Origin: Candidatus Latescibacterota bacterium
GTDB taxonomy: Bacteria > Latescibacterota > UBA2968 > UBA8231
Assembly: GCA_965200315.1 (NCBI GenBank)
Contig: OZ241362.1
Coordinates: 1,632,001-1,696,000, forward strand
Length of the DNA stretch: 64,000 bases
Direction: 5' to 3'
Shown piece after piece: positions 1 through 64,000 of this stretch. The position numbers and the translations under genes are program-made. The notes under the pieces were generated by a model, which saw only the letters and a list, made by a program, of their open reading frames with translations, did not search any database and had not been told where the DNA came from. How positions within the stretch are numbered: position 1 is the stretch's first letter; every line of letters starts with the position of its first letter.

Positions 1-795
1 GCGCGCACCAAAAGTCGTGCTCGCCACCGCGGCTGCAAGCGCATCCTTGAGGTCGATGCCGCGCCCCTTGATGTATTGGTGATCCATGCCGATACCGACA
101 TTGGCGCGATTGCCCTCTAAAGGAAAGATCCAAAAATACCCAGGTCGCACTTCGTCTATAAAGTGCAATTCGATCTGATCGCTCAGGCCCGTCACGCCCT
201 CAAAGTACTGCCGCAGAGCCACCATCCAGTCGCGGCTCTCGTGGCGGTACAACCCGCTCTTGCGGGCGACGATCGAATTAAAACCATCGCACCCCAACAC
301 CAAAGGCGCGCGAAATTCCAAGCGCGTGCCGTCCGCGGTACGCCCCTGCACCCCACAGACCTGTTCGCCTTCTCTCAGCAGCTCGCGCACGACAAAACCC
401 TCTAAAGTGTGGGCTGCCGCGGCCCGCGCTTTACTAAAGAGAAAGTCGTCGAAAACCTCGCGGCGGATGACAAAGCCCTCCATCGGCAGCACCCGGCCGG
501 TCAGGGCGTTGTGCAGATCGTAGCGGCTCAGATCGATGGACGCGGCAGTTGTGTCCGGGCTGCCGAAGACAATGCGGGCAATGGCCGCCCCAGGCAGGTT
601 GCACACCTCCTCAAACAGCCCCAGTTCGTGGAGGATGGCCACCGTCTTGCCAGAGAGGGCGTCGCCGCAGATCTTGTCGCGGGGGAAGCACTGCTTGTCC
701 AGCAGCAGAGCCGCCAACCCGTGGCGCTGCGCATACAGCGCGGCCGTGGCACCGGCCGGACCGCCGCCGACGATGATGAGGTCGTAGGTTTGCAT
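1..795 (-). CDS. Geranylgeranyl reductase family FAD-dependent oxidoreductase (3' end runs off the window)
   Basis: Not in the ORF track; translated by hand from ATG at 795: MQTYDLIIVGGGPAGATAA...DKQCFPRDKICGDALS...GYFWIFPLEGNRANVGIG, the GGR-family motifs. Confidence 0.88.
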   Translation of the reverse strand, partial: MQTYDLIIVGGGPAGATAALYAQRHGLAALLLDKQCFPRDKICGDALSGKTVAILHELGLFEEVCNLPGAAIARIVFGSPDTTAASIDLSRYDLHNALTGRVLPMEGFVIRREVFDDFLFSKARAAAAHTLEGFVVRELLREGEQVCGVQGRTADGTRLEFRAPLVLGCDGFNSIVARKSGLYRHESRDWMVALRQYFEGVTGLSDQIELHFIDEVRPGYFWIFPLEGNRANVGIGMDHQYIKGRGIDLKDALAAAVASTTFGAR

Positions 796-915
796 GTGGC
801 CAGAAAATAGCTCGTCCGGCCTGCACTACAAGGACGCGAGCCGAATTTGCTTTGTAGGTGATCTTCCTTACATTTTTGGGTTTGTCAATGCAAACACCAA
901 AGGAGTTGCAACAAG

Positions 916-2826
916 ATGTCCGAAGACGTCCAAACCGAAGATCCACAGGTTGAAAAAAGGGCTTTCCAAACCGAGGTCCAACAGCTACTCCACCTGTTGG
1001 TTCACTCGCTGTACACCCAAAAAGAAATTTTCTTGCGCGAGCTAATTTCCAACGCCTCGGACGCCCTAGACAAAATCCACCACCGCTCGCTGACCGATCG
1101 CAACATCCGCGACCCAGACGCCGAGTTGGACATTGAGATCGAGGTGTCGGGCAGCAACAAGACCCTGACGATCCGCGACCGGGGGATCGGCATGACCCGC
1201 GAAGAGGTCGAAAGTAACATCGGCACCATCGCCCGCTCCGGCTCGGCCGAATTTGCCAAACAACTAGCCGATGCCGACGATGAGCAAGAAAAGCTCAAAC
1301 TGATCGGCCAGTTTGGGGTGGGATTCTACTCGGTCTTCATGGTCGCCGACCGAGTGGTGCTCACCACGCACTCGGCCGACCTAGATGCCGAGGCCGTGCT
1401 GTGGGAATCCACCGGCGATGGCACGTACACTTTGGCCAATGCCGACAAAGCGGACCGAGGCACGGAAATCAAAATCTACATCCGCTCGGACTGCGAGGAA
1501 TTCCTCGACGCCCACCGATTAGAAGCGATTATCCGCAAGCACTCCGACTTCGTGTCCTATCCCATCAAGGTCGCCGGCAAGCAGGTCAACGACACGGCCG
1601 CGCTGTGGACCCGACCGCGCAACGAAATTACCGCCGAGCAGTACCACGAGTTTTACACCCATCTAACCGGCGACCCGGACGAGCCGTTGGCGCACGAGCA
1701 CGTAATCGTCGATGTGCCGATTCAGTTTTACGCCGTACTCTACATTCCCAAGCACTCGCCGACGCCGTGGCTGGTCAATTCAGAGCCGAAAATCTCGCTC
1801 AATCTGCACGTCAAGCGGGTCTTTATCCAAGACGACTGCAAGGACCTGCTGCCGCTGTGGCTGCGCTTTGTGCGCGGGGTGGTTGACTGCGACGATCTGC
1901 CGCTCAATGTCTCGCGCGAGACCCTGCAACAAAACCCGATTATCGCCAAAATCCGCGCCACCTTGGTGCGGCGGATCATCGGCATGATCGAGGGCGTGGC
2001 TAAAAAAGATGAGGAACAGTACCTGACGTTCTGGCGCACTTGTGGCGCAGTGCTCAAGGAAGGGGTGGCCATGGAGGTCGAGCACAAGGGGTCGCTCGCC
2101 AAGCTCCTGCGCTTCCACTCCTCGCTAGAAGATGACCTCAACACCTACGTCTCATTGCAGACCTATATTGACCGGATGCAGAGCGAGCAAGAAAAAATTT
2201 ACTACCTAGCCGGCGAGAGCAAGGAATCCATCGCCCAGAGTCCGCTGTTAGAAACCTTCCGCAAGCGCAGCTTGGAGGTCCTCTACATGGATGAGCCGGT
2301 CGATGAGTGGGTAGTCCACGGCCTGCAAAAATTCGCCGACAAGGAATTTCAGGCTGTTGACGCGGCAGACCTCGACTTGGGTGCCGACGCGGATGAGGTC
2401 CAGCTCGCCGGCGCTGATGAGGAGCACAAAGCCGCGACCATCGAGTTGATTAGCTTCCTCAAAAAGCAACTCGAAGGCCGGGTCGCAGACGTGGTCGAGT
2501 CCAAGCGACTGACCGACAGCCCTTGCGTCTTGGTCGCTCCGCAGGGCGGCCTGAGCCAGAACATGGAGCGGCTGATGAAGCTGACCGACCGCGAGTTCAA
2601 GGGCCATCTGCGGCTTCTGGAGATCAACCCCAAACACGAAATCATCCGCAACATGGCCGCGGTGCTCAAGCGCGACCGCGACTCCGCGCAACTAGAAAAT
2701 TGGGCGCATTTTCTGGTTGATTTCGTCTTGCTGGGCGAGGGCACAGTCGCAGACCCACAGCGGCTGAGCCAAAGCTTGCAGTCCATTATGGGCGCGGCCA
2801 CCGCACACGCCGCCGAGGAGAGTTAG
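916..2826 (+). CDS. htpG: Molecular chaperone HtpG (Hsp90)
   Basis: HSLYTQKEIFLRELISNASDALDK, IGQFGVGFYS and DLPLNVSRETLQ motifs; AGGAG RBS upstream. Confidence 0.98.
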   Translation: MSEDVQTEDPQVEKRAFQTEVQQLLHLLVHSLYTQKEIFLRELISNASDALDKIHHRSLTDRNIRDPDAELDIEIEVSGSNKTLTIRDRGIGMTREEVESNIGTIARSGSAEFAKQLADADDEQEKLKLIGQFGVGFYSVFMVADRVVLTTHSADLDAEAVLWESTGDGTYTLANADKADRGTEIKIYIRSDCEEFLDAHRLEAIIRKHSDFVSYPIKVAGKQVNDTAALWTRPRNEITAEQYHEFYTHLTGDPDEPLAHEHVIVDVPIQFYAVLYIPKHSPTPWLVNSEPKISLNLHVKRVFIQDDCKDLLPLWLRFVRGVVDCDDLPLNVSRETLQQNPIIAKIRATLVRRIIGMIEGVAKKDEEQYLTFWRTCGAVLKEGVAMEVEHKGSLAKLLRFHSSLEDDLNTYVSLQTYIDRMQSEQEKIYYLAGESKESIAQSPLLETFRKRSLEVLYMDEPVDEWVVHGLQKFADKEFQAVDAADLDLGADADEVQLAGADEEHKAATIELISFLKKQLEGRVADVVESKRLTDSPCVLVAPQGGLSQNMERLMKLTDREFKGHLRLLEINPKHEIIRNMAAVLKRDRDSAQLENWAHFLVDFVLLGEGTVADPQRLSQSLQSIMGAATAHAAEES

Positions 2827-2828
2827 AC

Positions 2829-4142
2829 ATGTCCGATCAAGTGCGCGAACAAGCCCTAGCCGCCCGCGCTGCGTCGCGCGTCCTCACCGCCACCTCTGAG
2901 GAGGAGCGCAACCAAGCCCTCGAAGCCATTGCTGCGGCCCTCGAAACCAATCGCGAACGCATCTTGGCAGCCAACGCCGAAGACCTAAAAGCCGGCGAGC
3001 AAGATGGGCTGGCCTCGCCCTTGCTCAAGCGGCTCGACCTGAGCGGGCGCAAATTCGCCAACACTGTCGCCATGGTGCGCGACGTATGCACTCAGCCCGA
3101 TCCCCTCGGCCAGACCCAGAGCGCGACCGAGCTCGACGACCAGCTCCATCTCTACCGCGTGACCGTGCCCATCGGCGTGATTGGCGTGATCTTTGAATCC
3201 CGGCCCGACGCCTTGGTACAAATAGCCTCCCTATGCCTCAAGTCTGGCAATGCCGCCCTGCTCAAGGGAGGGCGCGAGGCCACCGCAACCAATCAGACGC
3301 TCGCTGCGGTGATGTGCCAAGCCACGCATGGCATCCTGCCAGAGGGGTGGATGGCCCTCTTGCCCGGCCGCGAAGAAGTTCGCGCCCTCCTCGGCGAGGA
3401 GGACCTAATTGACCTAATCATCCCGCGCGGCAGCAACGAGTTTGTGCAATACATCATGCACAACACCAAAATTCCGGTCATGGGCCACGCCGACGGGATC
3501 TGCCACGTGTACGTCGATGCCAGCGCAGACCTCGACAAGGCCGTGCAGATCGCCGTCGATGCCAAGACTCAGTACGTGGCCGTGTGCAACGCAGCCGAGA
3601 CCCTGCTCGTCCACAGTAGCATTGCCGCGGCCTTCTTGCAGCGGGCGGTGCCAGCACTGCTCGCAAGGAACGTGGAGCTGCGCGGCGACGAGCGCACCCG
3701 CGCCCTTGCCAACGCCAACGGGCAAGTCAAACCGGCCACCGAGTCCGACTGGTCCACCGAATACTTGGACTTGATGCTAGCGGTAAAAGTCGTCGATAGC
3801 ATGGCCGAGGCCATCAAGCACATCAACGCGTACGGCAGCCACCACACCGACGCGATCGCAACCGAGGACCCAGAGGCGGCGCACACCTTTTTGCGCGAGG
3901 TGGATTCGGCCTCGGTGATTCACAATGCTTCGACGCGCTTTGCCGATGGCTTCAAATACGGGCTAGGGGCCGAGGTCGGCATCAGCACCAACCGCCTGCA
4001 CAGCCGCGGCCCGGTGGGGTTGGAGGGCCTCGTCATCTACAAGTACATTCTCCAAGGGGACGGCCACATCGTCGATACGTACGACGGCCAACAGCAGCGC
4101 CCCTTCACCCATCGCCCCCTCGACCAACACTGGCATGCCTAA
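2829..4142 (+). CDS. proA: Glutamate-5-semialdehyde dehydrogenase
   Basis: [34 protein letters not shown] and [17 protein letters not shown] motifs. Confidence 0.97.
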
Positions 4143-4143
4143 C

Positions 4144-4500
4144 ATGAGCGAGCACACCACGGATTCGACCTACACTCCGGTAGAGCACCACATCTTTCTC
4201 TGCGCCACCCCCACCAAGCCCAAGTGCCACAACGACGGCCGCGGAGCCGAGTGCTGGGAATACCTCAAGAAGCGATTGTCCGAATTGGGCTATGGCCATC
4301 CGGGCAAGGGCGGCATCCACCGCACCAAGGCCGACTGCCTGCGAGTCTGCGAGTCCGGGCCAACGGTCGTGGTGTATCCCGAGGGCGTCTGGTACCACTC
4401 CATGACCGTTGAAAAGCTGGAGCGCATCATCCAAGAGCACTTGCTCGGCGGGCAGGTCGTAGAAGAGTTGGTCAATAAGGAACCGTTCCGCAGCCTGTAG
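4144..4500 (+). CDS. Thioredoxin-like [2Fe-2S] ferredoxin
   Basis: HIFLC...KC...[20 protein letters not shown]...ERIIQEHL; alternative start at 4135. Confidence 0.88.
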
Positions 4501-4519
4501 CAGCCGGCCGCAAAAGCGC

Positions 4520-5701
4520 ATGGCAAAATCCAAATCCAGACACATCGATCTCGAGATCAAGGACGCCAGCCTGATCTTCAACCGCGTCTGGAGCGACCTA
4601 GAGCAAGAGTTTGGTCGCGCCAAGCTCTGCTTCCCCGGAGAAATCATCTGGCTCGGCGGCGCCCCCGGCGCTGGCAAGGGCACCAATACCCCCTTCATCC
4701 TCAAAGCGCGGGGCATTACGGCCGCAGCCGTAGTGATCAGTGACTTGCTCGACAGCCCCCGAGCCCAACAGATCAAAACCGCCGGCGGCTTAGTCGGCGA
4801 CGAGGAAGTCACCTACCTGCTCTTGCACAAGCTGCTCGACTCGATATACGAGCGCGGCGTAATCGTCGATGGCTTCCCGCGCACTCAAGTGCAGGTCGAG
4901 TGCCTCAAGCTGTTTTACGATAAGATGACCGAACTGCGCGAGGAATTCCGCGACCACAACTTCCCGCGCCCCCTCTTCCGCACCGTGTTGCTCTTCGTCG
5001 ATGAAGAAGTCAGCGTCGAGCGTCAGCTCCACCGCGGGCGGGAGGCTCAAGAGCACAACCGCAAGGTCGCGGAGTCGGAGGTCGGCCAACTCGCCGAGAT
5101 CCGCGCCACCGATCTCGACCCGGCGGCGGCGCGCAAGCGCTATCAAGTTTTTAAGGAGACGACCTTTGAGGCGCTGCGCTCGCTGCGCGCCATTTTCCAC
5201 TTTCGCTTCATCGACGCTGGCCAGCCGCTCTCCAAGGTGCAACAGGAGATCGAGGAGGAGTTTTCCTATCAGAGTTCGCTGGAGCTTCAGCACAACACCT
5301 TCGACCTCATCCGCACCATTACGCCGGCCAGCCGCCTCGTGCTCTACGCCCGCCAAGAGCTGGTCAAGCGGCTGGAGATCTACAATGAGGATCATCCCGC
5401 GCTCTTCCAGCGGGTCATCGACAAAATCAACTCCAAGTTCATACCCATTGTCACGCGCTATGCCATTACCGGCATGACGCTCGTCAATTCCGAGGACGCG
5501 CTCTTTGACGATCCTTTGGCCTTGGCCATGCTGATCGACATCTTTTCCGAGCGCGGCTACCAAGCCCTCGTCGACGTCAACCGCATCGAGGTCCCCCACC
5601 GCATCGACCCCCACACGCACGAAATCACCTGCCAGCAAAAGCGCGTCTATCGCTTTCAGATTCGCTTTGCGGCCTCGGCCATCCGGCGTGGGAACGACTA
5701 G
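4520..5701 (+). CDS. Adenylate/nucleoside-monophosphate kinase family protein with long C-terminal extension
   Basis: P-loop GGAPGAGKGT, GGLVGD and IVDGFPRT motifs; 393 aa. Confidence 0.8.
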   Translation: MAKSKSRHIDLEIKDASLIFNRVWSDLEQEFGRAKLCFPGEIIWLGGAPGAGKGTNTPFILKARGITAAAVVISDLLDSPRAQQIKTAGGLVGDEEVTYLLLHKLLDSIYERGVIVDGFPRTQVQVECLKLFYDKMTELREEFRDHNFPRPLFRTVLLFVDEEVSVERQLHRGREAQEHNRKVAESEVGQLAEIRATDLDPAAARKRYQVFKETTFEALRSLRAIFHFRFIDAGQPLSKVQQEIEEEFSYQSSLELQHNTFDLIRTITPASRLVLYARQELVKRLEIYNEDHPALFQRVIDKINSKFIPIVTRYAITGMTLVNSEDALFDDPLALAMLIDIFSERGYQALVDVNRIEVPHRIDPHTHEITCQQKRVYRFQIRFAASAIRRGND

Positions 5702-5923
5702 GTCTCCCATAGCCGTCCTACATCATTCCCACGATAGGGCGGCCTAAGCGTCCAGCGTTTTTCGAGGGCATCCTGCCCTCAACCCCAGCCGTGTTGCGCC
5801 GCGTCAGAGACCTCCTTCACGCCCCGCAACTCAGGTAGGATGGCTATAAGACCCTCCATCGCCGGAAATGCAGCGGACCGAGCGGCCGGAGCCGACGGGA
5901 CGCGGTATCTGCTGAGATACTAA

Positions 5924-6015
5924 GAGACTCTAACAAAACCTGCTGGGCGATCCTCGGAACGCGGGAGCCCCCACACCACGCCTTCAGGCGGGACATCCGG
6001 TTTTGTTAGGGCCTC
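5924..6015. mobile_element. MITE-like element, 92 bp, IS5-family-like ends
   Basis: Left end GAGACTCTAACAAAACC; right end reverse-complements to GAGGCCCTAACAAAACC (15/17 match); TAA direct repeat at 5921-5923 and 6016-6018. Confidence 0.75.
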
Positions 6016-6208
6016 TAAATCGCTGGGGCGGCCCGTACATAGAGCAAGGCCCCTATCAGCACATAGCGCGGACAAAGACCTTGTAATTGCAGGGCACTCA
6101 GACCTTACAATGGCGTCTCAAGGGTCAATCTGCTTGTAGAACTCCTTCCTGCCGTTTCTAATGGTTAAGAATAACTCGTATAAAACACCGCAGCCCTTTG
6201 CTCTTGCT

Positions 6209-7231
6209 TCAGCCCGGCCCGACCTGCCCTTGTTCGAGCATGGCGATTAAAGCCGAATCATCGACATCGAGCGGCAGCCATACCCGGCCGCGGCGGCGGC
6301 TCGACTCATAGGTGGCAAAAATCAGCTCGGTCGCTTGCAGAGCCTTGCGAGCCGACAGGCGCGGCTCCGCGCCGCTTGTGAGACAGTCAATGAGGTCGAG
6401 CACCGAAAGCACGGTGTCGCCGCCCGGCCCGACGACGTCGGCGATCTCTTTATCCGCAAAGTCCTCCCACGCCGCACCCGAGCGCAACAGCCGCAGGGGG
6501 GCGCGGCCGGCCCCGCCGATTTCGATGATACCCTCGCTGCCGACGAGGCGGTTGCGCGGCCCTTGCAGGCCAGCACCCCCAGTGGCAAGCAGCCCCTCAA
6601 CGCCATTTTGCCAGCGGATCCACGACAGGCCGCTGGTATCTAGGGGTACGCCAAACACCGCGCTCTCGGATTCGACGGCAATCTGGCCCATGACCCATTC
6701 GGCGGGCACTTCGTCGTTGTAATAGAAGAACATGTCAAACCAGTGAGTACCCCAATCAAACAAATTGGAACACGCCCCTTCTACGCGCTGCAACGCGCCG
6801 ATGGCGCCTTCGTCGAACAATTGTTTGGCCTTGACAAACGGAGCACCAAAGCGGCGTTGGTGGCAGAAGGTGAGGAGCACGTCGCGGTCGGCGCAGGCCT
6901 GGTACAGGGCCTTGGCGTCGCCCCACGTTGGGGCCATGGGCTTTTCGCAGTGGATGGCTTTGACGCCGGCCGCGGCCGCCGCCGTGACCATTTCGCGGTG
7001 CAGGCCGGTCCACGTGCAGACGCTCACCACATCGAGGGATTCGCTCTCTAGCATGGCGCGGTAATCTGCGTACGCGGTCGCCACGGCAAAGTCCTCGGCA
7101 AAGGACGTGCGGGCCGCTTCCACCGGGTCGGCACAGGCCGCGATTGCGACTTGGGTGGTGGCTTGGTAGCCCTCGGCGTGGGCACGGCCGCGAAGGCCGC
7201 AGCCGATCACACCGGCTTTGTACTGAGTCAT
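6209..7231 (-). CDS. Gfo/Idh/MocA family oxidoreductase
   Basis: MTQYKAGVIGCG, HCEKPMA, HQRRF and DWGTHWFD motifs; start moved to ATG 7231, which follows GGAG. Confidence 0.92.
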   Translation of the reverse strand: MTQYKAGVIGCGLRGRAHAEGYQATTQVAIAACADPVEAARTSFAEDFAVATAYADYRAMLESESLDVVSVCTWTGLHREMVTAAAAAGVKAIHCEKPMAPTWGDAKALYQACADRDVLLTFCHQRRFGAPFVKAKQLFDEGAIGALQRVEGACSNLFDWGTHWFDMFFYYNDEVPAEWVMGQIAVESESAVFGVPLDTSGLSWIRWQNGVEGLLATGGAGLQGPRNRLVGSEGIIEIGGAGRAPLRLLRSGAAWEDFADKEIADVVGPGGDTVLSVLDLIDCLTSGAEPRLSARKALQATELIFATYESSRRRGRVWLPLDVDDSALIAMLEQGQVGPG

Positions 7232-7272
7232 CTTGTGCTCCCTGCGTTTTTGCGTAAAATTGCGCTTTGTAA

Positions 7273-7405
7273 CTGACGTTACGCATCGTCTCTGTGCGCT
7301 AGACACTAGCAGCCGTAGCGATGCTTTGCTTCACCGCGCCTGTCTTGGTGAAGCTGACGCAACCTCCGCTGCGCTTCGCATACCCAAGGGCCTGTGAAAC
7401 ATCAG
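7273..7405. mobile_element. Degenerate MITE-like element with CTGACGTTACGC-type ends
   Basis: Left CTGACGTTACGCA; right reverse-complements to CTGATGTTTCACA (10/13); flanks TTTGTAA and TTCGTAA; same end family as the elements at 43160-43548. Confidence 0.5.
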
Positions 7406-7458
7406 TTCGTAAAATAGAGCTTCCATTGCCTCGTCATCAAACCCAACAGGAAAACGCC

Positions 7459-8286
7459 ATGCCCATCGCCGACGCCCTCCCCGACATGAAGCGCACGCTC
7501 AAATTTTTCAGCGCGACCAACGACAACCCCCAAAAGCTCACCCGCGCCCAGATCCGCCAGTTCAACGAACAGGGCTACATCTGCCCCTTAGACGTGTTCA
7601 CGCCCGAGGAAGCCGCGGCCAATCGCCGCTATTTCGACGAGCTCATGGCCGAGGCCAAGGCCAACGGGCACAACAGCTATTCGATCAACGGCTGGCATCG
7701 CCACTGCCGGGGCATCTACGATCTGCTGCACGAGCCGCGCATTCTCGCTTACGTCGAAGACCTCCTCGGCCCCAATCTCGTCAGCGTTATGACCCACTAC
7801 TTTTGCAAGGAGCCGGGCGACCAAAAACAGGTCAGTTGGCACCAAGACGCCTCGTACTGGCCACTGACCCCGAGTAAGGTGGTGACCGCTTGGCTGGCTA
7901 TCGACGATGTAGACGAGGAAAACGGGCCGATGACCGTCGTCCCCGGCTCGCATTTGCACGGGCAGATTCCCTTTGAGCACAGCACGGCCGCCGAGCAAAA
8001 CGTCTTGGGGCAAAGCGTGCGCGATCCACTCCGGTGGGGCGGCGAGCCGGTGTCCTTTACCATGCGCGCCGGCCAAATGTCCCTGCACACCGACCTGCTC
8101 TTGCACGGCTCGGCCCCCAACCGCTCCACGCGCCGCCGCTGCGGCCTGACGCTGCGCTACATGCCGCCTGAGGTGCGCACCCGCGAAGAAAAGCGCGCCC
8201 ACGGCTACATCTGCCGCGGCACCGACCCGAGCGGCTACTGGCTCGAGCCCCCCGCGCCGACCAGCGACGCAGTGCCGCCGCGATAG
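7459..8286 (+). CDS. Phytanoyl-CoA dioxygenase (PhyH) family Fe(II)/2-oxoglutarate dioxygenase
   Basis: FNEQGY, WHQD (HxD), WLAIDD, PGSH and distal LLHGS..NRS..RR motifs. Confidence 0.92.
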   Translation: MPIADALPDMKRTLKFFSATNDNPQKLTRAQIRQFNEQGYICPLDVFTPEEAAANRRYFDELMAEAKANGHNSYSINGWHRHCRGIYDLLHEPRILAYVEDLLGPNLVSVMTHYFCKEPGDQKQVSWHQDASYWPLTPSKVVTAWLAIDDVDEENGPMTVVPGSHLHGQIPFEHSTAAEQNVLGQSVRDPLRWGGEPVSFTMRAGQMSLHTDLLLHGSAPNRSTRRRCGLTLRYMPPEVRTREEKRAHGYICRGTDPSGYWLEPPAPTSDAVPPR

Positions 8287-8411
8287 GAGCGGGAGAGGCG
8301 ACCCATCCTACCTTATTCGTGCGATGCGGCGCATCGCTGGGTGCGCGGGCGTCTCGCCCGCTGGCCTACGGCCGGGAACCAGCGAAGACGATATCGATGA
8401 ACGTTCCATGC

Positions 8412-8440
8412 TTGCAAGTCATGTAGGATTGCTATATAAA
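8412..8440 (+). promoter_or_regulatory. Putative sigma70 promoter
   Basis: TTGCAA-N17-TATAAA, upstream of a hairpin-rich leader and the rpn gene. Confidence 0.45.
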
Positions 8441-8715
8441 TGGCCGGAGCGGGTTCGTTTTGCCGCAGCCGGTTCGCAAGGAGGGCGACGAAGCCAAACG
8501 AGGCCCGGATTATCTCGCCTGCGGTGGGGCGGCCCGGCCCCTAAAGGGATCATCAATGGGGTGTGCCGGATACAGTCTAGCCCCGCCCGCCCCGTCCCCT
8601 CCTCTGCTTTTCAGCCTTGGCATGGATCTTGCATATAGAAATTGCACGATCCAACCGTTCTCCTTCAGCTCGGACGGTTGGGCAAGCTCTACTTCCTGAT
8701 TCCCCATCGAGCACC

Positions 8716-9621
8716 ATGGCCGATTTGGATACCCTTACCAAACTCCTGATTCAAACCTATCCCGCCGACTTCGTCCACTTCGCCTTCCAGCGCAACGACA
8801 TCGAAGTGCTCGACGTTATTGACACCGAGCAAACCCGCCGCACCGACAGCCTCATCCGCGTACGCATCGACAGCGAGGACGCTTTAGTCCACCACGAATT
8901 TCAAACCACCGATAGCATCCATCCACCGATGCCGCTTCGCATGGCCGGCTATATCGGCCGCAGCATTGAGCAGCACGGGCTGCCGGTCTATGCCCACGTC
9001 TTCTACCTGCACCCCGATGCCGGACGACGCGATCCGGGGGGGTACATACAATCGCATCCCGGCTATTCGGTCGCGATTCACTACAGAGTGATTCGCCTGA
9101 GCCAACTCAACGGCCTTTCCGTGCTCAATCGGGGATATGTGGGCTTGCTACCGTTTGCGCCGTTGATGCAGCCGCCGGCCGGACAGGGCCGGGCTGCGTG
9201 GTTGGGCGACTGTGTGGCCACGGCGGCGGGGCTGCCGCTGGATCGGTCGGTCAGGGCCGATTTTATCACGGGGTTGGCCCTCTTGAGCGGGTTGGCGTAT
9301 AATCCGCAGACGATCTTAGCTACTATTTCCAAGGAGAATCTCATGGCTCTCGTCGGCGAATCCTCCTTTGCTCAATACCTGACCCAAAGTGCCCTTGAGG
9401 AGGGTCTTGAGCGTGGGATCGAGCAAGGCCTTGAACAAGGTATTGAGCCGGGGGGCCGAGAATTTCTCCTCGACTTATTGGCCCTGCGCTTTCCGGCCGA
9501 CCAAGTGCGCCCGTTGGCCGACCGCATTGGGGCCATTGACGATGTGCAACGCCTCAAGCAGTTGCATCGCGCCGCCATACAGGTGCCCAGCCTCAAAGCC
9601 TTTAGCAACCTGTTAGAGTAG
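8716..9621 (+). CDS. Rpn/YhgA-like recombination-promoting nuclease (PD-(D/E)XK family)
   Basis: RRTDSL...VHHEFQT catalytic-type motif, MPLRMAGY, and EEGLERGIEQGLEQG repeats before the C-terminal helical domain. Confidence 0.85.
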   Translation: MADLDTLTKLLIQTYPADFVHFAFQRNDIEVLDVIDTEQTRRTDSLIRVRIDSEDALVHHEFQTTDSIHPPMPLRMAGYIGRSIEQHGLPVYAHVFYLHPDAGRRDPGGYIQSHPGYSVAIHYRVIRLSQLNGLSVLNRGYVGLLPFAPLMQPPAGQGRAAWLGDCVATAAGLPLDRSVRADFITGLALLSGLAYNPQTILATISKENLMALVGESSFAQYLTQSALEEGLERGIEQGLEQGIEPGGREFLLDLLALRFPADQVRPLADRIGAIDDVQRLKQLHRAAIQVPSLKAFSNLLE

Positions 9622-9804
9622 GAAAGTGGATAAGGTCGAGCTAAGAAGCGTTGTTGCAACTCGCGCCGGGTGGTTAGTAGCCGCACTGCGCCCCGCTGGG
9701 CCGACCAAGCACCACGCTCTCATAAGGCATGTTAAGAACGCTGCTTATATCGCTAGCCTAAATCCTCTTTGCGCCTTGGCGTTCCTATCTTCATCCGCTG
9801 CACC

Positions 9805-10755
9805 ATGACCACCGCCTTCCCCGACGCGTTCCGCACCCGCTTGCAAGCCATGCTCCCGCCCGAGTGCTTTGCTGCCTGCTGGCAGACCTTTGCCGCCGAG
9901 CAGCCGACCGCCTTCCGCACCAACCACCTCAAGGGGCCAGCCGACGCACTGTGCGCTGAACTTTCTGCGGCTGGCTTTGCGCTGACGCCCCTTTCTTGGA
10001 AAGCCGACGCCTTCTTTGTGCCGGCCGCCCAACGCCGCGCCCTCACCGAATGCGCGGCCTACCGCGAAGGCCGGCTCTACATCCAAAACCCCTCCAGCAT
10101 GGTGCCGCCGATTCTCCTAGAGCCGCAAAGCGGGGAACGCATTCTCGACTTAGGGGCCGCTCCGGGCAGCAAAACCTTGCAGCTTGCCGAGCTAATGGGC
10201 AATCAGGGCTCTATCTTGGCGGTGGAATCCGTGCGCGGCCGCTTCTTTCGCTTGCGCGACAACTTGGCGCGGCACGGGGCCGCAAACGTGCAGACCCACC
10301 TCGCCGACGGAACCCGCTTCTGGCGCAAGCACTGCGAACAATTCGACCGCGTACTCCTCGACGCGCCGTGCTCGTCCGAAGGTCGCTTCCGCGCCGACGC
10401 GCCCAAGACCTATGCCTATTGGAGCGAGAGGAAGATCCGCGAGGCCAGCCGCAAGCAGCGGCGGCTCGCCTATGCGGCCGTGCAATGCCTCAAGCTGGGC
10501 GGGGTGCTGGTCTATTCGACTTGTACCTTCGCGCCCGAAGAAAACGAGGCCATAATCAACCGGCTGCGGCGGCAGTTCGCCGGTGCCCTAACCATAGAGG
10601 CCATCGCGCTGCCCTTTGCCAATGTGGCGTCGGGCTTGGGCCAGTGGCAGGGCAAGGCGTTTGACTCGCAAGTGCAACGGGCTAAGCGAATTTTGCCAGC
10701 CGGGGGGATGGAGGGGTTTTTCGTGTGCCGACTGCGGAAGACGGAGAGAATCTGA
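9805..10755 (+). CDS. RsmB/NOP family RNA m5C methyltransferase (RsmF-like)
   Basis: YIQNPSSM, LDLGAAPGSKT, FDRVLLDAPCS and LVYSTCTFAPEENE motifs. Confidence 0.92.
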   Translation: MTTAFPDAFRTRLQAMLPPECFAACWQTFAAEQPTAFRTNHLKGPADALCAELSAAGFALTPLSWKADAFFVPAAQRRALTECAAYREGRLYIQNPSSMVPPILLEPQSGERILDLGAAPGSKTLQLAELMGNQGSILAVESVRGRFFRLRDNLARHGAANVQTHLADGTRFWRKHCEQFDRVLLDAPCSSEGRFRADAPKTYAYWSERKIREASRKQRRLAYAAVQCLKLGGVLVYSTCTFAPEENEAIINRLRRQFAGALTIEAIALPFANVASGLGQWQGKAFDSQVQRAKRILPAGGMEGFFVCRLRKTERI

Positions 10756-10805
10756 CTCGGATGCTTCTTAGAGCGCAACTCCCTAAAGGGCCTATTTCCA
10801 CCGGC

Positions 10806-11414
10806 TCATAATTCGCGATAGGCCCCTTGAAATACCTCTCTAACGTGCCAACCTGTGAAATCTACCTTCGGATAATAGGATAGGCTCTGCGGAAAGTTAA
10901 TTTTTTGCCGTGAAACCGCATCAGCCATTCACAAAAGCCAACTGACCCATGTGCGTCATCTGACACCATTATCTCCCACTGCTTGGACAGCGTAAAAGCT
11001 CCGCGGTCGAATAGCTTATAGTGCATCACGCACAGAGTCAGTCCATTCACTATCTGATTAGGGCCACCTGCCGCATGCCATTTGATGTGAGAGGCTTCTA
11101 ACCCAATGGAAGAATGCCCCAATTTCACATCAAAGCCGCAGATAGCACATTTGTGTTCATAGGCTCTGAGAAGCCGTCTGACAACTCCAAGTTCGGCTCC
11201 TCAGATAGCGCAAAGAGCCTTGGTTCGAGGGCGTCTCGCCCTCGGAAAACGCTTAACGCCAAGGATACGGACTAGCCCACACCAAGCAAGCATGGGGGGT
11301 TTTCAGACCGCCTCTGAGGACATTTTCCCTAAAATTGGCAGTGCGCTTTCTCGTCCCAAAAACCCGTAGAGTAACCAGAATCGGCTTGCATGGCTTAACT
11401 AAGTGCTGCACCAT
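10806..11414 (-). pseudogene. HNH endonuclease remnant, interrupted by a MITE and frameshifted
   Basis: Removing 11170-11314 and one TGA copy gives ...NFRENVLRAYEHKCAICGFDVKLG...LEASHIKWH...NGLTLCVMHYKLFDRGAF. A frameshift at the A6 run near 10901-10906 restores ...WHVREVFQGAYREL*. Confidence 0.8.
11170..11314. mobile_element. MITE-like element, 145 bp, inserted in the HNH gene
   Basis: Ends GAAGCCGTCTGACAACTCC and reverse complement GAGGCGGTCTGAAAACCCC (15/19); TGA duplicated at 11167-11169 and 11315-11317; internal palindrome GAGGGCGTCTCGCCCTC. Confidence 0.82.
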
Positions 11415-11498
11415 GAATTGGGTCGCCACCGGAGGCGACCGTCCATCTAGCCAAAGGGAATGTCGTCAATCGCTCCTTGAGGAGTAATATAAAAGCGT

Positions 11499-13595
11499 TC
11501 AATCCCCCATCCACCCGCCAATCCCCAAATGCAACCTCCGGCCCGCCGCCGGCTCAAAGAAGCGCGACCCAAAGGCGTTGGGAACGACCGACCCGTTGTA
11601 GCGAGCGGCCAACAGATTATCGACCCGCAGAAAAACCCGAGCCCGGCCATACTCCATCCCCAAGCGCACATCCACCCGCGAGTACGCGCGGTTAAAAAAC
11701 GCATCAGCGGCCGCGTCGCTTGCCGGCGGCGGGCCGTTGAAGTCATTGGCCCAGTAGCGGCCGACCCGCTCTAATTCGACCTCGGCAAACAGGCCCTGCG
11801 GACTGTCGTAGCTCAGCGCGGCGAAAAGCCGGTGGCGCGGCACGCCCGGCACCTCGTTGCCAGCAAGCTGAACCAGACCGCCCGCGGCCTCAACCTCGTA
11901 GTCCTCAAAAACATAGTCGCCAAAAGTGTATGCGAAGGAGGTCCGCAGCCCACAGAGCGGCACGGCCGACAGCGAGAGTTCCAACCCCCGATTGCGCGCT
12001 TGGCCGGCGTTGCGGAAGTAAATCTCCTCGCTGTCTTCGCTCTCAACCTGAAAGGGAATCAGCGCGTCGGCGATCTGGAGTTGGTACAGGGCCACTTCCA
12101 AATCCAAGCGCGCCCGGCGCAGATGGCGGCGCAGGCCCGTCTCCAACCCGAGGACGCGCTCCGGGCCTAGATCCGGGTTGAAGCCACCCTCGCCACTGGG
12201 CCGGTTGCCCAACTCAGAGGTGGTGGGCGTCTGGAAGGCCGTGGCAACATGGGCGTACCAACGCGAGAAAGGGTCAAGGCGGTACACTACGCCCGCCATC
12301 GGACTGAATTGATCCATGTCGCGCGACTGGTCGTCAACGGCAAAGCGATAGCGGTCGTAGCGGCCGCCAACGGTCGCGGTCAGCGCATCTCCCACATCCT
12401 TTTCCAGCGATACAAACGGCCCAACACTTTGCACCTTTTCCTCCTGATTCACCTGCCCAGCCCCGTACTGCACCAGCCCAAAGACGCGGTCGTCGGCCAC
12501 GCGTACGCCCTCGGGCACACCCTCGTTGGCGAACTCGCGGCGGTCGTCGCGCTGGAAGTCCAAGTCGAGGCCGGCTATAAGGCGCGTACCAGCCCAAGCG
12601 AACTGGTGCTCGGTGCGCACCCCGCCGGCGCGGCGGTCGAGCTCGATAATGCGGCCTGGTATGGGGTTTTTGAGCGCACGACCAACGCCGTACAGTACGA
12701 GGCTCGACGTGCGGTGGTGCGGCGCATGCAGCGGGCGATATTCGAGACGCATCCCGCCTTGGCCTTGGCGCACCTTTTTAGCGGCCCCCTGCCCAATCAC
12801 AAACCCGCGGACGCTGCGCGGACGGGTGCGAGCCGTCTCCGCGTCGAGCGAGCTAGGGTTGAACAAATAGGGCGCGTCATACCAGTGGAACAGGAGCGTC
12901 AGTTCAACTTGCGGCCCTAGAGTCCGGCCAACGAGCGCGTTGAGGCCGCGGGCGCGGGCGGCGGCGTGGTCTCGGTAGCCTTCGCTGCGCAGATCGTACA
13001 AACTGGCGAACGCGTAGGTGTTGGCGGCGCGGCCCGAAAGGCTCGTCTGTGCGCGGAACAGGCCGTTGCTGCCGGCTACTAAGCGCGGCTCCACGCGCCA
13101 AGTAGCCTCGGCCGGCACTTGGGTGTGGGCCGCGAGCACGCCGCCGCCCGCATTGCCGTACAGCGAAGAGCTGGGGCCACGCAGAATTTCGATGCGGCCT
13201 GTTGATCCCAAGTCGAGGTTGTTGAGCTGGCTCTGGCCGTCGGGCATGGTCAGCGGGATGCCGTCGAGCAAGACCTTAACCCCGCGGACGCCAAAGGCCG
13301 CACGAGCACCCAAGCCGCGCACACTGAGCCGATCGCCTTGGGAGAGGTTGTGGCGGTTGGCGACAAAAAGCCCGGGCACCGGACGCAGCGACTCGGCCAG
13401 CGAGATCCCGGGCCGCGCACGCCCGATATCCGCGACCACAGCCGTGGCGAGCGGCAGGTCAAACCCCTCGCGCGGCGCACGCGTCGCCGTGACTTCGATG
13501 GGGGGCATTTGGTAGCGGGGCTCAGGATCGTCGGCACGGGCAATTCCGGCGATCAGGATTAGCGATAGGCACTGGATTAACTCGTTTTTTTTCAT
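11499..13595 (-). CDS. TonB-dependent receptor (YncD/PqqU-like)
   Basis: Signal peptide, IEVTATR TonB-box region, plug motifs SVRGLG, LLDGIPLTMPDGQSQ and RIEILRGPSSSLYGNAGGG, C-terminal VDNL..EPAAGR. Confidence 0.9.
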   Translation of the reverse strand: MKKNELIQCLSLILIAGIARADDPEPRYQMPPIEVTATRAPREGFDLPLATAVVADIGRARPGISLAESLRPVPGLFVANRHNLSQGDRLSVRGLGARAAFGVRGVKVLLDGIPLTMPDGQSQLNNLDLGSTGRIEILRGPSSSLYGNAGGGVLAAHTQVPAEATWRVEPRLVAGSNGLFRAQTSLSGRAANTYAFASLYDLRSEGYRDHAAARARGLNALVGRTLGPQVELTLLFHWYDAPYLFNPSSLDAETARTRPRSVRGFVIGQGAAKKVRQGQGGMRLEYRPLHAPHHRTSSLVLYGVGRALKNPIPGRIIELDRRAGGVRTEHQFAWAGTRLIAGLDLDFQRDDRREFANEGVPEGVRVADDRVFGLVQYGAGQVNQEEKVQSVGPFVSLEKDVGDALTATVGGRYDRYRFAVDDQSRDMDQFSPMAGVVYRLDPFSRWYAHVATAFQTPTTSELGNRPSGEGGFNPDLGPERVLGLETGLRRHLRRARLDLEVALYQLQIADALIPFQVESEDSEEIYFRNAGQARNRGLELSLSAVPLCGLRTSFAYTFGDYVFEDYEVEAAGGLVQLAGNEVPGVPRHRLFAALSYDSPQGLFAEVELERVGRYWANDFNGPPPASDAAADAFFNRAYSRVDVRLGMEYGRARVFLRVDNLLAARYNGSVVPNAFGSRFFEPAAGRRLHLGIGGWMGD

Positions 13596-13653
13596 AGCAT
13601 TTAAAGAACACCACGAAGAAATACAGACGCAAACCGAGAGTTAGGACCAAGCC

Positions 13654-14109
13654 ATGAGCATGGGAATCGCCCTAGTACTGTTGCTAGGTGGCTGCTTTGC
13701 CGCAGAGGACGGACCAAGCGGCACGGCCAACGTGCTGTACAGCGAAGTCGAGTTTGTCGAGGACGAGGGGCTGGAAGGCAGCGTAGCGATCGACAGCTTG
13801 ACTTGGTTGCCGTTTTTTTTAGAGCCGGGACTCGGGACAACAGCGGAATTCGAGGGAATCTTTGTGGCCGTATTCCGCAATGTCAGCGACGCCACTGTGT
13901 GGGTGCGCTACGACTTGCGGTTTTTCGATCAAGAGGAATTTCTAATCGACGCGTTTATACCGCTTGGCCAGCCGGTAGTCCTCAGTGCCGGAGAAACGCG
14001 ACGCGTGGAAGGGGACTTTCTGATTCGCACCAACGATCCGCGCGATTTTGAGCGACTCGCCCTGATGAGGCTGGTAGCGCGCATCAGGCGACCCGACTCT
14101 CTCAAGTAG
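13654..14109 (+). CDS. Hypothetical lipoprotein
   Basis: Hydrophobic leader with lipobox LGGC; beta-rich body with YDLRFFD (FxLYD-like). Confidence 0.65.
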   Translation: MSMGIALVLLLGGCFAAEDGPSGTANVLYSEVEFVEDEGLEGSVAIDSLTWLPFFLEPGLGTTAEFEGIFVAVFRNVSDATVWVRYDLRFFDQEEFLIDAFIPLGQPVVLSAGETRRVEGDFLIRTNDPRDFERLALMRLVARIRRPDSLK

Positions 14110-14127
14110 GAATTCTTAATTCCTAAT

Positions 14128-14925
14128 TCAAAACGCCACAAAGCCCCCGCACACGGGAATGCACTGGCCGGTGACGTAATCCGAAAGGTCGGACGCCAAA
14201 AACTCCACCACCCGAGCGCAGTCTTCGGGCGTTCCTAAGCGGCGGAGGGGAATCTGCGGCTCTAGGTGCTGGCGCGATTCCTCGCTGTTGCGGCCCTGAG
14301 CCACGGCGCGAGACGACAGAATTAGGCCCGGGGCGATGCAGTTGACGTGGATGCCATAAGGGCCTAACTCGGCGGCGAGCACTCGCGTGTAGTGGACGAT
14401 GCCGGCTTTGGCCACCTTGTAGGGCATCCCGCCGCCATCGCGCCCGCTCCACAAGCCCGCTTGCGAGGCCACGTTGATGATTTTGCCGGACAAAGCTTCC
14501 TTCATCGCCGCGCTGACCGCTTGACAGCAGTGGATGGTGGCGGTGAGGTTAATATCCATTATGTAGCGGTAGTGGTCTTCCCCAGCCAAGGAGGCGGCTT
14601 GTTCTTCGTGAGAGCGTAAATTGCCACCGGCGTTGTTGACGAGTATGTCGATGCGGCCAAAGGCGTCGAGCCCCGCGGCGACCAAGGCATCTACTGATTG
14701 GCGGTCGGTGACATCCACGGCAATGCCCACGCCGCGGCGACCGAGATTGACGATTTCGGCTTCCACCGTCTCAGCCGTGAGTTCTTCGCCGTATTCGCGG
14801 GCGGCCTGTAGGTCTATGTCGGCGATGATAATGTCCGCGCCCAAGCGGGCCAGATGGAGGACGTAAGCGCGACCCAAGCCGCGTGCGCCGCCTGTGATGA
14901 GAGCTACCTTGCCTTCGAGCGACAT
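14128..14925 (-). CDS. Short-chain dehydrogenase/reductase (SDR)
   Basis: TGGARGLG, NNAG, YKVAK (YxxxK), NCIAPG and YVTGQ motifs. Confidence 0.95.
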   Translation of the reverse strand: MSLEGKVALITGGARGLGRAYVLHLARLGADIIIADIDLQAAREYGEELTAETVEAEIVNLGRRGVGIAVDVTDRQSVDALVAAGLDAFGRIDILVNNAGGNLRSHEEQAASLAGEDHYRYIMDINLTATIHCCQAVSAAMKEALSGKIINVASQAGLWSGRDGGGMPYKVAKAGIVHYTRVLAAELGPYGIHVNCIAPGLILSSRAVAQGRNSEESRQHLEPQIPLRRLGTPEDCARVVEFLASDLSDYVTGQCIPVCGGFVAF

Positions 14926-15077
14926 CGAAAATCTCCTTTTCCAAATAATTAGGACACGACATCAATCGTCGGCAACCAACGAGAAGCCAAGAGAACTGGA
15001 GAAAACTTGCATGACAAGAGGAACGTTTGGCAAATTAGGTGCTGACGAATGCGCGCTATCTAGCAGAAAGAGGTCGA

Positions 15078-16463
15078 ATGGCAGAGCAAATCGGTGCAAT
15101 CATTGAACAGGGGCCAGAGGACTGGCAGATCGTACAGCAGGACGAACGTGGGGAAGGAAGGATTGAGCTAGAGGGTCGGTGGAAGTTTGAAACTCCCGGA
15201 CAAGTGGAAATGCGCTTGGTGTGGGAAGATACGGGGGTAGCGGTTGCGGCCAGTTTGGACTGGCAAGCGGTACCGACAGCGGAGGATGGGACCTATAAGG
15301 GTGCTTTGGAACGCATACCCGCAGGAGGGCTTTATCGGCTGGAAACGCGGTTGCGGACGGCGGAAAATCCGGCTGGGGAGTGGTCGCCGCGGGGAGATAT
15401 GCGGCACTTTTTGGGCATAGGCGATTTGTGGGTGATTGCCGGGCAGAGCAATTCGGCTGGATACGGGCGCGGGCCATACGAAGATCCAGTCGAGTTAGGG
15501 GTCCATCTGTTTAGGAACAGCGAACACTGGGCACTGGCGACGCATCCGATGAACGAATCGACGGATACCCAACACGCAGTAAACCGCGAGGCCGCCAATC
15601 CAGGGCACTCCCCCTACTTGCAATTTGGCCGTACGCTCAAAAGGACGCTCTCTCACCCAATAGGTTTGGTACAGACGGCGTTGGGAGGCTCTCCGCTTTC
15701 TCGCTGGAATCCCGGCGAGCCTCGGGCAGCGGATTTGTTTGACAATATGGTGCAGCGCGTGGACAAAGTAGGGGGAAAGGTCCGGGGGATAGTGTGGTAC
15801 CAAGGAGAAAGCGATACCGGAACGGACGCGGACGCGACCAGTTATGCGCAGCGGTTCCAGCAAGCGGTCGCCGCTTGGCGGGAGGCCCTTGCCGACGCGG
15901 CGTTGCCGGTGCTCACCGTGCAGCTAAATCGCGTGTACCAACCCGCCGACCCGGATGCCGATCGGCGCTGGAGCCAAGTGCGCGAGGCCCAGCGGCAGGT
16001 GGCGCGGCAAATGCCGGGCGTAGGCGTGGTGCCGGCACTCGACTTGCCGCTTGCGGACCAGATTCACACCAGTCCCGCTGGCAACATGCTCTTGGGCGAG
16101 CGGTTGGCGCAGGCGGCTTTGGGGCTGGTCTATGGTCAGGCGATAGCTTGGCAGGCACCGGATTTGGCGGCGGCCCGGCAGCGGGGCGACCGAGTCGAGC
16201 TAGCGTTTGCAGCCGTCGAGAGCCGGATGGACAGCATCGACCTAGAGGCCAATAGCTTCCGGGTCGAGGATGCGGCCGGCGAGGTGCCAATCGCAGCGGC
16301 AGTCTATCCCCAAGACCACCGCGTCAAGTTGGTCTTGGAGCGGCCCTTGCAAGGAGCGACTAGCGTCCACGGCGGCTACGGCAAAGCCCCGGCGACCGTG
16401 CCGGCGGATATGGAGCGATTCTTGCCCATGTTGGGCTTTTGGGGCGTGGAGATTGTCCGATGA
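15078..16463 (+). CDS. Sialate O-acetylesterase (SASA/CE6-like SGNH hydrolase)
   Basis: WVIAGQSNS, GIVWYQGESD and DQIH (DxxH) motifs. Confidence 0.88.
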   Translation: MAEQIGAIIEQGPEDWQIVQQDERGEGRIELEGRWKFETPGQVEMRLVWEDTGVAVAASLDWQAVPTAEDGTYKGALERIPAGGLYRLETRLRTAENPAGEWSPRGDMRHFLGIGDLWVIAGQSNSAGYGRGPYEDPVELGVHLFRNSEHWALATHPMNESTDTQHAVNREAANPGHSPYLQFGRTLKRTLSHPIGLVQTALGGSPLSRWNPGEPRAADLFDNMVQRVDKVGGKVRGIVWYQGESDTGTDADATSYAQRFQQAVAAWREALADAALPVLTVQLNRVYQPADPDADRRWSQVREAQRQVARQMPGVGVVPALDLPLADQIHTSPAGNMLLGERLAQAALGLVYGQAIAWQAPDLAAARQRGDRVELAFAAVESRMDSIDLEANSFRVEDAAGEVPIAAAVYPQDHRVKLVLERPLQGATSVHGGYGKAPATVPADMERFLPMLGFWGVEIVR

Positions 16464-17176
16464 TTATGGTACGCGCAAGCATCTTATCGTTTGCCCTGCT
16501 GTTCGGCAGTGCTGGGGCACAGGCGAATCTGGTAGATTCCTGGGAGGGCTGCCAGAGCGAGCTTGGCCCCTTGGTAGAGCATTTCTATATCGAGTTCAAT
16601 AGCGATGGGCGCTTCCGCCGCTTGGTACTTAGGGACGATCCCGAGCGGCCCGTGACCGAAGAGCAAGGCCAGTACGAAGCCGCTGACGGCGTTGTAACCT
16701 TGCGCTATACCGCGAACGTCAACGGGGTGCTGGCCAAACAAAGCGAAGCCGTGCCCTTCCGGCTAGAGGACGACACCCTGTATTGGGGAGCCGAACCGGC
16801 TCTCGCCTTGGCGCGAGCAGGGGAACTAGGCGACGAACTATTGGGCCGGTGGGGCATCGTCAATTTTGCCGGTGGGACGCTGGCCGGGCACGTGGTCTTC
16901 CGGGCGGATGGGACCTATGAGCTAGAATTGGGCGGCGTTGGGCACAGCGGGCTGTGGTCGCGGGCGGGATCGGGCGTGGTTCACTGGCCGACCGAGGCCG
17001 ACGACTCCGGGATCATTGGATTGCCGGCCGTGTGGACTCACGTCCGCATCAGCGGCGACCAGCTCTTCTACGACATCGCCTGTAGTTTCACCGTTGAGGC
17101 CGTGCGGTTGGCTACAGCCATAGCAGAGGTATCCTGGGGAGCGATTAAGAGTCGTCTCGTAGGCCCGCCAAGATAG
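16460..17176 (+). CDS. Secreted hypothetical protein with C-terminal SWGxIK motif
   Basis: ATGA-coupled to the esterase; signal peptide; two lipocalin-like beta repeats (FNSDGRF, FRADGTY); tail TAIAEVSWGAIK. Confidence 0.7.
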   Translation: MIMVRASILSFALLFGSAGAQANLVDSWEGCQSELGPLVEHFYIEFNSDGRFRRLVLRDDPERPVTEEQGQYEAADGVVTLRYTANVNGVLAKQSEAVPFRLEDDTLYWGAEPALALARAGELGDELLGRWGIVNFAGGTLAGHVVFRADGTYELELGGVGHSGLWSRAGSGVVHWPTEADDSGIIGLPAVWTHVRISGDQLFYDIACSFTVEAVRLATAIAEVSWGAIKSRLVGPPR

Positions 17177-18098
17177 CCGTAGCAAGCTCCATAGTAGCGA
17201 TGGCCTCGTCCAAGTCCGCAGCCGGTGGGCCGATGGGACGACCGGCCTTGATGCAGTCAAAAAAGTGGGTGGCTTGGGCTTGGGTACTGTCCACACCCTC
17301 CTTTTGCAAGTGCTTGCGCTCGCCGTCGCAGACCAACTCACAGGTGGAAATCCCCTCTAAATAGGCCGAAATGTCGCGGCCGTGGATTTCGTAGCGCTCT
17401 AAACGGGCGTCGGTGGTGTAGTTGGCGCATAGCTGGGCGACGCAGTCGTTTTCAAAGACGACTAACGCAGCGTGGACGTCCTTGTAGGCAGATGTGCGCC
17501 GGACGAAGCTGTGGACTGCGGCGACCGGCGCTCCACCCAAGTGGCGCACCAAGTCAATCGCGTGGATCGGGCTTTCGAGCAGCATGTTGTCCATGACGAT
17601 CTCGGGGAAGCGGCCAGCGGCGACAAAACGGCTCATGCTCTTGTGGAACTCGCCGACTAGCTGGTAGATCGGCCCGCGCGACTCAATCTCCTCGCGCACT
17701 TGCAGGACCAGCGGATCAAAGCGGCGATTCCAGCCGACCATGCCACGGGCACCGTTGGCCTCGGCGGCCTCTTTGAGGGCGTGGGTCTGGTCCAAGCTCA
17801 TGCCCGGCGGCTTCTCCAGCAGGGTGTCGATGCCCCGCTCCAAGCACGGCAGAGCCGCCGCGGCGTTGAGATGAGCCGGGGTCGCGACGATCACCGCGGC
17901 CAATTCCTCGGCGTCTAGCATGGCCTCTACGTCCGCGTAGCGGCGTTGGACTCCCCACTCGTCGCCCACTTGTTCGCGGTTTGCCGCAACCGGGTCGCAG
18001 ACGGCGACCAACTCGACATCCGCCAACGCCTGCAAGACGCGCACGTGGCCGCGACCGCGACCGCCGCAGCCAACCAATCCGACAGGTATATTCGCCAT
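17145..18098 (-). CDS. Gfo/Idh/MocA family oxidoreductase
   Basis: VGLVGCGGRG, LLEKPPG, GWNRRF and IHAID motifs; AGGAG RBS. Confidence 0.92.
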   Translation of the reverse strand: MANIPVGLVGCGGRGRGHVRVLQALADVELVAVCDPVAANREQVGDEWGVQRRYADVEAMLDAEELAAVIVATPAHLNAAAALPCLERGIDTLLEKPPGMSLDQTHALKEAAEANGARGMVGWNRRFDPLVLQVREEIESRGPIYQLVGEFHKSMSRFVAAGRFPEIVMDNMLLESPIHAIDLVRHLGGAPVAAVHSFVRRTSAYKDVHAALVVFENDCVAQLCANYTTDARLERYEIHGRDISAYLEGISTCELVCDGERKHLQKEGVDSTQAQATHFFDCIKAGRPIGPPAADLDEAIATMELATAILAGLRDDS

Positions 18099-18150
18099 AG
18101 ATAGCTCCTTTTCTGTGGTTCCTGAGCGCCGGATAACGCGGCCTATCCCA

Positions 18151-18264
18151 CTAGTTGAACCAAAAGGAATAGAGCCGTGTCTTTTCGAGCAAGATGCGCA
18201 GTTTGATCGCCTTGCCCTCCAGATGACTCAGGTCTGCACTGCCGTTCCAAGCCACGACTTCAAA
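18151..18264 (-). pseudogene. Orphan C-terminal gene fragment
   Basis: Reads FEVVAWNGSADLSHLEGKAIKLRILLEKTRLYSFWFN*; an in-frame stop and no start codon lie upstream; resembles the tail of glycosidase-like proteins. Confidence 0.55.
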
Positions 18265-18351
18265 GTTTGAAATTCTAGGACCTCATGTTTCATGGACTTA
18301 CTAATCCCTTTAACTAATAGGAAATATTTTTAACGAGAGCTGTTTTGAAAG

Positions 18352-18388
18352 AAAACCCCCGTGCCGGAAAATTTGGCACGGGGGTTTT
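18352..18388 (-). terminator. Rho-independent terminator downstream of tRNA-Arg
   Basis: AAAACCCCCGTGCC-loop-GGCACGGGGGTTTT hairpin. Confidence 0.85.
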
Positions 18389-18393
18389 GGGAA

Positions 18394-18470
18394 TGGCGCA
18401 CCCACAGGGACTCGAACCCCGAACCTTCTGATCCGTAGTCAGGTGCTCTATCCAATTGAGCTATGGGTGC
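18394..18470 (-). tRNA. tRNA-Arg(ACG)
   Basis: GCACCCATAGCTCAATTGGATAGAGCACCTGACTACGGATCAG...GGTTCGAGTCC...GGGTGCGCCA cloverleaf. Confidence 0.97.
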
Positions 18471-18547
18471 ATAGCAAACTGTTCGGCCCCAGTGCAGTCC
18501 GGCCTCCGAATGAGGGCCGCATTGGAACCGCAAAGTAGTGTTATAAA

Positions 18548-18576
18548 ATAATAGACGCCGCCCCCTCGCCCGTCAA
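18548..18576 (-). promoter_or_regulatory. Putative sigma70 promoter for tRNA-Arg(ACG)
   Basis: TTGACG-N17-TATTAT on the minus strand. Confidence 0.6.
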
Positions 18577-19748
18577 GGTGTGAACCCCTCGGACAGCGCC
18601 TCCAAGTACTTGTAGCCCGACCCCGTATTGAACAGCACCACGCACTCGTCCGGGGCCACGAGTCCCTGCTCTTTGAGCTTGATTAGGGCCGCTAGCGTGG
18701 CCCCACCTTCGGGCGCGGGGAAAATCCCTGTATGCGCCGCCATATGGTGAGAATGCGCGAGCAATTCCTCGTCGCTGACGGCAATAGCTGTGCCGCCGCT
18801 TTCCCGCAACACCTGCAACATCAGAAAGTCGCCGACCGCACTGGGGACCCGCAGGCCCGAAGCCACGGTGCGAGCGTCTTCCCACGCTTGGGCGGATTCA
18901 TCGCCGCGAGCAAAGGCCCGGACAATCGGCGCACAGCCCTCGGCCTGTACTGAGATCATCCGCGGCCGGTGCTGGCCAATCCAGCCGAGTTGCTCCAGTT
19001 CGGCGAATGCCTTCCACATCCCGATCAGCCCCGTGCCCCCGCCGGTAGGATAAATCACCACGTCGGGCAAGGACCAATCTAGCTGCTCGGCCAGTTCATA
19101 GCCCAAGGTCTTCTTGCCTTCGATGCGGTACGGCTCCTTCAGGGTCGATATCTCGAACCACCCCTCGGCTTCCTTGCGCTCGCCGACGATGCGGCCGCAA
19201 TCGCTGATTAGCCCATCAACCAGTTCGACCTCGGCCCCACAGGAACGGCACTCGGCGACAAAGGCCTGCGGCGTATCGCGGGGCATAAAGACAATCGCCG
19301 GTAGACCACAGGCGGCCGCGTAGGCTGCCAGCGCACCACCGGCATTGCCCGCGGTGGGGATGGCCAGCTTTTTCGCGCCGCGCACGCGGGCACAAGTGAC
19401 GGCGGCCGAGAGGCCGCGCGCCTTAAAGGAGCCGGTGGGATTAGGCGATTCGTCTTTGATGTAGAGCTGGGAAAGGCCCGCCCAGCACCCCAAGCGCTCA
19501 GGGCGCAGCAACGGGGTGAAGCCCTCGCCGAGGGAGACGATTTCCGCAGGGGTGCGGATGGGCATGACTTCCCGGTAGCGCCACATTGTCGGCGGGCGGG
19601 TGCTGAGCGCAGCACGGGTCAACGCACGACCGGCCTGGTCGAGGTCGTAGCGAGCGAGAAGAGGCGCACCGACCTCCGAGAGGTTCTGCAACACGTCGGC
19701 GTCGTAGCGTACGCCCGTACGAGAGCACTCTAAATGCGTCATGAACAC
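18573..19748 (-). CDS. thrC: Threonine synthase
   Basis: SLGEGFTPL, KDESPNPTGSFKARG (PLP lysine), YRIEGKKT, YPTGGGTG and FNTGSGYKY motifs. Confidence 0.9.
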   Translation of the reverse strand: MFMTHLECSRTGVRYDADVLQNLSEVGAPLLARYDLDQAGRALTRAALSTRPPTMWRYREVMPIRTPAEIVSLGEGFTPLLRPERLGCWAGLSQLYIKDESPNPTGSFKARGLSAAVTCARVRGAKKLAIPTAGNAGGALAAYAAACGLPAIVFMPRDTPQAFVAECRSCGAEVELVDGLISDCGRIVGERKEAEGWFEISTLKEPYRIEGKKTLGYELAEQLDWSLPDVVIYPTGGGTGLIGMWKAFAELEQLGWIGQHRPRMISVQAEGCAPIVRAFARGDESAQAWEDARTVASGLRVPSAVGDFLMLQVLRESGGTAIAVSDEELLAHSHHMAAHTGIFPAPEGGATLAALIKLKEQGLVAPDECVVLFNTGSGYKYLEALSEGFTP

Positions 19749-20326
19749 GGAGCGGCGTACAATCCTTTCGCAAGTATGTGGGACTCGACCGCTTCGGGCA
19801 CCATGTAGCGGATGGGCAGGCCAGCGGCCCGGCGCGTCCGAATCTCGGTCGAAGACAGTTCAATGAGCGGGGTATCTATGAAATGCAGGCGTGCCAACAG
19901 ATTGGGGTCGCCGCCGGCCATTTCCCCCGGACGCGCCCCCACCACCACTGTACACTGAGCCAAAATGCCCTCAAGGTCATGCCACTCGTCTAGCTGACCG
20001 ATGTTGTCTGCGCCGATAATGAAAAACAGCTCAGTGCGAGGATGACGCTGGTGCAGCCGGCGCAGGGTTTCGACTGTATAGGATTTGCCCGGGCGGTCTA
20101 GCTCCAAGCGCGAGGCCGCAAAATCGGCGCAGCCAGCCACGGCTAACTCGACCATGGCCCAGCGCTCCTCGGCCGGCGCGTACGCACCCTGCTTGAGCGG
20201 CGGATCTGCCGCCGGAATGAAGAGCATTTTGTCGAGGGGGATTTGCTCTAAAGCGAAGCGGGCCAAGAGCAGGTGGCCGTAGTGGATGGGGTCAAAGCTG
20301 CCGCCGATGACGCCGATGCGCCGCAT
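19739..20326 (-). CDS. nadD: Nicotinate-nucleotide adenylyltransferase
   Basis: GGSFDPIHYGHL, SYTVETL, FIIGADN and LSSTEIR motifs; start moved to ATG 20326. Confidence 0.95.
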   Translation of the reverse strand: MRRIGVIGGSFDPIHYGHLLLARFALEQIPLDKMLFIPAADPPLKQGAYAPAEERWAMVELAVAGCADFAASRLELDRPGKSYTVETLRRLHQRHPRTELFFIIGADNIGQLDEWHDLEGILAQCTVVVGARPGEMAGGDPNLLARLHFIDTPLIELSSTEIRTRRAAGLPIRYMVPEAVESHILAKGLYAAPCS

Positions 20327-20328
20327 CT

Positions 20329-21075
20329 TTAGCCCGGCGATTGGTTCAGCCCGGACAGGTGCTTTTGCACTCCCTCCACCAACTCCGGGTCGCCGCTGTC
20401 TTGCAGTACTTCCTTCCAATAGCGCACCGCTAGATCCACATCGCCTTGCTCGCGGGCGATTTCGCCCATGCGGAAAAGCGTGATGTAATACCACTCGCCG
20501 ACGTCTGGGTACTCGCGCAAGACTTCTTCGTAGGTCATTTTGGCCGCGTCGAGATGGCCCTGCTTGTGGTATAGGTGGCCACTTAGGTACTGCTTTTGCG
20601 CCAAGCGGCTCCGGCACTCGACGATGCGCTGGAGCGCCTGTTCCGCCAAGGGCGAGTCGGGCTGGTCCTCAATAAAGTTGCGAAAAGCCGTCAGAGCCTC
20701 AAAAGTCTCCTTCTGGTCCAACTCTGGGCGGCGCAATTGCTTAAAGTACGACTCGCCTACCTTGAACTGCGCCTCAACCGCCCACTCGCTAGACGGGTAA
20801 ATATCGACGATGCGCTGATATTCAAAGGCGGCGTTGATCCAATCGCGATTGCAAAAGTACGCTTCGGCGAGGAGAAACTGCGCCTCGGCCACCCGGCGCG
20901 AGCCGGGAAAGTTGCTGACTAGGCGCTTGAAGTGCTCGGAGGCCTCTAGACAGCGGTTCTTTTTCATGGCCTTTTGGCCTTCTTCAAAGTAGTAATCCGC
21001 GCCTTGGAGTTTCTCAGACGGCGTACTGGCGCAGGCGGCGACGCACAGGGCGAGCGGGAAGATGAGATATTTCAT
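20329..21075 (-). CDS. bamD: Outer membrane protein assembly factor BamD
   Basis: Lipobox VAAC, TPR repeats, ELDQKET..A..F..FI, LAQKQY..G.LY. Confidence 0.85.
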   Translation of the reverse strand: MKYLIFPLALCVAACASTPSEKLQGADYYFEEGQKAMKKNRCLEASEHFKRLVSNFPGSRRVAEAQFLLAEAYFCNRDWINAAFEYQRIVDIYPSSEWAVEAQFKVGESYFKQLRRPELDQKETFEALTAFRNFIEDQPDSPLAEQALQRIVECRSRLAQKQYLSGHLYHKQGHLDAAKMTYEEVLREYPDVGEWYYITLFRMGEIAREQGDVDLAVRYWKEVLQDSGDPELVEGVQKHLSGLNQSPG

Positions 21076-21077
21076 GG

Positions 21078-21704
21078 CTAGCGGTTGGAAAAAAACAAAT
21101 AGATAAGCCCACCGAGCACGGTGGAGACGATCACAGGTTCGACAAACTTGCTCCACGTTTGTTCCTCTAACTCGGTCTCGGCGAATTTGAACTGGTCGTG
21201 CTGGAGTATATCTAGCTGCTTTTTGGGAATCTGATCGCGCTGCGTGCGAGTGATCTCGTCCTGCCAGTGGACCACGTCGTCGCGCTCGTCGCTCAAGCGC
21301 AGGGCGAGCGTTACCCGGCCTTGGCGGCTGACCTTGCTGCCGCGCAGTCCCGAGTACGCGGAGACTCCGAGGTCGAGTAATCGGTAGGACAGGCGCATAC
21401 TCGCCGGTTGGGCTGCGGTCGAATCCAAGGTCACGCTAAAGCCGCGCGCCAGCAGCCGATTGGCCAGCAGGTGTTCGACCATCCAATTGGCGTCGTGCTT
21501 GCTCTGCGCCACGACCAACAAGGGAGCCGACGCGGCGTCAGCCGGTATTTCAATGCGCCCCAAACTCTCATTGACCGCACTCGCCACAGTCTCGGCCAAC
21601 AAGTCCATATTGGTGGGAAAAGGAATGGCGGCCGACGCGGTGGCACAGATCATCAGCGCGGCCAAAAGGCGATAACAAATTCGCAGCAAAATCGTTCTCA
21701 TCAA
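21078..21704 (-). CDS. Hypothetical exported protein with C-terminal membrane anchor
   Basis: Signal peptide; ends VEPVIVSTVLGGLIYLFFSNR; tightly packed between the cpoB-like gene and bamD. Confidence 0.7.
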   Translation of the reverse strand: MMRTILLRICYRLLAALMICATASAAIPFPTNMDLLAETVASAVNESLGRIEIPADAASAPLLVVAQSKHDANWMVEHLLANRLLARGFSVTLDSTAAQPASMRLSYRLLDLGVSAYSGLRGSKVSRQGRVTLALRLSDERDDVVHWQDEITRTQRDQIPKKQLDILQHDQFKFAETELEEQTWSKFVEPVIVSTVLGGLIYLFFSNR

Positions 21705-22420
21705 CCGCCGAGGCGTTTTATCTCTTCGCGGGCCACGGACGCGTATTCGCTCTCTGGATACTCATCTACCAGCTTGCGCAGGGCCGTAAGCGCCCGGTCG
21801 CGCTCGTCCAAAGCGAGGTGACAGCGGGCAATTTTTAGCTGGGAGTCGTCGGCTTTATTTGTGTTGCTGAAGGCAAACACCTTGGTGAATTCGATCAGTG
21901 CCTGCTGGTATTGGCGCAGTCCGTAATAGCACTCGCCTTTCCAATACTGGGCGTTATCGGACCATTCACTCATAGGTGCTTCCTGCAGCAAGCGGTCAAA
22001 CTCGGCCAAGGCGCGGTCGTATTGTTTGTGGCCATAGTAGTAGAGCGCACCTTGATACATGTTGAACGCATCGCGTTTGTCGCTGTCGGCTGTCGTCGCG
22101 GCCTGCGGAGCGCGGCGGCTAGTGCTGGCGGCGCGGCGCGGTAAAGAATCCAGCCGCGCACTTAGGACGCGGCTCTGGCTTTGGAGGGCTCTGAGTGCTT
22201 GGCGCAACTGGGCGTTGGATGCCTCTAGCTGGCGCACGCGCTCAGCCATGGCTTGCTCGCGCTCGTACGCGGCTGCAACGGCGCGTTCAAGGACTTGGAG
22301 GGCCCCGCTTTTTTCTTCTGGCTGGGCCTCTTCCCACTGGACGGGTGGTTGTTTGGTTGGCGGCGCAGCACAAGCCCCAAGGCCGAGGGCCAACACCAAC
22401 GCGCGTTTAGCGCGTTTCAT
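21701..22420 (-). CDS. cpoB: Tol-Pal-associated TPR protein (CpoB/YbgF-like lipoprotein)
   Basis: Lipobox LGAC, coiled coil, and DNAQYWKGECYY...KADDSQLK...YPES TPRs. Confidence 0.75.
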   Translation of the reverse strand: MKRAKRALVLALGLGACAAPPTKQPPVQWEEAQPEEKSGALQVLERAVAAAYEREQAMAERVRQLEASNAQLRQALRALQSQSRVLSARLDSLPRRAASTSRRAPQAATTADSDKRDAFNMYQGALYYYGHKQYDRALAEFDRLLQEAPMSEWSDNAQYWKGECYYGLRQYQQALIEFTKVFAFSNTNKADDSQLKIARCHLALDERDRALTALRKLVDEYPESEYASVAREEIKRLGG

Positions 22421-22505
22421 CGCATTTTAAATCGGAAATACAAATGAACCATCTTTGATAAATATAGCACAATCCCCCTCTCCAGACCAAATCGCGCAAG
22501 GGGCG

Positions 22506-23006
22506 TCACGCGCTGGGTAGCACCTTGATGCGCTCGACTAATTGGGTGGTGGAAATGCCCGTCCACAGCGGCAGAGCGCGAACTTGGCCGCCGCGCGCTT
22601 CGACGTGTTCGCGGCCGACAATGGCCGCCGGGGCGTAATCGCCACCTTTGACCAAGACATCGGGCGCGAGCGCGGCCACGAGGCGCTCGACGCTTTCACC
22701 CGAGAAGATACACACATGCGAAACGCATTCTAAGGCCGCGAGCACGGCGGCGCGGTCGTTTTGCGGGCACAGGGGCCGACCCCGGCCCTTGAGAGCGCGG
22801 ACTCCGTCGTCGTCGTTTAACCCCACCGCGAGACAGTCGCCCAAGGCGCGCGCCGCGCACAAGTACTCAACGTGCCCCCGGTGCAGCAAGTCAAAACATC
22901 CATTGGTAAAGACAAAGGTCTGCCGCTCTTTTTCTAATTGGCTGCGGACCGCGAGCAACTGGTCGCACGTAATGATTTTGGCAGGACCGGCCAAGGACGA
23001 CTGCAT
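22506..23006 (-). CDS. rfaE2: D-glycero-beta-D-manno-heptose 1-phosphate adenylyltransferase (RfaE domain II)
   Basis: VFTNGCFDLLHRGH, GLNDD..V..LKG..RP, PDVLVKGGDY and STT motifs. Confidence 0.92.
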   Translation of the reverse strand: MQSSLAGPAKIITCDQLLAVRSQLEKERQTFVFTNGCFDLLHRGHVEYLCAARALGDCLAVGLNDDDGVRALKGRGRPLCPQNDRAAVLAALECVSHVCIFSGESVERLVAALAPDVLVKGGDYAPAAIVGREHVEARGGQVRALPLWTGISTTQLVERIKVLPSA

Positions 23007-23010
23007 GGCG

Positions 23011-23137
23011 AAAGATGGGGTGGATGACGGACGGAGACTAACCACTAACAACAGTGGCCGGGGACCAGTCCACACCGCCCCCCATGCTGACCACTGACCA
23101 CTAAAGATGGGGTGGATGACGGGCGGAGACAGACCAC
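23011..23137 (-). repeat. Two 35-bp direct repeats containing the tRNA-His 3' end
   Basis: AAAGATGGGGTGGATGACGGACGGAGACTAACCAC (23011-23045) and AAAGATGGGGTGGATGACGGGCGGAGACAGACCAC (23103-23137); the core matches 23156-23171. Confidence 0.9.
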
Positions 23138-23156
23138 CGACCGGTGCCCACTAAAA

Positions 23157-23234
23157 TGGGGTGGATGACGGGAGTTGAACCCGCGCCCTCCAGGGCCACA
23201 ACCTGGCGCTCTAACCAACTGAGCTACATCCACC
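23157..23234 (-). tRNA. tRNA-His(GTG)
   Basis: GGTGGATGTAGCTCAGTTGGTTAGAGCGCCAGGTTGTGGCCCTGG...CATCCACCCCA, including G-1. Confidence 0.97.
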
Positions 23235-23254
23235 ACTATGTCTTGAGGGCTGCC

Positions 23255-23331
23255 TGGCGTGCCCAGTAGGACTCGAACCTACGACCGTCTGCTTAGAAGG
23301 CAGATGCTCTATCCAACTGAGCTATGGGCAC
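23255..23331 (-). tRNA. tRNA-Arg(TCT)
   Basis: GTGCCCATAGCTCAGTTGGATAGAGCATCTGCCTTCTAAGCAGA...GGGCACGCCA. Confidence 0.97.
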
Positions 23332-23358
23332 ATCGCCAAGCGGTGCAAGCATTCAAAA

Positions 23359-23387
23359 ATATTAGGGCCTATCCTGCGCAAAGTCAA
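23359..23387 (-). promoter_or_regulatory. Putative sigma70 promoter for the tRNA-Arg/His pair
   Basis: TTGACT-N17-TAATAT on the minus strand. Confidence 0.6.
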
Positions 23388-23419
23388 CGCGACTCGCGGC
23401 TAGGCCACGCCCCAACCGC

Positions 23420-25450
23420 CTACTCAACCGGGACCTCGCCGCCGTGCCAAGGGAAGGCGTAGCTGGGGTCGTTTACAAACCGCCGCAGGCCGCAGGATAA
23501 GCGCACGGACGTCATCGGCGGCAAGGTCACAGTGAGGTGCTTGCCGCCGACCTGAACGGTATTGGCGGTCGCGGTCTTGACCGAACGCACGCGCGTATTG
23601 GGGTTGAGATCGTCGCTGCTGTAATCCATCCCGGTGAACTCCACTTCTGCGAAGGAATGCTCGCCAAAGGCTCCGGACTGGACGATGAGGTTCCGGCACT
23701 CGCTGTGGCTGGTATTCACTAGCTGGATGCCGCATCCATTGGCCGAGAGATCATCTACGAGGGCGGCCACATCCGGCGGCAGGCCTGGGCGGACGGCGTC
23801 GGCGTCGAAGTAGCGCACGGTCGCACGCAGTATTCCCCCGTTGTAGAGTTGACCAGGGCAGCCCAGGGTCGTCTGCACGAGGCCCTTGACGATCACCGGG
23901 TTCGGCGGCCAAGCATTGTCTTCGATGATCTGCTGGACGGTGCGGGTGTCGCGCCGCATCCCCTCGAGGAAATCGGCGACCTGTTGGTAGTCGGCCTGCA
24001 AACATTGCACCGGCCAGTCCGGGTTCTTGCCGTCGTAATACTGGAAGCGGGCGAATTCGGTGCGAGCACCGCCGCGGTCGCCGATGGGCGAGAGCTCGTT
24101 CCAGTCGGTGCCGCCGCCGTCCCGCACCCGGGTGACAAGCTCGTAGTCGCCCGGCGACATGGACTCGTGCCACAGGTTGACCAGATGAGTGGGGCCGCCG
24201 CGGATGGTGAACTCGGCGTAGCCGGTCCAGCCGTCGGGTCCGTGGCTCTTCGGCACCACCAGCTCGCCATGCTCGACCTTGCCGCGGTCGAGGAGAGCGA
24301 CGATCTGCGAGCGCAGCACTTCGAGAAAGTAGTCGTCGCCGCTGAGCAGATGGGCGCACTGGGCCCCGACGATGAGCCCGAGAAAGAGCCGGTCGGCCGC
24401 GCTCTCGCTGCTGCTCCAGCCGTGCAACCCCCCCCACCACTGGCCATCGCGGCGTTCGCCGATCTCGCCGGTGGGGCCGACGTTGTCGGGAATGACCCCA
24501 TCGTTTTGGCGGATGCGCTCTATCCAGCCGCCGACGTAGTCGAGGACCCACTTCTTGTACTTGTCGTCGCCGGTGTAGAGGTACGCGTTAGTCACCAGCG
24601 CCGTAGCGCAGAGATTGCTCGGTTCGTCGCCTTGCAGCACCATCTCGTCGAAGAGGTCGAGAATTTCCTCGCGACGAGCTGCGTCCTCGTACCACCGCGG
24701 CTCGAGCTCCTTGATCTTTGGGTAGAGGAAATGAGGCGTCAGCGGCTGGGTGCTCGGGTTGTCTTGGAGCGGGTTGCGATGGCCAAAATCGCCCAGTGAG
24801 CCGCGGTCGAGCCAGTGGCGCACCAAGTGAACGTGATCCGAGAGGCCCCCGCCTCGGTGGACAATGCCTTTGTGTTGGCGCACGGACGTCAGCGGGCCGG
24901 CACCGCCGTGGAGCGGCGAGCGGAAGACACCGTGCTTGGTATCGAAGTTGGGCGCGTTGGGATTCTCGCCGATGTACATGGCGGCGAACTTGCGGGCGCG
25001 CTCGCGGTTGGACGGATGGGTTGGGTCGGCTACGCCAAAGTCGTAGAGCATCTGATTGCCCTCGCCCATGTGGAACCAGTCGGCGTTGAAGGGGATGCTG
25101 AGGTTCCAGTACTCATTGTGCAACTGGGGCATGTACATGGGATGCCTAGACTCGTCGTCGGTCAGCTTGCGCTCTTCGCTGTAGAGCCAAGTGATTGCAT
25201 CCCATTCCCGCTTGGCAATGTGCAAGAAGCGCTCGTGGCCGCCCAAAGCGTAGAGCATGGCGCGCATGGAGCGGCTTTCGTAGGCGTCGTCCACATCGAA
25301 GAAATGGTACACTCGGCCGTCGGAGCGGGCGTAGCGCTCGGTGGCCATGTCGCCGGCGGTCTCCAAGAGGCTGAACAGGCGGCGCTGCAACAGTGCCCAC
25401 TCGGGCGGGGGGAGAATGTCGGTGCTGACGATGGTCGGTATGGCAGCCAT
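23420..25450 (-). CDS. Uncharacterised cytoplasmic protein, paralog of 50593-52632
   Basis: 676 aa; GAGG/AGGTG RBS; shares many blocks with the paralog, including YDFGVADPT, PDNVGP and TEFARFQYYDGKNPDWP. Confidence 0.85.
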   Translation of the reverse strand: MAAIPTIVSTDILPPPEWALLQRRLFSLLETAGDMATERYARSDGRVYHFFDVDDAYESRSMRAMLYALGGHERFLHIAKREWDAITWLYSEERKLTDDESRHPMYMPQLHNEYWNLSIPFNADWFHMGEGNQMLYDFGVADPTHPSNRERARKFAAMYIGENPNAPNFDTKHGVFRSPLHGGAGPLTSVRQHKGIVHRGGGLSDHVHLVRHWLDRGSLGDFGHRNPLQDNPSTQPLTPHFLYPKIKELEPRWYEDAARREEILDLFDEMVLQGDEPSNLCATALVTNAYLYTGDDKYKKWVLDYVGGWIERIRQNDGVIPDNVGPTGEIGERRDGQWWGGLHGWSSSESAADRLFLGLIVGAQCAHLLSGDDYFLEVLRSQIVALLDRGKVEHGELVVPKSHGPDGWTGYAEFTIRGGPTHLVNLWHESMSPGDYELVTRVRDGGGTDWNELSPIGDRGGARTEFARFQYYDGKNPDWPVQCLQADYQQVADFLEGMRRDTRTVQQIIEDNAWPPNPVIVKGLVQTTLGCPGQLYNGGILRATVRYFDADAVRPGLPPDVAALVDDLSANGCGIQLVNTSHSECRNLIVQSGAFGEHSFAEVEFTGMDYSSDDLNPNTRVRSVKTATANTVQVGGKHLTVTLPPMTSVRLSCGLRRFVNDPSYAFPWHGGEVPVE

Positions 25451-25693
25451 TGCTCACCTTTCCTCTCGCAGTCGGGGTTAGGACGGCCTCGTCGCTGTCC
25501 GAGTGCCGCAGCTATTATAGGTCAAATCCCTCCCTGAAGAAAGCCGAGCGGTGCCCGCCAAACGGCTCGCGGACTCAAGCGGCGGCAAACGGGGCGGCGG
25601 AACTCAGAACAGAAATTAGGTTTTCCGGCTGGTTTTTAGTATAATTCGCTACATTTCGCTACCTGTCTAGCTCGTATTTCGCTCCAGACTGCC

Positions 25694-27325
25694 ATGCAAT
25701 CCCTCATCGCACCCATCCTCCTCGCCTTGCTCGGCTGTGCGCCCGACGAGGTGGTCCTCGCCAAGGTTGCAGATTCCGAGATAACCGAGGCCGAGTTGAA
25801 GCAATTCGTCGCCCGGTTGCCCAAACACCTGCACAGCGACGAGCAGGGCATTGCGGCGGACCGAGAACACCTCGCGTCCATGATCGACCAAGAACTGCTC
25901 CTGCTCGAGGCCAAAAGTCGGGGGCTGGACACCACCGCAGCACTAGCCCAGCAACTGGAGGATGCCGTACGGCGACGCCTGTCCACGCGCTACCAGCGCG
26001 AGGTGATCGCGCCGAAGATAGACATCGGCCCCCAAGATATCGAACGCGCCTTCCACGACATGGGCTTCAGCCGAGAGCGCCTGCTGCACCGCATCGTCGT
26101 CCGCGGAAGCCAACCGGACGCGCAGGCCGCACTCGCGCAGCTCGAGGCCGGAAGCGGGTTCACCGACCTAGCGCGAGCGCATTCTGCAAACGACAGCGGC
26201 GTGGTCGGCTGGATTGGGTTGACCCAGCTCAAGCACTTCCTGATTCCCCAGCGCGAGTTTCTCTCGCTCCCGGTCGGCAAACCAGCACTTCTTCGCCTTT
26301 CGCCCGGGGCCTACCAGATCATCCAATTCGCAGCCGACCGGGAGGCCCAGCTCCAAACCTACCAAGAGGAGATTGTCAAACTACTTCACCGGGAGCAGTG
26401 GTGGCGCCGCACCCAAGAGGAGGTCGAACTCCTCGGCCGAGCACACGGCGTCCAGTTCCATGCCGAAGGGGTGCAGGCGTTGATCCAACGCGTCGAGCAA
26501 CGCCAGAGCGAGTTGCCCGAAGAACAAGCGAGGCAACCCCTTTTCGCGTTTGCCGACGGAAGCGTTATTACAGCGGCCGACTTCTTGACCCGGCTGCGAA
26601 AACAGGGCCTTAACTCGGCCGTAAAAGACAGTGCGCGGATCGTCGCCATGGCCGAGCAAGAGCTCCTCCAGCCCCATCTGTTCAGCCGTGCAGCGCGTGA
26701 ACGCGAGTGGCACGAGGAGGAGGGCTTTATCGCTTGGCGATCCCACACCCACACCGGACTGCTGCTGGACCGTCTGATGCAGATTGAGGTGGAGGACCAC
26801 CTTTCTCTGGTGGAAGCCGATCTACAGGGCTACTACCAAGCCAACCGCGAGCGTTTCCGCACGGCCGAAACGGTCCGCATCGAGGAAGTACACGTGCCGG
26901 ACGAGGCCGCCGCCGTGCGGTTGGGCCACGAAATAGAGCGGGGCGCGGGGTTCGCCGAAATCCTTGAGCGCCCCGGCGTGGCCTCGCACGGCATCCACAA
27001 ACGGGGCGGCGAGATGATCCTCCAGCCCCACCTCGCGGGCAGTTTTCCAGAATTGGTCGAGACGGCATTCGCCGCGCAAGAGGGCGAATTAGTCGGCCCG
27101 GTTTATTTGGAGAAACCGGATAGTTATGCCATTTTCCGGGTCCTCGAGCGGCAGGAAAGTCGCATCAAATCCTTTGCAGAGGCCCGGCAGCCAGTCGAAT
27201 ACGCGCTGCGCTTACAGCAGCGAGACGACCTAATCTCCGGCTTCTTCCGGTCGCTGCGGGAGCAATACGCAGACCGCATCGTCATCTTCGCCGACCGCTT
27301 GGAGCAGCGGCACCGGGGGCCGTAA
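25694..27325 (+). CDS. Parvulin-type peptidyl-prolyl isomerase lipoprotein (PrsA/SurA-like)
   Basis: Lipobox LLGC, LAKV...IT..EL, two rotamase-like regions (GSGFTDLARAHS; GAGFAEI...GELVGPV). Confidence 0.8.
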   Translation: MQSLIAPILLALLGCAPDEVVLAKVADSEITEAELKQFVARLPKHLHSDEQGIAADREHLASMIDQELLLLEAKSRGLDTTAALAQQLEDAVRRRLSTRYQREVIAPKIDIGPQDIERAFHDMGFSRERLLHRIVVRGSQPDAQAALAQLEAGSGFTDLARAHSANDSGVVGWIGLTQLKHFLIPQREFLSLPVGKPALLRLSPGAYQIIQFAADREAQLQTYQEEIVKLLHREQWWRRTQEEVELLGRAHGVQFHAEGVQALIQRVEQRQSELPEEQARQPLFAFADGSVITAADFLTRLRKQGLNSAVKDSARIVAMAEQELLQPHLFSRAAREREWHEEEGFIAWRSHTHTGLLLDRLMQIEVEDHLSLVEADLQGYYQANRERFRTAETVRIEEVHVPDEAAAVRLGHEIERGAGFAEILERPGVASHGIHKRGGEMILQPHLAGSFPELVETAFAAQEGELVGPVYLEKPDSYAIFRVLERQESRIKSFAEARQPVEYALRLQQRDDLISGFFRSLREQYADRIVIFADRLEQRHRGP

Positions 27326-27356
27326 CCTCGCGCAGCCAGAGCGAGGGAGCCAGTTG

Positions 27357-30020
27357 ATGAATCTGCACGGCAATACGCTCATCGTCCTAGGGCTGCTGGG
27401 CATCAGCCTTCTACCAGCGGCCGGGCAGCAGGACTACGGCTCGCAACTGGGCTGGCGCCAAGGTGGCGAGTACAGCTACGCCCCCCAAGGGCCGGGCGTG
27501 ATGCTCAACGCCATCGACCCGGCTGTCCGCAAATGGTACGTGCCCCAAGAGCTCTATCTAGACTACCGCTGGCACCAGTGGGAGTACACGAACTATGCGC
27601 GGGATCACTACCAGCGCTACATCGACACCTCGCTGGAGGGCGAATACTTCTACGACATTTACGGCAATTCTCTCCCCCGCGGCTGGTTGATCTACAACAA
27701 TTCGCAGACCACGCCAGGGCAGTTCGGCAACTCCCTGTTCAAATCCAACCGCTTCAGGGACTGGTTCTCCGGCGTGGTCGTCACCCACGACCAGAAAGGT
27801 CAATACTATTTCTCCCTGACCGTGAGCAATCAGCTATACACGACCCTGACGCCCATGGTCTTCTCCAAGCCGCGCTTCGACGGGCTGCAGTTCGACCTAG
27901 CCACGGACCGCGTCGAGGCCACGCTGCTCTATTCCCGCATAAGCAATCCCGGCGCCAGCAGCACCCTCAACCGAGAATCCTTGAGCACCAACAACACGAG
28001 CTTGATCGGGGGGCGGCTGACCGGGGAGATCGGAGATTATGCCAAGGTGGGGGTACACACCGTCAACGCCCACCAGTCCAACACGTTGCGCGACAGGACG
28101 AGCTGGAACCCCTTAGCTGGCGAGCTGACCGTGGCGCAAAACAAACCCATCGGTTTCATCCAACTCGTACTGCGCGACGACTCGCCCGAAGACGGCGAGG
28201 GAGGCGCGGCGTACTTTCCGGCCGGATCAGACATCTTCATCACCTATCAAGACGGCACCCAAGAGCGGGGCAGGGAGATCGGCTTTCTGCCGGTCGTGGA
28301 GGGCGGGATTGTCCGGCAGGGCTTCATCGCCGCGGACGGCACGGAAGAGGTCCGGCTGCTCTACGACTTCGACAGTCCCGGCTTTCTCGACCGAGCGAAA
28401 TTTACCAAGGCCGAGATCACCGAGGTAGAGCTGTGGCTGCAGATGGGCAACGACTACCAAGTCTGGGTAACCTCCGATCAGCAGACCGACTTCGACGGCC
28501 AGCCGGTCCTGCTGCTGGTGGCCCAAGCCGAAGGCAACGTCCGCGACATCACCAATCTGCACACGGTGCGGTTCCACTACGGGCTGCCCACCGCAACCCA
28601 TATCACCGGCGGCAGTATCGAGATCCGCGCCCCGTTCGGTTTCGATTTCTACGGCGAGTACGACCGCAGCTGGACCTACCGCAAATATCCCAACGCGGCC
28701 GAAGAAACTCACCACTCCTCCTCTGGCATCAGAGGCGCGGCGAGCGCACCGGCGTGGATGGTGAACGTGTCCCAGCGCCGGGCACCGTGGTTCTTTTTCG
28801 GCGAAGCCTACAGCATGGACCCGTTCTACAACACGCGCACCTTCCTCACCTCGGGCGTCGGAGAAATCGACTACGGCGATACCCGGCGCAGCGGGTTTGA
28901 ACTGGTTGAGGACAACGACGACCACGACCGCATCCCGGATACGGTGCGAGCCGATTGGCTCGAAGGCGACCGGGAGGTCTTTCCTGGCTGGGACCAGAAC
29001 AACGACTTCGTGCCTGATTTCAACCAGAACGACAATAGGATCCGCGCCAATGCCATCCCCGACTACGAGGAAGCCTTCCTGCGCTTTGGCGTGGACCGCC
29101 CCCAGTTCCTTTTCGGCGTCGATATGAACCACAACTTCTGGATCGATCAGTATGAGAACGACGAAGCCCCCGACTTCCCCTATCGCAAGGACCACGAGGG
29201 GTTCAACCTCTATGCCGGGGCCGCTATCACTCCCGCAGTAAAAGTGATAGCGGGCATCCTGCGGGAGGCGTTGATCTCAAGTGACAAGAGGAATCACAGC
29301 AACTACGCCTTGCTGACTATCGATTCGGATACGCCCGGTTTCGGGCGGCTGCGCACCTACTGGATGACCCAATGGGTCGCGGACGATATCCCCGATCCCC
29401 TGTTGCAGTGGGCCCCCGACAACTCCTTGCGCGGCGGGGAACTCATCCGAATCGAAGATCCACTCCTAGCCCAAGACACCTATATCAACCAACTCTTCGT
29501 CGGCCACTCCCTGCAAACAGGCCCTTGGCTGGTGGTCAACAAGGTCCGCCACGTCCTCTACGACCAGCGGATGTCTGACGAGCGTCGGCAGCAATTGGGC
29601 CTTTCCAACGAGGACTACTTCTTTGGTTTGGCCAACAAGGCCAGCTACCGCCGCTGGGTTGGGCCTTTCCTGCTCGAACCGCGGTGGAAGAGCGAGTACA
29701 TCCGCCAGACCCGCGGCCTGTTCGACGCTGGCCGGAAATCGATCCTCACCGAGATGGTCTCGGCCATGGCCGAGACTCCGGTCTTGAGTGCATCCAAGGT
29801 CCAGACCGGAGTCGAGTACCTATACTTCAATGACCTGGACGACGATCAGCAAGATTTCGCCGCCCTGACCGTGGCACTACAGTTCACCACTGATTCCACC
29901 TATCTCGGTTACGGCCTGCGCTCGCTGCTTGGGGCTTCTGTGGAGCACCGGGACTTCAAGCAGCGGAAGTCGCGGACGACCAATCAGTTTTTCATTACGA
30001 TCTACGCCGGTCTGGAGTAG
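27357..30020 (+). CDS. Large secreted, probable outer-membrane hypothetical protein (paralog A)
   Basis: Signal peptide, Asp/Asn-rich motifs, amphipathic beta-strand-like C-terminus ending FFITIYAGLE; paralog of 34051-36774. Confidence 0.8.
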   Translation: MNLHGNTLIVLGLLGISLLPAAGQQDYGSQLGWRQGGEYSYAPQGPGVMLNAIDPAVRKWYVPQELYLDYRWHQWEYTNYARDHYQRYIDTSLEGEYFYDIYGNSLPRGWLIYNNSQTTPGQFGNSLFKSNRFRDWFSGVVVTHDQKGQYYFSLTVSNQLYTTLTPMVFSKPRFDGLQFDLATDRVEATLLYSRISNPGASSTLNRESLSTNNTSLIGGRLTGEIGDYAKVGVHTVNAHQSNTLRDRTSWNPLAGELTVAQNKPIGFIQLVLRDDSPEDGEGGAAYFPAGSDIFITYQDGTQERGREIGFLPVVEGGIVRQGFIAADGTEEVRLLYDFDSPGFLDRAKFTKAEITEVELWLQMGNDYQVWVTSDQQTDFDGQPVLLLVAQAEGNVRDITNLHTVRFHYGLPTATHITGGSIEIRAPFGFDFYGEYDRSWTYRKYPNAAEETHHSSSGIRGAASAPAWMVNVSQRRAPWFFFGEAYSMDPFYNTRTFLTSGVGEIDYGDTRRSGFELVEDNDDHDRIPDTVRADWLEGDREVFPGWDQNNDFVPDFNQNDNRIRANAIPDYEEAFLRFGVDRPQFLFGVDMNHNFWIDQYENDEAPDFPYRKDHEGFNLYAGAAITPAVKVIAGILREALISSDKRNHSNYALLTIDSDTPGFGRLRTYWMTQWVADDIPDPLLQWAPDNSLRGGELIRIEDPLLAQDTYINQLFVGHSLQTGPWLVVNKVRHVLYDQRMSDERRQQLGLSNEDYFFGLANKASYRRWVGPFLLEPRWKSEYIRQTRGLFDAGRKSILTEMVSAMAETPVLSASKVQTGVEYLYFNDLDDDQQDFAALTVALQFTTDSTYLGYGLRSLLGASVEHRDFKQRKSRTTNQFFITIYAGLE

Positions 30021-30028
30021 AAACGCCC

Positions 30029-31996
30029 ATGCGGGACAACGCCTACCGGGCCGTCGGCGAGGCGGCCGCCATCTTTGCACTCGCTTTGTCAGCGCGGTGG
30101 CTGTACATCTACCAGACCGGCGACCATCCCCTGCGGGATATTCCCATCGGCACTGCCATCGTCCACGTCGAGCGAGCGGCTGGCGAAGCGGCCGATTTCG
30201 CGTCCCTGTACGACGCCTTTCTCCGGGTGGTCGGCCAGGCCTACCCGCTAGTCCGGGGGCTCCAAGCCGCGCTGGGGGCCGTCAACTGCGTCCTCGTCTG
30301 GTCGTTGGCGCGGGCCGCCTTCTCGCCCGGGGTAGCTGTCGCCGCCGGCCTAGCCGCTGCTGTCTACAGTCCGGCGATTTACTTTGCCGGTGAGCTCTTG
30401 CCGCCGGTCTTGGCAACGGGTCTAGTGCTGCTCAGTCTGATCGCCCTGTCGCAGGCCCTAACCAGCACCTCGCTCTTTTGGCTGCTGCCGGGCTTGCTGC
30501 TGGGGCTGGCCATGCTGGCCCAAGGGTGGGTGTCGCTGTTTGCCCTAATCACGCTCTTCTGGTTGCTGCACCGGCAAGACTGGGGCGCGGCTGGCTGGCT
30601 GGCCTTGGGGGTCGCCGCGCCGCTGCTGCCCGCCCTCCTGGGGTCGGCTTGGACGCCGGGATTTGCAGAGCTTGGGCTGGCCGAGGGCTTGGGCCGGGTC
30701 TACGCCCTCTGGCAGGGGACCGAGTTTCTGCCGGACCTCGATCCCTATTATGCACGCCAGCATTCCAGTCTGCTTGCGGCGTTGTTGTGGCAAGCCGGGC
30801 TGGCCTTTCCCTTCGGCTTGGTGGCCCCGCTGGCCCTAGTGGGCATTTTCTTTTGCCTCCGCGTCGAGCGCCAGCCGGTGGAGACCGCGCTGCTCCTGTT
30901 CGCCGGGTGTTTCACAGTGCAGGCCCTGCTCTTTTCTGCGGCCGGGGCGGGCGCACGGGCCCCGGCCGCCCCGGCCTTGCTGATCTTTGCCGTGGTCGGC
31001 GCGGGCACTCTGGGGGCCCGGCCACGCCGGCCGGCGCTAGCGGTCGGCGCGGCCGGCCTTCTCCTCGCCGTTGGCCTCAACGCGGGCGATACAGGCTCGG
31101 GCGGGCGCGGCCGCCAGCACTATTGGCTCGGCTATGGCTTTGAACAGCTCGGCCTGTGCGCCAATGCGGTCCGGGAGTACGAGCAGGCCCTTGTGCTGGA
31201 CGCCGGAAGCCTAGAGACCTACTACGCGCTGGCCGAGCACTACCGCGCCCAGAGCGACAACATCCGCGCCGGCGGCCTCTACGAGAGCCTGCTCCAGCGC
31301 TGGCCCGATCAAGACCGGGCACGCAAGGCCCTCGCCGAGGTGTACATGGCCTCTGGACGTACGCCCGAGGCAGCGAAATTGTACCGGGTGCTGGTCGACG
31401 CGGAACCCGCCTTACTGCCCGTGCTGGGCGAGGCGCTGGTCCGCAGCGGCGATGTGGAAGGAGGCATCAGGGCCTACCGCGAGGCCCTAAATGCCCTGCC
31501 GAGCAACGGCGCGGTCCGCAGCAAGCTGGCCTTGCTGTACGCGGCGACGGGCCAGCTCGCCGAGGCCGAGGCCGCCTACCGCATCCTGTTCGAGCAGGGG
31601 CATGTGGCCGAATTTGGTCCCCCGCTGGCCGAGGTGCTCATCCGCAGTCAGCGGGACGAGGATGCGGCGGCCGTGCTCGAGCGGGTCTTGCAGGTCGCGC
31701 CCGAATCGCCAGCGGCCCTAGCGCTGCGGGGCAAGCTACTGTTTGAGCAGGGCCACCACCGCCCAGCCGCTGTCCACTTTGAGCAGTTGCGTCGGCTTTG
31801 GCCGCAGGACTACCGCGTCTATTTCTTCCTAGCCAAGCTCTACGAGCACCTCGGCGAAGAGACCAAGGCCGACGACGCCCTCGCGCTCTACAGCCGCTAC
31901 CGGCGGCAGCAAGAGCGCGAGGAGGTGCAGGAGCACGTGCAGCGAGTGGGAGCCATGATGGCCGAGCAGTTGAAATCCCATCTGGAGCCGAGATAG
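30029..31996 (+). CDS. GT-C (PMT/GT39/GT83-like) membrane glycosyltransferase fused to TPRs
   Basis: Multi-TM N-terminus (AVYSPAIYFAGELL), GLAFPFGLV, C-terminal TPRs; paralog of 43556-45445. Confidence 0.72.
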   Translation: MRDNAYRAVGEAAAIFALALSARWLYIYQTGDHPLRDIPIGTAIVHVERAAGEAADFASLYDAFLRVVGQAYPLVRGLQAALGAVNCVLVWSLARAAFSPGVAVAAGLAAAVYSPAIYFAGELLPPVLATGLVLLSLIALSQALTSTSLFWLLPGLLLGLAMLAQGWVSLFALITLFWLLHRQDWGAAGWLALGVAAPLLPALLGSAWTPGFAELGLAEGLGRVYALWQGTEFLPDLDPYYARQHSSLLAALLWQAGLAFPFGLVAPLALVGIFFCLRVERQPVETALLLFAGCFTVQALLFSAAGAGARAPAAPALLIFAVVGAGTLGARPRRPALAVGAAGLLLAVGLNAGDTGSGGRGRQHYWLGYGFEQLGLCANAVREYEQALVLDAGSLETYYALAEHYRAQSDNIRAGGLYESLLQRWPDQDRARKALAEVYMASGRTPEAAKLYRVLVDAEPALLPVLGEALVRSGDVEGGIRAYREALNALPSNGAVRSKLALLYAATGQLAEAEAAYRILFEQGHVAEFGPPLAEVLIRSQRDEDAAAVLERVLQVAPESPAALALRGKLLFEQGHHRPAAVHFEQLRRLWPQDYRVYFFLAKLYEHLGEETKADDALALYSRYRRQQEREEVQEHVQRVGAMMAEQLKSHLEPR

Positions 31997-34041
31997 TGCC
32001 CAGACCGGTCCCGATTCTGCTGGCACTGGCCTGCGGGCTTTCCGCCACTGGCGCCCAAGAGATGCGGTTTGGCCAAGGCGGCAACATCACCTGGCAAGGA
32101 GCGGTCTCCGGGTTGGACGGCGTCGCCACCATCCAGCCCGAATTCCGCCCTTCCCTCACCCCGCACACCACCGCAATCGGCGTGGCTCCGGACGACCGGA
32201 TCGATCTGGTGCATTCCGACTATCCCGACGCCATTCTGCCCATCCGGCTAGACGAAGGCGAGAACCTGTCCGCGAGCCTAGTCGCCGCAAGCGGCAGCAT
32301 CGTCTCGGAAACGGCCGTGGAGATCAACAAAGACGAGCTGGCGGCGATCCTACAGGAGCTCCTTTCTCCCGAACCGACGGGCACGGCTTTCGAGCGCAAG
32401 GGTACCAATATCCTCGGCACTCTGCTGACCGTGGACCTCGGGGCCATCGTCGGCGTCAACCGCATCCGCTTCTTTCCGCGCAACACCTTTCTCCCCGCGC
32501 CGACCACGCCGTTCCAAAACGACTTTCTGCGAAACTTTGAATTGCGAATCCACGACGGCTTGCACCTGAACGAAGCCGGGTTGCCGGCCTTGGGGACTTG
32601 GGAGTCCTTCCTGACCGTTCATGGCAGCACCGAGCCGGTGACGGTCGTGGAAATTGACCCGCCCCGCTACCTGCGCTTTGTCCGCCTGCGCGCCTCCTCG
32701 TCCATACCCTTTGAGATTGAGAAGCTGCAAATTTTCGGCGAAGGCTTTTTCCCAGCCGCCCAGTATCTCTCGCCCATCGTCGATCTGGGCACCCCCAGCA
32801 ACTGGGGCCAGATTCGCTGGACGCGGAACGTGCTAGGCGCGGAGCCCCTCACCGATCTCATCGTCCGCACCCGCACCGGCAGCGACGACACCCCCTTTGT
32901 CTACAATCGCCGAGAGGTGGGCAACCCCAACGCCGAGGACATACCCTTCTCCATCGACAACCCAAGCGAACCTCTTTCCCGCGCCGAGTTCCTCGCCCTT
33001 CCCGTCAAGGGGACCGCCGCCGATCCCTACGAGCGCGGGTCTATACGGGACGATCTAGACCATTGGAGCCCGTGGTCGCCGCCCTACGCGGACGCGGACG
33101 GCTCCCGCAATATCTCCCCGGCACCCCGGACCTACATCCAGTTCCGGGTCGATTTCCTGAGCCGAGGGCTGCACTCGAGCCAGGTCCTCAACAGCGTCGC
33201 CTTGGAGTTCACTAGGCCGGCTCTGGCCGATGCCCTCATCGCCGAGGTCTTTCCGCGCACCGTGGAGGCCGCTCGAGCCATCGCCTTTGCGTATGCAGTG
33301 CGGGCCGAAATGGAGCGCACCGAACTTCAGGGCTTCAATGGTTTTGAACTATTCACGCAAGGACGGGTCGAGCGGATCACGCGCCTGGAGATCGTCTCCG
33401 CCGACGGCCAGCGCATCTTAGATCACACCTTTGAGACGCAGGACCGCGTCGCGGACGAGGGCCACGCAGCCATTACGTCCATCACCGATGCGGGGTTCGC
33501 GGTCCGCTTCCCCCGCATCGAAACCGACGGTACAATCCTCAAGATCCACTTCGTCAACCGCGTTTTGGCCTACAGTAGCGATTTCAGCGGGCGGGCACTG
33601 GTACAGGGAACCGATGCCTTTCAATGGGTGCAAGCCGGCAACGCGGCCGCGCTAGACGAGCGCGATGCCAGCTTCGATTCGGGCATCACCGTTTTGAGTC
33701 CGGCCGTGACCCGCAGCGGCCTGATCGGCAACTTCGCCCTTGACACCCCCGTTTTCACGCCCAACCGAGACGGCGTACGCGACGGCCTGCGGCTGCGCTT
33801 TGAGGTGCTCACGGTCGTGGGCGAAGCCGATATCGAGGTGGCCCTGTTCGATATTAGCGGCCGGCAACGAGCCACGATTTTCGCGCACCGAGGCGGCAAC
33901 GGCACCTACACCAGCCTCCACTGGGACGGCAGCAACGACCACGGCGAGCTGCTGCCTCCCGGGGTCTATCTCGTGCGGCTGGAGGTGGTCGGCGACGCCC
34001 GGTCCACCGCGGCCGTCCGCTCAGTGGGGATTGCGTATTAG
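31996..34041 (+). CDS. Secreted protein with C-terminal FlgD-Ig/type-B-CTD-like domain (paralog 1)
   Basis: GTG start overlaps the upstream stop; signal peptide; VFTPNRDG...FDISGR...WDGSNDHGELLPPGVYLVRL...SVGIAY. Confidence 0.8.
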   Translation: MPRPVPILLALACGLSATGAQEMRFGQGGNITWQGAVSGLDGVATIQPEFRPSLTPHTTAIGVAPDDRIDLVHSDYPDAILPIRLDEGENLSASLVAASGSIVSETAVEINKDELAAILQELLSPEPTGTAFERKGTNILGTLLTVDLGAIVGVNRIRFFPRNTFLPAPTTPFQNDFLRNFELRIHDGLHLNEAGLPALGTWESFLTVHGSTEPVTVVEIDPPRYLRFVRLRASSSIPFEIEKLQIFGEGFFPAAQYLSPIVDLGTPSNWGQIRWTRNVLGAEPLTDLIVRTRTGSDDTPFVYNRREVGNPNAEDIPFSIDNPSEPLSRAEFLALPVKGTAADPYERGSIRDDLDHWSPWSPPYADADGSRNISPAPRTYIQFRVDFLSRGLHSSQVLNSVALEFTRPALADALIAEVFPRTVEAARAIAFAYAVRAEMERTELQGFNGFELFTQGRVERITRLEIVSADGQRILDHTFETQDRVADEGHAAITSITDAGFAVRFPRIETDGTILKIHFVNRVLAYSSDFSGRALVQGTDAFQWVQAGNAAALDERDASFDSGITVLSPAVTRSGLIGNFALDTPVFTPNRDGVRDGLRLRFEVLTVVGEADIEVALFDISGRQRATIFAHRGGNGTYTSLHWDGSNDHGELLPPGVYLVRLEVVGDARSTAAVRSVGIAY

Positions 34042-34050
34042 CAGGCTCTT

Positions 34051-36774
34051 ATGGAGCATTCCACAAAAAAACGAGGCCCGGGCAGAAGGTCGCGGGCGAT
34101 ATTGCGAGTCGCTTGTATCTTGCTCGCGGCAGGGACGGCGGATGGTCAGATCGACTACGGCGGTCGCCTCGGCGAGGTGCAGGCCGGCCGCCGGAGCTTT
34201 GTACCGCATGGGCCCACGACCCTGATGGAGGCCATTGATCCGGCCGTGCGAAAATGGTACGTGCCGCAGGAGCTGTACTCCCAGTCCGGGTTATGGCAGT
34301 GGGAGACCACCAACTACGCCCGCGAGCCGTACCTGGGCTATGTCAACAACACCCTCGAAGGCGACTTCTTCTACGATCTTTACGGCAATCTGCTCACGCA
34401 GGGATGGCTGCTGTACAACACCAACCAGACGAACCCGGTGGAGCGCGGACACGTCGTGTTTGAATCTCGCAACCTGAGCGACTGGTTCTCCAACATCGCC
34501 ATTGCATCCGAGGAGAAGGGCCAGTATCGCTACGCCCTGACCGTCGGCCGCGATCTGCGCACGACCCTGACCCCGATGGTCTTTTCAAAACCGAGGTTCA
34601 ACGGGGTGCAGCTCGATCTCGCCACCGACAAGTACCAGGGCACCATCATCTATTCACAGGGCGGCATCGGCGGCCCGTCGGACGTGCGGCCCCGCACCGA
34701 CGTCACCACGATCATGGGCGGCCGCTTTGTGACTCAGGTGGGCGATTTCGTGGAAGTGGGGTTCCACCTGGCCAACGCACATCAGTCCAACAGCCTGAAC
34801 GACCGGCTGATGGACAACCTGCTCTCCGGCTCGCTACCGGAATCCAAGAACGAGCTGGTTTCCACCGTCGAGATCGTCCTGCGCGACGACTCGCCCGAAG
34901 ACCTAGCGAGCGGCGCGTCATACTTTCCAGCCGGATCCGATATCGTCATCACCTATCTCGACGGCACCAAAGATGTCGGCCAGGATATTCGCTTCGCGCC
35001 CGTGGTGCAGGGTGGCATTCCCGGCAGGGGTTTTCTCACCGCCATCGGCAACGACGAGATCCGCCTGACATACGATTTCACCGATCCCTCGTTTGTCGCC
35101 CGGGCCCGGGCGGACCGCAGCGAAATTGTCAAGGTCGAATTTCGCCTGACCCTGGCCAACGACTACCAGATATGGATGACCTCGGATCAGCAGACCAGCC
35201 GCCGCGGCGAGCCCGTGTTGCTGATCGTGGAGCGGGCGGAAGGCAATGTCAGCGACGGCTCCAACCTGCGCGTCGTGCAGTTCGAGTACGGTCTGCCCAC
35301 CGCCACTCACCTGATCGGCAGCAGCCTGAAGGTGAACGACGTGTGGGGCTTTGACCTCTACGGCGAATACGACCTGGGGTGGAGCTACCGCAAATACCCC
35401 AATCCGCTGGCCGAGAGCCACGAGGTCTCGTCCGGCGTCCGCGGCCAGCGCGCCCGGCCGGCCTATATGTTAAACCTGAGCAAGCAGGCCCATCCGTTGT
35501 TCTTCTTCGGCGAGGTCTACGCCGTCGACCCCCTGTACAATACCCAGACCTTTGTCACAGATGCAGACGGCACCATGTTCTACGATGAGGACCGGTTGAA
35601 GCTGGAGCTGGTAGACGACAACGACGATCAGGACCGCCTCCCCGACTTATTCCGCCTCGACACCGTAGCCCAAGGCACGGCCGATCCCTTTGCCGCAGAA
35701 TTGGGTGCTGTCGATTTCCGCGTTTTTCCCGGCTGGGATCGCAACAACGATTTCATCCCCGACTTCAACCAAAACGACAATCGGGCCCAACCCAATACCA
35801 TTCCCGACTACGAGGAGCCGTTTTTGCGGTTCGGCACCGACCGCCCCGAATTTCTGCTCGGAGTCGACATGAACCACAACTACTGGGTCGATCGCTTTGA
35901 GAACGACGAGGAGCCAGACTACCCCTACCGCCGAGATCGCCGGGGCTTCAACCTGTTCGGGGGAGTCCATCTGGCCCGGGATCTAGCGGTCAAAGTCGGC
36001 GCACTCCGCGAGGCATCAATAGCGTCCGCCCAGCGCAATCACAGCGACTACGCCGTGCTGGAATGGGATCGGACCTCGCCGCGGTGGGGGCGGTTGCGCC
36101 TCTTTCAAATGTTGGAATGGGTCCGCGACGACCTCGCCGATCCGCTGCTGCAATGGGCACCCAACAATTCCCTGGCCGGCGGACGGGTCGTGCGCTTGGC
36201 CGATCCGCTGCTGGCCCGGGACGCTTCGATCAACCGTTCCTTTGTCGGCCACCACTGGCAGGCGGGGCCTTGGCTGGTGCAGAGCAAGTTGAGTTTTCTC
36301 CGCTTTGCCCAGCGGCTAGACGAACAGGAAAGGCTGCGCTACGGGCTCGACGAGTCCGACTTCTTCTGCGGCCTCATCAACAAGGCCGCCTACCGCTATC
36401 GCTTGGGGCCAGTGGAACTCGTGCCGCGGTGGAAGAGCGAATACATAAACCAGAGTCGCAGTCTGTTCAGCGACGAGGAACGCACCACATTGACCGAGTT
36501 GTTTTCCGGCTTGGCGATCGTGCCGCTCTTGTCCGCCACCACCTTGCAAGGAGGGGTCGAATACCTTCTTTCTTGGGACTTGGACGGCCGGGCAGCCGAT
36601 TTCACCACCATGTCTTACGGCTTGCAGCTTACCAGCACCTCGGCCTATCAGGGCTACGAGGTGTGGCTCGTCACGCGGTTTGTGGTGGAGCGCAAAGATC
36701 CGCGCGGGGAGGATGCCTTCACCAGGGTGCAATCGTTCATCAGCATATACGCTGGACTGGAAAAGGCGCAATGA
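34051..36774 (+). CDS. Large secreted, probable outer-membrane hypothetical protein (paralog B)
   Basis: Shares IDPAVRKWYVPQELY, TTLTPMVFSKPRF, LRDDSPED, YGLPTATH, IPDYEE, PRWKSEYI and IYAGLE with paralog A. Confidence 0.8.
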   Translation: MEHSTKKRGPGRRSRAILRVACILLAAGTADGQIDYGGRLGEVQAGRRSFVPHGPTTLMEAIDPAVRKWYVPQELYSQSGLWQWETTNYAREPYLGYVNNTLEGDFFYDLYGNLLTQGWLLYNTNQTNPVERGHVVFESRNLSDWFSNIAIASEEKGQYRYALTVGRDLRTTLTPMVFSKPRFNGVQLDLATDKYQGTIIYSQGGIGGPSDVRPRTDVTTIMGGRFVTQVGDFVEVGFHLANAHQSNSLNDRLMDNLLSGSLPESKNELVSTVEIVLRDDSPEDLASGASYFPAGSDIVITYLDGTKDVGQDIRFAPVVQGGIPGRGFLTAIGNDEIRLTYDFTDPSFVARARADRSEIVKVEFRLTLANDYQIWMTSDQQTSRRGEPVLLIVERAEGNVSDGSNLRVVQFEYGLPTATHLIGSSLKVNDVWGFDLYGEYDLGWSYRKYPNPLAESHEVSSGVRGQRARPAYMLNLSKQAHPLFFFGEVYAVDPLYNTQTFVTDADGTMFYDEDRLKLELVDDNDDQDRLPDLFRLDTVAQGTADPFAAELGAVDFRVFPGWDRNNDFIPDFNQNDNRAQPNTIPDYEEPFLRFGTDRPEFLLGVDMNHNYWVDRFENDEEPDYPYRRDRRGFNLFGGVHLARDLAVKVGALREASIASAQRNHSDYAVLEWDRTSPRWGRLRLFQMLEWVRDDLADPLLQWAPNNSLAGGRVVRLADPLLARDASINRSFVGHHWQAGPWLVQSKLSFLRFAQRLDEQERLRYGLDESDFFCGLINKAAYRYRLGPVELVPRWKSEYINQSRSLFSDEERTTLTELFSGLAIVPLLSATTLQGGVEYLLSWDLDGRAADFTTMSYGLQLTSTSAYQGYEVWLVTRFVVERKDPRGEDAFTRVQSFISIYAGLEKAQ

Positions 36775-39700
36775 CTCGCATTCTCAAGACCCTGTTGCTG
36801 ATCGGCAGCCCACTGTGGGCGCAGCAGGGCTACGACCTGCGCAACGATCAGATCGTCGTCGACCAAGCGCGGCACTGGAAGGCGTGGACCATGCCCGGCC
36901 ACCTCGTCCGCGTCGAGCGGGATGGCGCGGTGCAGGCGCGGGACTTTCGCACGGTCTATGAGCTGCTGGCCGACCGGTCCTTTGGTCGGCCGGTGATCCT
37001 CACCCGCGCCGCGCCGCGCATCGCCAACATGGACAGCACCCTCAAACTGGATTTCCAAGGCAATTCGGTTGCGGACCTAAGCGGCAATCTCGTCTACGAC
37101 TACCTAGTCCGCCCTGGGGTGAGCCGCGCCGGGTCCAATCCCCACCTGATGCAGCATATCGCCGACGGGGATCCGGCCACCTTCTGGGAACCCGACCTCG
37201 ACGCCCCACCCGAAGACTGGTGGGTCGAAGTGGACTTGGGCCGTCCAGTGCCCCTAGAGAGAGTTCGGCTGTCCTTTGCCGAGGAGGCACTGGGGGATCC
37301 CTTTTATCGGTTCATCCTCCTCCTCGGGCCGGCCCAAGGGAACTACGCGGATGAGACGCCCGGCAACATGGAGACCTTCATTCCCTTTGAAGGGGTGAAC
37401 ACAGACCAGCGCACCTTTGTCTTCGACGCGGAACGGGTCAGCGACGACCTGCCCGCAGACGACCGGGTTGCACCCAACAGACGCCTGCCTGTCACGGACA
37501 GCAACAAGCGCTCCAGCGCGTACTACGGAGTGGCCGAGCCGAGTCCAGAGTGGAGCGGCAAGCTGGTCGAAATCATCCGCATCGTGGTCACGGACACCCG
37601 CGGGGGCCGAGCCGAGCCGCTCAGCGAGGAGCAATGGCAGGCCCTGCCGGCGGCTGAGCGCGGCGACATCGTCTACTTCCTCAAGGACGGAGACTTTGAG
37701 GAGCCCGTGGATGAAGACACCTATTTCGCCCTCCCTACAGACCGGCAGGGAAGGCGGGTCCACTATCGCCGCGAGTTGCCGCGCCTCGCCGAGGTAGAGG
37801 CCTGGGGGCGGGGGGACGAAATCGGGATTGAGATGCTGGCCGGCAGCGGCACGGTGGAGCAGACTTCAACCGGCGGCGCTCCTGCTGCCATGTTCGATGG
37901 AAGCTATGGCAGTGCCAATCAGCTCAGTACTTACCTCATCTCCGCTCCCGGGCAGAATACCCTGACCATCGACATCGGCGGCACCGTTTGGCTGAAAGAG
38001 ATTCGCACCATCAGCCAGAACCCGCCGCGGGGCTACCTCTTGCGCGGCTCAAACGGCAATAGGGACGCGCAGGGAAACCTCCAGTGGGAGCAACTCTCCG
38101 CAGTCGAGCGCGAGACCAACCTCGACAACGGCTATTTCCGCCTCATCGCCGATGTACTGGCACCGGCCCGCCGCGTCCGCTTCCTCGATATGATCGCCTT
38201 TGCCCTGCAAGAGGACAGCACTGAACTCACCAGCCGCGTCTGGCCGCGGATTCGGCTGATGTGGATTTTCTCGGCCGGCCCGCCGGCCGAAGCGGTACTG
38301 GAATCAGACCTGATCGAGCTGCCTGGGGTGGTCACCCTCGGCGCGGTGCATTGGAAGGCCACAGCACCCCCCGGATCCGAGGTGCAGATCCGCACCCGCA
38401 CCGGCGACCAGCTCGTGGAGCGCATCCGCTACTTCGACAAGACCGGCAACGAAAAGACCAAGTCCCAGCACAAAAGGCTGTCCTTTACCCAGAAAGGCCC
38501 TATCGACACCTCCAACGTGGCCGGGCCGGGCTGGAGTGCTTGGAGCAGGAAGTACGAGCGTTCCGGCGATCCGGCCACCTCGCCGGGGCTGCGCCGCTTC
38601 CTAAAGATCCAGGTGCGCCTCGTCAATCACGACCGCCAGGCAGTGCCGGCCATTGAACAGATCCGCGTCGATTTGCAGACGCCGGTGGCCCAGCGACTGG
38701 GCGCCGAGGTCTGGCCCGAGCGGGCGACCGCCGGCCGTCTCGACACCTTTGAGGTCTTTGTGCAGCCCAGTTTCCTCGAGCAGCCCTCCAACAGCCACAG
38801 CCCGGGTTTTGACGAGGTCCTCGTCCGGGCCGATCCCCCGATTGATCTTCGCGTGCTAGACCTAGCGGTCGGCACCGAGCGCGAACTGTCTCGGAGCGAG
38901 CCTGCCCAGCTCTTTGAGCGACCCCACGCCCAAGGACTCGGGGATGCCGATGGCCAAGTCCTTCAGGTGCTCAGCGAGGGAGATTCGCTCTGGTTGCGCC
39001 TGCCCGGACCGATACAGAGCGTCCCCGAGGGCTTGCTCCCCCGCCTCTACTACCGCCAGCTCAACCCCGGCGACGAAGTACCCACCGGCCTCTACGGCCG
39101 GCTGCTGACCGCAAACAGCTACAACCGGCTACCCGAAAACGAGCGGGGCACCATTCGCCATTTCCGCCGCGATGGCACCGGGCTGGAGGAAGTAGCCCGC
39201 AACACCTACCAGAGCTTACCCGAAGAAGAGAAAGGCCCGGTGCGCTACTTCCGAGTCGTGACGAGCCTGGGGGAACAGACGGTGTTCACCGCGCTCGGGG
39301 ACTCCCTGAGCGATAGCCAGTACGCCCGGTTGAACGCCGACGAGCGCGGCCGGGTGGTTGGCCCTGGGCGGCTATTGCGCCTGCGCTTGTACTCGGCCGT
39401 ATATCTGCCGAGCACCCAGCTAGAGGTGGCCGTGCGCCACAGCAGTCTGGCGGCACTCTGGCAGGGCGCTGCGGGCCAAGATGTCACCACCCTGCGACCG
39501 GCCCGCTCCTTGGCCATCCAAGCTGGGGAAACAGGCGATGTCGTCACCGACCTCTCCATCGCCCCTAATCCCTTTACGCCCAACGGCGACCGGGTCAACG
39601 AAGAGGCCCAGATCCGTTTCTCCCTGTTCTCAGTGGCGGCCTCGCGCGCGGTCGCAGTGCAGATCTACGCCCTAAGCGGCGATCCCGTCCGCCGCCTAGC

Positions 39701-39860
39701 GCACCAGTTGGTGGGCGGTCCACACGTTGTCGCTTGGGACGGCCGCGACGATAGCGGGGCCTTAGTGGCCCCCGGTCTCTACCTCTGCCAAGTCGGCGTA
39801 GCGGCCGATGCCGAGGCTGGAAGGCGGAAACGCACACGCGTGATCGCCGTAGCGTATTGA
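36771..39860 (+). CDS. Secreted protein with discoidin-like domains and C-terminal FlgD-Ig/type-B-CTD-like domain (paralog 2)
   Basis: ATGA-coupled start MTRILKTLLL; ADGDPATFW...WVEVDLG (F5/8-like); PNPFTPNGD...WDGRDDSGALVAPGLYL...VIAVAY. Confidence 0.82.
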   Translation: MTRILKTLLLIGSPLWAQQGYDLRNDQIVVDQARHWKAWTMPGHLVRVERDGAVQARDFRTVYELLADRSFGRPVILTRAAPRIANMDSTLKLDFQGNSVADLSGNLVYDYLVRPGVSRAGSNPHLMQHIADGDPATFWEPDLDAPPEDWWVEVDLGRPVPLERVRLSFAEEALGDPFYRFILLLGPAQGNYADETPGNMETFIPFEGVNTDQRTFVFDAERVSDDLPADDRVAPNRRLPVTDSNKRSSAYYGVAEPSPEWSGKLVEIIRIVVTDTRGGRAEPLSEEQWQALPAAERGDIVYFLKDGDFEEPVDEDTYFALPTDRQGRRVHYRRELPRLAEVEAWGRGDEIGIEMLAGSGTVEQTSTGGAPAAMFDGSYGSANQLSTYLISAPGQNTLTIDIGGTVWLKEIRTISQNPPRGYLLRGSNGNRDAQGNLQWEQLSAVERETNLDNGYFRLIADVLAPARRVRFLDMIAFALQEDSTELTSRVWPRIRLMWIFSAGPPAEAVLESDLIELPGVVTLGAVHWKATAPPGSEVQIRTRTGDQLVERIRYFDKTGNEKTKSQHKRLSFTQKGPIDTSNVAGPGWSAWSRKYERSGDPATSPGLRRFLKIQVRLVNHDRQAVPAIEQIRVDLQTPVAQRLGAEVWPERATAGRLDTFEVFVQPSFLEQPSNSHSPGFDEVLVRADPPIDLRVLDLAVGTERELSRSEPAQLFERPHAQGLGDADGQVLQVLSEGDSLWLRLPGPIQSVPEGLLPRLYYRQLNPGDEVPTGLYGRLLTANSYNRLPENERGTIRHFRRDGTGLEEVARNTYQSLPEEEKGPVRYFRVVTSLGEQTVFTALGDSLSDSQYARLNADERGRVVGPGRLLRLRLYSAVYLPSTQLEVAVRHSSLAALWQGAAGQDVTTLRPARSLAIQAGETGDVVTDLSIAPNPFTPNGDRVNEEAQIRFSLFSVAASRAVAVQIYALSGDPVRRLAHQLVGGPHVVAWDGRDDSGALVAPGLYLCQVGVAADAEAGRRKRTRVIAVAY

Positions 39861-39866
39861 GGACTG

Positions 39867-42044
39867 GTGAAAACTATGCTCGCCCATAGCGGATTTGCGG
39901 GTGCCCTGCTGCTGGCTCTGGCCAGCACCCTAAGTGCTCGCGCCGAATTTCATATGGGATCCGGACCGAATTCTTGGGAACGCTTTGTCGTCCCGGACGA
40001 GGGCGAGGCCGCCGGGACCTATGTGGTCGTAGATGCGGCCGGCAATGTGCTCCAGGAGCATCCGGTGCACTCCGTCGAGGAGCTGGGGGGCGGGACCTTC
40101 TTGGCCGAGTACAACTATCGCGGACCCGACCTGCCCGCTCTCGAAGCCGGTGCGCTCCAGGCAATCCGGGTCGACCCGCTAGTGAATCTGTCCCGCGACA
40201 GCCTCCTGTTCGCCCGCGGCGGCAGCATTTTTCACGGTCACAACACCTCTGCCCACCCGACCGAGGATCTGCTACGGCTCATCGACGGGGACCCCACCAC
40301 CACCCGCCTGATCCTGATTGAACAAAATCCGCTAGAAGTTGTGCCATTGATCCGCGGCGGCGTATTCTGGGGGGGCCATGCCTCGGCCGTCATCGTCAAC
40401 CTCGGAGCGGAAATGCCCATCAACCGCGTCCGCGTCTATCCGCGCCTAGGCCGCCTAGACGACGCGGCCGCTATCGCTGCGATGGACGCGCCAAAGCCAG
40501 ACCCAGCGCGGTTCGGGGAGACCAGCTTTGCCGACAACTATCTCGAGTGGTACGAAATTGCGGTGACCGATAATGCCGCTCCCATCGAAGAGCGACCCGG
40601 CGGGGGCGGCAGCGACCGGCCGGGGCAGGTGCAGTTCAAGCGTTTCTCCGAAACCACCGGCTACGTGGATTCGTCGGCCACGGACCCCAATTTCAAGGCC
40701 CTGATCCAGACCCGGGAGAACCTAGACCCGGTGATCGATTTGCGATTCCCCGTCCGCCACGAGCGATTCGTTTCGGTGCGGCCCTATATTCCCGAGCGAA
40801 CCTGGGAGATGGCCGAAATCGAGATTTACGGCGAGGGGTATGTGCGCCGCTCGGTCTACCGCTCGCAGATACTGGATTTTGGCCAGCCCATGGCCTGGAG
40901 CAAGATTCGTTGGACCGGAAACCGGCCCCTCGGCACCCAGATAGAGATACGCACTCGCACCGGGAATACCCCGCAGCCTGACCTCTTCCTGCGGCGCACG
41001 TTGAGCGGAAAGTTCCAGCCGATCGACTTCGTCGCGTACCAGCAGAATCTCACGTCGGACGAAGTCAAACGTACTACAGACCTAGATAACTGGAGCTTCT
41101 GGTCCGCCACCTACGATTTCGCGGCCGGCGAACGCGTCGCCGGCTCACCTGCTGCTACTTGGACGGACGGCACCCCGTTGCTCTCTCCCGGCCCGAGCCG
41201 GTACATTCAGTTCGAGATCGTCCTGCTGGCGACCCGTGAGCAGACGCCGCGCCTAGACGAATTGTCACTGCTGTTTTCCGAGACCCTCGCCGCAACCGAA
41301 CTCATCGGCGAAATCTGGCCCATCGAGGTAGATAGTTTTGAGCCTCATCTCTTCACTTATGTGGTCAAGCCCATCCTCCGCGAGGGCAATCGCGGCTTCG
41401 ACCGCCTAGAGATATTCACCGGCGGACCGGCCGCCGAGGTCCGAGCGGTGCGCGTGGGCGGAGAAGAAATCGCCGAGCGGTTCCCGCCCGAAATTCAGCC
41501 GGATCGCATCGTCGTCTCCTTCAGCCGGCTGGCAGATCCCCAGCAGGACAGCGAGAAGCGGATCGAAGTGGAGTTCAGTGCCCGGGTGCTGCGTTTCGGC
41601 ACCGAATTCAGCGGTTGGGTCTACGACAGCCGGGAGCCGGACCTGAAGCAGAGCATCAGCCCCGGAAACGCCACAATCCGTTTTGTCGGGGACGACCTCT
41701 CCGTCCGCACCCCCACCGGCGGCGACCTAGTGCAACGGCTCGAGCTCCGCCCCGGCGTCTTCACGCCCAACGGGGACGGGCTCAACGACGAGGTTTTCGT
41801 CTCCTTCGACCTGCGCGATTTGACTGCGGCGCGCCCGGTTGAGGTGCAGATATGGACGCTGGGCGGGCACCGGGTGCGGCAACTGCCCCCGGCCGCAATG
41901 GCCAGCGGCAACTTTACCCACCGCTGGAACGGCCGCGACGACGCCGGCCGCTTGGCACAGCCCGGGATCTATGTAGTGCAGGTCGAGTTGGACAGCGACG
42001 ACGGGCGAAAAACGGCCATCGGCGTCGTCTCCGTCGCCTATTAA
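39867..42044 (+). CDS. Secreted protein with C-terminal FlgD-Ig/type-B-CTD-like domain (paralog 3)
   Basis: GAGGA RBS, signal peptide, LIDGDPTT, VFTPNGDGLND...WNGRDDAGRLAQPGIYVV...VVSVAY. Confidence 0.82.
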   Translation: MKTMLAHSGFAGALLLALASTLSARAEFHMGSGPNSWERFVVPDEGEAAGTYVVVDAAGNVLQEHPVHSVEELGGGTFLAEYNYRGPDLPALEAGALQAIRVDPLVNLSRDSLLFARGGSIFHGHNTSAHPTEDLLRLIDGDPTTTRLILIEQNPLEVVPLIRGGVFWGGHASAVIVNLGAEMPINRVRVYPRLGRLDDAAAIAAMDAPKPDPARFGETSFADNYLEWYEIAVTDNAAPIEERPGGGGSDRPGQVQFKRFSETTGYVDSSATDPNFKALIQTRENLDPVIDLRFPVRHERFVSVRPYIPERTWEMAEIEIYGEGYVRRSVYRSQILDFGQPMAWSKIRWTGNRPLGTQIEIRTRTGNTPQPDLFLRRTLSGKFQPIDFVAYQQNLTSDEVKRTTDLDNWSFWSATYDFAAGERVAGSPAATWTDGTPLLSPGPSRYIQFEIVLLATREQTPRLDELSLLFSETLAATELIGEIWPIEVDSFEPHLFTYVVKPILREGNRGFDRLEIFTGGPAAEVRAVRVGGEEIAERFPPEIQPDRIVVSFSRLADPQQDSEKRIEVEFSARVLRFGTEFSGWVYDSREPDLKQSISPGNATIRFVGDDLSVRTPTGGDLVQRLELRPGVFTPNGDGLNDEVFVSFDLRDLTAARPVEVQIWTLGGHRVRQLPPAAMASGNFTHRWNGRDDAGRLAQPGIYVVQVELDSDDGRKTAIGVVSVAY

Positions 42045-42061
42045 GCGCAGCAAAATTTTAG

Positions 42062-42090
42062 TTGTATTGCACAAATTTAGTTCGTATCTT
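42062..42090 (+). promoter_or_regulatory. Putative sigma70 promoter
   Basis: TTGTAT-N17-TATCTT in an AT-rich gap, overlapped by an imperfect direct repeat AAATTT(T)AGTT(C)GTAT. Confidence 0.45.
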
Positions 42091-42166
42091 GTCAGCCTAG
42101 CTCAGGCACTAGGCAGATACTCATCTGCACTTTTCCACTAACCCGCACACGTAAGGAGAGGTAATC

Positions 42167-43084
42167 ATGCGCAAGATACAGATGATTGCCATTGGCGTAA
42201 TGGCAGTTTCGACGGCCGTTTGGGCCCACGACCCGCCGGGTGAGGTCCGCAACGCGGTCCAGTTCCCGCCCGGCCTCGAGCCCACGATCGATGGCGACTG
42301 TTCCGACTGGGCCGCTGTCCCGGGCGACCAGTACTGGATGTTCACCGAAGACCTCTATCCGCTGGGCGAATTCCATCCCACCGATGGACTCGGCCGCGGC
42401 GAGAACGATGCTAGTTCTTTCCAAACCACGTACCGGGTCGGCTGGAGTGCCAACACGGGCCAGCTTTACTACTGCAACTCCGTGTTTGACGACGTCCACA
42501 ACATCGACCGCCCCGATTCCTACGACTGGTACCTCGACGACTCGAACGAGTACTTCTTCACGACCCGGCACCTGTCCGAGCAGGAAGTAAGAGATCTGCT
42601 CGAAACGAATGTCGCCGCCTATTGGGGCTTCAACTATGCCCTGCCTAAGTTGCCCGACGGTGGCTTCTGGATGGTGATCGGCATGTGCATCGGCTGCGAA
42701 TGGCTGGACAACGGCGACAATGAGTGGTACACCCTAGTACACGGGTTCGAGGGCGAGGAGTTTGGTGAGAGCACCTATCACTACGAGCACCGGATCCAAC
42801 CGATCGACTCTTGGACTACCGGCTTGGGCGAAGACTTCGGGCCTAGTGACATTACCCCTGCAACGCTCAGCGAGGGGCAGACCATCCATATCACCTTTGG
42901 GACCAACGACGACGACGGCGTCGGGCGCGGTGGCCATTGGAGCAGCGGTAGCGGCCTTGTCGGAGGCACTTGGCTGGGCCAAGGCGACTACTTCCTAGAG
43001 CCGATCAACCCTTCCATTAACTGGCCCGATGTGGACACCTCGGTCGAGGCGGAGAGTTGGGGCCGGATCAAGGCTCAGTTCTAA
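42167..43084 (+). CDS. Secreted acidic protein, CBM9/DOMON-like, with C-terminal SWGxIK motif
   Basis: Strong AAGGAG RBS, signal peptide, PTIDGDCSDW, VGWS....LY....VFDD, NDDDG, tail TSVEAESWGRIKAQF. Confidence 0.75.
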   Translation: MRKIQMIAIGVMAVSTAVWAHDPPGEVRNAVQFPPGLEPTIDGDCSDWAAVPGDQYWMFTEDLYPLGEFHPTDGLGRGENDASSFQTTYRVGWSANTGQLYYCNSVFDDVHNIDRPDSYDWYLDDSNEYFFTTRHLSEQEVRDLLETNVAAYWGFNYALPKLPDGGFWMVIGMCIGCEWLDNGDNEWYTLVHGFEGEEFGESTYHYEHRIQPIDSWTTGLGEDFGPSDITPATLSEGQTIHITFGTNDDDGVGRGGHWSSGSGLVGGTWLGQGDYFLEPINPSINWPDVDTSVEAESWGRIKAQF

Positions 43085-43116
43085 GCCCCAGCTTAGCAGA
43101 GTCTCTTGCAAAACGC

Positions 43117-43158
43117 ACGCTGGACAGGTTCGTTAGCCTGTCCAGCGTTTTTTATTTT
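43117..43158 (+). terminator. Rho-independent terminator
   Basis: ACGCTGGACAGG-loop-CCTGTCCAGCGT followed by a T-tract. Confidence 0.85.
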
Positions 43159-43159
43159 A

Positions 43160-43337
43160 CTGCTGTTACGCAGCTATCGTCATGCCTGCGAAGGCAGGCA
43201 TCCAGAATGCCCGTTCGAGGCTCGTGCGCTGGACTGGATTCCCGCCCCGTGTCGGGGCACGGGGTGACGTTCTTGCGCGGGAAGGACGACGAGTGGGCTG
43301 CAAGCGGTAGATGCGGCATAAGGCTGCGTAACAGCAG
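43160..43337. mobile_element. MITE-like element, 178 bp, carrying REP-like palindromes
   Basis: Perfect 15-bp TIR CTGCTGTTACGCAGC / GCTGCGTAACAGCAG; TTATTTTA direct repeat at 43152-43159 and 43338-43345; internal GTCATGCCTGCGAAGGCAGGCATCCA...TGGATTCCCGC. Confidence 0.85.
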
Positions 43338-43345
43338 TTATTTTA

Positions 43346-43548
43346 CTGACGTTCCGCCTGAGCTTCTAGGTGTGGGATGCTTCGCTTCGCTCAGCATGAC
43401 AAACGTCGGCTCTTTCCCGTGCCCTGTCGAAGCCTCCCACACCCCATCTGCGTCCATCTGCGTCCATCTGCGGATCACCTTGTAAATGACTGAGCACCAC
43501 AACGCCGAGCCGAAGCCTCCCACACCCCATACCTGTGCGTAACGTCAG
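43346..43548. mobile_element. Second tandem MITE-like element, 203 bp
   Basis: Ends CTGACGTTCCGC / GCGTAACGTCAG (11/12); flanks TTATTTTA and TTATTCTA; contains GCTTCGCTTCGCTCAGCATGAC, CCATCTGCG x3 and GAAGCCTCCCACACCCCAT x2. Confidence 0.75.
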
Positions 43549-43555
43549 TTATTCT

Positions 43556-45445
43556 ATGGAACGCCGGCACCAAATCGGCTTGGCCCTGCTGACCCTGGCG
43601 GCCCTCACCCTGCGGTTGCTCTACGTACTTCAGGCCGACGACAACCCGCTCTTTGCCCATCCCATCGTCGACGCCCGAACCTACGTACGCACGGCCCTGC
43701 ACCTGTCCGCAGGCCAATGGCTGGGGCCCCCGCAGCCGTTTTGGCAGCCGCCGCTGTATCCTTACTTTCTCGGCGGTTTTTTCGCCCTGTTCGGCGAAAA
43801 TTACCACCTGCCCCGGCTCGTGCAGGCGGTCTCCGGGGCTGCGGTCTGCCTACTCGTTTTCGCCTTGGGCCGCCGGGCGTTCTCCGCTCCCGTAGTGGGC
43901 TGGCTCGCCGCGGGCGCGGCCGCGCTGTACGGCCCTTTCCTCTACTTCGAGGGAGAGCTGTTACCCGCCAGCTTGGCGGTGTTCCTCAACGCCCTAGCGC
44001 TGCTTGCCTTGCTGTGGGCCGCGGCCGGCGGTATCGGTCGCTGGCTGATCGCGGGCGTACTCCTCGGCGTGGCTGCGCTGACCGTCGCCAGCGTGCTCCT
44101 CTTCGTTCCCGTTGCCCTCCTGTGGGCGCGATACCAAGCGCGGGCCCCGGCCTCTGCGCTGGGCGCACTGATTCTCGGCCTTACCCTGGTCATCGCGCCG
44201 GTCACTTTGCGCAACCGCGTCGTCGGGGGCGAGTGGGTGCTGATCTCCTACAACGCCGGCATCAATTTCCACCTAGGCAACAATCCCGATTACGACCACA
44301 CCACGACCATCCGCCCCGGGCGTAGCTGGCGGGACCTGACCGACCTGCCTGAGCGGGAGGCCGGCATCACCGCCAAAGGGGCCTCCTCGGGATACTTTTT
44401 CGGCCGCTCTTATGAGTATGCCGCTGCTGATCCGGCAGGCTATGTCCTCCTGCAACTGCGCAAGTTCTATCTCTTCTGGCGCGGCGACGAGATCCCGCGC
44501 AACCTGAACCTCTATTACGCCCGCCACCAGTCCCCGCTGCTACAGGTGCTGTTGTGGATCCGCGGCCTTGCTTTTCCCTTCGGCCTCGTGGGGCCGCTGG
44601 CCCTGACCGGGCTGGTTCTCTACCTGCGGAATTCCCAAGCCCGCTCGCCAGCCGCAGACCTGCTGCTGCTGTTTGCGGCCGCCTACGCGCTAGCGGTAGT
44701 CCTGTTTTTCGTCACCGGACGCTATCGTCTCCCGGCCATTCCCCCCCTGCTCCTATTCGCCGGTTACGCACTGACGCGGTTGCGCTTGTTGCGGGGGCGG
44801 CAACTGGCCGGGAGTCTGGCCTTGCTCGCCGCGCTGGGGGTGGGCCTCAACGCCGGCACCCCGGCCATGGATATGGAGGGCGACAGCCAAGAGCACGTCT
44901 ATTTAGCATCGGCCTATGCCGCCGAGGGCTTGTTGGCCAATGCGCTCCGGCACTACGAGCAGGCACTGGAGCTGGAGCCAGCGCACGAGATCGCCCTCGA
45001 CGACGCCGGGGCCGTGCTGGCGCGACGCGGGAATTTCCGCCGGGCGGCGGCACACTGGGAGCGCCTGCTGCACCACTATCCCGACCGCACCGACGTCCGC
45101 TTTCGGCTGGCCGCGATGAGCCTCGACACCGGCGACTATGCGCGGGCAGAACGGCACTTTGAGCAGCTAACGACCGAAAAACCCGAGCGCACCGTGTTCC
45201 ACGCCCGCCTGGCCCAATCCCGCCGCTATCTGGGCGATCTCGACGGAGCGGCCACGGCCTACCGCCGCGCCCTCAAACTGGATCCACTGGCACTTCCACT
45301 GCATCGGCAACTGGCCCGGTTGGAGCTTGAGCGGGGCAACCAAGCCGCCGCCCTGCCACACGTGCGGGCACTGGAGCAACAGGCTGGTGAGGCCATCCAC
45401 CGCGAGGTGGAAGCATTGTACCGGCGCATGGGCAGGCACCCGTGA
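43556..45445 (+). CDS. GT-C (PMT/GT39/GT83-like) membrane glycosyltransferase fused to TPRs
   Basis: PIVDARTY, PFWQPPLYPYFLG, RN...ISYNAGINFHLGNNP, FFVTGRYRLP and C-terminal TPRs; alternative GTG start at 43535. Confidence 0.8.
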   Translation: MERRHQIGLALLTLAALTLRLLYVLQADDNPLFAHPIVDARTYVRTALHLSAGQWLGPPQPFWQPPLYPYFLGGFFALFGENYHLPRLVQAVSGAAVCLLVFALGRRAFSAPVVGWLAAGAAALYGPFLYFEGELLPASLAVFLNALALLALLWAAAGGIGRWLIAGVLLGVAALTVASVLLFVPVALLWARYQARAPASALGALILGLTLVIAPVTLRNRVVGGEWVLISYNAGINFHLGNNPDYDHTTTIRPGRSWRDLTDLPEREAGITAKGASSGYFFGRSYEYAAADPAGYVLLQLRKFYLFWRGDEIPRNLNLYYARHQSPLLQVLLWIRGLAFPFGLVGPLALTGLVLYLRNSQARSPAADLLLLFAAAYALAVVLFFVTGRYRLPAIPPLLLFAGYALTRLRLLRGRQLAGSLALLAALGVGLNAGTPAMDMEGDSQEHVYLASAYAAEGLLANALRHYEQALELEPAHEIALDDAGAVLARRGNFRRAAAHWERLLHHYPDRTDVRFRLAAMSLDTGDYARAERHFEQLTTEKPERTVFHARLAQSRRYLGDLDGAATAYRRALKLDPLALPLHRQLARLELERGNQAAALPHVRALEQQAGEAIHREVEALYRRMGRHP

Positions 45446-47346
45446 GCTCCTTGCACCCAACCTACCGCGCCCTGTTGCTGGGCACCCTCGGCTGCCTGCT
45501 GGTCGGGGCCGGTTCCCAGTACACCGACATGATGCTCAAGCGCTCCGGTTTCACCGGGTGGTACTACACGCCGGGTGCGCTGATCATCCTGTTCCTCGTA
45601 GTACTGGTCGCCAACCCGCTCGCGGGACTCATGCGTCGGCGATGGATGTTGACCCCGGCCGAACTGGCGCAGATGTACGTGATGTGGATCGTCGGCTCAG
45701 CAGTGGCCACCTGCGGCATTGTCTCCTATCTGCTGCCGATGCTGACCAGCGTCGTGTACTACGCTAGCCCAGAAAATAACTGGACCTACGAACTGCTGCC
45801 GTTGATCCCGGATTGGGCCATTCCCAGCAAGGAATTGGGCGAGGTCAAGGATTTCTACGAGGGCGGGGCCGACAGCGTGCCCTGGCGGATGTGGCTTCCC
45901 CCCCTGCTCCACTGGTTGCCTTTCGCCCTCTCCCTGCACATTGCGATGATCGCCATCATGGTCATCCTGCGAAGGCAATGGGTCCAGCACGAGCGCCTGA
46001 TCTTCCCCATGACCCAACTGCCGATCGCCATGATCCAAGACGGGCAATCCCCGGCCCTGATCAAACCGCTGTTCAAGAGTGGGCTGTTCTGGCTCGGATT
46101 CGCTATTCCCTTCTTCATCCAGAGTTACAACGGCGTCAACCGCCACTTTCCCTTCCTGCCCCAGATCGCTATCGGGGGGTATTACCTCTATTTCCTCGAA
46201 GACCAGCTGCGCCTGCGGATCGGCATCAATTTCATGATGATCGGCTTCACGTACCTAGTGCGGCGCGAAGTTTCGCTGGGATTTTGGGTCTTTGCGATCA
46301 TCAACTTCGCCCAAGAGGCAGTGATGATCGTCTTGGGGGTCGAGCGCCACGAACCCCTGTTCAGCCCCTTCTCCCGCGGGGGCACCCTTGCCTCGCACCA
46401 GGGGTTCGGGGCCTTTGTCGTGCTGGCCCTGTTCAGCCTGTGGAACGGCCGCGGCCACATCGCACAGGTGGTGAGACAGGCATTGGGGCGCGGCCAGCGC
46501 GTGGACGACAGCGACGAAATTCTCTCCTACCGGGCAGCCGTGCTGCTGCTGTTGGGTTGTGTGATCTTCATGGGCTTCTGGCTGTGGCAGACGGGCCTGC
46601 CAGCGTGGATCGCGGTGATCTTTCTCTTTCTGGCCTTCATCCTGTTTCTCGGCATCACCCGGATCATCTCCGAAGGGGGCCTGCCCTACCTGCTGGCGCC
46701 GATGGTAGCTTCCGACGTAGTCGTTGGCGGGATCGGCACCCGGGCCTTGGGAGCAACCGGCATCGCCGCCCTGTCTCTCACCTACATGTGGGCCAGCGAC
46801 ATCATCACCTTCGTCATGGTCTCCTGCGCCAACGGGCTCAAGGTGGTCGAAGAGCACGTCAAGCGGGGGCGGCGGTTCATCTTCCCGAGTCTGGTGGTGG
46901 CACTGATCGCGACCATGTGCAGTTCGGCTTGGGTGCTGCTGACCATTGCCTACGAGCACGGCGGGCACAACACCTCCCACTATTTCGCCGGGCAATCGCA
47001 GTATCCCTTTGAGGACGCCTTGGCCCGATTGCGCACCAGTGTGGGGCCTCAGTGGGAATACTGGGGATATATGGCCATCGGCGGTGGAATCATGGGCGGG
47101 CTGATAATGCTGCGCCAGCAATTCGTCTGGTGGCCTCTACACCCGATCGGCTTTCCCATCAGCCTAGTGATTCACAAGATGTTCTTCACGGTGCTGGTGG
47201 CTTGGCTTCTAAAGACCGCGATACTTCGCTACGGCGGTCCCAAGCAGTTCAGCCGGCTGCGGCCGTTTTTCCTCGGACTCATCCTCGGAGACTTCTTCCC
47301 GTTGGCCTTCCTGTTGCTGCTCGACCAGTTGGCGGCGCGGTTGTGA
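45442..47346 (+). CDS. Polytopic membrane protein, DUF6785/DUF6784-like (putative transporter)
   Basis: ELAQMYVM, YYASPENNW, ILRRQWVQHERLIFPM, WWPLHPIGF, ILRYGG...LRPFFLGLILG; many TM segments; family name recalled, not searched. Confidence 0.75.
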   Translation: MSSLHPTYRALLLGTLGCLLVGAGSQYTDMMLKRSGFTGWYYTPGALIILFLVVLVANPLAGLMRRRWMLTPAELAQMYVMWIVGSAVATCGIVSYLLPMLTSVVYYASPENNWTYELLPLIPDWAIPSKELGEVKDFYEGGADSVPWRMWLPPLLHWLPFALSLHIAMIAIMVILRRQWVQHERLIFPMTQLPIAMIQDGQSPALIKPLFKSGLFWLGFAIPFFIQSYNGVNRHFPFLPQIAIGGYYLYFLEDQLRLRIGINFMMIGFTYLVRREVSLGFWVFAIINFAQEAVMIVLGVERHEPLFSPFSRGGTLASHQGFGAFVVLALFSLWNGRGHIAQVVRQALGRGQRVDDSDEILSYRAAVLLLLGCVIFMGFWLWQTGLPAWIAVIFLFLAFILFLGITRIISEGGLPYLLAPMVASDVVVGGIGTRALGATGIAALSLTYMWASDIITFVMVSCANGLKVVEEHVKRGRRFIFPSLVVALIATMCSSAWVLLTIAYEHGGHNTSHYFAGQSQYPFEDALARLRTSVGPQWEYWGYMAIGGGIMGGLIMLRQQFVWWPLHPIGFPISLVIHKMFFTVLVAWLLKTAILRYGGPKQFSRLRPFFLGLILGDFFPLAFLLLLDQLAARL

Positions 47347-47356
47347 AGCAAGCGGG

Positions 47357-49351
47357 CTAGTAGTGGTGGGAGAAGACCGGGACTTTGTTGCCAGTGCCAC
47401 CGACCAGCAAGTCGACCACGAGCCAAAACGCGGAGCAGGTAATCTGCCCCAAGATAAAACCGAGAAAGAGGGGTCGCAGGGTGCGGTAGAGCCGGACCCC
47501 ACCGTACTTGAGGATGAAAGCCTTCAGGACCGATCCCAAGAAGATGCTGAACCAGCTCGCCGAGGTCATGTTGGTGGCGCTGACGGCAAAGCCGATATAG
47601 TGTACGGGCCACCACAGGAAATGGTGCCGGGCCCATATAAGAGCGGTCATGACCGCGCCGCCGATGCCGGTGAACAACAGCCGCGGGCCCATCACGTCGA
47701 AAGGCTCCAGCAGGCTGACGGGGTTCAGAATTTTGTAGGCGGTGAAGCTGGCGGGCCCCTTGGCCATGGCCTGATACGCCCACAGCTCCAGATTGATGCC
47801 ACCGTGCTCGTAGGCGAGGTAGATGACGAGCCAGACCGAGGAAAGCAGGCTGACGAGCATGGCCACGACCATCGCCCAGAACAGGGGAAGCCGGAGTGCT
47901 CCGACGCTCTCGGCCAACTTCATGCCGTTGATGGCCGAGGCCATGAGCAGGATGCGCAGATTGCCGGCCCAGCTAAAGGTCATGGCCAAGCTGAAGATGC
48001 CAGACGACGTGACGGAACCCGTGCCGAGAAAGTTGATGACGATGGGCTGGGACGTCATCTGGGGCCGGATGAAACCCAAGCCGCTCTCGGCGATGAGGCG
48101 GGCCATGAACAGAAAGACCCCAAACGCCACCAGCAGGAAGACGATGGTCACCCACAGCGGCACCCCCGACACGGTGAGCCAAACCGTCGCGTACAGGCTG
48201 CAGACGCCCAGCAGCAGGGCGGCCGCCCGGTAGGAAAGCATCTCGCCGCTGTCGTCAATGGCGTTGGGGCCGCCGGAACGCCAGACTTTGCGGGCGACCG
48301 CCTTGAGGTGATTGCGGGCCGTCCAGATGCCGTACGCAATGAGGGCCAGCATGGCACCCATGCCTTGGTGCGCCAGCATCAAGGTCCCCTCCATGAACTT
48401 CTCGATTTCCCCGGACAGCCGGTAGCCGATGGTGTACTGGAGTCCCATCTGCAGGTTGGCCAGCAAGTGGAACACCCAGAGGCTGGAGGCCAGCGCGAAG
48501 CTGAGGAAGTACGCCAAGCCGAGGACGGTAAAGCTGAGGAGGATTTCGAGGGCACCGAAGTCGCGCAAGGGTACGATGACAGTGTACAGGCTGACCTTGG
48601 GAATGACCGGAAAATAGAAATTCAGTCCGTGAGTACTCATCAAGCAGAACGGCACCAAGAAGCCAACCCACATGAGCGGACTCTTCAGGAAGGGGCCGAA
48701 GCGATCGCCGGGCCGGCCCTCTTCGGTCATCTGCAACGGCAGTTGCACGAGCGGGAAGAGCAGGCGCTCGTGGTCCACCCACTGCCGGCGCAGCAGCACC
48801 ATCAGCGCGATCATCATCAGGTATATGGCCACAATGAAGGTGAGCCAAGCCGCCAGCGGCACCACCCAAGCACTCCAAGGGATGGCCGCGCCTTCGGGCA
48901 GGCCCTCAAAGAAATAGGTGACGGCCTCGCGGTCATGAACCACCAGCCAGCGGTGAATGTGGGGGTGGACGAGCTCGGACCAGTCGTTCTCGGGCGTGGC
49001 GAAGTAGTAAACCGCCGGGAGCATCGGGATGAGGTTGGCCGAAAAGCCCCAAGTGGGAATGGTCGAGGCGATGATGAGCATCGCGTAGATCACGGCCAGT
49101 TCGCCGCGATTGAAGCCCCAAGGCCGATGTACCAGCTTGAGCAACGGATTGAGAAAAGCGATGAGGAGGAAGAAGACGGCCACGGCCCCAGCGGTGATGT
49201 AGTCCGAGGACATACCGGCCGTAGACAGGGCCAGCCGACAGTACGCAAAGCCGACGCTGATGAGCAGGGACAACAAGGCCCCGGCGACGATGCTGCGGGC
49301 AAAGCGCAACGGGGTCGCGCCAACGGCTTGTGGGATGCAGGAAGCGGCCAT
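47357..49351 (-). CDS. Polytopic membrane protein, DUF6785/DUF6784-like (paralog)
   Basis: ELAVIYAM, YYFATPENDW, LLRRQWVDHERLLFPL, WWPVHYIGF, ILKYGG...LRPLFLGFILG. Confidence 0.78.
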   Translation of the reverse strand: MAASCIPQAVGATPLRFARSIVAGALLSLLISVGFAYCRLALSTAGMSSDYITAGAVAVFFLLIAFLNPLLKLVHRPWGFNRGELAVIYAMLIIASTIPTWGFSANLIPMLPAVYYFATPENDWSELVHPHIHRWLVVHDREAVTYFFEGLPEGAAIPWSAWVVPLAAWLTFIVAIYLMMIALMVLLRRQWVDHERLLFPLVQLPLQMTEEGRPGDRFGPFLKSPLMWVGFLVPFCLMSTHGLNFYFPVIPKVSLYTVIVPLRDFGALEILLSFTVLGLAYFLSFALASSLWVFHLLANLQMGLQYTIGYRLSGEIEKFMEGTLMLAHQGMGAMLALIAYGIWTARNHLKAVARKVWRSGGPNAIDDSGEMLSYRAAALLLGVCSLYATVWLTVSGVPLWVTIVFLLVAFGVFLFMARLIAESGLGFIRPQMTSQPIVINFLGTGSVTSSGIFSLAMTFSWAGNLRILLMASAINGMKLAESVGALRLPLFWAMVVAMLVSLLSSVWLVIYLAYEHGGINLELWAYQAMAKGPASFTAYKILNPVSLLEPFDVMGPRLLFTGIGGAVMTALIWARHHFLWWPVHYIGFAVSATNMTSASWFSIFLGSVLKAFILKYGGVRLYRTLRPLFLGFILGQITCSAFWLVVDLLVGGTGNKVPVFSHHY

Positions 49352-49465
49352 GCGGCACCGGAGTTTGTATGGGACGAGTTGACGGCCTGCGGAGAAATCG
49401 CCTGCTTGTTTGGAATAAATTAAAGAAGCGACAATTTATGCGTTGTGTCGACGAGGAAGGAGCTT

Positions 49466-50596
49466 ATGACCCAAGACAACCGGACCTATCGCGTCGCCTT
49501 GATCGGCTGCGGCCGCAAGGGGCACGGACACGCCCGAGGGTACGCAGGCAATCCGCGCACCGAGGTCGTCGCGGCCGCCGACCCGGACGCCGACAATCTG
49601 AAGCTGTTTCTGGACTACTTTCCCGTGCCGGGGTATGCCGACTACCGCGAGCTGCTCGCCCAAGAAGAAATCGACATCGCCGCCCCGATCTTGCCGGTGC
49701 AGCCCAATCCGCAGGTCGTCCTCGACTGCTCCAAGGCCGGCGTCAAGGCCATTTACTGCGAAAAGCCGATGGCGGCAAGTCTGGCGGAAGCCGACGCCAT
49801 GGTTCAGGCCTGCGCATCGCGGGGCATTGCCTTTGCCTCGGGGGACGCCTACCGCAACATGCCCCAGCATTGGAAGGTCAAGGGCCTCATAGACTCAGGC
49901 GACCTCGGGGAGTTGTGCAGCATCAATCTGTACCAGTCCACCAACGAGATCTCGGGGGGCGGCTGCCAAGGGCTCAGCGTCCTGCGCCTGTTCGCCGACG
50001 ACGCCGACGTGGAATGGGTGACCGGCTGGTGCCTCGGCGACCCGTTTTCGGACGACGACCAAGGCATGGGCGGGCACATCCGCTTCGCCAACGGCGCGGA
50101 CGCCTTCATCCACACCAAACGCTCGCCGCTCGAGGGTATTGAGGTCGTGTGTAGCAAGGGCGTGTACCATTCGACCTGGAAAAGCGGGCGGCTCTGGCGG
50201 GGCGCGCCTCACGAGAAGCTAGTGGAGGAGGAAGGTTTCTTCGCAGAATTCGGCGACCAAGAAGACTGGATCAACCCCAGCGGTACACGCCAGCGCAGCG
50301 GCATCCAGTCCATCGTCGAGGCCCTCGACCAAGGCATTGAACCCCGCTGTAGCGGGGCCAACATGCGCCAAGTGCTCGAGATTGCCATCGGCTTGCGCCA
50401 GTCGCATCGCGATCATCACGCCCCCGTCCGCTTCCCCATCCAAGACCGCAGCCAGAAAATCATCCCGGCGATAAGCCGCTTTCTTAACAAGAAGGAGACC
50501 CTAGGCGAAAAGCGGTATAGCGAGCAAATCGCAGCGGCGGCCGACAAACCGCTCGGTGGGGCCGCCATGGACCAACGATCAAGGAGGCTACCATGA
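49466..50596 (+). CDS. Gfo/Idh/MocA family oxidoreductase
   Basis: AAGGAG RBS, VALIGCGRKG and IYCEKPMA motifs. Confidence 0.9.
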   Translation: MTQDNRTYRVALIGCGRKGHGHARGYAGNPRTEVVAAADPDADNLKLFLDYFPVPGYADYRELLAQEEIDIAAPILPVQPNPQVVLDCSKAGVKAIYCEKPMAASLAEADAMVQACASRGIAFASGDAYRNMPQHWKVKGLIDSGDLGELCSINLYQSTNEISGGGCQGLSVLRLFADDADVEWVTGWCLGDPFSDDDQGMGGHIRFANGADAFIHTKRSPLEGIEVVCSKGVYHSTWKSGRLWRGAPHEKLVEEEGFFAEFGDQEDWINPSGTRQRSGIQSIVEALDQGIEPRCSGANMRQVLEIAIGLRQSHRDHHAPVRFPIQDRSQKIIPAISRFLNKKETLGEKRYSEQIAAAADKPLGGAAMDQRSRRLP

Positions 50597-52632
50597 CCAA
50601 CATGAGTGCATTGCCGCAGATCACCGCGACCCGGGTGGGTGCGCCGCCGGCCTGGGCCCTACTAGAGCGCAATCTCATCGCCCAGATGGAGGAAGGGGCT
50701 CGGTTCAGGTTTCGCCAGTGTACGGAGCGCGGTGGAGCCATTCTCTACGCCGAGGATTTCGACGATCTCTTCGAGCAATTCTACAACTGGGGCCTGTTCT
50801 ACGCCATGGGCGCAGACGACAGCTTGCTCGAGATGGCGGCGACCGCGTGGAACGCAACCGTCCGAATCAGCGATGAGAACATCGTCCATCGCACCCGGTT
50901 TAACGACCACAAGAAAGTCTTTCGGCCCTCGGCCCGGCGGGAGTTCTGGAATATCGAACAGGCCATGGAGTGGCATCATCTGGGGGAGGGCATGATGGCC
51001 TTGTACGACTTCGGCGTCGCCGACCCGACGATCTCGGAGATGGCCCGGCGCACCCAGCTATTCGCCGGATTCTACACGGGCGAAGACCCGGAGGCTCCCA
51101 ACTACGACCCGGTGCATAAGGTCCTCCGCTCCCCCTTCCAGTCGAGCCAAGGACCGTTGCAGGAAGTGGGGGCCGAGACCGCGCACGCCATGCTCTTGGC
51201 GGGGCGCTGGCTGGGCAGCGAAGTCAACTACTACGGCGTCCGCGCCAGTCTCTACCCAGTTGTGGAAGACCTCGAGCTCGACTGGTGGGAGGACCCGGCG
51301 CGACAGGCGGAGATCGTCGATCTGTTCAACAAGCTGATTCTACAGTCGGACACGCCCAACAACCTCGGCGCCACCGCGCTGGTGACCCACGCCTACTTGT
51401 ACACCGGCGACGAAAAGTACAAACGCTGGGTGCTGGACTACACCGAGGCGTGGATGGAGCGGGCCGCGCAAAACGGCGGCATCATGCCCGACAACGTGGG
51501 TCCCAACGGCATCATCGGCGAGCGTCGCAGCGGCAACTTCTGGGGTGGTCAGTACGGTTGGAACCACTATCAGGGCTTCAACATCATGTTTCACAGCCTC
51601 AACATCGCCGCCGAATGCGCTCTGCTGCTGACCGGCGACTTCGGCTATCTCGATCTGCTCCGCGATCAGGTCAAAATCCTCCTCAATGCCTCCATCGAGC
51701 GAGAGGACGGTCAGCTTATTATGCCGACGCGCTACGGCCCCTCTGGCTGGCAGTACGACCCACCCCTGCCGCGGCGGGAAGACACCATCGTGCCGATGCG
51801 CCACGTTTACACCGGCCCAATTCCCTGGCGCATGCAGGAGCTGGCCCACCTGTACCACGCCTCTATGGCGCAGGAGGATTACGAGCTGATCGAGCGGGTG
51901 CGCGAGGGGGAGGTCGAGCGCGACTGGAATTCTGTTGGCGCGGTTGCCGGCGAAAAGAACGGGGGACAGACCGAGTTCGCCCGGTTCCAGTACTACGACG
52001 GCAAGAACCCGGACTGGCCCGAGCAGATCTTGGCGGCCGAGTCCGAGTGGTCCATGCAGGCCATTGACCGGATGCACAAGGACCAGCGCACCGTAATCGA
52101 AAGACTGCAGAAAAACGCCATTCCCGACAACCCGGTCTTTACCAAGGGCCTCACCCAAGTGACGATGGGGGCACCCCAGTCCATCTACAACGGCGGGCTG
52201 CTGCGCGCCACAGTTCGCTACTACGACCGAGACGAGCAGCGTCCCGGGCTACCGCCGGACGTCGCCGCCCTCGTCGATCATCTCGCAGCCGACGCCGTAG
52301 GGGTCCAGCTCGTGAACTGCAGCCGGGAAGAGGAGCGACGGTTGATCGTGCAGGCGGGGGCCTTTGGGGAGCACACCTTCACGAAGGTGAGAGCGGAGCA
52401 TGGCGAGGGAGCGGCTCCGGCCATAACGCCCGTAAACGGCCGGTACGTCGCCGTCAATCTTCCGCCCGCGACCCAGGTGAGCCTCAACGCCGGTCTCTCT
52501 CGGTTCAGCAACAAGCCGAGTTACGCCTTCCCTTGGCACGGCGATGAGATCCCGATCCCGTTTCCCGTAAACGCGGGTACAACCGGCCAATCGGGTTCGG
52601 CGTACGTAGCACCGTCTCAGTCAGCGTCCTAG
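50593..52632 (+). CDS. Uncharacterised cytoplasmic protein, paralog of 23420-25450
   Basis: AAGGAGG RBS, ATGA-coupled to the oxidoreductase; shared motifs WHHLGEG, RPGLPPDVAALVD and PSYAFPWHG. Confidence 0.85.
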   Translation: MTNMSALPQITATRVGAPPAWALLERNLIAQMEEGARFRFRQCTERGGAILYAEDFDDLFEQFYNWGLFYAMGADDSLLEMAATAWNATVRISDENIVHRTRFNDHKKVFRPSARREFWNIEQAMEWHHLGEGMMALYDFGVADPTISEMARRTQLFAGFYTGEDPEAPNYDPVHKVLRSPFQSSQGPLQEVGAETAHAMLLAGRWLGSEVNYYGVRASLYPVVEDLELDWWEDPARQAEIVDLFNKLILQSDTPNNLGATALVTHAYLYTGDEKYKRWVLDYTEAWMERAAQNGGIMPDNVGPNGIIGERRSGNFWGGQYGWNHYQGFNIMFHSLNIAAECALLLTGDFGYLDLLRDQVKILLNASIEREDGQLIMPTRYGPSGWQYDPPLPRREDTIVPMRHVYTGPIPWRMQELAHLYHASMAQEDYELIERVREGEVERDWNSVGAVAGEKNGGQTEFARFQYYDGKNPDWPEQILAAESEWSMQAIDRMHKDQRTVIERLQKNAIPDNPVFTKGLTQVTMGAPQSIYNGGLLRATVRYYDRDEQRPGLPPDVAALVDHLAADAVGVQLVNCSREEERRLIVQAGAFGEHTFTKVRAEHGEGAAPAITPVNGRYVAVNLPPATQVSLNAGLSRFSNKPSYAFPWHGDEIPIPFPVNAGTTGQSGSAYVAPSQSAS

Positions 52633-53789
52633 GCCGAGGCCAGCACCCGCACGACGTTTTCCCCCATAATCTTGGCCGCGTCCGTCTCGGAATAGCTATG
52701 GTCGATCAACGCTGCGGTGTACTCCTTCCACTGCGGCACACTTTGTGCATGCGAGGAAAGGCCGACATGGTCGATTCCCACTGCGTTGATTACATGGTCA
52801 ATGGTGACTAGGTCGAGCTTGGTGTCCCACACCTCCGCGTCGGCCAACTTGGCCCGGGCGCGCTCGAACGGGTCGGGGTAGTGCTGGTGCAGGGCGTCGT
52901 CGCGCTTGCGCCGGGCCTCGTGTCGTTCGCGAGGAGTTCGCGGCGTCGGTGCCAAGACGCAAACCACGCCTCCCCCATCTGCTACTCCCCGCATCAGGTC
53001 GTCTGGCATGTCGCGCAGACTCCGGCTGAGAGCCCGGGCTTTGGTGTGGGTGGCTATCATTGGTTTCGTCGCCACTGTTAGGGCATCTCTGCAGGTGTAG
53101 TCGGAGCAGTGCGCCAAGTCGACGAGCATGCCAAGTTCGTTGCAGGTGCGGATCACATCGCGCCCCAAGTAGGTCAAGCCGGGGCGATCGTTCAACTCGG
53201 TGCTGGAGTCGGCCCAAGAGGTCGCGCTCAAGTGGCTGGGGCACATGACCCGTATGCCCTCGCGGTAAAACTCGCGGAGCACATCGAGACGGTCCGCGAT
53301 AAAGCCACTCATCAGCATCAGCACCATCGCGATCCTGCCGTCGGCGACGATCCTAGAAATGTCATCGCCGGAGCGAGCGATCTCGACGTAGTCCCCGTAG
53401 GCCGCGGCGAACTGCTTGTGCTCTTTGAGGTTCATCACTACGCGCTCAATGAGTTCCTCGCCTTCAAAGAATGGCTTCCACTGCCTAGACCCGCGAGTCG
53501 GTTCGGTTAGGGGATCGGACTCCGGCGTCTCGGCCACGTACTGTTCCTCCACCCCAAACGCTTGGATGACCACGTCGATACGTCCGCGGATATTCTCCTC
53601 TAGATCTACCACAGCCGAGTACGCGTCAACCACGGTGAGCTGCCGATGGAGCTGGTCGTACGGGCCGCGATCGAAGCGGTCATCGAGAACGCAGTGGGTC
53701 GACGCGTCCAGCCTGCCAATTTTTTGGCCAATCGGCAGGCACAGCCTCTCAGTCTCGCGGCTTTCGCCGTACTTAGGTCGCCTAGTCAT
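52629..53789 (-). CDS. Membrane dipeptidase (M19/amidohydrolase)-like protein with atypical active site
   Basis: GLTYLGRDVIRTCNELGMLVDLAH, PMIATHT, RDMPDD, GIDHVGL and KIMGENVVRVL motifs. Confidence 0.8.
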   Translation of the reverse strand: MTRRPKYGESRETERLCLPIGQKIGRLDASTHCVLDDRFDRGPYDQLHRQLTVVDAYSAVVDLEENIRGRIDVVIQAFGVEEQYVAETPESDPLTEPTRGSRQWKPFFEGEELIERVVMNLKEHKQFAAAYGDYVEIARSGDDISRIVADGRIAMVLMLMSGFIADRLDVLREFYREGIRVMCPSHLSATSWADSSTELNDRPGLTYLGRDVIRTCNELGMLVDLAHCSDYTCRDALTVATKPMIATHTKARALSRSLRDMPDDLMRGVADGGGVVCVLAPTPRTPRERHEARRKRDDALHQHYPDPFERARAKLADAEVWDTKLDLVTIDHVINAVGIDHVGLSSHAQSVPQWKEYTAALIDHSYSETDAAKIMGENVVRVLASA

Positions 53790-53844
53790 CCCGATCCCTG
53801 ACGGGCAGATGGCCGATAAAGTATGCCGCGGCAGGTACGCACGG

Positions 53845-54900
53845 CTAGGCCGGACCACCGCTTTCGTTGTTGACTGCCTGCACCAGTGCCCGCATGTAGG
53901 CGATGGAGTACGCGACGCCCACGCGACCTCCTCCCAGCATCTCGGGAATGTGGTCGGGGATGATGGCTCCGTCAAACTCGACAGCGCGCAGGGCCTGCAT
54001 CACGCGGTGCATGTCCTGATAGCCGTCGTCCATCAGGGTTTCGACCCACGGGTCGGGCATGGGGTTGGAGACGTTGCGGAAGTGAATTTTGAAGAGCTTG
54101 TTGCGCACGCCAAAGTAGTGTATCGCCTCTTCAACCGACGCCCCCATGCCCTGCTTGCCGCCCTCCAACCAGCAGCCGACGCACAGACAAACGCCGATAT
54201 TGGAGCTGTCGGCGATGTCCATCGCTCGCTTATACCCGGCAAAATTGCCGAAGATACAGCGGGGTATTCCGCCTAGGGCATAGACCGGCGGGTCGTCGGG
54301 ATGGAGGCCGATATAGACTCCAGCTTCCTCGGCGACCGGCGCGACCTTGCGGATCATGTACTCGTAGTTTTCCCACAGCTCGTCTTCCGTGTAGGCGCGG
54401 CCGTGGGTCAAGTCGCCGCCAAAGGTCTCGCTGCCCCAGCGACCTTTGGCGTTTTTGATGTCGAGGGTCCGTGCGCTCATGCCGCCGCGACAGGTGGTGC
54501 GGCCGCTGCTCCAGATGCCGTTGCCCATGTGGGCGTACGTGTGGTAGCGAATGCCAGCGGCACCGAGGTCGCGGATAAACTGGATTAGCTCTTCGACTTT
54601 CTCGTCGCGGCCGGGCAGGTTAAGCGTGATCTCCGGGACGTTGTGGACCGCGTGATTGGCGATGCGATATATCTGTAGCCCGTAGGCGGCAAAGCGCTCG
54701 GCGAACCATTTGTAGTGTTCGACGCTGTGCAAGGCCGGGTCGTCGATCCCGAGCATGACCCATTCGACGCCGAGTTGTTGGAAGAATTGCAAATCCTCGT
54801 CGCTGGCCTTGTGTGAGGTCTGGACGGCGACTTGGATTCCCGGCTTGCTGGCGTACAAGCCGGGGACAGCACGCAGTGCGTAGGATCTATGAGTGGTCAT
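53845..54900 (-). CDS. uxuA: Mannonate dehydratase (UxuA) family
   Basis: LWENYEY..RKVAPVAEEAGV.IGLHPDDPP, IHFRNV, IPDHIP and AYSIAYMRAL motifs; AAGGAAGG upstream. Confidence 0.85.
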   Translation of the reverse strand: MTTHRSYALRAVPGLYASKPGIQVAVQTSHKASDEDLQFFQQLGVEWVMLGIDDPALHSVEHYKWFAERFAAYGLQIYRIANHAVHNVPEITLNLPGRDEKVEELIQFIRDLGAAGIRYHTYAHMGNGIWSSGRTTCRGGMSARTLDIKNAKGRWGSETFGGDLTHGRAYTEDELWENYEYMIRKVAPVAEEAGVYIGLHPDDPPVYALGGIPRCIFGNFAGYKRAMDIADSSNIGVCLCVGCWLEGGKQGMGASVEEAIHYFGVRNKLFKIHFRNVSNPMPDPWVETLMDDGYQDMHRVMQALRAVEFDGAIIPDHIPEMLGGGRVGVAYSIAYMRALVQAVNNESGGPA

Positions 54901-55685
54901 GGCGTGCCTTCCTTTATCAGTTCTGAAACTGGCTGCGACCTTTCCCAGCGCAGCGCGACCTCTTGGTCCATGCCGCAGAGCCAGTTCCAAGTGCGGATGC
55001 GCCGCACCCGGTCTCGGTAGGATTCGACTTCGGTTACGTAGGGCAGACGCGGGCGGTCGCGATAGGCGGGAATTTCCGCCGCATCGCAGAGCCAGTCCCG
55101 CTGCGATGCGGCCGTGCGGTGGTAGGAAAACTTGATCATGCTGCGGGCGCGGTCGTTGGTTTTGGGGCCGGCCTTGTGCCAGATGCCATAGCGAGTCAGC
55201 ACCACGGTGCCGGCCGGCACGGTCAGCGAAACTTGGCCGCAGATATCGCCGTAGTGGGCGATGGCTTCGCGATCGACGGCGCGGCAATGCGAACCGGGTA
55301 GAACCATGGTCGGCCCGTCGGCGAGCCCGACGCGGTGCGGGTAGTAGTAGCACTGGAGCTCGACGACATCGTAGCCGCTGCCCGAAAGCCCGTCCGAATG
55401 CCAAGTCTGGCCGAGGTGCGGCTCCTTAAAAAAGTGGTGGTGGCCGCCTCGGGGCACCAAGAAGTCCTCGCCCAAAAGCGAACGCGCGACCCCGGCGACT
55501 TGGGGATGCAGGAGCACCTGCTGGGTGAAGTCGTCCGAGGCGATAAAGGCGTCGCAATTGCCGGGGGCGAGATCGTCGCAGCAGCGATTGAAGCACTCGT
55601 CGATGACGCTTTCGCAGACGACCAAGCCGGAGGCGACAAAGTCCATGACGCCGTCGTCGTCTAGCGTCGGTCTAATTGGGGACAT
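54897..55685 (-). CDS. PhyH family dioxygenase
   Basis: WHSDG, DGPTMVLPGSH, VPAGTVVL..YGIWHKA and R.MIKF motifs; GGAGG RBS. Confidence 0.85.
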   Translation of the reverse strand: MSPIRPTLDDDGVMDFVASGLVVCESVIDECFNRCCDDLAPGNCDAFIASDDFTQQVLLHPQVAGVARSLLGEDFLVPRGGHHHFFKEPHLGQTWHSDGLSGSGYDVVELQCYYYPHRVGLADGPTMVLPGSHCRAVDREAIAHYGDICGQVSLTVPAGTVVLTRYGIWHKAGPKTNDRARSMIKFSYHRTAASQRDWLCDAAEIPAYRDRPRLPYVTEVESYRDRVRRIRTWNWLCGMDQEVALRWERSQPVSELIKEGTP

Positions 55686-55694
55686 CCGTTCCTC

Positions 55695-56054
55695 CTAAAC
55701 GAATTTTTCGAGCACGAACTCATAGCCGAGGTAGTCGTTGTCCTCGCCTTCGTACGCGTAGAGCTTGGCGATGGGAAATTGCACCACGCGCCAGCCATCG
55801 GCCACAGCCGCGAGCACCGACTCATAGGGCGGTTCGGTGCTGGGCAGGGTCGGCATTTGCGGCTGGGTGGCGTCGTACAAGGCCCAGCTAGCCAGCGGCG
55901 AGCGCATATTGGTCGATTTGGCGTAGAGATAGAGAATCTGCTGGCGGGGTTCGACGAGCAATTCACCGAGGCGGTCGAGATCCGCAGCGGTAATCGCCGC
56001 GGTGCGGAGCTTGTCTCGGCACTGTGTCAACCAGTCTTTTACAGCTTCGTGCAT
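55695..56054 (-). CDS. Hypothetical protein
   Basis: AGGAG RBS before MHEAVK; RQQILYLY, PPYESVLAAVADGWRVVQFP, YEFVLEK; sits within the operon. Confidence 0.75.
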   Translation of the reverse strand: MHEAVKDWLTQCRDKLRTAAITAADLDRLGELLVEPRQQILYLYAKSTNMRSPLASWALYDATQPQMPTLPSTEPPYESVLAAVADGWRVVQFPIAKLYAYEGEDNDYLGYEFVLEKFV

Positions 56055-56115
56055 GTAGGCTCCTGATGGCGTCGGCGACATAAAAAAGCACCCCCTTTTA
56101 GCGGGGTCAACAATG

Positions 56116-57138
56116 CTAGTAATCAACCACCACCTTGATGGTTTGGGGCTGGAGCGCGGCGTCGAAACCGGCGACCAAAGCGGGAAAGGCAACGCACTGC
56201 GAGATGAGGGGGGCCACGTCGAGTTGCCGCCGCGCCAACAGGTCGAGGGCCTGGGGAAATACATGGGCAAAGCGGAAGGAGCCGCGGACGGTCAATTCCT
56301 TTTGCATGACCAAGTTGACCGGCAGTTCAATCGGGCCGCCCTGGACGCCCAACTGCACGATGGTGCCACCGGCCTTGCAGTGCGCGTACGCGGTTTGTAG
56401 GGCGGCTGGCACCCCAGAGGCTTCCACGACGACGTCGAATCCCGCGCCCGCTGCTCTGGCAATTGCGGTCGGATCGTCGGCGCACACGGGCTGATCGGCC
56501 CACAGCGACGCTGCCAAGTCGAGCGCACTTTGGCGAATATCGCTGACGGCGAGATGGGCCGCTCCGTAGTGCCGAGCGACCAAGCCGATGAGCTGGCCGA
56601 TGGGACCGGCACCCGTCACCAGTACGCGCTTGCCAGCGATGCCTCCTGCTTGGTCGACGCCGTGGACGGCGATGGACAGCGGTTCAAGCAGGGCCGCTTG
56701 GCGATAATCCATCGCCGCGGGAAGCGGATGGCAGTTGTGAACATGGACTGGCACGTATTCGCGGAACGAGCCGTCTTGGGGCGGGCTACAGGCCGCAGAG
56801 CCAAAGTAGCGCATCTGCGGGCAGAGGTTGTAGCGACCTTGGCGGCAGTGGGCGCACGTGCGGCAGGGGTGGGACGGGTCAATGGCCACTCGGCTGCCCA
56901 TCGGCAGCACATCCGCGAACGCGCCCGCATCGACGACTTCCCCGGCCGCCTCGTGCCCGAGGACAAACGGGCGCTCCGGGACGAAATCGCCGTTCCTGCC
57001 GTGTACATAGTAGTGCAGGTCTGAACCGCAGATGCCGGTGGCGCGGATTTGCACCAAGACCTCGTCCGCGGCGCGCTGCGGTCGGGCGACTTCCGCGGCC
57101 CGCAGGTCGCGGGCACCGTATAGATAAAAGGCTCGCAT
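56116..57138 (-). CDS. Zn-dependent dehydrogenase, L-idonate 5-dehydrogenase/sorbitol dehydrogenase-like
   Basis: GICGSDLHYY, LGHE, C..C..C.......C, YFGSAA, GAGPIG and GSFRF motifs. Confidence 0.88.
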   Translation of the reverse strand: MRAFYLYGARDLRAAEVARPQRAADEVLVQIRATGICGSDLHYYVHGRNGDFVPERPFVLGHEAAGEVVDAGAFADVLPMGSRVAIDPSHPCRTCAHCRQGRYNLCPQMRYFGSAACSPPQDGSFREYVPVHVHNCHPLPAAMDYRQAALLEPLSIAVHGVDQAGGIAGKRVLVTGAGPIGQLIGLVARHYGAAHLAVSDIRQSALDLAASLWADQPVCADDPTAIARAAGAGFDVVVEASGVPAALQTAYAHCKAGGTIVQLGVQGGPIELPVNLVMQKELTVRGSFRFAHVFPQALDLLARRQLDVAPLISQCVAFPALVAGFDAALQPQTIKVVVDY

Positions 57139-57261
57139 GCAGCCGATAGTAGCGGCCAAAGTACGGCGCGTCAAGGGAAGGGCTGGCCACGGCGAGATTT
57201 GCCTGCCGCAGGCGTTGTACGTACTGTGCAGACACCATTGTCGTTAGAAAGGGAACCTACC

Positions 57262-58233
57262 ATGAAGCTCGGCCTCAAGTTCGGCCTCGACACACTCAGC
57301 AAAGAAAACCTGCAATTCGCCCAGCAGATGGGCGTCACACACATCGTCGTCCACAGCCCCCGCCTCGGCGACGAAGGTGTGCTCGATTACTTCGAGCTGC
57401 TGCGGATGAAAAAATTCATCGACTCGTTCGGCTTGGAGCTGTGCGCCATCGAGAACTTGCCCGGCGATCACATGCACCCCATCACCCATGCGACTTTAGG
57501 GCGCGACGCCCAGTTGGCGAAAGTCTGCACGTCCATTGAAAACATGGGAAAAATCGGCATTCCGATCCTCGGCTACTACTTCAGTTTGGCCGGCGTCTCC
57601 GGCCACTGGCGCGCGTACAACAGCGGCGGCGGACGCGGTGGGGCCGGCCTGAAAAGCTTTGATTACAGCTTAGTCAAGGACGCGCCGCCGATCGTCGATC
57701 AGCCGGTCTCAGTCGCCGAGATGTGGGAGCGGCTGGCCTATTTTCTCGAACGGGTGGTGCCCGTCGCCGAAAACGCTGGCGTCAAACTCGCCGCCCACCA
57801 AGACGACCCCCCAGCCGAAACCCTCTTCGGCACGGGCCGGCTCCTGACCAATCACGACGCCATGCAGCGGTTAATAGACCTCGTGCCCAGTCCGAGCAAT
57901 GGATTGGAGTTTTGCCAAGGAACGGTGGCCGAGATGGGGCCGGACGAGACGATCTCAGCCGTGCGCCGCTTCGTCGCCCAAGGCAAGATATTCTACGTGC
58001 ATTTCCGCAATGTGCGCGGCGGCTTCCCCAAGTTCGACGAGGTCTTTATCGACGAGGGCGACGTCAACATGATCGCCGCGCTCAAAGCCTATCGCGACGC
58101 TGGCTACGACGGGGTTATCACGCCCGACCACACGCCTCGCGTAATCGGCGACGAACCGTACGGACACCGGGGCCGAGCTTTCGCCTTAGGGTACATTCGC
58201 GCTGGAATGCAGGCACTGGAATTGCTGGATTAG
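57262..58233 (+). CDS. uxuA: Mannonate dehydratase (UxuA) family
   Basis: QMGVTHIV, FLERVVPVAENAGVKLAAHQDDPP, NGLEFCQG, VHFRNV, FIDEGDVNM and PDHTP motifs. Confidence 0.88.
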   Translation: MKLGLKFGLDTLSKENLQFAQQMGVTHIVVHSPRLGDEGVLDYFELLRMKKFIDSFGLELCAIENLPGDHMHPITHATLGRDAQLAKVCTSIENMGKIGIPILGYYFSLAGVSGHWRAYNSGGGRGGAGLKSFDYSLVKDAPPIVDQPVSVAEMWERLAYFLERVVPVAENAGVKLAAHQDDPPAETLFGTGRLLTNHDAMQRLIDLVPSPSNGLEFCQGTVAEMGPDETISAVRRFVAQGKIFYVHFRNVRGGFPKFDEVFIDEGDVNMIAALKAYRDAGYDGVITPDHTPRVIGDEPYGHRGRAFALGYIRAGMQALELLD

Positions 58234-58253
58234 TAGGAAGGATTAAAGGGATG

Positions 58254-58341
58254 TGGTGCCGAGGGCCGGACTCGAACCGGCACGTCCTAAGCGGACAGTG
58301 GATTTTAAGTCCACCGCGTCTACCAATTCCGCCACCCCGGC
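58254..58341 (-). tRNA. tRNA-Leu(TAA)
   Basis: GCCGGGGTGGCGGAATTGGTAGACGCGGTGGACTTAAAATCCAC, long variable arm, ends CTCGGCACCA. Confidence 0.97.
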
Positions 58342-58356
58342 GCACGAGCAAAAAAA

Positions 58357-58430
58357 TGGAGGCGACGCCCGGAATCGAACCGGGGATAAGGGCTTTGCAG
58401 GCCCCTGCCTTACCACTTGGCCACGTCGCC
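58357..58430 (-). tRNA. tRNA-Cys(GCA)
   Basis: GGCGACGTGGCCAAGTGGTAAGGCAGGGGCCTGCAAAGCCCT...CGTCGCCTCCA. Confidence 0.97.
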
Positions 58431-58445
58431 TCAAACAGGGATTTG

Positions 58446-58474
58446 AAGATACGCGGCGGGCATGTTTCTGTCAA
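58446..58474 (-). promoter_or_regulatory. Putative sigma70 promoter for tRNA-Cys/Leu
   Basis: TTGACA-N17-TATCTT on the minus strand. Confidence 0.65.
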
Positions 58475-58555
58475 CCTACCTGCCGCCTGATTGCGCCGCC
58501 AAGAACGAGTTAGAATTGTGCTAACTCCTCGCCTACTGCAACCGCCCAAATGCCT

Positions 58556-58583
58556 TTGACACGAAGCAAAAAACGTATAGAAT
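58556..58583 (+). promoter_or_regulatory. Putative sigma70 promoter for thyA
   Basis: TTGACA-N16-TAGAAT. Confidence 0.55.
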
Positions 58584-58640
58584 AATAGAGCATCGCTACA
58601 AGTACATTGTTGCAGTCGGCTACGCTTACGACCTTTTACC

Positions 58641-59432
58641 ATGCGATTATACCTCGACCTAGTAAGCCATTGTCTCGACCACGGCGAGGCCAAAGCCGAC
58701 CGCACGGGCGTCGGCACCCTCGCCATCTTCGGCTATCAGATGCGCTTTGATCTGGCGGCCGGGTTCCCCTGCCTGACCACCAAGAAGCTGCATTTGCGCT
58801 CTATTATCCACGAACTCTTGTGGTTCCTCAAAGGCGACACCAACACGGCCTATTTGCAAAAAGAAAACGTCCGCATCTGGGACGAATGGGCCGATGAAAA
58901 CGGCGACCTCGGCCCCATCTACGGCAAGCAGTGGCGCGAGTGTTCCACCCCAGACGGCCCCATCGACCAAATTCAACGCGCCGTTGAGCTGATTAAGACC
59001 GATCCCGATTCGCGCCGCATCCTCGTCAGCGCGTGGAACGTCGGCGAGTTGGAGCAAATGGCCCTCATGCCCTGCCACTGCCTGTTCCAGTTTTTCGTCG
59101 CACGCGGTCGGCTTTCCTGCCAGCTCTATCAACGCTCTTGTGACGTGGGGCTTGGCGTGCCGTTCAACATCGCCAGCTACAGCCTGCTGACCATGATGAT
59201 GGCCCAAGTCTGCGGCTTGCAGCCCGGGGAATTCGTCTGGACTGGCGGCGATGTCCACATCTATCAGAACCACATCGCCGCGCTGCGCCAACAACTCTGC
59301 CGCACTCCCCGGCCGCAGCCGGTGATGACCATTAAAAATCGCGGCCAGTCAATTTCCGACTTCCGCTACGACGACTTCAAACTGCTCAACTACCACCCTC
59401 ATCCTTCCATCCCCATGGAGATCGCCGTCTGA
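58641..59432 (+). CDS. thyA: Thymidylate synthase
   Basis: [32 protein letters not shown] and [17 protein letters not shown] motifs. Confidence 0.98.
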
Positions 59433-59445
59433 CGGCTCTATTTGT

Positions 59446-59802
59446 TCAGTCTTGGTTTAGGATCTTCACCTGCGGATGTGCAGCATCTATAGTCCAAGCC
59501 CCAAGCTGACCGTCCCCGTCCAAGTCGGCCCGCACCACCAACCAGAATCCCGTGTTCATAGGCCAGAACTCCCAAGTATAGCCCTCTATCTGCCACCAAG
59601 CGCGCCGGATTCTCTCGTCATTCGGATCGAAGTAGCGGCCGTGCTTAGCAAAATGGGCCTTTTCGAGCAAGTAGAGCTGCTCCAACCGCGCCTCCAATTG
59701 GATCAAGGCCCGCTCATGCGGAGTCAGGCGAGAAAAATGCACAATGCCCAGTCCTATGAGCAGCAACGCCAAGAGCGTCAACTCGACCAGTCTCAGCGGC
59801 AT
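59446..59802 (-). CDS. Type IV pilin-like protein with degenerate N-terminus
   Basis: LVEL plus hydrophobic helix, L..LY..EK.HF..HGRY, ADLDGDG...WTID. Confidence 0.55.
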   Translation of the reverse strand: MPLRLVELTLLALLLIGLGIVHFSRLTPHERALIQLEARLEQLYLLEKAHFAKHGRYFDPNDERIRRAWWQIEGYTWEFWPMNTGFWLVVRADLDGDGQLGAWTIDAAHPQVKILNQD

Positions 59803-61355
59803 GGGATCTCCACTCCCTCGACGACTTGGTCCGCGTCTAAGTCAACCGGCTCGCCATAGCGTCCATAAGGCTCGGCATAGCGAAAGGGGCTGAGCGAGCC
59901 GTCGCTATACTCACCGTCGCCATCGCGATCTACAAACGCCCACAACGCGTAGGTCCCGGCCAGCAGGCCGTTCAGCGCAAACAGCCCATCCTCGTCGGTC
60001 CATTCGGCGTACGTCCGCCCGTCCTCGTTGATGGCCGCGATTCGGACGCGACCTTCTTCCCCGGTCTGTACCTGCCCTCGAATCGCCGCGGTCTCCGCGC
60101 CGACGGTAAACGAAAGCGCGAGCAAGCTGTCGGCGAGTCCATTACCCGCTCGGTCCAAGAACCGAGCAGCCGGCCCCGCGAGCCGATACGCACCCGGTGC
60201 CAGCGGTTCGATGGGCGCAAAGCGGGCGCGGTTGGGGGCTGGCCACAGCCAGTTTCCCGCTAATGCTTGCGTCGAATCGCTCTCCGTCCAAAATCCTCCC
60301 AACGCAACCGGCTGCATGGCCTCGGAAAAAAGCAAGTCCAAAGCATCGCTTGGGGCCAATCGGTCCCGCGCCAACCCGACGAAAGAAGGCGGCTTGCGGT
60401 CGGGTCGCCCACTGCCGCGAACGGGCGCATCCCACTGCACGGGCGCTCCGGCGAACGCAAGCTGTACAGCATAGCGTCGGTCTGGCTCTTGCGCTGCCGT
60501 CTCGACGTAGATTTTCTCCTCTGCATCCGGGGCCGCATACAGCGACTCCACCGCCAGCCCGGCGACTTCTATCTCTAAACTTTGCAGATCCACGGCCTCG
60601 GTAAACAGCAACATCAGCCGCTCGGCGTGTATGGCTTGGACCCGCTTGAGCTCGGGCGCGGGCTTTTGCCGACGCACGAGGGCCAAATCGCCAGCTAGCA
60701 CTGCCTCCTCCCCCACTTCCACAGAGGACGACGACAGGGCCAACCACTCGTCGGCGTCGGGCAGGGCGTTGCGATTTGCGTCCCTAAAAGCCAGTACCCG
60801 ATAGTGGCCTAGAGCGAGGCGGGAAAACTCGTAGTCTCCGTCGGCACCGCTCTGCGTCTGATAGGACGGTTCGTCCAATCTTACCTCCCCGCTAAAGGTT
60901 CCCAAATCATAGGCCCAAACATGGGCACCGGCCACGGGTTGATGGTCTTGGTACACCCGGCCTCGCACCAAACTTTGGTCGAGCTGCGAGCCGGTGGCAA
61001 AAGCTAAAGTAAAGGATTTGGTCAAGGCATTGCCCCGCAGATCCCGCGCCCCGGTCCCCACCGTCAACACATAAGTTCGCTCCTCGGCCAAGGGCATAGC
61101 AATGCGCAGTCGCGGACCGTGCCACGACAGTTGCAGCGGCCCGACCGGCGAGGTAAAAAGAGCGGCTTCGGTCTGCTCGCGATTCATGGATTCGCTGAAG
61201 ACGATTTCTACTTCGGTATCCCGCGCCACTTCCAAAGCGTCGCTCTCCGGGTAGTGAGACAGAATGCGAGGCGGCTCTTTGTCCATCGGCCCTCCGGTGG
61301 GCGGCCCGACTTTGGCACAGCCCAACAACAGGGCGACCAAGACGCTAATCGGCAC
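59793..61355 (-). CDS. Ig-like (Big_5) domain lipoprotein
   Basis: Lipobox LLGCA..GPPTGGP.D..PP, IVFSESM, ARDLRGN..FATG, AFRDANRN and AFVDRDGDG. Confidence 0.8.
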   Translation of the reverse strand: MPISVLVALLLGCAKVGPPTGGPMDKEPPRILSHYPESDALEVARDTEVEIVFSESMNREQTEAALFTSPVGPLQLSWHGPRLRIAMPLAEERTYVLTVGTGARDLRGNALTKSFTLAFATGSQLDQSLVRGRVYQDHQPVAGAHVWAYDLGTFSGEVRLDEPSYQTQSGADGDYEFSRLALGHYRVLAFRDANRNALPDADEWLALSSSSVEVGEEAVLAGDLALVRRQKPAPELKRVQAIHAERLMLLFTEAVDLQSLEIEVAGLAVESLYAAPDAEEKIYVETAAQEPDRRYAVQLAFAGAPVQWDAPVRGSGRPDRKPPSFVGLARDRLAPSDALDLLFSEAMQPVALGGFWTESDSTQALAGNWLWPAPNRARFAPIEPLAPGAYRLAGPAARFLDRAGNGLADSLLALSFTVGAETAAIRGQVQTGEEGRVRIAAINEDGRTYAEWTDEDGLFALNGLLAGTYALWAFVDRDGDGEYSDGSLSPFRYAEPYGRYGEPVDLDADQVVEGVEIPCR

Positions 61356-62301
61356 CGTGCGGATGGGCCTCGGCGTAGATGGCTTGCAGGTGCTCCAAGC
61401 TCACTTCAGTATAGCTTTGTGTCGCGGCCAAAGTCGCGTGGCCAAGGAGTTCTTTGACGGCCACTAAATCGGCACCCGCGTCGAGGAGATGAGCGGCAAA
61501 GGAGTGGCGCAGACGATGCGGGCTGAGCGAATCGTCTGCCGACACGGTGCGCAAATGGCGCTCGACGATGCGCTGCACGGTGCGGCGACTCAAGCGCTTG
61601 CCGCGCCCGTTGAGGAAGAGGACACCGGCTTCTACTTGGGACATATCGCATTCGAGCAGGACCTCGGCGCGGCGGTGCAAGTACGCTTTGAGTGCCTCTT
61701 GCGCCTTTGCACCAATGGGGGCGATGCGCTCTTTGCGGCCCTTGCCCATCACCCTGATGGTGCCTTCGGCCAGATCCAGCGACGAGAGATTGAGCGCCAC
61801 CAACTCCCCGAGGCGAATGCCCCCTCCGTAGAACACCTCTAGAATGGCCCGATCCCGTACGCCGCTAAACCGCTCGGTCGCAGGGGCTTCCATGGCCTCA
61901 GCGACCTGCTCTACGGGCAGGTGCCGCGGCAATGCGCGCTCGACTAAGGGCGATGCCACCGCACCAGCCGGATTGGCGACGAGCGCGCCCGCACGACAGA
62001 GATAGCGGAAAAGCGAGCGCAGAGCCGCCAATTTGCGGGCGACTGTACTGGCCTTAAGGCCCTTTTCCTCTAGGTCGGCAACAAAGGCCTGCACCTGCTC
62101 GCGCTGCACTACCCGCAGCGGCAGTTGCAGATTATCGACTCGCGGGTAGAGAAAGCGAGCAAATTGCTGCAAGTCGCAGCGATATGAACTGAGGGTGTAC
62201 TCGGCGTAGTTGCGCTCTTTATCCAAGTATTCCAAGAAGCGGGAAATGCCCTCTTCAAGGCTGGATCCGGCGTGCAGAGCGCTTTGCGGTGCATCGGCCA
62301 T
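61345..62301 (-). CDS. xerC: Tyrosine recombinase XerC
   Basis: RKLAALRSLF, RDRAILEVFYGGGIR, GKGRKER, SPHRLRHSFA.HLL, ELLGH...TQSY; downstream of topA. Confidence 0.88.
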   Translation of the reverse strand: MADAPQSALHAGSSLEEGISRFLEYLDKERNYAEYTLSSYRCDLQQFARFLYPRVDNLQLPLRVVQREQVQAFVADLEEKGLKASTVARKLAALRSLFRYLCRAGALVANPAGAVASPLVERALPRHLPVEQVAEAMEAPATERFSGVRDRAILEVFYGGGIRLGELVALNLSSLDLAEGTIRVMGKGRKERIAPIGAKAQEALKAYLHRRAEVLLECDMSQVEAGVLFLNGRGKRLSRRTVQRIVERHLRTVSADDSLSPHRLRHSFAAHLLDAGADLVAVKELLGHATLAATQSYTEVSLEHLQAIYAEAHPHGAD

Positions 62302-62330
62302 GGCGTAGCGAGCCAAGGAGGAAAGGATAT

Positions 62331-64000
62331 TCAGGCAGCTTGGGCGCTTTTGTCTTTTTCGCCCTCTTCGCTTTCGTACTCAGTGCCGCAAACCCGGCAG
62401 TACTGGGTAGGGGTACCCGAGCGGCTCCCCTTTTCGTAGAGCAAGGCGGCGTCGCAATGGGTGCATTTGCGGTCTATGGGGCGGTCCCAACTGGCGAACT
62501 TGCACTCGGGATAGGTGCTGCAACCAAAGAAAACTTTGCCTTTGCGCGACCGCTTCTCCACGATCTGGCCCCCGCAGCCGTCCTCTGGACACTGGATCCC
62601 GAGGACATAGGGTTTGACGTTTTTGCAATCTGGATAGCTGCTACAAGCCAAAAAGCGACCATAGCGACCCATCTTGACGACCATCGGTGCGCTGCACTGA
62701 TCGCAGACTTCGTCGGTCTCCACCTCGCCCTGCTCTTCGAGGGGCTTGGTATTTTTGCACTTGGGATAACCAGAGCAAGCGAGGAACCGGCCATTGCGGC
62801 CCCACTTGACGACCATGTCGGCCCCGCACTCCTCGCAGTCCTCGTCCGACACCTCTTGCAACGCGCGCTTTAGCTCTTTGCGGCGGTTGTTGGCCGCGTC
62901 TAAGTCGCCTTTCCACGAGTCGTAGAACTGCTGCACGATCTTCACCCAGTTGGTGCCCCCGTCTTCGACCTGATCGAGCTTGTCCTCCATGTTGGCCGTG
63001 AAAGCCACGTTGAAGAGGTGCGGAAAGGTATCGACGAGTAGTTTGTTGACGGTCTGGCCGCGCTCAGTGGCCACAAAGTAGCGATTATCGACCTTTTCGG
63101 CGTACTCGCGATCGAGGATGGTAGTGATAATTTGCGCGTAGGTTGAGGGACGACCAATACCCTCGGATTCTAGCTCTTTGACGAGAGACGCCTCGGTAAA
63201 GCGCGGCGGCGGCTTGGTAAAGTGCTGCTCAGGAGCGATCTGCTCTAACTTTAGCACCTCACCCTCGGCAATATCGGAGGGCATGGCCCGCAACTTGCCC
63301 TCTTCGTTAGGCGCGGCCAATTCTTGGCTCTCTTCTTCCTTACTCTCGCTATAGAGCAAGGTAAAGCCCGAAAACTTGACGATGCTACCCGTGGCGCGAA
63401 GCAAATAAGGACCGGCCTCGACATTGGCCGTCGTGATGTTGAGAATCTGTGGCTTCATCTGCGAGGTCACGAATCGCTTCCAGATCAGGGAGTACACTCG
63501 TGCCTGATCTGGCGTGAGCAAGTGCTTAACTTTGTCTGGATGTAAGGCTACGGAGGTGGGGCGTATAGCCTCGTGGGCGTCCTGGGCGCTGTTTTTGGTC
63601 CGGTAGTGATTGGGCACTTCGGGTACGTACTCGCGGCCGTAGCGGGTGCCGATCTGCTCGCGCACCTCGGCAATGGCGTCGGCTGCAACGCGCACCGAAT
63701 CCGTGCGCATATAGGTGATCAGACCACGGGTTTCGCCCTCGACCTCAATGCCTTCGTATAGCTGCTGAGCTACGGCCATGGTGCGCTTGACCGAAAAGCG
63801 CATCCGCCGAGCGCATTCTTGCTGCAAGGTGCTAGTCGTGAAGGGCGGGGCCGGGCGACGCATTTGGTCGCGCTTTTTGACCTCTTTGACTGCTATATCC
63901 TGAGTGGCCAACTCGGCGGCGATGCGATCGGCCTCTTCCTGATTGCCGATGTCGAGCTTCTCGCCGTCTTTGGCCAACAGGCGCGCCCAGAACGAACCTC
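62331..64000 (-). CDS. topA: DNA topoisomerase I (5' end outside the window)
   Basis: PPFTTSTLQ, AQQLYEG, LITYMRTDS, AQDAHEAIRPT, GIGRPSTYA and C-terminal zinc-ribbon repeats. Confidence 0.97.
   Translation of the reverse strand, partial: GSFWARLLAKDGEKLDIGNQEEADRIAAELATQDIAVKEVKKRDQMRRPAPPFTTSTLQQECARRMRFSVKRTMAVAQQLYEGIEVEGETRGLITYMRTDSVRVAADAIAEVREQIGTRYGREYVPEVPNHYRTKNSAQDAHEAIRPTSVALHPDKVKHLLTPDQARVYSLIWKRFVTSQMKPQILNITTANVEAGPYLLRATGSIVKFSGFTLLYSESKEEESQELAAPNEEGKLRAMPSDIAEGEVLKLEQIAPEQHFTKPPPRFTEASLVKELESEGIGRPSTYAQIITTILDREYAEKVDNRYFVATERGQTVNKLLVDTFPHLFNVAFTANMEDKLDQVEDGGTNWVKIVQQFYDSWKGDLDAANNRRKELKRALQEVSDEDCEECGADMVVKWGRNGRFLACSGYPKCKNTKPLEEQGEVETDEVCDQCSAPMVVKMGRYGRFLACSSYPDCKNVKPYVLGIQCPEDGCGGQIVEKRSRKGKVFFGCSTYPECKFASWDRPIDRKCTHCDAALLYEKGSRSGTPTQYCRVCGTEYESEEGEKDKSAQAA

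Follow-up and report, generated by a model that had tools for sequence, protein, structure and literature searches.

A repeated gene module of large predicted outer-membrane barrels and secreted proteins with T9SS-type tails in a Latescibacterota genome

Barrels and CTD proteins are co-inherited as a unit with a PPIase lipoprotein, the WG protein and a TPR protein that carries a GT-C part in only some loci; this unit occupies 25 loci of the uncultured bacterium analyzed here (513 kb, 9.6% of the genome). One of these loci lies in the window, i.e., the whole stretch of 64,000 nucleotides that was analyzed (Table 1). The preferred reading, which is given a probability of about 0.45, is that the CTD proteins are exported by the T9SS and held on the cell surface by a cognate barrel. 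A literature search found no published description of the barrel module.

Table 1. Genes at positions 25694–49351 of the window
Product	Length	Position	Strand	Basis
PPIase lipoprotein (parvulin, SurA-like)	543 aa	25694..27325	+	Rotamase_2
Barrel A	888–890 aa	27354/27357..30020	+	AlphaFold2 model, family-less
GT-C (PMT_2)/TPR-1	655 aa	30029..31996	+	PMT_2 and TPR
CTD1	~681 aa	31996..34041	+	Signal peptide, T9SS-like C-terminal domain
Barrel B	907 aa	34051..36774	+	Paralogue of barrel A
CTD2	1029 aa	36771..39860	+	Signal peptide, T9SS-like C-terminal domain
CTD3	725 aa	39867..42044	+	AlphaFold2 model, FlgD_ig
WG protein	305 aa	42167..43084	+	Putatively secreted; ends ...SWGRIKAQF
GT-C (PMT_2)/TPR-2	636 aa	43535..45445	+	PMT_2 and TPR
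DUF6785/DUF6784 protein a (polytopic inner-membrane)	634 aa	45442..47346	+	PF20581, PF20580
DUF6785/DUF6784 protein b	664 aa	47357..49351	-	PF20581, PF20580

The tight, co-oriented run with short gaps and overlaps that the earlier note described is borne out by the ORF coordinates. Successive genes from the PPIase to CTD3 are spaced by 28, 8, −1, 9, −4 and 6 bp; 122 bp separate CTD3 from WG, and 450 bp precede GT-C/TPR-2, which overlaps the gene of DUF6785 protein a by 4 bp, with a 10-bp gap between the convergent DUF6785 pair. The CTD1 frame opens at 31798, and its start was set at the GTG at 31996, the earliest start codon yielding a signal peptide; the CTD2 frame opens at 36063, and its start was set at an ATG that likewise yields one. 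The absence of canonical secretion, pilus, ABC and SusC/D genes, also remarked earlier, was confirmed with Pfam and NCBIfam, which matched none of these families inside the run.

The module recurs in 77 loci of other genomes, and this recurrence, together with the 25 loci of this genome, places the gene arrangement far beyond chance. Linkage was counted in the 52 fully flanked loci of other genomes. CTD2 accompanies the barrel in 51 of them, CTD1 and the TPR/GT-C protein in 50 each, the PPIase in 47, CTD3 in 46 and WG in 41. Every part is present in 37, a strong co-occurrence across other genomes that supports the earlier note on this point. The core genes are co-oriented with the barrel in 356 of 376 cases, and in most other loci the gene immediately before the barrel is the CTD2 homologue. 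All 64 candidates of one related genome were scored, and 63 matched. The genome analyzed here contains 42 ORFs with a barrel as best match.

Barrels A and B are 52% identical over their full length; neither matches Pfam or NCBIfam, plug and TonB-type domains included, and barrel A has no match among PDB sequences. The AlphaFold2 model of barrel A (pLDDT 69, pTM 0.69) contains ~24–26 long strands. This protein is conserved in its N-terminal segment, carries a beta-domain insertion (residues ~268–400) and has an invariant acidic D/N-rich loop (residues ~518–610), and the barrel C-terminus (...IYAGLE) is without a terminal aromatic residue. Foldseek matched SlpA, MtrB, LptD and FimD at E 1e-9 to 1e-5 (TM ~0.2), and the structural matches were to generic barrels (Z 10–14.5). 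HMM and structure searches for a characterized family, suggested earlier as a test, thus returned only generic barrel likeness; the earlier description of the large proteins as paired and OM-like stands, and the model supports their assignment to outer-membrane barrels outside the described families. Anchoring barrels of the known kinds (PorV, PorQ, PorP/SprF) are several times smaller, and the predicted size of 24–26 strands would suit a channel better than a mere anchor.

The three paralogous CTD proteins are built of successive beta-sandwich domains and are non-enzymatic, no catalytic domain having been found in them. CTD1 consists of a signal peptide, discoidin-like and Ig-like domains and an FlgD_ig/T9SS-like C-terminal domain ending in AY (CHU_C, 19.3 bits; PorU C-terminus, E 0.0015). 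CTD2 consists of a signal peptide, an F5/8-type-C-like domain, further beta domains and a T9SS-like C-terminal domain; F5_F8_type_C (24.2 bits) and FlgD_ig (25.8 bits) are both under the cut-off, and the PorU C-terminus is matched at E 6e-5. CTD3 (AlphaFold2 model, pLDDT 70.8; FlgD_ig 29.8 bits, over the cut-off) comprises a CBM32/discoidin-like region (~103–324), an Ig-like region (~440–610) and a T9SS-type CTD (618–725). VIA-align superposed it on CBM32 4a42_B (Z 13.4, rmsd 2.4 Å, 123 aa), and residues 618–725 on the PorU CTD 6za2_B (Z 12.8, rmsd 2.4 Å, 99 aa) and the PorZ CTD 5m11_A (Z 10.9). According to the model, one domain has the CBM32/discoidin fold, which is no proof of sugar binding, and the final domain is Ig-like, folded as in the uncleaved PorU and PorZ CTDs.

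CTD1 and CTD3 are 27% identical over 600 aa (E 2e-39), and their best-conserved part is the tail, as is expected of a signal read by shared machinery. The tail and a middle domain are common to CTD2 and CTD3, and, at the sequence level, the family profile matches both the PorU CTD and the Ig domains of FlgD. The earlier assignment of the tails to type B stands only in part: they carry an FTPNGDGxND-like motif, and the T9SS CTD fold is seen in CTD3, but the curated type-A and type-B models were not reached (no match to TIGR04131 or TIGR04183; CHU_C 19–22 bits vs. a cut-off of 27).

The T9SS core, which was to be checked in the genome, is represented by SprA (SprA_N, 80.5 bits in a 2134-aa frame), PorU (615 bits, over the cut-off) and PorV (63 bits), the last adjoining PorU 30 kb upstream of the window. 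A PorU-CTD-like tail is present in 51 frames. The PorL/PorM (GldL/GldM) motor was not detected in this genome with TIGR03513, TIGR03517 or PF12081, which says little, since the first two models were silent in all control genomes and PF12081 gave only sub-cut-off matches there. No protein of the PorP/SprF family, which the earlier note cites from Bacteroidota as the cognate barrel, was found in this genome (the controls were silent). SusD is also absent from it, with a positive control in B. thetaiotaomicron, and Plug-domain receptors number 15.

In 151 genomes sampled from the phylum and tallied by hand, the barrel was found in 94, of which 88 also have a full PorU. The barrel without PorU occurs in six genomes, each at most 89% complete, PorU without the barrel in five, and neither in 52. 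This association represents very few independent events, because 51 of the 52 double-negative genomes come from three related families.

The PPIase (Rotamase_2, 53.1 bits, cut-off 27; SurA_N_3 weak) begins with a lipobox (...LLALLGC) and has 26 paralogue matches in this genome; it is likely a module-specific periplasmic chaperone. GT-C/TPR-1 matches PMT_2 (28 bits, cut-off 26.1) and many TPR families, and GT-C/TPR-2 matches PMT_2 (34.8 bits) and TPR families with both conserved motifs intact. In the alignment, the GT-C/TPR-1 class is without the first-loop VDA[RK]xY motif and without the NAGxNFxxGNN loop, the two motifs being present in 0 of the 29 full-length members counted vs. 23 of 26 in the GT-C/TPR-2 class. 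Since its class lacks both motifs, GT-C/TPR-1 is probably a TPR scaffold and not an active transferase. In 15 other loci its slot holds a TPR protein only (311–479 aa); this and the motif-less class indicate that a glycosylation step is not constant in the module. The "glycosylate" role proposed earlier is doubtful for the GT-C beside barrel A.

No Pfam or NCBIfam family matches the WG protein of this locus. CBM9_1 is weakly matched by 5 of 34 family members, and one paralogue matches at 2.7e-6; WG is a predicted secreted protein, possibly CBM9-like, and its C-terminus (...IKAQF) is conserved and beta-strand-like. The gene is preceded by an AT-rich gap of its own and a strong ribosome-binding site (AAGGAGAGG), and is followed by a strong terminator (43117–43148, 14-bp stem and T run). 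Four RNA-library runs, all from one study, yield a separate contig for WG (42120/42186–43262) with a depth of 159–261 vs. ~2–17 for the operon (roughly 15–20x), contig depth being a poor measure of expression. Many WG relatives are the only gene on contigs of ~1.0–1.3 kb. The WG transcript is probably abundant and monocistronic.

The convergent membrane paralogues, earlier called DUF6785-like, proved to be full-length family members (proteins a and b: PF20581, 392 and 408 bits; PF20580, 89 and 94 bits) with 36% identity to each other. The ESM Atlas neighbors of protein a are without exception DUF6785 clusters, and in one of them 11% of members carry OPT; by sequence, no OPT match was obtained even at E 5, and profile searches found no PDB relative. 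DUF6785 protein a is a probable permease. DUF6785 genes lie within 10 kb in 20 of the 52 flanked loci of other genomes and in 15 of the 25 loci here, and many stand alone in this genome; the association with the barrel module is frequent, not obligate.

Flanking genes differ by locus and include GFO_IDH_MocA, AP_endonuc_2, 3keto-disac_hyd, sulfatase and PhyH genes, peptidases M20, M28 and S15, and solute-binding proteins with ABC permeases. Among 148 accessory ORFs around 21 other loci of this genome, none matched glycoside-hydrolase or polysaccharide-lyase Pfam families and none was a sigma/anti-sigma or hybrid two-component regulator; 21 encode FG-GAP/UnbV_ASPIC proteins (integrin-like repeat).

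In the preferred reading, the CTD proteins would cross the inner membrane by Sec and the outer membrane by means of SprA and the CTD. The CTD would be retained, and the cognate 24–26-strand barrel would then hold the protein on the cell surface, a hold likened to PorV–PorU, PorQ–PorZ and SprF–SprB. That a barrel may hold a surface protein through a retained CTD is an idea taken from the P. gingivalis T9SS (PMC11285876). The lipoprotein PPIase and the TPR protein could serve in the periplasm as dedicated chaperone and scaffold for barrel and cargo. The barrel's invariant acidic loop may bind calcium and contact something common to all copies, and the many diverged copies would equip the cell with a set of lectin-like binders, each suited to other extracellular polymers. 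WG, apparently much more highly expressed, could be an abundant soluble or surface partner, and the neighboring DUF6785 permeases may take up captured or released material. This scheme gives no evident role to the GT-C domains and does not readily accommodate the very high WG signal.

PorV is paired with PorU, and PorQ with PorZ, in Porphyromonas gingivalis. The module resembles these pairs in the CTD3 tail, whose best superpositions are on the CTDs of PorU and PorZ, and a PorU–PorV gene pair is present in this genome. However, the barrels here are larger (~890 aa, 24–26 strands) and family-less, the PorV profile scores only genes other than these barrels in this genome, and ~25 dedicated barrel-cargo sets per genome stand against one attachment complex. 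In sprCDBF of F. johnsoniae, type-B CTD proteins have a cognate PorP/SprF-like barrel alongside; here too the cargo gene adjoins and is co-inherited with its own barrel gene, and the tails share the motif and weak CHU_C similarity noted above. The module differs in its sub-cut-off CHU_C scores, in lacking TIGR04131 and a detected PorP-family protein, in a barrel about three times larger, and in having three cargo paralogues, a PPIase, a TPR protein and WG. The sprCDBF likeness also suits SprB-like alternative adhesins, each with its own barrel, which would serve not in nutrient capture but in gliding or in attachment to other cells, to particles or to hosts (sponges, for example). Non-enzymatic cargo, many diverged paralogues and the integrin-like repeats in 21 accessory ORFs are consistent with such a variable coat; at ~680–1030 aa the cargo is short for gliding adhesins, GldL and GldM models gave no match (with controls silent or sub-cut-off), and neighboring genes are mostly catabolic or transport genes. 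This is the least probable of the explanations considered.

The earlier note's alternative, glycan capture feeding the DUF6785 permeases, may hold: the CBM32-like cargo and the nearby DUF6785 genes favor it, whereas no glycoside hydrolase family and no plug or TonB-type domain was seen. A functional counterpart of the SusC/SusD PULs is rather unlikely. The barrel would be a TonB-independent uptake channel, and the CTD proteins and WG, placed by the T9SS, would be surface substrate binders in the roles of SusD and surface glycan-binding proteins; oligomers would pass to the DUF6785 permeases and on to locus-specific catabolic genes. The dozens of paralogous loci per genome (here 25, at 9.6% of the genome), the large OM barrel of channel size, the CBM32 fold of the cargo, the weak CBM9_1 among WG relatives and the varied catabolic and uptake neighbors all speak for it, as do the proximity of DUF6785 and its one OPT-containing cluster; SusD is lacking, and only 15 Plug-domain receptors stand against 42 barrel-best ORFs. 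However, the barrels are without a Plug/TonB-dependent receptor domain, TonB-box-like family or energy coupling, the binders have T9SS-type tails and no lipoprotein signals, the accessory ORFs provide neither glycoside hydrolases or polysaccharide lyases nor PUL-type regulators, many DUF6785 genes stand alone, and the dedicated PPIase and TPR/GT-C proteins are left without a role.

A self-contained assembly machine of chaperone-usher or two-partner type is unlikely. In it the barrel would be an export and assembly pore, the PPIase its periplasmic chaperone, WG the abundant major subunit of a surface fiber or layer and the CTD proteins minor or tip binders, whose FlgD-Ig-like tails would dock subunits to one another or to the barrel, not serve the T9SS. 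FimD and PapC ushers are among the Foldseek matches (E 1e-6 to 1e-4), and barrel size and strand number are close to those of ushers, MtrB, LptD and Deinococcus SlpA, the best Foldseek matches (E 3e-9 to 1e-5). The dedicated chaperone-like gene, the beta-strand-like WG end beside a barrel end without a terminal aromatic, and WG's own terminator, separate deep contig and solitary relatives fit as well. Against it, TM is ~0.2 and no usher, PapD or TpsB/POTRA family is matched, the chaperone being a parvulin lipoprotein; cytochromes and LPS-transport genes are absent here. The tails match PorU/PorZ CTDs best, full PorU accompanies the barrel in 88 of 94 genomes, contig depth measures expression poorly, and WG is missing from 11 of the 52 flanked loci.

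The ~25-fold repetition in one genome is the most striking fact and was absent from the earlier note. The most likely role of the module is to place binding proteins at the cell surface, where they perhaps catch food polymers.

The co-oriented gene run that the earlier note had read from the sequence is recovered at the same coordinates when the ORFs of the window are checked. Its seven genes encode a parvulin lipoprotein (PPIase, 543 aa), the large barrel-like protein A, a PMT_2/TPR protein (GT-C-1), the secreted protein CTD1, the paralogous barrel B and the secreted proteins CTD2 and CTD3, with successive gaps of 28, 8, -1, 9, -4 and 6 bp. The gene of WG, a 305-aa secreted protein, starts 122 bp past CTD3, and a second PMT_2/TPR gene (GT-C-2) follows 450 bp further on. 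The latter overlaps the first of two DUF6785 membrane protein genes by 4 bp, and the second DUF6785 gene is convergent on the first. A Pfam and NCBIfam scan of the run reveals no family belonging to secretion, pilus, ABC or Sus systems, as had been claimed. The flanking genes are housekeeping or catabolic; the upstream BamD-like, TPR and cytidylyltransferase genes and the downstream GFO/UxuA genes were dropped as candidate module parts, being missing from the conserved set.

Several features of the surroundings are listed in the table. Two family-less proteins flank the module, one of 676 aa, which L002, L003 and L072, the loci closest to the window, also have upstream and which has 3 paralogue matches in the genome, and one of 679 aa with 8 such matches. 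The two downstream TIM-barrel genes are accompanied by M19 dipeptidase and zinc alcohol dehydrogenase genes.

Coordinates of the module and of associated features (window coordinates unless a contig or module locus, L, is named; G000 is the window's own genome)
Feature	Location	Strand	Remark
Family-less 676-aa protein	23420-25450	-	flanks module
Seven-gene run	25694-42044	+	PPIase to CTD3
WG unit	42044-43262		within the operon
WG contig, RNA libraries	42120 or 42186 to 43262		four runs
WG terminator	43117-43148		directly past the stop codon
Short direct repeats	43430-43475		450-bp WG/GT-C-2 gap; CATCTGCGTC-like units and cctcccacacccca twice
Family-less 679-aa protein	50593-52632	+	flanks module
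UxuA-like / xylose-isomerase-like TIM-barrel genes	53845-55404	-	close together
	57199-58233	+	
porU-porV pair	G000:C1:1598778-1602835		30 kb upstream of the window
SprA-like gene	own genome, C1:3735071		remote from porU-porV
Type-A-tailed protein	L101:576-4001		own genome
Three tandem diverged barrels	L118:2557-11221 (C1:3932271-3940950)		own genome
PorU-partial frame, example	G039:C1:4187008-4189167		about 1900 aa

The families of the run co-occur in other genomes, as the earlier note had expected of a genuine module. A barrel scan that took one genome per species gave over 600 stretches encoding a barrel; the best 77 loci were retained, and the window proteins were scored against all ORFs of these loci. 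The 77 loci represent the nearest relatives of barrel A, and paralogues further away may differ. Of the 52 among them whose 10-kb flanks are complete, CTD2 is found in 51, CTD1 and the TPR/GT-C protein in 50 each, PPIase in 47, CTD3 in 46 and WG in 41, and all core parts are found together in 37; DUF6785 genes accompany 20 of the 52. The orientation of the barrel is shared by 356 of 376 core genes. Most loci are arranged as (DUF6785)-PPIase-CTD2-barrel-TPR/GT-C-CTD1-CTD3-(second barrel)-WG, and the order in the window is a permuted form of this.

By record title, 58 of the 77 loci belong to Latescibacter- and 15 to Gemmatimonad-labelled genomes; three of the latter were checked and proved identical to assemblies assigned, in the phylum sample, to the genus or family of the window. 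Matches in one Woeseia MAG (3) and one Bryobacterales MAG (1) lie on short contigs only, and these are probably mis-binned. Within a 151-genome sample of the phylum the barrel is encoded in 94 genomes (E<=1e-10), including every one of the 63 further genomes from the window's family, and in none of the 30, 19 and 2 genomes of three sister families.

Barrels A and B (52% identity) match nothing in Pfam or NCBIfam, and a profile search of PDB sequences with the barrel family is likewise empty. Hundreds of same-length relatives of barrel A exist, all of them unnamed proteins, those with a named source coming from Latescibacterota MAGs; among 1.84 billion representatives 1209 relatives are found at E<=1e-3 and 441 at E<=1e-30. 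The AlphaFold2 model of barrel A (pLDDT 69, pTM 0.69) predicts a barrel of about 24-26 long strands with an inserted beta domain and an acidic loop of about 120 residues, which is poorly modelled. The Foldseek and VIA-align matches are all to large or generic barrels of the outer membrane (SlpA, MtrB, LptD, FimD, Omp85, porins) at TM about 0.2 and Z 10-14.5, with no one family prominent. The PorP/SprF type, named in the earlier note as the cognate barrel of type-B CTDs in Bacteroidota, is not borne out, since neither barrel has an NCBIfam match and their 888 and 907 aa compare with about 300 aa for that type.

The D/N-rich block of the barrels is unchanged even between paralogues only 24% identical, and this invariance suggests that it binds calcium and makes a contact shared by every copy. 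Locus L118 of the window's own genome carries three highly diverged tandem paralogues, 24-25% identical to barrel A, which retain the acidic D/N block.

CTD1, CTD2 and CTD3 are mutual paralogues; CTD3 alone was modelled, and the tails of the other two align with its tail. In the model (pLDDT 70.8) one beta-sandwich domain follows another, and a catalytic fold is absent. Its residues 103-324 match CBM32 (4a42_B, Z 13.4, rmsd 2.4 A; 4zxe_A, Z 13.4), and the F5/8 type C sequence model is approached by CTD2 only (24.2 bits, under the cut-off of 28.2). According to the accessible part of PMC11285876, CTDs of type IX secretion system (T9SS) cargo are Ig-like 3+4 sandwiches, those of PorU and PorZ being the non-cleaved ones. 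The CTD3 model ends in an Ig-like beta-sandwich of the kind sought for T9SS cargo (about 70-100 residues), and the modelled tail (618-725) resembles the PorU CTD (6za2_B, Z 12.8, rmsd 2.4 A over 99 aa) and the PorZ CTD (5m11_A, Z 10.9).

These tails had been likened to type-B CTDs, which the profile scores do not support. CHU_C reaches 19.3 bits in CTD1 and 21.9 bits in CTD3, under the cut-off of 27, and Por_Secre_tail, TIGR04183 and TIGR04131 are not matched by the CTD proteins at E<=0.01. FlgD_ig is matched by CTD3 above its cut-off of 27 (29.8 bits) and by CTD2 below it (25.8 bits). In Pfam and NCBIfam the three tails give weak FlgD_ig, CHU_C and PorU-C-terminus matches only, and a cargo-family profile searched against PDB sequences matches through the tail only, to the FlgD Ig domain, to streptococcal C5a-peptidase FN3 and, marginally, to the PorU CTD. 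Because they miss the curated type-A (PF18962/TIGR04183) and type-B (PF13585/TIGR04131) models, the tails are predicted to be a distinct, FlgD_ig-like class of T9SS-type tail.

A T9SS core was sought in the window's own genome (5.36 Mb in a single contig, 94.7% complete, 7.8% contamination), a check proposed in the earlier note, and both sprA and porV are present. SprA_N is matched at 80.5 bits within a 2134-aa frame, and PorV (63 bits) adjoins a full PorU (615 bits vs a cut-off of 420). A PorU-CTD-like tail occurs in 51 frames of this genome. TIGR03519 (PorP/SprF) and the models of the GldL/GldM (PorL/PorM) motor, TIGR03513, TIGR03517 and PF12081, have no match in the genome; TIGR03519, TIGR03513 and TIGR03517 are also silent in the control genomes, and PF12081 matched two control genomes below cut-off, so that these missing matches are uninformative. 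A 1142-aa ThuA-GSDH-PKD-CBM6 protein of locus L101 bears a classical type-A Por_Secre_tail; ordinary T9SS cargo is therefore present in this genome too.

PorU is above its cut-off in 93 of the 151 sampled genomes. Tallied by hand, 88 genomes have both barrel and PorU, 6 the barrel only (all of them at most 89% complete), 5 PorU only and 52 neither; as 51 of these 52 fall in three related families, the association represents few independent events. In genomes of the sister families f2, f3 and f4, where barrel and full PorU are missing, the PorU match is confined to positions 5-737 (about 260-280 bits) and lies in a frame of about 1900 aa, which may encode a different peptidase-like protein.

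The lipoprotein PPIase has an N-terminal lipobox (LLGC) and matches Rotamase_2 at 53.1 bits (cut-off 27), with SurA_N_3 at 17.6 bits below its cut-off. The reading of both PMT_2/TPR proteins as GT-C glycosyltransferases survives in part. Each has TPR and a PMT_2 domain above the cut-off of 26.1 (28.0 bits in GT-C-1, 34.8 bits in GT-C-2), and alignment with a motif count separates two classes. The first-loop VDA[RK]xY motif, taken here as the conserved acidic feature of the first periplasmic loop with a catalytic role inferred from GT-C enzymes generally, is kept together with an NAGxNFxxGNN loop in 23 of 26 members of the GT-C-2 class, and window GT-C-2 has VDA[RK]xY. Neither motif occurs in any of the 29 full-length members of the GT-C-1 class, the window copy also being without VDA[RK]xY, and in 15 further loci the GT-C-1 slot is occupied by a 311-479-aa protein matching the TPR part of the query. 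For these two reasons the TPR part is the constant element of the module, and glycosyl transfer is plausible for the GT-C-2 class only.

WG has 45 relatives, all unnamed. The window copy matches no Pfam, NCBIfam or CBM9_1 model, and a profile search of PDB sequences with the family is empty; CBM9_1 is weakly matched by 5 of 34 relatives (best E 0.0011) and by one paralogue at 2.7e-6, and one relative has a precomputed PF06452 match. The gene is preceded by an AT-rich gap with a strong ribosome-binding site and followed by a strong terminator with a 14-bp stem. Four metatranscriptome runs of one study, located via the barrel and CTD sequences and not via WG, contain the operon, with contigs covering 30 of 30 window bins. 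In all four WG forms a contig of its own at a depth of 159-261, about 15-20 times that of its neighbours (operon contigs, about 2-17). Contig depth is a poor expression measure and RNA libraries may hold DNA; the figures hint that WG could be by far the most abundant transcript, and the 1.0-1.3-kb contigs on which many WG relatives lie are consistent with this. WG resembles a separate, very highly expressed unit within a weakly covered operon. Its conserved C-terminus (...SWGRIKAQF) closes with ...IKAQF, which is reminiscent of the final strand in outer-membrane proteins; the barrels terminate with ...IYAGLE and have no aromatic residue at that position.

The module is repeated in its own genome, where sorting ORFs of at least 150 aa by best match assigns 42 to the barrels, 116 to the three CTD classes, 26 to PPIase, 18 to WG and 40 to DUF6785. 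There are 25 clustered loci, each with at least one barrel and at least one CTD protein, spanning 513 kb (9.6% of the genome) when the genes between core genes are counted. In a related genome all 64 candidates were scored and 63 matched, some being pieces of one gene. The accessory-gene scan covered 40 of 46 planned pieces, equal to 21 of the 24 other loci, and 148 non-core ORFs picked by a codon-position GC filter were all run against Pfam. FG-GAP_3/UnbV_ASPIC was found in 21 of the 148 (a few being gene halves); such proteins, of about 550 aa and usually adjoining a TPR protein, recur at the more diverged module copies (L087-L126). Extra TPR proteins and PhyH dioxygenases (8) recur as well.

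A T9SS-dependent display module is the best-supported model, with a probability of roughly 45%. Lectin-like cargo would keep its PorU/PorZ-like tail and be held by a dedicated giant barrel, the lipoprotein PPIase and the TPR protein would assist display, and many module copies could give many binding specificities. On the contact itself, barrel A (27-888) and the CTD3 tail (612-725), predicted together as a complex, scored 0.00 in two runs without controls, a result that speaks neither for nor against binding. The main rival, which is unlikely, makes the barrel itself an uptake channel and the module a functional PUL counterpart. The accessory ORFs include solute-binding proteins with ABC permeases, GFO_IDH_MocA, AP_endonuc_2, Amidohydro_2, peptidases M20, M28 and S15, a sulfatase and a 3-keto-disaccharide hydrolase; by Pfam, no glycoside hydrolase, polysaccharide lyase or PUL-type regulator is among the 148 ORFs of the 21 loci. 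Neither barrel has a Plug or TonB_dep_Rec domain (Pfam, E<=0.01), the 15 Plug-domain receptors of the genome all lie outside the barrels, and SusD (PF07980) is missing from the whole genome (94.7% complete), the control in B. thetaiotaomicron being positive. Usher-like assembly of a WG-based surface structure is distinctly improbable. FimD and PapC are among the generic structural matches at TM about 0.2, and the barrels have no Pfam match to an usher. That the copies are adhesin sets is very unlikely.

A bolder form, doubtful at present, would make the module a TonB-free, T9SS-using machine for polymer capture and import, a counterpart of the Bacteroidota PUL that is peculiar to Latescibacterota and unrelated to it. 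After export through SprA, lectin-like proteins would be seated on the giant calcium-loop barrel, which would conduct captured material inward to OPT-like DUF6785 permeases, with one substrate for each of about 25 machine copies. Both window DUF6785 proteins match DUF6785/DUF6784 at full length (392 + 89 and 408 + 94 bits), and OPT is carried by 11% of the members of one ESM Atlas DUF6785 cluster. PF03169 (OPT) is matched by none of 11 DUF6785 proteins even at E<=5, and a profile search of PDB sequences returns nothing for DUF6785.

Sediments, soils and sponges commonly harbour Latescibacterota, which are regarded as polymer degraders; no cultured member of the phylum is known. Most proteins of the module belong to no family, yet it occupies about one tenth of the genome and has more barrels than there are TonB-dependent receptors; it is therefore probably central to the contact of the cells with their environment. 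The literature searches returned no account of it, nor anything on DUF6785 or joining Latescibacter with type IX secretion; term searches within PMC12993501 and PMC4454575 gave no mention of the module. With the display module, T9SS would reach a phylum that the accessible part of the review PMC11285876 does not list when it names the FCB phyla with this system; the cargo tails would gain a new class, and the partner barrels a new type of very large size. Structure work, glycan arrays and metaproteomics could be directed at the barrel, the CBM32-like cargo and WG, which appears to be highly expressed. If the capture-and-import machine is real, it would be the main feeding route of a widespread uncultured phylum.
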